From Candidatus Parcubacteria bacterium (GTDB lineage Bacteria; Patescibacteriota; Minisyncoccia; Phycocordibacterales; GCA-2747955): 24,000 bases of DNA. Position numbers and translations under genes: made by a program. Location of the stretch: positions 1 through 24,000 of the forward strand of contig JALVSO010000054.1 of the NCBI GenBank assembly GCA_027024305.1, given 5' to 3'. Shown here piece by piece: positions 1 to 24,000 of this stretch (positions within the stretch are counted from its first letter, which is position 1; each line of letters opens with the position of its first letter). The notes beneath the pieces are model-generated. The model saw only the letters and a list, made by a program, of their open reading frames with translations, was not told where the DNA came from and did not search any database.

Positions 1-1
1 T

Positions 2-343
2 GCTTATACTGGCTCTACCACCACCCAAAACACCACCTTTGAAGAGTTACTCAAAATGGTTAAAGAAGATTGTTATCAATTTCAAACAGGAAGTAAAGAA
101 ATAAAAGAAAAAGGAATAATCTGATCATATTCAAAAGCGGAAAGTAAAGAAGAAATAGAAAAAAGAAAAAAAGAAAGAGAAGAGAGAATAAGAAAAGAAA
201 AAGAAGCATGAGAAAAACTGTCGCCGGAAGAAAAGGAAAGAATAAAAAGAGAAGCGGAAGAGGAAAGCAAAAAAATAGAAGAATATAGAAAACTATCCGA
301 TGAGGAAAAACTAAAAATTTTAAGAAAAGAATTTGGTTATTAA
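2..343 (+). CDS. 3' end of a hypothetical protein with a Lys/Glu-rich tail; 5' end lies outside the window
   Basis: Frame 2 is open from the window edge to TAA at 341-343 if the two in-frame TGA codons (122-124, 209-211) are read as Trp, as elsewhere in the window. A perfect terminator hairpin follows. The 106-aa and 62-aa minus-strand track ORFs here are poly-Phe/Leu antisense shadows of this purine-rich strand. Confidence 0.5.
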
Positions 344-405
344 ACACTCCCAAAATTTCCAAAAAAAAAACAAACCCCAATCCTCAACACTCCAAACACC
401 CTCCC

Positions 406-442
406 AACACCAAGGCAAGACCTTGGTGTTGCTTCCTTTTTT
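406..442 (+). terminator. Rho-independent terminator
   Basis: Perfect 10-bp stem AACACCAAGG (406-415) / CCTTGGTGTT (421-430), 5-nt loop, then GCTTCCTTTTTT. Confidence 0.7.
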
Positions 443-451
443 AGAGTTTGA

Positions 452-838
452 GGGATCTTAGATTGTAATTTGAACCCGAGACTTTTCTTTTCCACTATTT
501 TTTATAATCTGGATCCCGGATAACTAAGTTTTTCATCCATTCGTTCCTCATGGGAAAAACTTATTTCCGGGATGACACGGGCATTGTCGTCCCGGAATTT
601 TATGAGCACCACTTTTGTAGGAATAAAAAGGTTTTAAAATTTTAGTTCCTGAAATTGCAAAAAGTTCAGTTTCGGCTAAATATTTTTTCAAAAGTGGTGC
701 TCGGTCATCCCGGAATGGAATTTTACCCACGAGGAACGAGTGGCTGTAAAATTCCAATATCCGGGATCCAGGGTAATAAATTAAAATCAGCTTTTAAACA
801 GTTGGAATTCTCGGGTTCAACTTACAATCTAAGATCTT
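452..838. repeat. About 386-bp imperfect palindrome (MITE-like element or large hairpin RNA)
   Basis: Nested inverted-repeat blocks: 454-480 with 810-836 (27 bp, 1 mismatch); 511-520 with 760-769 (10/10); 537-554 with 726-743 (16/18, both differences transitions); 565-576 with 704-715 (12/12); 604-617 with 689-702 (14/14). No credible ORF; the 69-aa and 61-aa track ORFs run across the arms. Confidence 0.6.
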
Positions 839-860
839 AAATGCAAAAGATTTTACTCTG

Positions 861-869
861 TGCTATAAT
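861..869 (+). promoter_or_regulatory. Extended -10 promoter element (TGCTATAAT) for tig
   Basis: TGnTATAAT match ends 9 nt before the tig ATG at 879. No Shine-Dalgarno sequence lies between them. Confidence 0.45.
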
Positions 870-878
870 TCCCTTCAT

Positions 879-1922
879 ATGAAATTTAAAACAGAAGTTG
901 AAAGAAAGAAAAATTCCATTGTTGAGGTTAAGGTAAAAATGGATTTTTCCGAGGTGGAAAAAAGAAAGGAAGTGGTTTTGGAAAAGTTGGCCGGTGAGGT
1001 GGAAGTGGAAGGGTTTAGAAAAGGTAAAGCACCCAAGGATGTGGTAGAGAAGAAGTTGGGAGAAGAAAGAATTTTGCAGGAAGCTTCCCAGGAAGTCATC
1101 AATGAGGTTTTTCCGGAGATTTTGAAAAAAGAAAAAATTCAAATCATCGGTTATCCCTCCATCACCGTAACCAAGCTGGCTCCCGGCAATGATTTTGAAT
1201 TTAGCGCCGAGATGGCCGTTTATCCGGAAGTTAAATTGCCTGATTATAAAAAGATAGCCAAAAGCATTAAAAAGGAGGTTAGGAAGGTTGGAAAGGAAGA
1301 TATTGAGAAGGTGGAGAAAAATCTCATTGATATGCAAAATCATATGGCTCAAAATCATGAGCACAGGGAAGGTGAGAAATGCGACCATGAACATAAGGAG
1401 GTTAAAGAATTGACCGATGATTTTGTAAAACAACTGGGCCCCTTTAAGGATGTGACCGATTTCAGAAAGAGATTGGAAGAGGATTTGAAAAAGGAAGCCG
1501 AGGCCGAGGCCGTGGCCAAGCACCGGGGAGAAATTGCCGAGGCCATTTTGAAAGAGGTTAAAATGGAAGTGCCGGAAATTTTAATTAATGCCGAACTTGA
1601 TAAAATCATCGCCCAAATGAAAGACGATATGATGAGGTCTGGTCAAGATTTTGATAAATATCTGAAAGAACAGGGAAAAACGGAAATGGATATCAGAAAC
1701 GACTATCGGGAAGAGGCCGAGAAAAGAGCCAAGATTGAAATTATTTTAAAGGAGATTGCCAAGGCTGAAAAGATTAAACCCGACGAAGAGGAGATGAAAA
1801 AGCAAGTTGATTTGATTATGAAAACCTACGGAGAAGCCAACGCGGAAAATGTAGCTCTCTATGTGGAGAATATTATGATCAATGAGGCTGTAATGAAATT
1901 TTTGGAGTCGCTGTCGGAGTAG
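879..1922 (+). CDS. tig: Trigger factor, short form lacking the FKBP/PPIase domain
   Basis: The N-terminal ribosome-binding domain carries the GFRKGKAP signature (trigger factor GFRxGxxP). The C-terminal arm-like region follows directly after a His-rich linker (NHMAQNHEHREGEKCDHEHKE). Length is 347 aa versus about 430 aa for canonical TF. Ends in TAG. Confidence 0.8.
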   Translation: MKFKTEVERKKNSIVEVKVKMDFSEVEKRKEVVLEKLAGEVEVEGFRKGKAPKDVVEKKLGEERILQEASQEVINEVFPEILKKEKIQIIGYPSITVTKLAPGNDFEFSAEMAVYPEVKLPDYKKIAKSIKKEVRKVGKEDIEKVEKNLIDMQNHMAQNHEHREGEKCDHEHKEVKELTDDFVKQLGPFKDVTDFRKRLEEDLKKEAEAEAVAKHRGEIAEAILKEVKMEVPEILINAELDKIIAQMKDDMMRSGQDFDKYLKEQGKTEMDIRNDYREEAEKRAKIEIILKEIAKAEKIKPDEEEMKKQVDLIMKTYGEANAENVALYVENIMINEAVMKFLESLSE

Positions 1923-2074
1923 AAAATAATGAAAGTCACGGAATTTCGTCATTGCGAGGGGTTCGGAACGGATGTGGAGAACAACAAAACAATCCAAATT
2001 TTGGACAGGTTTAAGTTATAATTCAGGACTTTCTATTTATTGCTTGGTTAGAAAAAATACAAAAATGAAAAAAA

Positions 2075-2103
2075 GAAAATCGCCGGAGGCGGTTTTCTTT
2101 ATC
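2075..2103 (+). terminator. Rho-independent terminator
   Basis: GAAAATCGCC (2075-2084) / GGCGGTTTTC (2088-2097): 10-bp stem with one G:U, 3-nt loop, T-rich tail. Confidence 0.5.
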
Positions 2104-2230
2104 CAAAAAGCTCCCCACTATGCCGAGGACAGAATAGCTTGCCTTTTTTGTTGTATATTGTATAATTATAATGGTTTTTGAGTATTTGGCTCAAGTTGTT
2201 TTCTAATTTTTTAAAAGAGAGGATAGCGAG

Positions 2231-2761
2231 ATGAAGAAAGAACTGAATCTGAAATTTTTGAATCGCGAAATGGTTGAAAAATGTGCCGAGAGAGTCTTAG
2301 AGGTTACTATCTACAATGAGGATTGGAGGGAGAAGTACGGAAATGGTCCGGTTCAAGGTTATCTGGTTGTTATCGTCCCTAAAATGGTAGTGGATGAAAA
2401 ATTGGAATGGCCTGAATCATATAGCCTTAAACCCCATGCAATTTTTCAGAAAAGTCTGGGTGATAGAAAAAAATGGCCCCGTAATTTTGAGGAAATTGCC
2501 AAGAGTAGAGCGCTCCAGCTTTGGCAGGGGCGTAGTCCAGTCGGAGATGAATATTCCACACCATACCTTCTCTTTGAAGGAGATGAACCCCACAACAGAG
2601 GATTTGCCGATGGAACTGGGCTATTGGTGGTTTCTTTCTCCGGGTATTCGTATGATGGAGATCTAGATGTTTCTAGATTTCTGAATGAGGTTTTGATTGG
2701 TGAATCCTGTCAAAATTTTTGTGAAAGATTTCTTAAAAATCACGATAAGGATTTTGTCTGA
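2231..2761 (+). CDS. Hypothetical protein, 176 aa; weak pattern resemblance to the GlcG/HbpS (DUF336) family
   Basis: Uninterrupted ORF with an SD-like AGAGAGGA about 8 nt upstream of the ATG. It has four TGG Trp codons and no internal TGA. It is the only ORF in the window whose apparent stop is TGA (2759-2761). The DUF336 idea rests only on an ...AKSRA...GG-x-ADGTGLLVVSFSG...D... pattern and is tentative. Confidence 0.55.
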   Translation: MKKELNLKFLNREMVEKCAERVLEVTIYNEDWREKYGNGPVQGYLVVIVPKMVVDEKLEWPESYSLKPHAIFQKSLGDRKKWPRNFEEIAKSRALQLWQGRSPVGDEYSTPYLLFEGDEPHNRGFADGTGLLVVSFSGYSYDGDLDVSRFLNEVLIGESCQNFCERFLKNHDKDFV

Positions 2762-2779
2762 GTCTCCTTTTTTCAACCC

Positions 2780-2807
2780 AAAACCGGGCACAATGCCCGG
2801 TTTTTTT
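2780..2807 (+). terminator. Strong rho-independent terminator
   Basis: Perfect 11-bp stem AAAACCGGGCA (2780-2790) / TGCCCGGTTTT (2794-2804), loop CAA, T7 run. Confidence 0.8.
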
Positions 2808-2808
2808 A

Positions 2809-2817
2809 TGTTAAAAT
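2809..2817 (+). promoter_or_regulatory. Extended -10 element TGTTAAAAT for recJ (leaderless-type spacing)
   Basis: TGnTAAAAT ends 7 nt before the recJ ATG at 2825. Same architecture as at 4666, 6149, 15349 and 19468. Confidence 0.45.
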
Positions 2818-2824
2818 TAGTTCT

Positions 2825-4606
2825 ATGATTGACGCTTATTTGGCTAAAAACTATTTTGTTCATCAGAGTCTTGACGAAAAAGAAATTGAGAAAAGATACG
2901 GGAAAGATTTTAATCGGCTGTTGGCCAATTTATTGTATGCCCGGGGAATTAAAAATAAAAAAGAGGCTGAAAAGTTTTTAAATCCTCGCTGGGAAGAAAA
3001 TCATAATCCTTTTCTTTTTAATGATATGGAGAAGGCCGTGGAAAGAATTTTAAAGGCCGTTAAAAATCAAGAGAAAATTTTAATCTATTCTGACTATGAT
3101 ACCGACGGCATTCCCGGCGGAGCCCTTTTACATAATTTTTTTAAAAAAATAGGCTATGAGAATTTTGCCAACTACATTCCCAACCGAAATCGGGACGGCT
3201 ACGGACTGACCGAGAAGGCGGCCGAGAAAATTGTCCGGGGCGAAATTTTTAAAAATTCTCTTTTCGGGGAAGAGTTGGAAGGGGAGAATTTCAATCCGGA
3301 TTTGGTTATCACCATTGATTGCGGTATCAGTGATATTGAGGCTTCCAAGATTTTAAAAAAGGAAAAAGTGGATTTGATTGTAACCGACCACCATCTGCCG
3401 GGAGAAAAACTGCCGGAGGCTCTGGCCATTTTAAATCATAAGGTTACGGGGGAAAAATATCCCGATAAAAATCTTTGCGGAGCCGGAGTGATTTTTAAAC
3501 TGGTTCAGGCCTTGGTGGAGAGAATTAAAAAAGAAAAAGAATTTGAAATTAAAGAGGGCTGGGAAAAATGACTTCTGGATCTGGTGGCCATATCCACTGT
3601 CTGCGATATGGTGCCCTTGTTGGGAGAAAATAGAATTTTTGTGAAATACGGCCAAATTGTTTTTAAAAATACCCATCGGGAGGGCTTAAACCGTTTGATG
3701 GAAAAGGCTCGTTTAGATAAGAAAAATATTTCCGCCGGGGATTTGGGCTTTATGGTCGGCCCTCGTTTAAATGCCGCTTCCCGCTTGGATGATCCGGTGG
3801 TGGCTTTCAAAACCTTGGCCGAGGAAGGAGAAGAAGCCGTTTTTTCAGCCGAGGAATTGGAGAGGTTGAATAATCGGCGGAAATATCTAACGGCCAAAAT
3901 AATGAAGGAGGTTTATAAAAAACTTTCCCAAAGGGATTTGAAAGAGGTTATTGTTATCGGCAATAGGGATTGACCTCTGGGGGTTTTGGGTCTCATCGCC
4001 GGTAAGGTTGCCGATAAATACCAACGGCCAACTTTTGTCTGATCACAAGCGGAGGGGGAAGAGAAAATTTTAAAAGGCTCCTGTCGCTCCGGAGGAAAAT
4101 ATGATATTCATTCTTTGATGACTGAGGCTTCCGAAGAATTTTTGGGTTTTGGTGGCCATAAAGCTTCCGGAGGTTTTGAAATAAAAGAAGAGAAAATTCA
4201 TTTTTTGGAAGAAAAATTGACGGAGGCTTTGGAGAATACAAAATTGGCCGAAAAGGAAAAAATTATCATTGATGCGGAAATAGGTTTGGACGATGTAACC
4301 TTGGAAAATTATCATGAAATAGAAAAACTGGAACCCTACGGCATGGCCAATCAGAAACCCCATTTCTTTTTTCGGGGAGTGGAAGTTTTTTCGGTAAATT
4401 TTTTCGGCAAGGAGAAAAGCCATCTGGAATTGATTTTTAAAAATTCCCGCAATTTTTCCATTAAAGCCATCGCCTTTTCTTTCCACGACCTTTTGGGAGA
4501 TATCAATTTTTCAGCCGGGGATAGAATAAATTTGGTGGCTTCTTTTGAATTAAATCGCTGAAACGGAGCGGAAAGCTTGAGATTAAAAATTGAGGATATT
4601 TTTTAA
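2825..4606 (+). CDS. recJ: Single-stranded-DNA-specific exonuclease RecJ (593 aa with UGA=Trp)
   Basis: Three same-frame track fragments (2825-3571, 3584-3973, 4115-4561) join through TGA codons at 3569, 3971, 4040 and 4559. DHH motifs are present: YSDYDTDGIPGG, ITIDCG, VTDHH, GGHKASGG. The TGA at 3971 gives GNRDW-PLGVLGLIAGKV, matching the RecJ W-x-GV-GI-A pattern. True stop is TAA at 4604-4606. Confidence 0.9.
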
Positions 4607-4665
4607 AAAAACGACGAAGTCGGACTTGGTGCAAAGGGAAAGTATTTTTTTAATTGGTCATAATC

Positions 4666-4674
4666 TGTTATAAT
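4666..4674 (+). promoter_or_regulatory. Extended -10 element TGTTATAAT
   Basis: Ends 8 nt before the ATG at 4683, with no SD between. Confidence 0.45.
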
Positions 4675-4682
4675 CTTAGATA

Positions 4683-6098
4683 ATGAAGAAAGAGCGTTTT
4701 TTAAATCTTGGTTTAAAAATATTTTTCCTGGGGGTGATTTTTTTGCTGTCTTTTTCCGTTTTTTACTTTTCTGTCCGAGCGGAAGAATTGAAATGTAGTG
4801 ACTACGGAAAAAAAGTTATGTCCCAGGAGGACTATGACAAAATTATTGAAATCTGTGATAGAGAGATTGCCGCCGATAAGGCCGCCCTGAAAAAGAGCGA
4901 GGGAGAAGCCAATGGTATCGCGGCCGAAATTCAGCGTTTGGACCGGGAGATTAAGATTTCCCAAGCTTATATTAACAAAAAGACCGCCAGAGCCAATCGC
5001 CTAAAGAGGGATATAAAATCAACCATTGCCGATATCAAAGAATTGAGTGATCGTCTTGAAACAATCAATCAAACTTTAAAAGACTTACTTTTTCAGAGAA
5101 ACCAGGTAGAAGGCAATACGGCTCTGGAAGCTCTTTTGTCAAAAAAGACCCTTTCGGAATTTTTTGATGATTTAAATACTTCTTCATATTTAGAGAAAAA
5201 GATTTCTCAGGAGGTTAGAGAAATAAAAAAGAAGAAGGAGGATTTGGAAAAGTTGATTATTGAGTTGGAAGAAAGGGAATCGGTGGAAAGGCAATTGGCC
5301 CGGGAAAAGCAAATTGAATATCAAAAAATAGCCAGGAATAAAAAGTATAAAAATGAGCTTCTGGGTATTAAAAAGAAAGAAACCGGCTTTTTGAAGAAAA
5401 GAATTATTGATAAAGAAAAGGCTAAGCAAGCTATTTTAAGGAAAAAGTTTACGGTGGCTTCCGGAGAGAAGGTGACCTTTGGAGAAGCTTTTAATATTAT
5501 TAATCCCTATAAAAGGCAGCTTGGCATGGATCCGGCTTTTGTCTTGGCTATTCTCTTCCAAGAATCCGGCTGGAGCGGAAAAATAGGGGGGAATATAGGT
5601 CAATGTACCTATAATCAAAAAAACCCTTGTGGAAAAAACAGAGTTATGTCCGAGTCCCAGGTTCCCAGTTTTTTGGAAATAATGAAGGGCCTGGGCGGCG
5701 ACCCCAATATTCAGAAAGTTTCTTGTCCGATCTGTAAAGATGGTTCCTATGGGGGTGCCATGGGGCCGGCTCAGTTTATGCCAAAGACTTGAATGGGCAT
5801 AAGGGCTTCGGCGGCCAAAATAATTGGAAAAGATCCGGAAAAAATGTCACCCTTTACCAACCATGATGCCTTTATCGCCGCCGGGGCATATTTGAAAAAT
5901 CAGTACTATTCAAAGTCTTGTACGGATTATGCTAATAAATATAAACATATTTCGTCGGTTAGGACATTGAGAGAGAGATGTGCCGCCGCTCGCTACTACG
6001 CCGGAGGGAATTGGTTTAAGTACCGAATGACCTATGGTGAATCGGTGGTTAAACGGGCAGATAGATTTAGGGCCGATATTGTTACCTTGGAATCATAG
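4683..6098 (+). CDS. Secreted or membrane-anchored coiled-coil protein with a C-terminal lytic-transglycosylase-like domain (471 aa)
   Basis: Track ORFs 4683-5792 and 5793-6098 share a frame and join at TGA 5790-5792. This yields GAMGPAQFMPKTW, the classic Q-F-M-P-x-T-W lytic murein transglycosylase motif, with FQESGW upstream as the candidate catalytic Glu. There is an N-terminal hydrophobic segment and a long heptad-rich region. Ends in TAG. Confidence 0.8.
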
Positions 6099-6104
6099 AA
6101 TGGT

Positions 6105-6133
6105 AAAAAACAATCCTCGGATTGTTTTTTTGT
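6105..6133 (+). terminator. Rho-independent terminator
   Basis: AAAAAACAATC / GATTGTTTTTT stem around a CTCG loop, followed by a T-run. Confidence 0.6.
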
Positions 6134-6148
6134 TTTGTTTTTGAAAAA

Positions 6149-6157
6149 TGTTAGAAT
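6149..6157 (+). promoter_or_regulatory. Extended -10 element TGTTAGAAT for dnaX
   Basis: Ends 6 nt before the dnaX ATG at 6164. The identical 9-mer recurs at 15349 and 19468. Confidence 0.5.
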
Positions 6158-6163
6158 GGAAAA

Positions 6164-7183
6164 ATGAATAATAATGAAATCATTTCCCAGGCTTTGTATA
6201 GGAAATACAGGCCGTCAAATTTTTCGGAGGTGTTGGGCCAGGAAGAGGTGGTTAATTCTTTGAAAAATTCCATTGAAAATGGACGCATTGCCCATGCCTA
6301 TCTTTTTTCCGGAGGGCGGGGTAGCGGTAAAACTTCCATCGCCAGAATTTTTGCTAGGGAGTTGGGAGTTCAGAATGATGATATCTATGAAATTGATGCC
6401 GCCTCCAATCGGGGTATTGAGCAAATCAGAGAGTTGAGAAATTCGGTGGAGATTCTGCCCATGGCTTCCGATTATAAAGTTTATATTATAGACGAAGCCC
6501 ATATGTTGACCAAGGAAGCTTTTAATGCTCTTTTGAAGACTCTGGAAGAGCCTCCCAAGCATGTTATCTTTATTCTGGCCACCACTGAAAAGCATAAAGT
6601 TTTGGACACCATTCTTTCTCGTTGCCAGGTTTTCGATTTTAAAAAAGCCAAGGTGGAAACCTTGATTAAGTTGATAGAGAGCGTGACGGAAAAGGAAGGG
6701 ATTGAAATTGATCAAAAATCCAAGGAGCATATTGCTACTTTGGGTAACGGCTCTTTCCGGGATACTTTGAGTCAGTTGCAAAAAGCCATTTCCATTTTCG
6801 GTTCAAAAATAGATTTTGAGACCCTGCAAAAAGAATTTCTGCCGGAAGACAATGATTTGCTTTTGGAGTTTTTGGATTTGTTGGGACAAGGAAAGAAAGA
6901 AGAGCTTTTAAAAAACTATCTTAAAATCTTAGAGAAAGATTTGGATTTGGATAATTTTTTGGAGAAACTTTTGGAAAAAGCCCGAGCCATTCTTTTGATT
7001 AAAAATTCTCCGGATTTTGAAAAATACTATAGAGAAATTCTGGCGGAAGATGAATTGAAAAGAATGAAAGAAAATAATAGTCTGAACTCTCTACATCTGA
7101 AAAAGATTTTGGAAATGATTGATTTGGCTAAAAAATCCGAAAAGCCGGAGTTGGCCATGGAAATATTTTTAATGGAATTATAG
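6164..7183 (+). CDS. dnaX: DNA polymerase III subunit gamma/tau, short form (339 aa)
   Basis: YRKYRP...F..V.GQ, Walker A GGRGSGKTS, DEAHML, SRC sensor motif. The Zn-finger segment between the Walker A region and the EIDAAS motif is absent. Ends in TAG. Confidence 0.9.
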   Translation: MNNNEIISQALYRKYRPSNFSEVLGQEEVVNSLKNSIENGRIAHAYLFSGGRGSGKTSIARIFARELGVQNDDIYEIDAASNRGIEQIRELRNSVEILPMASDYKVYIIDEAHMLTKEAFNALLKTLEEPPKHVIFILATTEKHKVLDTILSRCQVFDFKKAKVETLIKLIESVTEKEGIEIDQKSKEHIATLGNGSFRDTLSQLQKAISIFGSKIDFETLQKEFLPEDNDLLLEFLDLLGQGKKEELLKNYLKILEKDLDLDNFLEKLLEKARAILLIKNSPDFEKYYREILAEDELKRMKENNSLNSLHLKKILEMIDLAKKSEKPELAMEIFLMEL

Positions 7184-7797
7184 TGAAATATCAAAGATTA
7201 GAAAAAAGCAATTTAGACTTAATTAAAAAAGATAATTCTTTTTTGGATATTTTTTTGCATTTAGCTGAATTAAAGAATACTCTTAGAACTGGTTGGATGA
7301 AATATCACAATTTGGATAAGAGATACGGGGAGAGTGTGGCTGACCATTCTTTTTCCATGGCTACCTTATCATATATTTTGGCCAAAGAATTAAAATTAAA
7401 TTTAGACTATGGCAAGGTTTTAAAAATGGCTCTTTTCCATGAGTTGGGGGAAATTTATCTGGGAGATTTGGTTTCCTGTAAAAATAGAGATTTGAGCCGG
7501 GAAGAAAAAGAAAAAAAGGAAATGGATGCCTTGGATAAATTTTTAGCTTTTCTGGGAGATGAGAGCAAAGGAGAGTTGAAAGATTTATATGAAGAATTTG
7601 AAAAAAGCAAAAGCCCCGAAGCTCGTTTTGTTAAAAGCATGGATCAGCTGGAAGCCGCTTTCCAAGCCTGACTCTATAAAAAAAGAAACTTAGTGGGGGA
7701 GTCGGTTTTAGAATTTAAAGAATATGCTTTAAAAGTGGCCAAAGAAAATGAGGAAGTGGGGCTGATAAAAATTTTGGAAAATTTGGATTTTTCTTAA
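7183..7797 (+). CDS. HD-domain phosphohydrolase, YfbR/HDDC2-like 5'-deoxynucleotidase family (204 aa)
   Basis: GTG start overlaps the dnaX TAG by 1 nt. Motifs LRTGW, ESVADHS and HELGEIYLGD are present. The track ORF stops at TGA 7669-7671; read as Trp, the frame continues to TAA at 7795-7797. Confidence 0.7.
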
Positions 7798-7860
7798 TAA
7801 AAAAGGACACATCGGATGTGTTGAAAATATGAAATTTGCTTCATTAGATTCTATATTTTT

Positions 7861-7979
7861 TGAATAACTGTTATTCAGAAGGTGAATAACTTTGAATAAC
7901 GGCAGGGAAAAGGGCCCGCCGAGCGAAGCTCGGCGGGCTTTGTTATTCAATCAATACCCTATTTTTCAATGGTTATTCA
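7861..7979. promoter_or_regulatory. Cluster of six TGAATAAC/GTTATTCA 8-mers (candidate protein-binding sites)
   Basis: TGAATAAC at 7861, 7883 and 7893; GTTATTCA at 7870, 7942 and 7972. Positions 7861-7877 form a perfect 8+1+8 palindrome. The copies flank the GC-rich hairpin at 7914-7938. Confidence 0.45.
7914..7945. terminator. GC-rich hairpin, probable bidirectional terminator; member of a small GC-rich palindrome family
   Basis: Perfect 11-bp stem GCCCGCCGAGC (7914-7924) / GCTCGGCGGGC (7928-7938), GAA loop, TTTGTT tail. It shares the 13-nt core CGAGCGAAGCTCG with the hairpin inside ligA. Confidence 0.6.
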
Positions 7980-7983
7980 CTTT

Positions 7984-8058
7984 TCTGTGGATAAAATGGT
8001 GTATAAGTGGATAAAAGTGGGGAATTGTGGTTGAAAGTGGTGAATTTATCTATATAAT
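7984..8058 (+). promoter_or_regulatory. Phased GTGG direct-repeat array (MraZ-operator-like) overlapping the putative mraZ promoter
   Basis: GTGG at 7987, 8007, 8017, 8027 and 8037 (with TGGTG at 7997), an exact 10-bp period. Two units read AAAGTGG. TTGAAA (8031-8036), 16 nt, then TATAAT (8053-8058) fits a sigma70-type promoter. Confidence 0.55.
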
Positions 8059-8257
8059 GAAGTCAGGACTTGATTAACATATTTACCGTGTTAATCAGGC
8101 TTATAGCTCTCAAATTCCATCTAAATGCATTTTGATTTTAAATTTTTGTTACTCATACTTTATAAAAATTTTTCTTCGGAATTTGAGGTGCTATCCAAGG
8201 GTTAAAGTTCTTAATCCTTGGATAGCATAAAAATTTTATGCTAAAAAGAAAAATCCT

Positions 8258-8692
8258 ATGCTAATCGGAGAATATAGACATTCCATAGATAAAAAGGGAA
8301 GGACAGCCTTGCCGGCCAAGTTTAAGAAAGAGATGGGCAAGGTGGTTTATATTGCTCGAGGTTTGGATGGGATGATAGATGTCTACACCAAGGATTCCTG
8401 GGATCGTTTACAGGAGAAATTATCTCAACTGCCGATGACCGTTGAGGCCAATCGAAAGTTTAAGAGGTTTATCCTTGGGGCATCATCGGAAGTGGTGCCG
8501 GATAAGCAGGGAAGGGTTATTATTCCTCAAGCTCTTAAAGAGCATGCCGGCATTGAAGCCGATGAAAAAGTTGTTTGAACCGGAGTGGGTGACAAGGCGG
8601 AAATCTGATCGGAAAAGAAATGGGATAGGCAAAACAGCGAAGGGGTGGAAAACATTGCCGAGATTGCCAAGTCCCTGGACGGAATTATCTAA
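8258..8692 (+). CDS. mraZ: Transcriptional regulator MraZ (144 aa)
   Basis: Both SpoVT/AbrB-like halves are present (DKKGRTALPAKF and DKQGRVIIPQAL). TGA at 8576 and 8606 read as Trp gives ...VVWTGVGDKAEIWSEKKW..., the conserved MraZ C-terminal E-I-W. Ends in TAA at 8690-8692. Confidence 0.9.
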
Positions 8693-8693
8693 T

Positions 8694-9608
8694 ATGTCTA
8701 TGAAAACCAACTCATCAGTTCATCAGCCCGTTCTTTTACAAGAAGTTTTGGAATATTTGGAGTTGAAACCCGGTTTGAAAGTTTTTGATGGAACTCTGGG
8801 GGGCGGTGGCTATGCCGAGGAAATTTGTCGAGCCATCGGTGAGGAAGGAATTTTGCTGGGAACCGATTTGGATGCTCACGCCCTGGGAAGAGTTGAAGAG
8901 CGACTGAAAAATTGTTCTTGTCAAAAAAAGTTTTATCTAAAAAACTATTCGGAGATTAAAAAAATTCTCGCCGAGGATAAGGAGGTTTCGGAAATTGACA
9001 GAATGGTCTTGGATCTGGGCATCAGCTCCGATCAGTTGGACTTGGAAAATCGGGGAATTTCTTTTCAAAATCCGGATGCTCCTCTGGATATGAATCTTTC
9101 TCTGGATGAGAAAAAATTAACCGCTGAAGAAATTTTGAACCGGTGGTCCGAGGAGAGCTTGGCCGATATATTTTTCTACTACGGCGGGGAAAGGGCTTCC
9201 AGAAAAATAGCCAAGGCTGCGGTGGAAAGAAGAAAAGAAAAAGCATTTAAGAGGGTGGGTGATTTGGTGGAATTGATTGAAAAGGAAATCGGTCATTTCT
9301 ATAAAAATAAAAAAATTCATCCGGCTACCAAAATTTTTCAGGCTCTGAGAATTACGGTCAATGATGAAATCGGCCATTTGGAAAAAGCTTTGAAAGAGGG
9401 TTTTGAGGTTCTGGGTTCCGGTGGAATTGTGGTTGTGGTCACCTTTCATTCCCTGGAAGACCGAAAGGTTAAGAAAATTTTTAGAGAATTTGAAGGAGGG
9501 GGTTTGGGTAGGAGAGTTAATAAAAAGGTTATCACTCCCGGAGAGGAAGAGCTTGCTCAAAACAGAAGGGCTCGTTCGGCCAAATTGAGAGCTTTCAAGA
9601 AAAATTAG
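8694..9608 (+). CDS. rsmH: 16S rRNA (cytosine1402-N4)-methyltransferase RsmH (304 aa)
   Basis: Starts MSMKTNSSVHQPVLLQEVLEYL (H-x-PVLL signature), then DGTLGGGGY, DLGISS and TFHSLEDR. The track ORF start at 8442 is an upstream read-through overlapping mraZ and is not used. Confidence 0.9.
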   Translation: MSMKTNSSVHQPVLLQEVLEYLELKPGLKVFDGTLGGGGYAEEICRAIGEEGILLGTDLDAHALGRVEERLKNCSCQKKFYLKNYSEIKKILAEDKEVSEIDRMVLDLGISSDQLDLENRGISFQNPDAPLDMNLSLDEKKLTAEEILNRWSEESLADIFFYYGGERASRKIAKAAVERRKEKAFKRVGDLVELIEKEIGHFYKNKKIHPATKIFQALRITVNDEIGHLEKALKEGFEVLGSGGIVVVVTFHSLEDRKVKKIFREFEGGGLGRRVNKKVITPGEEELAQNRRARSAKLRAFKKN

Positions 9609-9631
9609 GGAAAAAATTAAAGATAAATAAT

Positions 9632-9961
9632 ATGCAAAGTTTAAGAATAAACAGCAGAATAAGGAAATTAAATCTCTTCCTTTTGAAGAGGGAAAGACTG
9701 GTTTATTATTCTCTATCTTTGACTTTATTATTTTTGATTTTTTCCTATGCCTTCTTGGTAGCCGCTTCAGTTTCTTTGGGATATGGCATAGAGAGCAATA
9801 ATGATCGTTTAGAGAGAATTTTAGCGGAAAATTCTCAGAGGGAGCTGGAATATTATCTGGCTCAGAATAATATTGAAAAAAAGTATGCTGAGGGGTTGGT
9901 TTTGGCCAAAAATATAGACTATATTGATTCTGTTTTCAATCGGGTTGTGTATAATAAGTAA
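9632..9961 (+). CDS. Small single-pass membrane protein in the FtsL position after rsmH
   Basis: 109 aa with one hydrophobic helix (LVYYSLSLTLLFLIFSYAFLVAASV) followed by a short coiled segment. The call rests on synteny with mraZ-rsmH only. Confidence 0.5.
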   Translation: MQSLRINSRIRKLNLFLLKRERLVYYSLSLTLLFLIFSYAFLVAASVSLGYGIESNNDRLERILAENSQRELEYYLAQNNIEKKYAEGLVLAKNIDYIDSVFNRVVYNK

Positions 9962-9993
9962 ATTTAAAAAGTTCTTCGTGGTAAAATGAAAGC

Positions 9994-10860
9994 ATGGAGA
10001 ATTTTTTTTGATTGGATGTCTTTTTTATCTTTTTTTTGGGGGCTATTTTTGGATCTTTTTTGAATGTTTTGGCAGCCGAGCTGGAGCCTCTGGTTTTTTT
10101 TAATAGAGAAGAAAGAATAAAAAAGAAAATCAAATCATTTTGGAAAAGAATAAATCGCAGATCCCGCTGCCCCCACTGCGCCCATAAACTGAGAGAAGGG
10201 GAGTTGGTTCCGATTTTTTCGTGACTTTTTCTCGGGGGAAGGTGTAAAAAATGCGGAAAAAAGATATCCCCCGGATATTTTTTAGTGGAATTTTTTAGCG
10301 GACTGACTTTTTTGGGTTTTGCCTATCATTTTTACAGTTTAAAGGGCTCAGAGCTCAATCTTTTTAATTGATGGGAGTTTTATTTTTTTGTTCCCATAAT
10401 TTCTTCTTTAATCCTTATCTTTCTTTTTGATTTGAAACACAAGATAATACCTGATTTAATTATTCTTCCAACCATTATTTATTCTCTATTCTATATTGCT
10501 TTTGATTTTAATTCTTTGACTTTTGATTTTTCCCATTGACTTGATGATATTTGAAGGTCTATTCTTTTTGCCCTGCCATTTTTTGCTCTCTGGTTGGTGT
10601 CAAAAGGCAGGGCCATGGGCTTTGCCGATTGAAAGTTGATCTTTCTCCTATCGCTTTTTCTGGACGGCACCATGGAGAATTTACTCTTCGTTTTCGGAGC
10701 TTTTTGGTTGGGGGCTTTCTATGCTATTCCGGCTTTAATTTTTGGAAGGTCAAAATTAAAAACAGAGGTCCCCTTTGGTCCTTTTATTATCCTATCGTTT
10801 TTCATAGTCTACTTTTTCCACCTTTCCTACGGTGATTTTATAAATATCTTTATGGTATAA
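9994..10860 (+). CDS. pilD: Prepilin peptidase / N-methyltransferase family A24 (288 aa)
   Basis: Same-frame fragments join through six TGA codons (10009, 10222, 10369, 10537, 10552, 10630). Motifs: GSFLNV, CPHCAHKL...PIFSW-LFLGGRCKKCGKKIS (Cys-rich box with S-W), FDLKHKIIPD and GFADWKL, which are the two catalytic Asp regions. Polytopic hydrophobic profile. Confidence 0.85.
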
Positions 10861-10881
10861 TCCAGAGAAGGCCTATTGTCT

Positions 10882-11562
10882 ATGAAAAGAAAAATTCTGC
10901 AAAAAAAGAATAATTTGGAAGAGGGGTTTTCTCTGATGGAATTATTGGTGGTTATTGCCATTCTGATAATTCTTCTTTCCATTTCCCTTTTTAACTATGA
11001 TAAATTCGGTAAAGATGTGGAGCTGGAAAATGCCGTCTATTCCATGGCTCTGGCTATTAGAGAGGCTCAGGTCTATGGGGTGAATAAGGCCCTGAAAGAC
11101 GTTGGTGGCAGTAATGTGGAGGACTACTTCGGAGGCGATTATGGCTACGGAGTTTATTTTAATAGAGCGGGGGCATCTTCCGGACCGTCTAATTCCCAGA
11201 AATTTGTTCTCTATATTGATAATGATAGTGGGGCTAATGCCAATAATAAAATTTTTGACAGCAGTTCCGATTGTTCGGGCTCGGCCAATGATGAATGTTA
11301 CAGTCAGATTTTTCTAACCAAGGGAAACTATATAAAAGAGATAAAATTAAAGGGGGGTTCTGATTGAAGTTCTGCAGTAACCGTTGGCCGAGCCAATATT
11401 TATTTTAAAAGGCCAAACCCCGATGCCACCATTCTCAACGATGATGGTAGCCAAATTTACTCGGCCATTCAAATTAAAATCAATTCTCCGGCTGATGTTT
11501 ACAGCCGTTGTGTCAGAGCCGGTGCTTCAGGAGATATAACCATAAGTAGAACATGCTATTAA
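10882..11562 (+). CDS. Type IV pilin / pseudopilin-like protein (226 aa)
   Basis: Class III signal peptide ...EEG|FSLMELLVVIAILIILL with Glu at +5. TGA at 11365-11367 read as Trp extends the track ORF to TAA at 11560-11562. SD-like GAAGG lies upstream. Confidence 0.8.
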
Positions 11563-12131
11563 GTAAAAAGATAAAAAAGAATAGAGCCTTTACTCTGGTG
11601 GAAATGCTGGTTTCTCTAACTCTTTTTTCCGTTGTGACAACCATTGCCTTTACGGCTCTCTATAGGATTATGGAGGCCAACAATAAATCAAAAACCATCA
11701 AATTGGTGGTCAATAATTTAAATGTGGCCATGGAATCAATGACCCGCGAAATCAGGGTTGGCTATAATTACTGCGCCAACCCACCCGCTTCCACCTGTGA
11801 TAGCAATCTTGGTTCCACCAGGATATATTTTAAAACCAAGGATGATTGTGATGGCCAATATGTTTTTTACTCTTCGGAAGAAACCATAAAGAAAAAGGTG
11901 GGGGTAAAGGATTCTGCCGGGAATTGCCAATACCCTTCAACCGAAACGGCCATTTTGGGTGATGATGTTAAAGTAAAAAGGGCCAAATTTTATATTCATG
12001 GTTCGGACGATCACAGTGATTACAATCAACCGAGAGTTTTAATTATCCTGAGAGGACAGGCTACGGATATTAATATGGATACAATTTTTGATATTCAAAC
12101 CACGGTTTCTCAGAGGAATCCTGATCAATAA
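11553..12131 (+). CDS. Minor pilin / pseudopilin-like protein (192 aa)
   Basis: N-terminus KKNRA|FTLVEMLVSLTLFSVV (prepilin-type motif). Overlaps the previous gene by 10 nt. Confidence 0.75.
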   Translation: MLLSKKIKKNRAFTLVEMLVSLTLFSVVTTIAFTALYRIMEANNKSKTIKLVVNNLNVAMESMTREIRVGYNYCANPPASTCDSNLGSTRIYFKTKDDCDGQYVFYSSEETIKKKVGVKDSAGNCQYPSTETAILGDDVKVKRAKFYIHGSDDHSDYNQPRVLIILRGQATDINMDTIFDIQTTVSQRNPDQ

Positions 12132-12141
12132 TAAGAAATCT

Positions 12142-12720
12142 ATGAAAATTTTTCAAAAGAATAAAAAAATAAAAAAAGCGGAGGCTTTTACCTTGGTGGA
12201 GGCTTTAATTTCCATAACCATTCTAATGATTTCAGTGGCCGCTCCTTTAAATTTGGCTTCCCAGGGCCTTATGGCGGCCAATATTGCTCAAAGGCAAATA
12301 GTGGCTTTTTACTTGGCTCAAGATGTTAATGAATGAATTATCAATCAGAAAATGTCTAATCATTTGAAGTCTTCAAATGATATGCTGGATGGCCTAGATG
12401 ACTGTATTGTTACTGCCGGTGGTAATGAAAAGGGATGCGCTATCAATACTTTAGAAAACAGTCCGAGCAGCGCGATAACTTCCTGTGCCGCCTCCGGATG
12501 TCCAAGCAAGGGAAAACTCTATAAAAATAGCAACGGTTTTTATGCTCCGAATCTTTCAGCTGCTGACTTTTCCGGCTATACTCGATATAGTGAAATTAGG
12601 AGAATAGGAGTAGACGGGGGGGTTGTGACGGAGGCCCGAATTAAGACGGTGGTTAAATGAACTTCCGCTCAGGGAGTGGAGCAGAGCTATGAATTGGTTA
12701 ATAATATATCTAAGTGATAA
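12142..12720 (+). CDS. Minor pilin / pseudopilin-like protein (192 aa)
   Basis: N-terminus KKAEA|FTLVEALISITILMISV. Track ORFs 12088-12336 and 12352-12660 share a frame and join via TGA at 12334 and 12658. The gene ends ...ISK-TGA-TAA at 12715-12720. Confidence 0.75.
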
Positions 12721-12731
12721 TATTAAAAAGT

Positions 12732-13256
12732 ATGAATTATTTAAATAATAATAGAAAAGAAAAAGGCTTCGTTATTTTAATCGCCATCGTTATTTCGGGA
12801 CTTTTGGTTTCCATTGGAATGTTTATTGCCAATGTGGCCTACAAAGAACTTTTGCTTTCAACTTCGGCCAAGGCATCCCAAAAAGCTTTTTTTGTGGCCG
12901 ATTCGGTTATGGAGTGTGCCATGAGGCATGATATTAGGAAGGCTGGTTTTTGGGTCACAGATTCAGATAGCCAGAGCCGAGATTTTATATGTAATAATAT
13001 GACCTTTCAACCCCACGCAACAAGTACCGGCGGCTCTGACTGATATACTTCCATATATTATATTTCTTTTGCCGAGGATGGTGACGGGGACGGAGAAATC
13101 AGTTCGGCTGAGATGGATGCCGACCCCAATGCCGGTTATGCCAAATTAATTGTTCAGAAAACCAATAGTGGAGTTGACACCGTTATGAAAGCCTATGGTC
13201 ATGACAGGTATAAAGGAAAAGGTATCGTAGAGAGGGCTATACAGGTAAAGTACTAG
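12732..13256 (+). CDS. PilX-like minor pilin / pilus-associated protein (174 aa)
   Basis: N-terminus RKEKGFVILIAIVISGLLVSIGMFI, a hydrophobic prepilin-like helix lacking Glu5 as in PilX-type proteins. TGA at 13041 read as Trp extends the ORF to TAG at 13254-13256. Confidence 0.6.
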
Positions 13257-13268
13257 TTTTTATTTTAA

Positions 13269-15296
<2,028 letters not shown>

Positions 15297-15300
15297 TTTT

Positions 15301-15334
15301 TTACAGGAAGTTCGACTTCCTGTAAAGATTTTGT
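15301..15334 (+). terminator. Rho-independent terminator of ligA
   Basis: Perfect 10-bp stem TTACAGGAAG (15301-15310) / CTTCCTGTAA (15316-15325), then a T-rich tail. Confidence 0.7.
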
Positions 15335-15348
15335 TCTGGGAAAAATAA

Positions 15349-15357
15349 TGTTAGAAT
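15349..15357 (+). promoter_or_regulatory. Extended -10 element TGTTAGAAT for uppS
   Basis: Ends 6 nt before the ATG at 15364. Confidence 0.5.
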
Positions 15358-15363
15358 GGTGCG

Positions 15364-16071
15364 ATGAAATTTAACAGGAAAGTAAAATCCATTGGGATTA
15401 TTATTGACGGTAACCGGAGGTGGGCCGTTAAAAATGGAATGAAAAAAACCGAGGGACATAAATACGGCTTGGACAACCTCCTAAAAACCATAGATTGAGC
15501 TGAAGAATTGGGCATTGAAGAGATCACTTTTTATATTTTTTCCACGGAAAATTGGAAGAGAACAAAGACGGAAGTCAACGCTTTAATGGCCCTTTTTGAA
15601 AAAACTATTAAAGAGCAGTTTGCTCGCCTGGGAGAGAAAGGGGTTGAGATAAAATTTATCGGTGATTTAAAGATGTTTCCCAAAAAGTTGCAAAAACTAA
15701 TCGCCGAGCTGGAAGAAAAAACAAAATCCACAAAGAAAAAAAATAAAATTAAAGTTTTTTTGGCCGCTTCCTATGGTGGTAGAAATGAAATTATCAATGG
15801 AATCAAAAAACTTTCTCGTGAGTTGAGCAAAAAAGAAATTGAAAAATTAACGGAAAAAGATTTTGAAAAATATCTTTACTCCGGGGTGATTTCCGATCCG
15901 GAAATAATCATTCGCACCGGCGGGGACACTCGTCTTTCCAATTTTTTAATGTGGAAGTCGGCCTATTCGGAATTGATTTTTTTAAAAAAAGCCTGACCGG
16001 ATTTTAGAAAAAGTGATTTGAGAAAGGTATTGAAAAAATATCAAGAAGCTCGTTTGCAGAAGGGAAAATAA
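15364..16071 (+). CDS. uppS: Undecaprenyl-diphosphate synthase (235 aa)
   Basis: Motifs IIIDGNRRWA, GH.YG, FSTENWKRT, RTGGDTRLSNFLMW and, after TGA 15994 read as Trp, the conserved WPDF. A second TGA at 15496 gives DW-AEELG. The start lies upstream of the track ORF (15508). Ends in TAA at 16069-16071. Confidence 0.9.
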
Positions 16072-16150
16072 TTCATGACAATACCCATCATTGGGACTTC
16101 ACAATCCCAAGGGGTACTGCAAACTAAAACCAGTATAATATTTTAATTAA

Positions 16151-16915
16151 ATGTTAAGCATTAAAAGTGAGAATAAGAAAAAAGAGATAGAAGTTATTTT
16201 TGAAAATGATAATTTTTTGGCGGTCAATAAACCGAAAAATCTTTTGGTCCATGGGGATGGGCGAAGTGAGGAATGAACCTTGGCCGATTGGATTTTGGAA
16301 AAATATCCACAGCTGGAAGGGGTGGGGGAAGATATTTTTATCAATGAAAAGACCACCATCAAAAGACCGGGTATTGTTCATCGTCTGGACAAGGACACCA
16401 CCGGAGTTATTCTCATCGCTAAAAATCAGGATATGTTTTATCACCTTAAAGAACAGTTTAAAAATAGAAAGACAGAAAAGAATTATAGAGCTTTTGTCTA
16501 CGGGGCCGTTAAGTTTGACCAAAAGACCATCAGGACGATTTTTGGTCGGTCAAAAAATGATTTTCGCCGATGAACAGCCAATAAAAATGCCATTAGGGGT
16601 GATGAGCGAGAAGCGGAAACTTTCTATAAACTGATTAAAAAAAATAATGATTTTTCTTATCTGGATATTTTCCCCAAAACCGGACGAACCCATCAGATTC
16701 GGGTTCATATGCAATATGATGACCACCCCATTGTAGCCGATCATCTATATGCCGGCAAAAGATTTGACCGGGAAGATCCGGAAGCCAATCTTTTTTTTGA
16801 GAGTCAGGCTCTCCACGCCTATAAAATTAAATTTCAAGATTTGGGTGGCGAGACTGTGGAAATTACAGCTCCGGTTCCGAAAGCTTTTGAGAGGGCTTTA
16901 AAGATAATTTTATAA
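16151..16915 (+). CDS. RluA-family pseudouridine synthase (254 aa), no S4 domain
   Basis: HRLDKDTTGVILIAKN (catalytic Asp motif) and GRTHQIRVH. Same-frame fragments join through TGA at 16274 and 16571. Ends in TAA. Confidence 0.85.
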
Positions 16916-16949
16916 TTTTTTCTTATTATAAAATTTTACACAAATTAAT

Positions 16950-16974
16950 AAAAAACCGCATACGCGGTTTTTTA
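16950..16974 (+). terminator. Rho-independent terminator
   Basis: AAAAACCGC / GCGGTTTTT around an ATAC loop, then a T-run. Confidence 0.7.
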
Positions 16975-16977
16975 AAA

Positions 16978-17247
16978 TTTTGTGGATCTGACAGGACTCG
17001 GCTAACATCTTGAAAAAATAAACCAAGACAAATACGACCGGAGTTTTGGTATTTTTTCAAGCCTTTTTCGAGCTTGCGAGAAATGCCTATTTGAGGCTTT
17101 GCCACCTTAAAAAATTTCGAACACTTGGAGGAATTTTTGCCATTACGCGGGGGCGTAAAATCTTAGAAAAACGGCTCCTAAACTCGCCAGTTTTTCACAG
17201 ATTTTACCTAGCCCCGCTCTCTTCGAGTCCTGTCAGGTCTTACAAAA
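16978..17247. repeat. About 270-bp noncoding module bounded by inverted partial copies of the tRNA-Ala 3' end
   Basis: Copy A, TTTTGTGGATCTGACAGGACTCG (16978-17000), has the same orientation as the tRNA gene's 3' end at 17287-17309. Copy B, TTCGAGTCCTGTCAGGTCTTACAAAAA (17222-17248), is inverted. Copy B matches GACCTGACAGGACTCGAA of the gene 18/18 and also copies the 3'-flank TTTTTGT. The 78-aa ORF in the track here is not credible. Confidence 0.6.
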
Positions 17248-17291
17248 ATCAACAAAAAATCCCCGGACAGGATTTTTTGTGATTTTTTTTG

Positions 17292-17365
17292 TGGACCTGA
17301 CAGGACTCGAACCTGCCACCCCCTGCTTGCAAAGCAGGTGCTCTAGCCAGATGAGCTACAGGCCC
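17292..17365 (-). tRNA. tRNA-Ala (anticodon UGC)
   Basis: The reverse complement reads GGGCCTGTAGCTCATCTGGCTAGAGCACCTGCTTTGCAAGCAGGGGGTGGCAGGTTCGAGTCCTGTCAGGTCCA. It folds as a cloverleaf with anticodon loop TTTGCAA (TGC), the G3:U70 Ala identity pair, T-loop TTCGAGT and discriminator A. CCA is not encoded. Confidence 0.9.
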
Positions 17366-17565
17366 ATTTCCAAGAGGATCTAAGTCAAAAAATAATGCTT
17401 AGTCGTCTTGAAAAATGTAGAGGATATGATAGCAAAAAAAGAAAAAAAATCAAGGCTTTTTTCAAGATGTCTTTGTCAAGCTTTTATGGTAAGATTAAAG
17501 CAAATCTTAGGATTAAGACTTTAAAGACTTTTTACAATTTTAATATAAATTTTAATATAATTTAA

Positions 17566-18534
17566 ATGACAATAATCAAACAGAAGAAACAGAGAGTCGC
17601 TATTTTTATAGATGCTCAAAATCTTTATCATTCGGCCAAATCAGCCTACGGAGCCAATGTCAATTTTAAAAATATTTTAGAAGATACCTTGGCCGGTCGA
17701 GAACTGGTTCGGGCCATCGCCTATGTTATCAAAACGGAAAGCGGAGAAGAAAAAAATTTCTTTGATGCTTTGGAAAAATCCGGCATAGAAACCAAGTCAA
17801 AAGATTTGCAGGTTTTTTTGGGCGGGGCTAAAAAAGGTGATTGGGATGTGGGTATGACCGTTGATGCCATTAGGATGGCTCCCAAGGTTGATGCGGTGGT
17901 TATCGTTTCCGGCGATGGTGATTTCATTCCTCTGGTTGAATATTTGAAATTCAGCTCCGGTTGCCAGGTGGAGGCTGCCACATTTAGATCATCGGCTTCT
18001 TCGGGGCTTGTGGAAGTGGTTGATGATTTTTTTGATCTTTCTGAAAATCTTGGCCGCTATTTAATGAAGGGTAGTAGGGTCGGACGTTTTAGATACAGTG
18101 GTAGGACTAGATTGTTATCGGAAAAAGGCATTTCCATAAAAGACCCTAAGCCGCCGGAAATTGGAGGCGAGATGGAAGAGGAGAGCCCCGAAATGATTGC
18201 CGAAAGGGTGGCGGCTAAAAGAGGTCTGTCTTCCGGTATCAAAAGGCCTTTGGTTAAAAAAAGAAATAGTAAGGCCACCGAGGTTGAAATAACCAGGATT
18301 AAAAAAGAAGATTTTGTTGAAAAAGAGATAGAGCAAGCTTTGGTTGAAGACAAAAAAGGCCCTGAACAGCAGAGTGAAAAGAAAAAGGAGAGTAAAATTA
18401 CTTCGGAAAAAAAGAAAAGGGCTCCGGCTAAAAAAGAGAAGAAGGATTCTAAAGAAAAAATAAAGTTGGCCGTTAAAAAGGCCGTAGTTAAAAAGGAAAA
18501 AAAAGAGGTTCCCAAAAAAAAGAAAGCAAAGTAA
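17566..18534 (+). CDS. NYN/LabA-like (DUF88) domain protein with a long Lys/Glu-rich C-terminal tail (322 aa)
   Basis: VAIFIDAQNLY...KKGDWDVGMTVDA...VVIVSGDGDFIPLV fits the NYN/LabA Asp-rich nuclease-fold pattern. The C-terminal ~150 aa is low-complexity and K/E-rich. Ends in TAA. Confidence 0.75.
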   Translation: MTIIKQKKQRVAIFIDAQNLYHSAKSAYGANVNFKNILEDTLAGRELVRAIAYVIKTESGEEKNFFDALEKSGIETKSKDLQVFLGGAKKGDWDVGMTVDAIRMAPKVDAVVIVSGDGDFIPLVEYLKFSSGCQVEAATFRSSASSGLVEVVDDFFDLSENLGRYLMKGSRVGRFRYSGRTRLLSEKGISIKDPKPPEIGGEMEEESPEMIAERVAAKRGLSSGIKRPLVKKRNSKATEVEITRIKKEDFVEKEIEQALVEDKKGPEQQSEKKKESKITSEKKKRAPAKKEKKDSKEKIKLAVKKAVVKKEKKEVPKKKKAK

Positions 18535-18585
18535 CTTCGGGTTAAGTTAATTTGTGTTGGCGGATGATTCATAAAAAGTAATAAA

Positions 18586-18609
18586 ATCAGCGGCTTCCGT
18601 TGGTTTTTT
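18586..18609 (+). terminator. Probable rho-independent terminator
   Basis: 8-bp stem ATCAGCGG / CCGTTGGT (two G:U pairs), loop CTT, T6 run. Confidence 0.5.
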
Positions 18610-18697
18610 ATAATTATTATTAAATCAACCACATAATTAGATAATAAATAAAATGAATAAAAAAATGAAGAAAAGAATAAAGGAAGAAAAGGAAACC

Positions 18698-18844
18698 GTC
18701 CGCGTACTGGTACGTGGACAGTGGCTGTAACTCAAGAACTTAAAAAACCTAAAGAAAAATATAGTCCGGCGTACCAGCACGCTGACGGATGGTTATAGCT
18801 AAAAAAGACTGAAAAAATGTAGTTCAGCGTACCAGTACGCGGAC
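18698..18844. repeat. Three GC-rich imperfect palindromes in about 60-nt tandem units (REP/BIME-like or small structured RNAs)
   Basis: GTCCGCGTACTGGTACGTGGAC (18698-18719), GTCCGGCGTACCAGCACGCTGAC (18764-18786) and GTTCAGCGTACCAGTACGCGGAC (18822-18844). Each is preceded by an A-rich tract and followed by a related (A/G)G.GG.T.TA.C tail. They lie between convergent genes. Confidence 0.6.
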
Positions 18845-18900
18845 GAAAGTCTTAACAATCTGTTTTCTGAATGGAAAAAAGAAATAAAAAAAAGAAATAA

Positions 18901-18933
18901 AAAAACAAAAAACCCTTCAATTATGAAGGGTTT
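18901..18933 (-). terminator. Rho-independent terminator of the minus-strand gene
   Basis: AAACCCTTCA / TGAAGGGTTT, 10-bp stem with ATTA loop. On the minus strand it is followed by TTTTTTGTTTTTTT. Confidence 0.75.
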
Positions 18934-19351
18934 AAAGATATTTTTCTTCCAATTTTTTTCTTTTTTCCTTTATAATAATCATAAGGGCCAGAGACTCCAC
19001 CGGGTTGAGTTTATCGGCTTCGGATATGCTATAACCTATGCCTTTTTTTCCACCCATGGTCATCAGTTCGAATCGGATGAGATGCTTTACCCCTTTCGGG
19101 CTAATCCAGGCCCCCCGGAGAATTGTTTTGCTCTTTTCGCCCGGAATGGGCCCCAGCCAGCTCATATTCATCTCCGAGGCCATTTTTTTAGCGGCACTGA
19201 GAATCACTTTTCTCTTTAGAGCTTTTTGGCAGGTCTCAAGTTCTTTAAGGTTTAAGTTTTTTAAAAACTTTATCTTGATTTCGTCATTATCATCGAGGTA
19301 TATTTCGGCCAGTCTTTCTCCCGATAATTTCACCGTTCCTAAAATTTTCAT
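18932..19351 (-). CDS. Hypothetical protein (139 aa), no family recognised
   Basis: Clean ORF with SD-like GGAG 11 nt upstream of the ATG, a TAA stop embedded in a strong terminator, and no TGA codons. It is the only minus-strand gene within about 18 kb. Confidence 0.6.
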   Translation of the reverse strand: MKILGTVKLSGERLAEIYLDDNDEIKIKFLKNLNLKELETCQKALKRKVILSAAKKMASEMNMSWLGPIPGEKSKTILRGAWISPKGVKHLIRFELMTMGGKKGIGYSISEADKLNPVESLALMIIIKEKRKKLEEKYL

Positions 19352-19467
19352 TAAATTTTCTCCAATCTAAATTTAAACTACCAATCATTATAGCATTTTA
19401 TGGTATTGTTTTCTAAATAAACCTTGGACTGTGAGTAATCTTGAAATTTGCTTGCTTTTTAATATAT

Positions 19468-19476
19468 TGTTAGAAT
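19468..19476 (+). promoter_or_regulatory. Extended -10 element TGTTAGAAT for ileS
   Basis: Ends 6 nt before the ATG at 19483. Confidence 0.5.
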
Positions 19477-19482
19477 ATATCT

Positions 19483-22400
19483 ATGAATAAAGATGAAAAA
19501 GAAAGTCGGGATGGAATGCTGTCCTGCGATGCCAAGAATGATTTTCTTGGCTCTGAAAAAAGTGAAGAAGTGGAGGAATTTCCTTTAAGTAAAAATGCTC
19601 AAGAGGAAAGGGAGATTTTGAATTTTTGAAATGAGAACAATATTTTTAAAAAATCCATAGAAAATAGAAATGATGCTCCGGAATTTATTTTCTACGATGG
19701 CCCTCCTTTTGCTACGGGGTTGCCTCACTATGGCCATCTTTTGGCCGGGACCATTAAGGATGTCATTCCTCGCTATAAAACCATGCGTGGCTATCGGGTG
19801 CCCAGAAGTTGGGGTTGAGATTGTCATGGTTTACCCGTGGAGAATATGATTGAAAAAGAGTTGGGTCTTAATTCTCGCAAGGAGATTGAGGAATACGGCA
19901 TAGATAAATTCAATAAAAAATGCCGAGACTCGGTTTTGAGGTATGATAGAGAGTGAAAGAAAATAGTTCCCAGGACCGGCCGTTGGGTTGATATGGAACA
20001 TCCCTATAAAACCATGGACTCCACCTACACCGAATCTCTTTGGTGGGCTTTTTCAGAATTGAATAAAAAAGGTTTGGTTTCTAGGGATTTTAAACCTATG
20101 CATATTTGCCCTCGCTGTGAAACCACTCTTTCAAATAACGAGGTTTCTGAAGGTTATAAAGATATAAAAGATTTATCGGTTATTGCTGAATTTAGATTGC
20201 TTGATGAGCCGGAAACCTTTGTTTTGGCCTGAACCACCACTCCCTGGACTTTGCCCGGCAATGTGGCTTTGGCCGTGGGGGAAGATATTGACTATGTCAA
20301 AATAGAAAAGGAAAATCAGAATGGTGAGGGTAAGGTTAGATTTATTCTGGCCAAGGAACTTTTGGAGAAGATTTTTCCAAAAGAGGAAAATGACTATGAA
20401 ATAGTGGAGGAATTTAAAGGTGAAAAATTGATTGGTAAAAGCTATGAACCGCTTTTTGATTACTATGCCAAGAAAGATGATTTAAAAAATAAAGAAAACG
20501 GTTGGAAAATTTACGGGGCTGATTTTGTGACCACCGATTCCGGAACCGGCATTGTTCACATCGCTCCGGCCTTTGGAGAAGATGATTTGCTTTTGGGTCA
20601 GAAATATAATTTACCCTGGGTTCAGCATGTGAACATAGATGGAAAATTTAAAGATGAGGTAAGCGATTTTGCCGGCATGGCCGTGAGAAAAAAAGAATTT
20701 CATGAAGAGGCTGATATTGAAATTATTAAATGATTGGCGGAAAAAGGAAAATTATTTTCCAAGGAAAAATATGAACACTCCTATCCCCACTGTTGGCGCT
20801 GTGATACTCCGCTTTTAAATTATGCCACTTCTTCCTGGTTTATCAATTCACCGAAAATAAAGAATGAATTGGTGGCTGAAAATAAAAAGATTTCCTGGGT
20901 GCCGGATCATATCGGAACCAAGCGTTTTCATAATTGGTTGGAGAACACCAAAGATTGAGCCGTTTCTCGCTCTCGCTATTGGGGAGCTCCTTTACCGATT
21001 TGAGAAAATAAAGAAAGTGGAGACTATGTTGTTTTAGGTTCTTTGGAAGAGTTGAAAGAAAAAACCAGATCCGATAATCAATTTATTTTTCTGCGCCATG
21101 GAGAGTCGGAGTCCAATGTGGAGAATATGATTTCTTCGGTACCGGGTCAATATGGGGATAGGCTAACCCAAAAAGGACGAGAGCAGGTGCGAAAAGTAAA
21201 AGATGAATTGAAAGGTGTTGATTTAATTTTCGTTTCGCCTTTCAATAGAACCAAAGAAACGGCCGAGATTGTTGCCGATGGACGGGAGGTCATAGAAGAT
21301 GAAAGATTGAAGGAAATTTTTGCCGGAGATAAGAATGGAAAAAGCTATGATAAATACAGCACCAGTGAATTTGAAGAAAAACCGGAAGATGTTCGTCGAA
21401 GGGTTATGGATTTTATCTTTGAAATAGATAAAAAATATAGGGGAAAGAAAATTTTAATTGTTTCCCATGGCCTGGTTGGTTCAATTTTGATGAGTGTTGA
21501 GGACAGAGATGAGAATGTTCAAAATGCCGTGGTTTATAATTTTGATTTTGCTCCATTCCCCCACGACGATAATTATCAATTGGATTTTCACAGACCCTAT
21601 ATTGACCAAATAACCTTTGAAGAGAATGGTAAAAAATACGAATTTGTTAAAGAGGTTTTTGATTGTTGGTTTGAGTCCGGATCCATGCCTTTTGCTTCAA
21701 GGCATTATCCTTTTGAAAATAAAGAAGTTTTTGACCCGTCAAAACATAAGGGCTTTCCGGCTGACTTTATTGCCGAGGGTCAGGATCAGACCCGTGGTTG
21801 ATTTAATACCATGTTGATTTTGTCAACGGCTCTCTTCGGTGAGACTTCCTATCGAAATGTGGTGGTTAACGGAATTGTTTTGGCCGAGGATGGAAAGAAG
21901 ATGGCTAAATCCTTAAAAAACTATCCCGATGTTAACTTTATTCTAAATAATTATACGGCCGATGCCATGAGAATGTATATGCTTTCTTCACCGGCCGTGC
22001 GAGCGGGAGACTTGGCTTTTTCAGAGAGAGGGGTTGATGAGATAAACAAGAAAGTTATTATGAAAGTAAAGAATGTCCTAACTTTCTACGAGCTTTACAA
22101 AAACGAATTGACCGAGGAAGTCAAAGCCAGGGATTCAAAAAACATTTTGGATCAATGAATTTTGGAAAGGACCAAAAAATTACTTTCCACGGTTAGCCAA
22201 GCCTTGGATAATTATGAGCTGGATGAGGCCACCAAGCCTTTTGTGGACTATGTGGATGATTTTTCAACTTGATATATCAGAAGGTCTCGGGACAGGTTTA
22301 AGGGGATTGATTTGGAGGATAAAAATTATGCCATCGTGACAACCAGAACCGTTTTAAGAAACCTGGCTAAAATTATTGCTCCTTTTGCTCCATTTTTGGC

Positions 22401-23067
22401 TGATTATCTTTGGTTAAGGTTGAGAAGGGAGGGAGATCAGGAATCGGTCCATTTGGAAAAATGGCCGGAATTGAAGGAGGGCTTGCTGGAAAGATTTTTG
22501 GGCAAGAAAAATGATATTTTGGATGGAATGGCTTTGGTTCGGGAGATTGTTTCTTTGGCCATGGAAGCCAGGGTTTCGGCTGGCTTGAAGGTTAGACAGC
22601 CTTTGGCATCCATGTTGGTTATCGGTTCGGTGGAAGATTTGGATGAGGAATACAAAGAAATTATCGCCGATGAATTGAATATCAAGAAGGTTTACCTTGA
22701 AAAGGATTTGGAAAAAATTGATAGGGAGAAGTATGATAGTTTTAATTTTGAGGAGATTGACAGGGGTGAAAACCGGAAAATAATGGTTTTGTTGGATAAA
22801 AATTTAACTCCGGAGCTGAAAAAGGAAGGTGATTTTCGGGAGTTTTTGCGCCAGATTCAGATTATGAGAAAGAAAGCCGGATTGCAGGTGGATGATATGG
22901 TGGAAATTAAAGTGGATTTGCAGGGGGCCGATAGAGACTTCATTGAGGATAATTTGGACGAACTTCAGAGAGTGGCCGGAGTGAAAAAAGTCAACTATGG
23001 TGAAATCGACGGAGAGGACGAGGTAAAAGTTAATGATAAAAAAATAAAGCTGGTTCTAATTGATTAG
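19483..23067 (+). CDS. ileS: Isoleucine--tRNA ligase, type 2 / eukaryote-like (1194 aa) with a nested histidine-phosphatase domain
   Basis: Seven track fragments plus untracked pieces are all in frame 1 and join through 10 TGA codons (19627, 19816, 19954, 20230, 20731, 20956, 21001, 21799, 22156, 22270). Motifs: [12 protein letters not shown] (HIGH), [65 protein letters not shown] (KMSKS), [10 protein letters not shown]. Ends in TAG. Confidence 0.95.
21064..21582 (+). other. Histidine phosphatase (PGAM/CobC/SixA-like, branch 1) domain inserted in-frame in IleRS
   Basis: [12 protein letters not shown] (RHG catalytic motif), [19 protein letters not shown] and [10 protein letters not shown] (second catalytic His). 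The segment lies between the IleRS motifs ...[25 protein letters not shown] and [10 protein letters not shown], which in type 2 IleRS are, from memory, only about 10-15 residues apart. Confidence 0.75.
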
Positions 23068-23092
23068 TTTTTCTTGGGAGGTTGGAAAAAGG

Positions 23093-23113
23093 GGTGGCAC
23101 CGCAGGTGCCGCC
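23093..23113. terminator. Bidirectional terminator hairpin between convergent ileS and comFC-like genes
   Basis: GGTGGCACC / GGTGCCGCC, 9-bp stem with one G:U and a GCA loop. T-rich tracts lie on both strands (TTCTCCTTT on +, CCTTTTTCC on -). Confidence 0.65.
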
Positions 23114-23126
23114 TTCTCCTTTGGTT

Positions 23127-23759
23127 CTAATGCGCCATGGTCATAAAATAAACTTTTTTGGCACCGGCTTTCTTTAACACCTTTTTGGCTTCTTTGAGAG
23201 TGGCCCCCGTAGTTGTAACATCATCAAAAATTATAATATTTTTACCCTTGATTTTTTCAGCTTTCCTTACGACAAAGGAGTTCTTGACGTTAACTAACCT
23301 CTCTTTTCTGCTTTTGGTTTTTGATTGGGCTTTGGTGTGTCTTTTTTTAACCAAAACTCCTTTTTCTCAGGAGATAAAGTTTTTTCCTCCCATTTTCATA
23401 AAATTTTCTATGATTAAATCATTTTGGTTATAACCTCTCTTAACTTTCCTTCAGAAACTAATGGGTATGGTTATGATAATGGGGTCATTGAAGTTCTCGG
23501 AGAATCTTAGAAAATCCAAAAGGTCATTTATATTTTCATAGATAATTTCCGAAAAGACTTTGGCTGACCCCGTTTGCCCACGAAACTTTAGCCTTTTTAA
23601 TTCTCTGGAAACCGATGGATTTCTGTAGGGTAAGAAGGTAATTCTTTTTTTTCCGGGAAAGATAAAATTTCTATTGGAAAGAAGTTTTTTGATTTTTACT
23701 CCGTCTTCGTTGTCTTCTCAAAAAAAGCCGATAAGTTTATAAAAGTAATTTCAAAACAT
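23127..23759 (-). CDS. comFC: ComF-family phosphoribosyltransferase-like protein (210 aa)
   Basis: The track ORF 23127-23354 (…NIIIFDDVTTTGATLKEA…, the PRTase motif) extends upstream through four in-frame TGA codons to the ATG at 23759-23757. This adds ...PISFW-RKVKRGYNQNDLI..., the ComFC R-G-[FY]-N-Q motif. Ends in TAG. Confidence 0.8.
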
Positions 23760-23799
23760 TTTTTATCTGTTATAATATGGACATAATTAAAATTTTTAA

Positions 23800-24000
23800 A
23801 TGTCTTTTCTCGATAATATCACGAAAATTTTTAATAGTAAAAATGACAACAAGGTTTTAGGCGTTGATATAGGTTCGTCTTCCATCAAGGTGGTTCAGCT
23901 CTCTTTAAAAAAAGGAGTGGCGGTTTTGGATACCTTTGGAGAAATTTCCCTGTCGGTTTATGCCGGTAAGGAAATCGGGACAACGGTTAATTTGCCCACC
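23800..24000 (+). CDS. pilM: N-terminus of a PilM-type (FtsA/actin-like) type IV pilus assembly ATPase; 3' end lies outside the window
   Basis: MSFLDNITKIFNSKNDNKVLGVDIGSSSIKVVQL... matches the G-x-D-I-G-S-x-x-I-K phosphate-1 motif at the PilM N-terminus. The frame is open to the window edge. TAAAAT ends 6 nt upstream of the ATG. It cannot be fully distinguished from FtsA on 67 aa. Confidence 0.65.
   Translation, partial: MSFLDNITKIFNSKNDNKVLGVDIGSSSIKVVQLSLKKGVAVLDTFGEISLSVYAGKEIGTTVNLPT

Follow-up and report, generated by a model that had tools for sequence, protein, structure and literature searches.

Fourteen genes in the stretch of DNA analysed here (hereafter the window, 24,000 nucleotides in length) are interrupted by in-frame TGA codons, and the locus therefore raises the question of how UGA is read, in what kind of organism, and whether such a code has been seen before. 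The original prediction was that UGA specifies tryptophan in a CPR-like bacterium, through a reassignment that is independent or undescribed. Our preferred reading, to which we assign a probability of about 0.9, is that the window is chromosomal DNA from an uncultured member of the Patescibacteria, class Minisyncoccia/Paceibacteria (Parcubacteria, near 'Campbellbacteria'), that uses translation table 4, in which UGA serves, like UGG, as a normal Trp codon and termination is left to UAA and UAG alone.

In-frame TGA codons and coding density

When only TAA and TAG are taken as stops, the whole window contains 44 in-frame TGA codons across 14 CDSs (Table 1), and the ORF fragments on either side of each TGA share one frame in every case; this recount matches the original figures exactly. 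None of the CDSs in the window contains an in-frame TAA or TAG, and 21 of the 22 CDSs with an end inside the window finish with one of these two codons. The single exception, as anticipated, is a TGA-terminated gene, orfA (2231-2761), which is considered separately below. Moreover, the coverage by long ORFs, a comparison between codes that had been proposed at the outset, is 0.71 under table 11 and increases to 0.91 once TGA is treated as sense.

TGA and TGG occur in the ratio 38:38, such that TGA accounts for half of the 76 Trp codons, and Trp for 1.2% of all codons. The TGA share of Trp codons (0.51) compares with an A-ending share of 0.59 in the other NNA/NNG pairs of the window, and the TGA share follows the NNA share in both the window and its relatives. 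Because the two shares are so similar, the two Trp codons appear to have nearly reached mutational equilibrium, the state expected of a reassignment that is old and complete.

Table 1. Annotated features of the window, with the number and positions of in-frame TGA codons
Feature	Position	Strand	In-frame TGA	Remarks
3' end of predicted CDS	2..343	+	2: 122, 209	ends TAA; no Pfam match
Trigger factor	879..1922	+		Pfam Trigger_N and Trigger_C; neither Trp codon present; ends TAG
Promoter-like site	2139-2166			ahead of orfA
orfA	2231..2761	+	none internal	176 codons; four TGG; end codon TGA 2759-2761
Intrinsic terminator	2780..2811	+		11-bp stem, 6 GC pairs, T run; fold -17.1 kcal/mol, z -3.35
RecJ exonuclease	2825..4606	+	4: 3569, 3971, 4040, 4559	Pfam DHH, DHHA1, RecJ_OB
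Membrane-anchored coiled-coil protein with lytic transglycosylase domain	4683..6098	+	1: 5790	Pfam SLT_2
DNA polymerase III gamma/tau (DnaX)	6164..7183	+		no Trp codons
HD-domain phosphohydrolase	7183..7797	+	1: 7669	Pfam HD_3
dcw cluster start	8258..9961	+		mraZ, rsmH, FtsL-like gene
mraZ	8258-8692	+	2: 8576, 8606	Pfam MraZ
rsmH	8694-9608	+		Pfam Methyltransf_5
FtsL-like gene	9632-9961	+		dcw cluster
Type IV pilus genes	9994..13256	+		Pfam A24_N_bact, Peptidase_A24, N_methyl
Prepilin peptidase PilD	9994-10860	+	6: 10009, 10222, 10369, 10537, 10552, 10630	
Pilin-like gene 1	10882-11562	+	1: 11365	
Pilin-like gene 2	11553-12131	+		
Pilin-like gene 3	12142-12720	+	3: 12334, 12658, 12715	
Pilin-like gene 4	12732-13256	+	1: 13041	
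NAD-dependent DNA ligase LigA	13269..15296	+	5: 13512, 13959, 14085, 14133, 14211	
Undecaprenyl diphosphate synthase UppS	15364..16071	+	2: 15496, 15994	
RluA/RluD-family pseudouridine synthase	16151..16915	+	2: 16274, 16571	Pfam PseudoU_synth_2
tRNA-Ala(UGC)	17291..17365	-		sole tRNA gene in window
NYN-domain protein	17566..18534	+	none	Lys-rich tail; one TGG
Type-2 isoleucyl-tRNA synthetase (IleRS)	19483..23067	+	10: 19627, 19816, 19954, 20230, 20731, 20956, 21001, 21799, 22156, 22270	15 TGG; inserted His_Phos_1 domain ~21070-21580
ComF-like phosphoribosyltransferase	23127..23759	-	4: 23753, 23720, 23453, 23369 (codon first base, plus-strand coordinates)	Pfam Pribosyltran
pilM 5' end	23800..24000	+		Pfam PilM_2 (weak); synteny with relative L002

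Residues at the TGA positions

All ten positions singled out by the original prediction as TGA codons on near-invariant Trp residues are indeed TGA codons (19816, 20230, 20956, 21001, 21799 and 22270 in IleRS, 14211 in LigA, 15994 in UppS, 5790 in the lytic transglycosylase and 8606 in MraZ). For IleRS the alignments bear the assignment out: nine of its ten TGA codons, including the six just listed, occupy columns where every homologue has Trp (120/120), the remaining column being Y/H/F/W, and the same nine positions are Trp in the yeast and human IleRS structures. Of the 1194 columns of IleRS, no more than 20 reach 90% Trp, and the window fills nine of these with TGA and 11 with TGG; the placement of nine out of ten TGA codons on them therefore cannot be attributed to chance.

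The TGA codons of RecJ lie on columns with Trp in 120/120 (3971 and 4040) or 108/120 (3569) of the homologues, or with F87/Y17/W16 (4559). In LigA, again against 120 homologues, the columns are W120/120 (13512), F113/W5 (13959), I51/W39 (14085), W56/L45 (14133) and F91/Y27/W2 (14211): all five are Trp, aromatic or large hydrophobic, and the closest relatives have mostly Trp. At 14211, described as near-invariant Trp, the Escherichia coli enzyme does have Trp, but among the 120 closer homologues the column is better termed aromatic. Taking IleRS, RecJ and LigA together, Trp is more frequent than any other residue in 14 of the 19 TGA columns, with four of the remainder dominated by Phe/Tyr and one by Ile/Trp.

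Solved structures provide further reference points. In three of MraZ, 8606 corresponds to Trp, as predicted, and 8576 to Leu; in three of UppS, 15994 corresponds to Trp, Trp and Phe (so that the predicted Trp is found in two references and not in the third), and 15496 to Ile, Tyr and Leu. The site at 7669 in the HD hydrolase, where human HDDC2 has Ser, is uninformative, the two sites in the pseudouridine synthase (16274 and 16571) are in poorly aligned loops, and for 5790 in the transglycosylase no sequence was found to which the residue could be aligned.

Glycine is the textbook meaning of reassigned UGA in the CPR, and the only one listed for it in a May 2026 review: in the Gracilibacteria and Absconditabacteria (class JAEDAM01, code 25), which belong to the same phylum as the window, UGA is likewise a sense codon and RF2 has been lost. 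A table 25 reading of the window could also point to 16274, which aligns with Gly in one PDB pseudouridine synthase, albeit in a loop. However, not one of the 28 Gly-conserved columns of IleRS has TGA, Gly is not a frequent residue in any TGA column of IleRS, RecJ or LigA, and the nearest relatives of the window are Minisyncoccia, a different class from the Gracilibacteria. The column counts refute this alternative, which we consider to have a negligible probability. The TGA columns neither favour Gly nor lack a preferred residue, and as originally proposed they show the meaning of UGA to be Trp, not Gly.

The same statistics bear on the possibility that the TGA codons are assembly errors or pseudogene lesions. 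It is TGA alone that interrupts these genes, never TAA or TAG, and it does so at Trp columns; moreover, relatives from independent assemblies show the same behaviour. Such an origin is thus refuted, and its likelihood is vanishingly small.

Phylogenetic placement of the host

The best homologues of IleRS, RecJ and LigA are all from Patescibacteria (Campbellbacteria, Pacebacteria and Minisyncoccia), the best IleRS matches all contain PF00300, the His_Phos_1 insert that is characteristic of parcubacterial IleRS and is shared by the window, and they do not place the window with the Gracilibacteria/JAEDAM01: the best homologues are from Campbellbacteria, Pacebacteria, Minisyncoccia and Parcubacteria. 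Placement was based on single-gene neighbour-joining trees, a distance method. In the IleRS tree, the window belongs to a 15-member clade with GCA_002747955.1, the name-giving genome of genus GCA-2747955, with 100% bootstrap support that is retained with Dayhoff-6 recoding; the RecJ tree agrees, albeit weakly (bootstraps of 40-70%).

Relatives shown from their DNA to be recoded are L002, L005, L006, L088, L089, L090, L095, L099 and L118; the clade includes at least five recoded relatives, and in at least eight related contigs, with a GC content of 26-31%, UGA makes up 57-88% of Trp codons. The window is a divergent member of this group. Its GC content is 38%, versus 26-31% in all verified recoded relatives; its IleRS is at most ~62% identical to that of any relative over the full length (71% for a fragment of 525 residues from L095) and 55% identical to that of GCA_002747955.1, where identities within the clade span 52-80%; and the maxima for LigA and RecJ are 75% and 71%, respectively.

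Table 4 is best known from Mollicutes and reduced insect endosymbionts, and a source in one of these groups must therefore be weighed. The Mycoplasmatales resemble the window in reading both UGA and UGG as Trp and in terminating only at UAA and UAG, and they have small, AT-biased genomes; however, they belong to another phylum, lack a wall and have a type-1 IleRS, whereas the window encodes type IV pili, a dcw cluster, UppS and a eukaryote-like type-2 IleRS with a His_Phos insert. Indeed, the IleRS of Mycoplasma-like contigs in our metagenome scan is of type 1 and only 28-31% identical. The endosymbionts Hodgkinia, Zinderia, Nasuia and Stammera also have UGA as Trp, by a codon capture like the one proposed here, with AT pressure and genome reduction behind it, but these are Proteobacteria whose gene sets are extremely reduced, and some of them read UGA without a tRNA(UCA). 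Given the exclusively patescibacterial best homologues and the presence of cell-wall and pilus genes (the SLT_2 transglycosylase, UppS, mraZ-rsmH-ftsL and the type IV pilus set), a Mollicute or endosymbiont source is refuted and may be disregarded as having next to no probability. The CPR-like host of the original prediction is upheld, as is its suggestion that the reassignment is independent of those in the Mollicutes, including the Mycoplasmatales, and in the UGA = Gly Gracilibacteria and Absconditabacteria.

Published precedents

The reassignment is not, as had been supposed, undescribed. UGA-to-Trp reassignment in class Minisyncoccia was reported for family JAKLIH01 (order UBA6257; genomes GCA_022709715.1, GCA_022705625.1, GCA_028691405.1 and GCA_028702045.1) in Nucleic Acids Research in April 2026 (PMC13092985), and for both JAKLIH01 and genus GCA-2747955 in the gTranslate preprint (bioRxiv, May 2026; 10.64898/2026.05.24.727570). 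By its published description, JAKLIH01 is, like the window, a Parcubacteria-type CPR lineage with UGA as Trp, and is reported as separate from GCA-2747955: it has no UGA stops, RF2 is absent and tRNA(UCA) is present in some genomes, against 4-10% UGA stops in standard-code neighbours (PMC13092985). In the recoded genomes of both groups, tRNA-Trp(UCA) is mostly present and prfB is absent (10.64898/2026.05.24.727570).

The window closely resembles the recoded Minisyncoccia around genus GCA-2747955. The two agree in phylum, class and the change of UGA to Trp, and the window IleRS lies in the 100% clade with GCA_002747955.1 and the recoded MAGs GCA_054047225.1, GCA_947311625.1 and GCA_054034375.1, with the standard-code GCA_002747955.1 amid recoded genomes, as in the preprint (10.64898/2026.05.24.727570). 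The differences are the divergence of the window, its higher GC content and the fact that no more than about half of its Trp codons are TGA. The window is thus a further example of a published recoding and not the first; what it adds is not a new phenomenon but a member that is divergent and higher in GC, together with one puzzling gene ended by UGA.

UGA-to-Trp capture had for many years been regarded as limited to the Mollicutes and a few extreme endosymbionts, and UGA as Gly was the only change known in the CPR before 2026; with free-standing Parcubacteria-type genomes in which UGA is Trp, the Patescibacteria become the first bacterial phylum in which three codes occur. These genomes also form a natural series in which stop-codon capture can be studied, comprising a standard-code relative with hardly any UGA stops, AT-rich relatives (UGA at 57-88%) and the 38%-GC window (half). 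Additionally, public annotation pipelines split recoded genes, distorting gene counts, completeness estimates and metabolic reconstructions; the IleRS of one relative, for example, is entered at NCBI as three separate proteins.

Decoding of UGA and the route to reassignment

No gene for tRNA-Trp, with either anticodon, or for a release factor is present in the 24-kb window or in ~40 related loci, which represent a small part of each genome, and we therefore infer the mechanism of UGA decoding from the published relatives. UGA would be read by tRNA-Trp(UCA), itself descended from tRNA-Trp(CCA), and release factor 2 would have been lost. The route may have been codon capture: AT pressure would first have removed UGA stops (compare GCA_002747955.1, designated L087, which has the standard code, no in-frame TGA, and TGA at 1 of 17 stops), RF2 would then have become dispensable, and UGA would have returned through TGG-to-TGA mutation.

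A dedicated tRNA(UCA) might not be needed if a near-cognate tRNA-Trp(CCA) could read UGA with the help of a modification at the wobble position or of an anticodon stem shortened to 4 bp. Decoding of this kind has been suggested for Ca. Zinderia and for Stammera. Bacteria that use tRNA-Trp(CCA) alone for UGA are documented, and the tRNA(UCA) gene was found in only two of four JAKLIH01 genomes (PMC13092985); moreover, the related loci scanned here have none. However, these loci are a small part of each genome, the genomes without the gene are incomplete MAGs, and tRNA-Trp(UCA) is reported from the majority of recoded Minisyncoccia genomes (10.64898/2026.05.24.727570). With UGA at half of all Trp codons, ten of them in the essential IleRS, efficient cognate decoding would be needed, and we regard reading by tRNA-Trp(CCA) as unlikely.

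The TGA-terminated gene orfA

The 62 homologues of orfA, of about 165-180 amino acids, end at the position of its TGA, and an intrinsic terminator begins 18 nt past this codon. RecJ follows in the same frame as orfA, and RecJ homologues have no counterpart of the orfA part. Read strictly under table 4, orfA would yield either a non-stop mRNA or a product in which it is fused to RecJ.

One explanation would be that UGA has a double meaning, Trp inside genes and stop in some contexts, in an incomplete reassignment that has kept RF2 or another termination route. The position of the orfA TGA at the stop of its family, the terminator and a promoter-like site of its own are consistent with this, as are the use of TGG for all four orfA Trp residues and the TGA-TAA end of pilin 3. 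However, orfA is a single gene among 23, and four TGG with no TGA are expected 1 time in 16 at 50% usage. If termination competed, full-length synthesis of IleRS across ten UGA codons would be very inefficient, and the recoded relatives are reported to lack both prfB and UGA stops. Moreover, the closest genome-traced homologue of orfA, which lies in a standard-code CPR genome within a region resembling a mobile element, is also TGA-ended. Recent horizontal acquisition is therefore the likely reason that orfA stops at TGA and has only TGG for Trp, and a double meaning of UGA appears very improbable.

The history of the code in this clade may be less simple than a single clean event. The standard-code GCA_002747955.1 groups with the recoded GCA_054047225.1 in a four-member subclade (support 83-96%), with the other recoded branches, including the window, outside it, a topology that would imply that UGA was captured by Trp more than once, independently, among close relatives, or else that one lineage went back to the standard code. 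That the window represents a further branch, possibly recoded independently, with the orfA TGA perhaps a trace of residual UGA termination, is a tentative and somewhat unlikely proposal.

The order of genes at the right-hand end of the window (IleRS, the phosphoribosyltransferase on the minus strand, and PilM) is shared with relative L002. Elsewhere in the window, dnaX has an identical counterpart on a Logan contig from run SRR13622960.

TGA as a sense codon in the window

The window has a G+C content of 38%, a GC skew that is positive along its whole length, and almost every gene on the plus strand. Under the standard code (table 11), its large genes appear as pieces lying in the same frame; when only TAA and TAG are taken as stops, these fuse into long ORFs, among them those for RecJ, LigA and IleRS, and the share of the window covered by non-overlapping ORFs of at least 100 codons rises from 71 to 91%. 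With the gene starts fixed, there are 44 in-frame TGA codons across 14 CDSs, exactly as the original prediction had estimated by hand, and a TGA codon is present at each of the ten sites that it had named. In-frame TAA or TAG codons are absent from the window CDSs; as also predicted, these two triplets account for all but one of the terminations, ending 21 of the 22 CDSs whose end falls inside the window. Explanations by selenocysteine, by programmed read-through or by a phage origin were rejected, given the number of sites, their occurrence in housekeeping genes and their Trp-like columns. Pilin gene 3 ends with a TGA directly followed by TAA; this TGA may be a former stop that is now read as the final Trp.

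Coordinates of features in the window
Feature	Position	Length	Remark
orfA	2231-2761	176 codons	plus strand; sole CDS ending in TGA
orfA-to-terminator region	2231-2811
RecJ	2825-4606		long ORF once TGA is read as sense
Pilin gene 3, end	12715-12720		TGA, then TAA
LigA	13269-15296	675 aa	long ORF once TGA is read as sense
CGTCCGCGTACTGGTACG region	18697-18845		AT-rich intergenic gap
ORF upstream of IleRS	18932-19351	139 codons	minus strand
IleRS	19483-23067	1194 aa	long ORF once TGA is read as sense
His_Phos_1 insert of IleRS	21070-21580		IleRS residues about 530-700

Identity of the encoded residue

When IleRS, with X at every TGA, was aligned with its 120 best homologues, nine of the ten TGA columns had Trp in every one of these sequences, as well as in the yeast and human enzymes of solved structure; the tenth holds Tyr, His, Phe or Trp. 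Twenty columns have Trp in at least 90% of sequences, and the window encodes nine of them by TGA and 11 by TGG, whereas the 28 columns that are at least 90% Gly are served by GGN codons only, which excludes UGA as a Gly codon (table 25). Three of the four RecJ columns are dominated by Trp (108, 120 and 120 of 120), with the remaining one F87/Y17/W16. The five LigA columns are W120, F113/W5, I51/W39, W56/L45 and, at position 14211, F91/Y27/W2, and they are mostly Trp in the nearest relatives; comparison with the Escherichia coli enzyme alone, which has L, F, L, D and W at these sites, is misleading at two of them. In UppS, three solved structures have W, W and F opposite position 15994, and I, Y and L opposite 15496; the MraZ columns at 8606 and 8576 are W and L, respectively. 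The HD-domain site at 7669, which is Ser in human HDDC2, is uninformative, as are both RluD-like sites, which lie in loops, one of them opposite Gly in a single reference. The sites compared with independent homologues are those of IleRS, RecJ, LigA, UppS, MraZ, the HD-domain protein and the RluD-like protein; the six PilD sites, the pilin sites and the ComF-like sites lie outside this set, as does the transglycosylase site at 5790, for which there was no match among solved structures or plasmids. A tblastn search of the window proteins against all fetched loci gave too few homologues for more columns.

Because the TGA columns match Trp-like residues in homologues, the alignments indicate that UGA encodes Trp and not Gly, as had been proposed from the sequence. 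The accompanying description of the sites as near-invariant for Trp holds for the six named IleRS sites, for MraZ 8606 and, with Trp in two of three references, for UppS 15994, but not for LigA 14211, where the column is aromatic.

Across the 19 complete CDSs, TGA and TGG each occur 38 times, together making up 1.2% of codons, a normal Trp content. As the TGA share of Trp codons in the window is near the A-ending share in five other NNA/NNG pairs, TGA and TGG behave as synonyms close to mutational equilibrium. The two shares also agree in most relatives, with TGA falling below the locus's own NNA share in L090 and L099. All verified recoded relatives have a G+C content of 26-31%, making the window the GC-richest.

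TGA share of Trp codons and share of A-ending codons (NNA) in the window and related loci
Locus	TGA share	NNA share
Window	0.51	0.59
L002	0.79	0.83
L005	0.88	0.84
L006	0.82	0.83
L088	0.81	0.76
L089	0.72	0.74
L090	0.62	0.84
L099	0.57	0.89

Placement among the Patescibacteria

Every best homologue of IleRS, RecJ and LigA comes from Patescibacteria, under source names that include Campbellbacteria, Pacebacteria/Paceibacterota, Zambryskibacteria, Minisyncoccia and 'Parcubacteria group'. The IleRS is a type-2 enzyme with a His_Phos_1 domain (PF00300, RHG...SHG) inserted within its catalytic core; this architecture is common to all 120 matches, so the insert is a Parcubacteria-wide feature. The window further encodes trigger factor, RecJ, DnaX, an SLT_2 transglycosylase, mraZ-rsmH-ftsL, PilD with four pilins, LigA, UppS, a pseudouridine synthase, an NYN protein, a ComF-like protein and PilM, a set that fits a walled, piliated CPR cell. 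The earlier preference for a CPR bacterium over Mollicutes is thus upheld, and a UGA-to-Trp reassignment independent of that in Mollicutes is supported.

Placement was by single-gene distance trees. The neighbour-joining tree of IleRS puts the window inside a 15-member clade with 100% bootstrap, and likewise after Dayhoff-6 recoding, which was used to counter compositional bias; the RecJ tree gives the same neighbourhood, albeit weakly supported. The closest RecJ (71% identical) is from GCA_054018215.1, which is recoded, and the closest LigA sequences are the homologue P0324 (75%) and that of the recoded GCA_947311625.1 (74%). No traced genome matches the window identically. In exact-protein look-ups, the only matches were two short Logan contigs from run SRR13622960, each 100% identical to the window, and there was no record of its trigger factor; no mention of this run was found in the literature, and a 49-nt exact search with the window's 5' end found no match among metagenome contigs.

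Code status of the relatives

Five further members of the IleRS clade are recoded, as read from their DNA (P0001, JGI 3300054975; P0005, ENA ERZ25069786; P0007, GCA_054034375.1; P0009, GCA_054047225.1; P0011, GCA_947311625.1), with 21-23 TGA versus 2-3 TGG codons in IleRS where counted. Searching metagenomes for TGA in place of the invariant Trp of WTTTPWTLP gave 26 loci, of which only two are clade members, the JGI contigs L095 and L099, both likewise recoded relatives; the others were rejected, being either Mycoplasma-like IleRS of type 1 or, in GC-rich contigs, matches by chance. A scan of genome contigs (WGWD[CT]HG[LM] and AWTTTPWT), in which Trp was back-translated as TGG only and genomes with TGA there are missed, gave 80 standard-code IleRS loci and none from the recoded clade. 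Two metagenomic type-2 IleRS fragments, 38-41% identical to that of the window, carry TGA at invariant Trp positions, namely, Ga0194058_10073495 (L097; 37% GC, two sites) and Ga0115028_10065136 (L107; 50% GC, one site); they may stem from further recoded lineages or reflect sequencing errors. In the clusters of P0008 and P0012, NCBI splits recoded IleRS into 'histidine phosphatase', 'class I tRNA ligase' and 'DUF5915' (MCD5396612-14), table 11 evidently having been applied to table-4 genomes.

The DNA of GCA_002747955.1 (IleRS P0015), which gives its name to the GTDB genus GCA-2747955, follows the standard code: on contig PDQZ01000008.1, none of 17 genes has an in-frame TGA, only one of 17 stops at TGA, and TGG is far more frequent than TGA. 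These data show that the recoding is common to a clade and that its standard-code member has nearly dispensed with UGA stops. In the window, UGA serves fully as a Trp codon, orfA being the one CDS at whose end it may still act as a stop. This genome (L087) groups with the recoded GCA_054047225.1 (L089) in a four-member subclade (83-96% bootstrap) within a clade of otherwise recoded genomes, a topology that would require repeated capture or a reversal; in the former case, the window might be a separately recoded branch.

Published recoding and decoding mechanism

A May 2026 review limits recoding in the phylum to UGA-to-Gly in Gracilibacteria/JAEDAM01. Nevertheless, the suggestion that the present reassignment might be undescribed has been overtaken by two publications of the same year. 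The first (PMC13092985; Nucleic Acids Research, April 2026) describes UGA-to-Trp in family JAKLIH01 (order UBA6257, class Minisyncoccia) as a 'new independent case', based on 150-303 supporting Pfam columns and the absence of UGA stops and RF2; two of the four genomes have a tRNA(UCA). The second, the gTranslate preprint (10.64898/2026.05.24.727570; May 2026), assigns table 4 to 12 JAKLIH01 and 10 GCA-2747955 genomes, which lack prfB and mostly have tRNA-Trp(UCA), and leaves three GCA-2747955 genomes in table 11. The standard code of GCA_002747955.1 and the recoding of its IleRS neighbours match this mixture; the window therefore lies inside, or adjoins, a lineage whose recoding is already published, and is a divergent further member of a very recently recognized group.

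By analogy with these two papers and with code 4 in general, UGA would be decoded by tRNA-Trp(UCA), RF2 would have been lost, and the route would have been codon capture under AT pressure. The main mechanistic rival is near-cognate reading of UGA by tRNA-Trp(CCA), which PMC13092985 argues for Zinderia. No tRNA-Trp genes were found in about 40 related loci, and Rfam identified only tRNA-Ala in the window, with no match in the 18.5-19.5 kb gap.

The gap upstream of IleRS

The IleRS gene of GCA_002747955.1 is directly preceded by a tmRNA gene (L087 9483-9882). The corresponding gap in the window, where no tmRNA is detectable, holds a minus-strand ORF and a hairpin element. The latter contains a GC-rich motif of 18-19 nt, CGTCCGCGTACTGGTACG, in one copy and twice as its reverse complement, 58 nt apart; when folded, the region forms a long hairpin, about 160 nt in length (-60 kcal/mol, z -7), for which there was neither an Rfam match nor a copy in related loci.

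The TGA-terminated gene orfA

The one exception to TAA/TAG termination, orfA, lies upstream of RecJ and in frame with it. A promoter-like site and a ribosome-binding site accompany the gene, which has four TGG codons and no internal TGA; a textbook intrinsic terminator lies 18 nt 3' of its TGA. An exhaustive profile search gave 62 homologues, an uncharacterized family of about 165-180 residues with C-termini at the orfA TGA; RecJ homologues begin about 20 codons downstream of it, and none includes orfA. Under strict table 4, a ribosome on orfA would either run into the region of the terminator, leaving a non-stop message, or read on in frame through to RecJ. Residual termination at UGA is a less likely explanation for how the gene ends. 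We favour a recent horizontal acquisition that is now mis-terminated, because the nearest traced homologue, also TGA-ended, is from a complete 0.99-Mb standard-code CPR genome (CP060229.1), where it adjoins Prim-Pol and terminase-like genes in a mobile-element-like region.

What the first reader, a model, noticed from the sequence alone, without database searches (positions are those of the whole stretch)
21064..21582. Complete histidine-phosphatase domain nested inside the catalytic core of IleRS
Seen: a roughly 170-residue segment sits in the same ORF as the surrounding IleRS sequence, with no stop or frame change on either side. It lies after [17 protein letters not shown]...GSLEELKEK and before [10 protein letters not shown]...[12 protein letters not shown]. 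The segment carries the hallmark residues of the branch-1 histidine phosphatase superfamily in the right order:
- LRHGESESN
- [10 protein letters not shown]
- an acidic E in RLKEIFAGD
- IVSHG
It therefore looks catalytically competent rather than a decayed remnant. Established: aaRSs acquire appended or inserted domains such as editing CP1 and Zn modules, but I know of no phosphatase nested in IleRS. Inference: the insertion may couple aminoacylation to a phospho-ester hydrolysis. Candidates are a nucleotide or alarmone by-product such as Ap4A-type compounds, a 2'/3'-phosphorylated tRNA end, or a phosphorylated inhibitor. It may instead be a selfish domain insertion tolerated in a surface loop.
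Basis: partly seen in the sequence, partly recalled or inferred. Interest (0 to 1): 0.8.

Follow-up and report, generated by a model that had tools for sequence, protein, structure and literature searches.

The report
Phosphatase domain nested inside isoleucyl-tRNA synthetase
The isoleucyl-tRNA synthetase gene in this window really does carry an intact histidine-phosphatase enzyme domain in one of its surface loops, and this undescribed two-enzyme design is shared by hundreds of tiny "candidate phyla radiation" bacteria, whose relatives keep the same phosphatase as a separate gene directly in front of the synthetase gene.

Summary
Confirmed. Window 21064-21582 encodes a 173-aa branch-1 histidine phosphatase (HP) domain (Pfam His_Phos_1, E=1e-27). 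It replaces a ~5-7-residue linker in the CP3 subdomain of an otherwise intact type-2/eukaryote-like IleRS (19483-23067).

The gene is one ORF only if its 10 in-frame TGA codons are read as Trp. Nine of the ten sit on invariant-Trp columns.

It is not an assembly chimera. All 120 best full-length homologues carry the insert. So do 77 of the 80 best loci from species-representative genomes, in one frame. All are Patescibacteria (Parcubacteria/Paceibacteria).

The catalytic residues R538, H539, N545, R589, E611 and H662 are invariant in 120/120 homologues.

New findings:
- A sister lineage has an insertion-free orthologous IleRS and encodes the same phosphatase as a ~190-aa gene just upstream, in a pyrH-argS-HP-ileS operon.
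- Rarer lineages carry motif-intact HP copies at two further IleRS sites, sometimes two copies per protein. The host is always IleRS.

Best reading: an ancient, selected host-guest fusion of two active enzymes. The phosphatase substrate is unknown, and coupling to aminoacylation is plausible but unproven.

No paper in the searched library describes it. I rate it a new variant of a known kind (aaRS with an accessory domain). Interest 0.62.

The parts
19483..23067 (+). ileS: 1194-aa IleRS with the nested phosphatase. The ATG at 19483 is the first possible start, so the true start is uncertain. The stop is TAG. The gene is one ORF only if TGA is read as Trp.
   Evidence: translation, TGA list; TIGR00392 874 bits, cut-off 621; PDB IleRS matches, E=1e-218.
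19627..22272 (+). Ten in-frame TGA codons read as Trp, at 19627, 19816, 19954, 20230, 20731, 20956, 21001, 21799, 22156 and 22270.
   Evidence: One search gives the positions. One search shows 9/10 on columns that are W in 120/120 homologues; the tenth is on an aromatic/variable column. One search shows no gene in the window ends in TGA.
19726..19737 (+). HIGH signature of the synthetic site (HYGH, aa 82-85).
20230..20568 (+). CP1 editing-domain motifs: WTTTPWT (aa 250-256) and GTGIVHIAP (aa 354-362).
   Evidence: The assignment of these motifs to the IleRS editing site is from established knowledge.
20980..21063 (+). N-terminal arm of the CP3 subdomain ([28 protein letters not shown]). The CxxC zinc-knuckle cysteines found in 70/120 homologues are replaced here by N509 and S512.
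   Evidence: CP3 definition from PMC7191050.
21064..21582 (+). Nested histidine phosphatase (His_Phos_1) domain, aa 528-700.
   Evidence: E=1.2e-27. (AF2 pLDDT 94.2, pTM 0.91). (Foldseek: PhoE 1h2e, E=1e-11, 32% identity).
21094..21102 (+). R538-H539-G540: RHG motif. H539 is the predicted phospho-accepting nucleophile.
   Evidence: R and H are invariant in 120/120 homologues and G in 118/120. The catalytic role is inferred from the family's known mechanism.
21247..21249 (+). R589 (SPFNR motif), the second phosphate-binding arginine.
   Evidence: 120/120 invariant.
21313..21315 (+). E611 (DERLKE motif), the predicted general acid.
   Evidence: 120/120 invariant.
21466..21468 (+). H662 (IVSH motif), the second catalytic histidine.
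   Evidence: 120/120 invariant.
21559..21582 (+). Return linker found only in the nested forms: P-H-[ND]-x-N-Y-x-L (PHDDNYQL here). It is conserved in nested forms and absent from standalone phosphatases.
   Evidence: P693 110/120, H694 118/120.
21583..21681 (+). C-terminal arm of CP3 (DFHRPYIDQ...) running into the DCWFESG motif of the second Rossmann half.
21898..21912 (+). KMSKS-type loop (KMAKS, aa 806-810).
22150..23055 (+). Anticodon-binding domain (Pfam Anticodon_1, aa 890-1041) and the type-2 IleRS C-terminal domain (DUF5915, aa 1093-1191).

Best explanation
The segment is a catalytically intact phosphomonoesterase of the PhoE/CobC type (histidine phosphatase superfamily, branch 1). 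It is nested in the CP3 connective-peptide loop of the organism's working type-2/eukaryote-like IleRS. It is the clade-wide IleRS architecture of a large Parcubacteria/Paceibacteria (Minisyncoccia) lineage.

Shown:
- The domain, its boundaries and its intact motifs.
- Its presence in hundreds of species.
- A single origin at the base of a monophyletic IleRS clade.
- A sister lineage in which an insertion-free orthologous IleRS is preceded, 1-7 nt upstream or with one or two genes between, by a standalone ~190-aa orthologue of the phosphatase, in a pyrH-argS-HP-ileS-x-recO array.
- Rarer lineages with motif-intact phosphatase copies at two further IleRS sites, sometimes two per protein.

Inferred:
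- The phosphatase gene next to ileS was relocated into CP3 once.
- The polypeptide has two independent active sites. IleRS charges tRNA-Ile as usual. The guest hydrolyses a phosphomonoester through a phospho-His539 intermediate, with R538, R589 and H662 holding the phosphate and E611 as proton donor.
- The linkage persists as neighbour, then nested, then duplicated or relocated, and always within IleRS. From this I infer that physical association with IleRS is selected, meaning the phosphatase works on something bound, made or needed at IleRS/tRNA-Ile. It is not merely a passenger.

The substrate is not identified.
For: - Domain identity: Pfam E=1e-27; AF2 pLDDT 94; Foldseek probability 1.0 to PhoE, HP-type phosphoserine phosphatase and CobC.
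- Host integrity: TIGR00392 passes its cut-off. 231/233 conserved IleRS columns are kept. A full-length model of the 57%-identical homologue P0133 has pLDDT 87.8 and pTM 0.79, and superposes on type-2 IleRS structures with TMt 0.78-0.86.
- Conservation: all 120 top full-length hits carry PF00300. At least 481 loci in species-representative genomes encode a relative of the insert, and 77 of the best 80 hold flank-HP-flank in one frame without stops. 130 representatives of 50%-identity clusters match at E<=1e-30. Catalytic residues are invariant in 120/120.
- Single origin: the insert-bearing IleRSs are monophyletic in 30/30 bootstraps and sister to the insertion-free L084/L092 IleRS. 65 standalone and 61 nested phosphatases form a clean bipartition.
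- Gene neighbourhood: all standalone-HP contexts examined put HP right after argS. ileS lies downstream wherever the contig reaches it. That holds for L082, L084/85, L087, L091, L092 and L093, but L088-90 end too early to show it. Gaps are -1 to 7 nt in L084, L087 and L092.
- Recurrence inside IleRS: HP occurs at site A (CP3), site B (after DxWFDSG) and site C (before the anticodon-binding domain), in combinations A+A, A+B, A+C and B+C. Every copy keeps the RH[GA] motif, and nearly all also show an SPxxR-type motif. Every copy scores higher on the nested-type HMM than on the standalone-type HMM.
- Host specificity: all 134 long representatives are IleRS-like at 35-55% identity.
Against: - The phosphatase works as a free protein in the sister lineage. 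It does so even beside a different (GXHH-type) IleRS that is only 35% identical. Covalent linkage and a specific IleRS surface are therefore not required.
- The conserved operon mixes unrelated housekeeping genes (UMP kinase, ArgRS, RecO), so adjacency may be historical and not functional. Neighbourhood examples also come from related genomes and are not independent.
- CP3 is peripheral and structurally variable. The papers read do not report it contacting tRNA.
- The nearest characterised relatives act on small metabolites.
- No model coordinates were available, so the distance and orientation of H539 relative to the synthetic site, the editing site or the tRNA are unknown.
- No activity data exist.
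- The multi-site variants come from a library without contigs or names, so I could not check their assemblies.
Confidence: 0.5

Rival explanations
1. Passenger enzyme. The phosphatase is an independent housekeeping enzyme whose gene happened to lie next to ileS and was captured into a permissive surface loop by a local rearrangement. One candidate is the phosphoglycerate mutase reported as 'missing' from several Parcubacteria clades; another is a general sugar- or nucleotide-phosphatase. Both activities are needed, so the fusion is locked in, but the two do not interact.
For: - The standalone form works beside two different IleRS types.
- The operon neighbours are functionally heterogeneous.
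- The best NCBIfam hit is the archaeal 2,3-diphosphoglycerate-dependent phosphoglycerate mutase (dPGM) model: 77 bits for the insert and 114 bits for the standalone form.
- Structural neighbours are metabolite phosphatases and mutases.
- Jaffe et al. 2020 note that PGM is absent from several shallow Parcubacteria clades, 'possibly ... too divergent' to be recovered (PMC7304191).
- CP3 is a variable, peripheral subdomain.
Against: - All dPGM, CobC, PspA and SixA models score far below their cut-offs.
- By my reading, the sequence after E611 and after H662 follows the PhoE/CobC pattern. It lacks the dPGM-specific segment and the HGN motif.
- A mere passenger would not be expected to be duplicated and relocated to two further sites of the same host gene with RHG motifs kept in both copies, while never appearing in another host among the best 150 matches.
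- A return linker specific to the nested form (PHNxNYEL) is conserved.
Confidence: 0.3
2. Mechanistically coupled third activity. The phosphatase acts on the tRNA or on an adenylate-like ligand. It might remove a 3'- or 2',3'-cyclic phosphate from damaged tRNA-Ile ends before recharging. It might instead destroy a phosphorylated or phosphoramidate IleRS inhibitor.
For: - The phosphatase is persistently and exclusively associated with IleRS.
- One IleRS lineage (P0448) carries the phosphatase at site A and a P-loop kinase-like domain (AAA_18/AAA_33) at site B. Kinase plus phosphatase is the pairing used by RNA end-healing enzymes. PDB hits are weak and include Pnkp1.
- The window's copy has a trimmed cap (173 aa). 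By analogy with SixA-type members that act on macromolecules, this predicts a more open active site. That is inference from established knowledge of the family.
Against: - To my knowledge, no histidine-phosphatase-superfamily member is known to act on RNA ends.
- The kinase-like domain occurs in a single cluster representative, and its family assignment is weak (E about 0.02-0.06 to several unrelated kinases).
- Geometry is unknown.
- It is unclear why only tRNA-Ile would need such a service.
Confidence: 0.15
3. Non-catalytic structural or regulatory module, or a selfish/mobile domain tolerated in a loop.
For: - Insertion hot spots in these IleRSs also hold GNAT, a P-loop domain and even an IS200-like Y1 transposase.
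- Reduced genomes under strong drift can fix neutral insertions (general knowledge).
Against: - All catalytic residues are invariant over 120 homologues, although the insert diverges to ~40% identity.
- The insert's GC equals that of its flanks.
- The origin is single and inheritance is vertical.
- No other host protein is seen among the best 150 matches.
Confidence: 0.04
4. Artefact: a chimeric assembly or a broken pseudogene.
For: Public gene calls split the gene into five ORFs, because table 11 was used.
Against: - The same junctions occur in one frame in 77 of 80 independent genomes and in all 120 top homologues.
- The TGAs sit on invariant Trp columns.
- The closest relative has 22 in-frame TGAs, and JGI's own code-4 translation reads each as Trp.
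Confidence: 0.01

Closest known systems
PhoE/YhfR broad-specificity phosphatase of Geobacillus stearothermophilus (PDB 1h2e, 1ebb), and the related HP-type phosphoserine phosphatases (4ij5, 6m1x) and CobC alpha-ribazole phosphatases (6nru, 6e4b)
   Same: Same alpha/beta fold (Foldseek probability 1.0, TMq 0.71-0.77, 24-33% identity). Same RHG...R...E...H catalytic set and the 'G-x-W/F-E/D-G-K' and 'GE[ST]' motifs.
   Different: Those are free ~200-aa enzymes. This one is nested in another enzyme, has a trimmed cap and C-terminal tail (173 aa), and reaches none of the curated equivalog cut-offs. Its substrate is unknown.
Type-2 / eukaryote-like IleRS (S. cerevisiae 8wnd/7d5c, C. albicans 6ldk, P. 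megaterium IleRS2 8c8u, T. thermophilus 1ile)
   Same: Same scaffold and motifs. phmmer E is 1e-199 to 1e-218. The full-length model of a homologue superposes with TMt 0.78-0.86. The C-terminal DUF5915 domain is typical of this type.
   Different: In those enzymes CP3 is a small beta-beta-alpha-alpha or Zn-knuckle subdomain (PMC7191050). Here a ~5-7-residue linker inside CP3 is replaced by a 173-aa enzyme, and the Zn-knuckle cysteines are lost.
NCBIfam NF040702 'isoleucine--tRNA ligase, N-acetyltransferase domain-containing' (ileS_w_GNAT)
   Same: It is a curated precedent for a catalytic domain nested inside a bacterial IleRS. Some Patescibacteria IleRSs carry both a GNAT and the phosphatase (P0151, P0417).
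   Different: The guest is a different domain (GNAT, not a histidine phosphatase) at a different site (CP1 region or site B). The window protein scores 347 bits against a cut-off of 1999.
Rv2228c-type bifunctional RNase H / acid phosphatase (NCBIfam NF005567)
   Same: A CobC-like histidine phosphatase is fused to a nucleic-acid enzyme. The insert matches the model's phosphatase half at E=1e-14.
   Different: That is an end-to-end fusion with RNase HI, not a nested insertion. The insert scores 54 bits against a cut-off of 326.
Standalone ~190-aa Patescibacteria phosphatases (Staskawiczbacteria and relatives) encoded between argS and ileS
   Same: They are 40-48% identical to the insert with the same motifs. 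They are the probable source, or at least the sister, of the nested domain.
   Different: They are separate genes. They lack the PHNxNYEL return linker and form their own clade.

Membership tests
Histidine phosphatase superfamily, branch 1 (Pfam PF00300) | Profile match above the curated gathering score | tested here: met
   97.3 bits against a cut-off of 21.7, E=1.2e-27.
Histidine phosphatase superfamily, branch 1 (Pfam PF00300) | RHG motif with nucleophilic His, second Arg, acidic proton donor and second His, in that order | tested here: met
   R538-H539-G540, R589, E611 and H662. R538, H539, R589, E611 and H662 are invariant in 120/120 homologues; G540 in 118/120.
Histidine phosphatase superfamily, branch 1 (Pfam PF00300) | Alpha/beta phosphoglycerate-mutase-like fold | tested here: met
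   AF2 pLDDT 94.2. Foldseek probability 1.0 to 1h2e, 6m1x and 4ij5.
Histidine phosphatase superfamily, branch 1 (Pfam PF00300) | Phosphoryl-transfer activity via a phospho-histidine intermediate | not testable with these tools
   Needs an enzyme assay with an H539A control.
Isoleucine--tRNA ligase (NCBIfam TIGR00392 equivalog) | Whole-protein score above the curated cut-off | tested here: met
   874.4 bits against 621.4.
Isoleucine--tRNA ligase (NCBIfam TIGR00392 equivalog) | Class I signatures HIGH and KMSKS, CP1 editing motifs, anticodon-binding domain | tested here: met
   HYGH, KMAKS, WTTTPWT and GTGIVHIAP are present. Anticodon_1 and DUF5915 are present. 231/233 conserved columns are kept.
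Isoleucine--tRNA ligase (NCBIfam TIGR00392 equivalog) | It is the organism's functional (sole) IleRS | not testable with these tools
   There is no second ileS in the 31.6 kb covered by the window plus L001. The whole genome was not available.
Cofactor-dependent phosphoglycerate mutase (NCBIfam NF038349 dPGM_arch; TIGR01258 pgm_1) | Score above the curated cut-off | tested here: not met
   77 bits against 225, and 25 bits against 81.7. The standalone orthologue scores 114 against 225.
Alpha-ribazole phosphatase CobC (TIGR03162) / phosphoserine phosphatase PspA (NF045917) / SixA (TIGR00249) | Score above the curated cut-off | tested here: not met
   65.3 against 162.9; 52.7 against 350; 27.4 against 74.5.
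IleRS with nested GNAT (NCBIfam NF040702) | Score above the cut-off and presence of a GNAT domain | tested here: not met
   346.8 bits against 1999. No GNAT hit in the window protein.
Mupirocin-resistance IleRS MupA/MupB (NF000257/NF000258) | Score above the curated cut-off | tested here: not met
   733 and 769 bits against 1900.
Patescibacteria IleRS with HP nested in CP3 (uncurated architecture defined here) | His_Phos_1 between the WGxPxPxW and DxWFxSG motifs in one frame with IleRS | tested here: met
   Window. Homologues: 120/120 top hits and 77/80 genome loci. The window protein falls inside the monophyletic insert-bearing clade.

The most novel reading that the evidence does not exclude
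The nested phosphatase is a third catalytic activity of IleRS that acts on its own ligands. It might heal phosphorylated 3' ends of tRNA-Ile, in some lineages together with the P-loop kinase-like domain found nested beside it. It might instead hydrolyse a phosphorylated or phosphoramidate adenylate-mimic inhibitor. That would be an aaRS with built-in repair or immunity chemistry, a role unknown for the histidine phosphatase superfamily.
Probability: 0.15. Interest if true: 0.85.

Novelty: new variant of a known kind. Interest (0 to 1): 0.62.

Why it matters
Aminoacyl-tRNA synthetases are known to gain editing, zinc and appended domains. A second, apparently active enzyme of an unrelated superfamily nested in the connective peptide of a bacterial IleRS is unusual. 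This one is conserved across hundreds of species of a major uncultivated lineage and is duplicated to other sites of the same synthetase. As far as the searched literature shows, it is undescribed.

The system comes with a natural comparison set: an orthologous IleRS without the insert plus a free phosphatase gene next to it. This makes two questions directly testable:
- How is a neighbouring gene captured as a nested domain?
- What does physical coupling add?

If the phosphatase acts on tRNA or on adenylate-like ligands, it would be a new kind of synthetase-embedded chemistry. If it is the 'missing' phosphoglycerate mutase or a general phosphatase, it fills a gap in metabolic reconstructions of Parcubacteria. 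It would also warn that HMM-based pathway calls miss enzymes hidden inside other genes.

There is a practical lesson too. The public gene calls for this contig used the wrong genetic code and shattered the gene.

Tried and rejected
I used the 57%-identical homologue P0133, which has the same short insert.
- No coordinates are returned. I therefore could not measure where the phosphatase pocket points relative to the synthetic site, the editing site or the tRNA.
- The first profile (A1) was too diverse for the genome scan. A six-sequence profile worked.
- Six literature searches for the IleRS-phosphatase architecture, covering Pfam names, CPR aaRS insertions and phosphoglycerate mutase, found nothing relevant. 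One search gave the CP3 definitions.
- The variable genes between the standalone phosphatase and ileS gave no equivalog-level assignment and no clear functional clue. These were a 338-aa PALP protein with weak threonine-synthase similarity, a Nudix hydrolase, a HydE-like radical SAM protein and a 113-aa unknown.
- The P-loop domain nested in P0448 could not be assigned beyond AAA_18/AAA_33. Its PDB hits to APS kinase, shikimate kinase and Pnkp1 are all weak.
- dPGM, CobC, PspA and SixA membership were all considered and rejected on curated cut-offs.
- Code 25 (UGA=Gly), the code known for Gracilibacteria/Absconditabacteria, was rejected because the TGAs align with Trp.
- Recent horizontal origin of the insert was rejected: GC is 0.385 for the insert, 0.392 upstream and 0.400 downstream.
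- The trees are neighbour-joining only. The direction of the event (insertion or excision) rests on parsimony, since insertion-free IleRS is the universal state.
Full report
**1. What is in the window**

With the bacterial code, the IleRS-like reading frame between about 19.5 and 23.1 kb is broken into several ORFs.
- All ten interruptions are TGA, and the frame ends in TAG.
- Read with TGA as Trp, it gives one protein of 1194 aa, 19483-23067.
- Nine of the ten TGAs fall on alignment columns that are Trp in 120 of 120 homologues. The tenth falls on an aromatic/variable column.
- No gene in the window ends in TGA, and most long genes contain in-frame TGA.
- The closest relative (P0121, 60% identical, locus L094) has 22 in-frame TGAs in its ileS. 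JGI's own code-4 translation reads each as Trp.

The organism therefore uses UGA=Trp, not the UGA=Gly code of Gracilibacteria and relatives.

**2. The observation**

- They match Pfam His_Phos_1 at E=1.2e-27 (97 bits, cut-off 21.7).
- The whole protein passes the NCBIfam IleRS equivalog model (874 bits against 621), matched in two pieces.
- Against solved IleRS structures the match is split exactly at the insert. Query 40-529 aligns to yeast IleRS 12-493, and query 700-1079 aligns to 498-890.
- Against the closest insertion-free orthologue found later (L084), window aa 39-526 aligns to 6-490 and aa 701-1192 aligns to 498-951.
- In L084 the sequence ELEK-VSGIKVT-DLHKD stands where the window has ELKEK-[173 aa]-DFHRP.

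The insert replaces a linker of about five to seven residues. Per the domain definitions for Candida albicans IleRS (CP3 = residues 473-534; PMC7191050) and the alignment to 6ldk, the site lies inside CP3. CP3 is a small, structurally variable connective-peptide subdomain. In Thermus thermophilus IleRS it carries a zinc-binding motif. Most homologues keep cysteines on both sides of the insert (C at columns 509, 512 and 715 in 70/120). The window protein has lost them.

**3. Is it real and intact?**
- All 120 best full-length matches (50-61% identity, 1143-1325 aa) combine IleRS domains with PF00300. Where named, they come from Campbell-, Pace-, Zambryski-bacteria, Paceibacterota, Minisyncoccota or 'Patescibacteria group'.
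- A scan of one genome per species with a profile of the insert found at least 481 loci. The best 80 are all Patescibacteria: Campbell-, Taylor-, Nomura-, Yonath-, Vogel-, Lloyd-, Kaiserbacteria, RAAC4_OD1_1 and others.
- 77 of those 80 have IleRS flank, phosphatase and IleRS flank in one frame without any stop.
- A full HMMER pass over 1.84 billion cluster representatives gave 130 representatives at E<=1e-30. Most were matched in one stretch spanning both junctions.
- An assembly chimera is therefore excluded.
- Within the insert, N532, R538, H539, N545, G565, S585, R589, E611, E632, R640 and H662 are invariant in 120/120 homologues, although the insert as a whole is only about 40% identical between lineages.
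- The window protein keeps 17/17 of the >=95%-conserved insert columns. It keeps 231/233 of the IleRS columns; the two changes are F to Y and L to M. HYGH, KMAKS, WTTTPWT and GTGIVHIAP are all present.
- Alone, the insert is predicted with pLDDT 94.2 and pTM 0.91. It is closest to PhoE/YhfR (1h2e, 32% identity), HP-type phosphoserine phosphatases and CobC.
- A full-length model of the 57%-identical homologue P0133, which has the same short insert, has pLDDT 87.8 and pTM 0.79 with the phosphatase region at 83-95. It superposes on type-2 IleRS structures with TMt 0.78-0.86.
- The window's copy is one of the shortest: 173 aa against a median of 204. Deletions lie in the cap region and after H662.
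- Insert GC equals that of its flanks.

**4. Where it came from**

Among weaker hits were free ~190-aa phosphatases that are 40-48% identical to the insert. A search with one of them found more than 120 clusters, named Staskawiczbacteria, Parcubacteria or Patescibacteria.

In every context I could retrieve, the gene lies directly after argS. Wherever the contig reaches far enough, it lies just before ileS, in a conserved array: archaeal-type pyrH, argS, HP, ileS, one unknown gene, recO. Sometimes a radical-SAM gene sits before HP, or a 113-aa ORF, a PALP gene or a Nudix gene sits between HP and ileS.
- The loci are L082, L084/L085, L087, L088-90 (these contigs end before ileS could be seen), L091, L092 and L093.
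- Gaps are -1 to 7 nt in three of the loci.
- The IleRS in these loci has no insert. In L084 and L092 it is the same type as the window's (PPFATG-PHYGH, 54-57% identical in the N-terminal half). In L082, L091 and L093 it has been replaced at the same position by a GXHH-motif type that is only 35% identical.

In a neighbour-joining tree of 904 IleRS columns rooted on the GXHH type, the 61 sampled insert-bearing IleRSs are monophyletic in 30/30 bootstraps. They are sister to L084 and L092. In the phosphatase tree, the 65 standalone and 61 nested sequences separate cleanly.

The simplest history is one event: the phosphatase gene lying next to ileS was moved into CP3 in the ancestor of the insert-bearing clade. 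This is inference. An excision in the other direction fits the trees equally well. It is less parsimonious only because insertion-free IleRS is the universal state.

**5. Variants that bear on function**

The cluster representatives include IleRSs with two phosphatase domains, or with the domain elsewhere. Mapped on the insertion-free L084 IleRS, there are three sites:
- Site A: CP3, reference residues 490-498. This is the window's site.
- Site B: reference residues 537-543, just after the DxWFDSG motif.
- Site C: reference residues 657-660, just before the anticodon-binding domain.

The combinations seen are:

| Combination | Proteins |
|---|---|
| A+A in tandem | P0456, P0488 |
| A+B | P0423 |
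| A+C | P0422, P0413 |
| B+C without A | P0489, P0451 |

Every copy keeps the RH[GA] motif, and nearly all also show an SPxxR-type motif. Every copy scores higher on the nested-type HMM than on the standalone-type HMM. Copies at the same site in different proteins are each other's best partners. These are therefore duplications and relocations within ileS, not fresh captures.

Other guests occur at the same hot spots:
- a GNAT domain (P0151 in the CP1 region, P0417 at site B);
- a P-loop kinase-like AAA_18/AAA_33 domain (P0448 at site B, next to the phosphatase at A);
- an IS200-like Y1 transposase in CP1 (P0417).

These are shown. All 134 long representatives are IleRS-like at 35-55% identity, so the host is always IleRS. 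The top 80 species-representative loci all have a single copy, so these variants are rarer.

**6. How it most likely works**

Shown: this is a two-enzyme polypeptide with both sets of catalytic motifs intact and under long-term purifying selection.

Inferred from the family's established mechanism:
- H539 attacks a phosphomonoester and forms a phospho-histidine intermediate.
- R538, R589 and H662 hold the phosphate.
- E611 protonates the leaving group.
- IleRS chemistry proceeds as in other type-2 enzymes.

The substrate is unknown. No curated subfamily model is reached. dPGM_arch scores 77 against 225, CobC 65 against 163, PspA 53 against 350 and SixA 27 against 74.5. By my reading, the motifs after E611 and H662 follow the PhoE/CobC pattern and not the mutase pattern.

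Several observations suggest that proximity to IleRS is selected:
- the exclusive and repeated association with IleRS, first as neighbour, then nested, then duplicated at three sites;
- a conserved return linker, PHNxNYEL, that only the nested forms have.

I put about 0.5 on that reading.

The main rival, at about 0.3, is a passenger housekeeping enzyme. It might be the phosphoglycerate mutase that Jaffe et al. found absent from several Parcubacteria clades (PMC7304191). This reading is favoured by three points:
- The free form works beside two different IleRS types.
- The operon is a mix of housekeeping genes.
- The structural neighbours act on small-molecule metabolites.

A mechanistically coupled role on tRNA ends or adenylate-like inhibitors is possible, at about 0.15. 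Its only specific hint is the single phosphatase-plus-kinase variant.

**7. Comparison with what is known, and novelty**

aaRSs with accessory domains are well known, and NCBIfam even curates an IleRS with a nested GNAT. I found no paper on an IleRS with a histidine phosphatase. Public records call these proteins 'class I tRNA ligase family protein', 'isoleucyl-tRNA synthetase' or, for fragments, 'broad specificity phosphatase PhoE'.

The sequences are therefore public, but the architecture, its neighbour-gene counterpart and its multi-site variants appear undescribed. I rate it a new variant of a known kind. The window's copy is an ordinary, slightly trimmed member of that clade.

The UGA=Trp code matches a May 2026 preprint that reports the first UGA-to-Trp reassignments in Patescibacteriota class Minisyncoccia (bioRxiv 10.64898/2026.05.24.727570). 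The public gene calls for this contig used table 11 and cut ileS into five ORFs.

**8. Limits**
- There are no coordinates from the models, so no geometry.
- There is no whole genome, so a second ileS cannot be excluded beyond the 31.6 kb covered.
- The trees are neighbour-joining only.
- The neighbourhood examples come from related genomes.
- The variant proteins come from a library without contigs or names.
- There is no experimental activity data.

Noticed in passing
whole window (e.g. TGA at 19627-22270 in ileS; 2207-4606, 9985-10860, 13269-15296, 23127-23762): The genome uses UGA=Trp (code 4), not UGA=Gly. No gene ends in TGA, most long genes hold in-frame TGA, and 9/10 ileS TGAs sit on invariant Trp columns. 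The nearest relative (L094, GC 31%) has 22 in-frame TGAs in its ileS. This matches the first report of UGA-to-Trp in Patescibacteriota class Minisyncoccia (gTranslate preprint, May 2026). No tRNA-Trp(UCA) lies in the window; the only tRNA is tRNA-Ala(TGC) at 17291-17365 on the minus strand.
   Followed up: partly
window 19483-23067; L001 (ENA ERZ23491057 scaffold_5334): Public gene calls for this contig used table 11 and split ileS into five ORFs. One of them (249 aa) looks like a small phosphatase with IleRS ends. Similar fragments in other records are named 'broad specificity phosphatase PhoE'.
   Followed up: yes
window 20980-21063 and 21583-21663: The window IleRS has lost the CP3 zinc-knuckle cysteines (N509, S512, N715) that 70/120 homologues keep on either side of the insert.
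   Followed up: partly
related proteins P0422, P0413, P0423, P0451, P0456, P0488, P0489: Some Patescibacteria IleRSs carry two phosphatase domains, or carry the domain at other sites: after DxWFDSG, or before the anticodon-binding domain. Two lineages have no copy in CP3. All copies keep the RHG-type motif.
   Followed up: partly
related proteins P0448, P0151, P0417: Other guests are nested in these IleRSs. P0448 has a P-loop kinase-like AAA_18/AAA_33 domain beside the phosphatase. P0151 and P0417 have GNAT domains. P0417 has an IS200-like Y1 transposase domain inside the CP1 region.
   Followed up: partly
loci L082, L091, L093 versus L084, L092: In the lineages with a free phosphatase gene, the ileS at the same chromosomal position is of two types. 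One is the PHYGH type, like the window's. The other is a GXHH-motif type (GVHH) only 35% identical. This is an in-place replacement of ileS while the upstream phosphatase stays. From memory, the GXHH motif recalls the mupirocin hyper-resistant IleRS2 class; I did not check this.
   Followed up: partly
window 2207-4606 (+): The RecJ-like protein (DHH, DHHA1 and RecJ_OB domains) has an N-terminal extension of about 280 aa with no Pfam hit.
   Followed up: no
window 9985-13256 (+) and beyond 23.8 kb (L001): A type IV pilus cluster is present: a prepilin peptidase (Pfam-confirmed), followed by several ORFs that I read by eye as pilin-like because of their N-terminal methylation-type motifs. PilM follows ileS, which is typical of episymbiotic CPR bacteria.
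   Followed up: no
window 17566-18534 (+) and 18932-19351 (-): There is a NYN-domain protein with a long lysine-rich tail. A 139-aa ORF without family hits lies on the opposite strand directly upstream of ileS. argS is not next to ileS here, unlike in the sister lineage.
   Followed up: no
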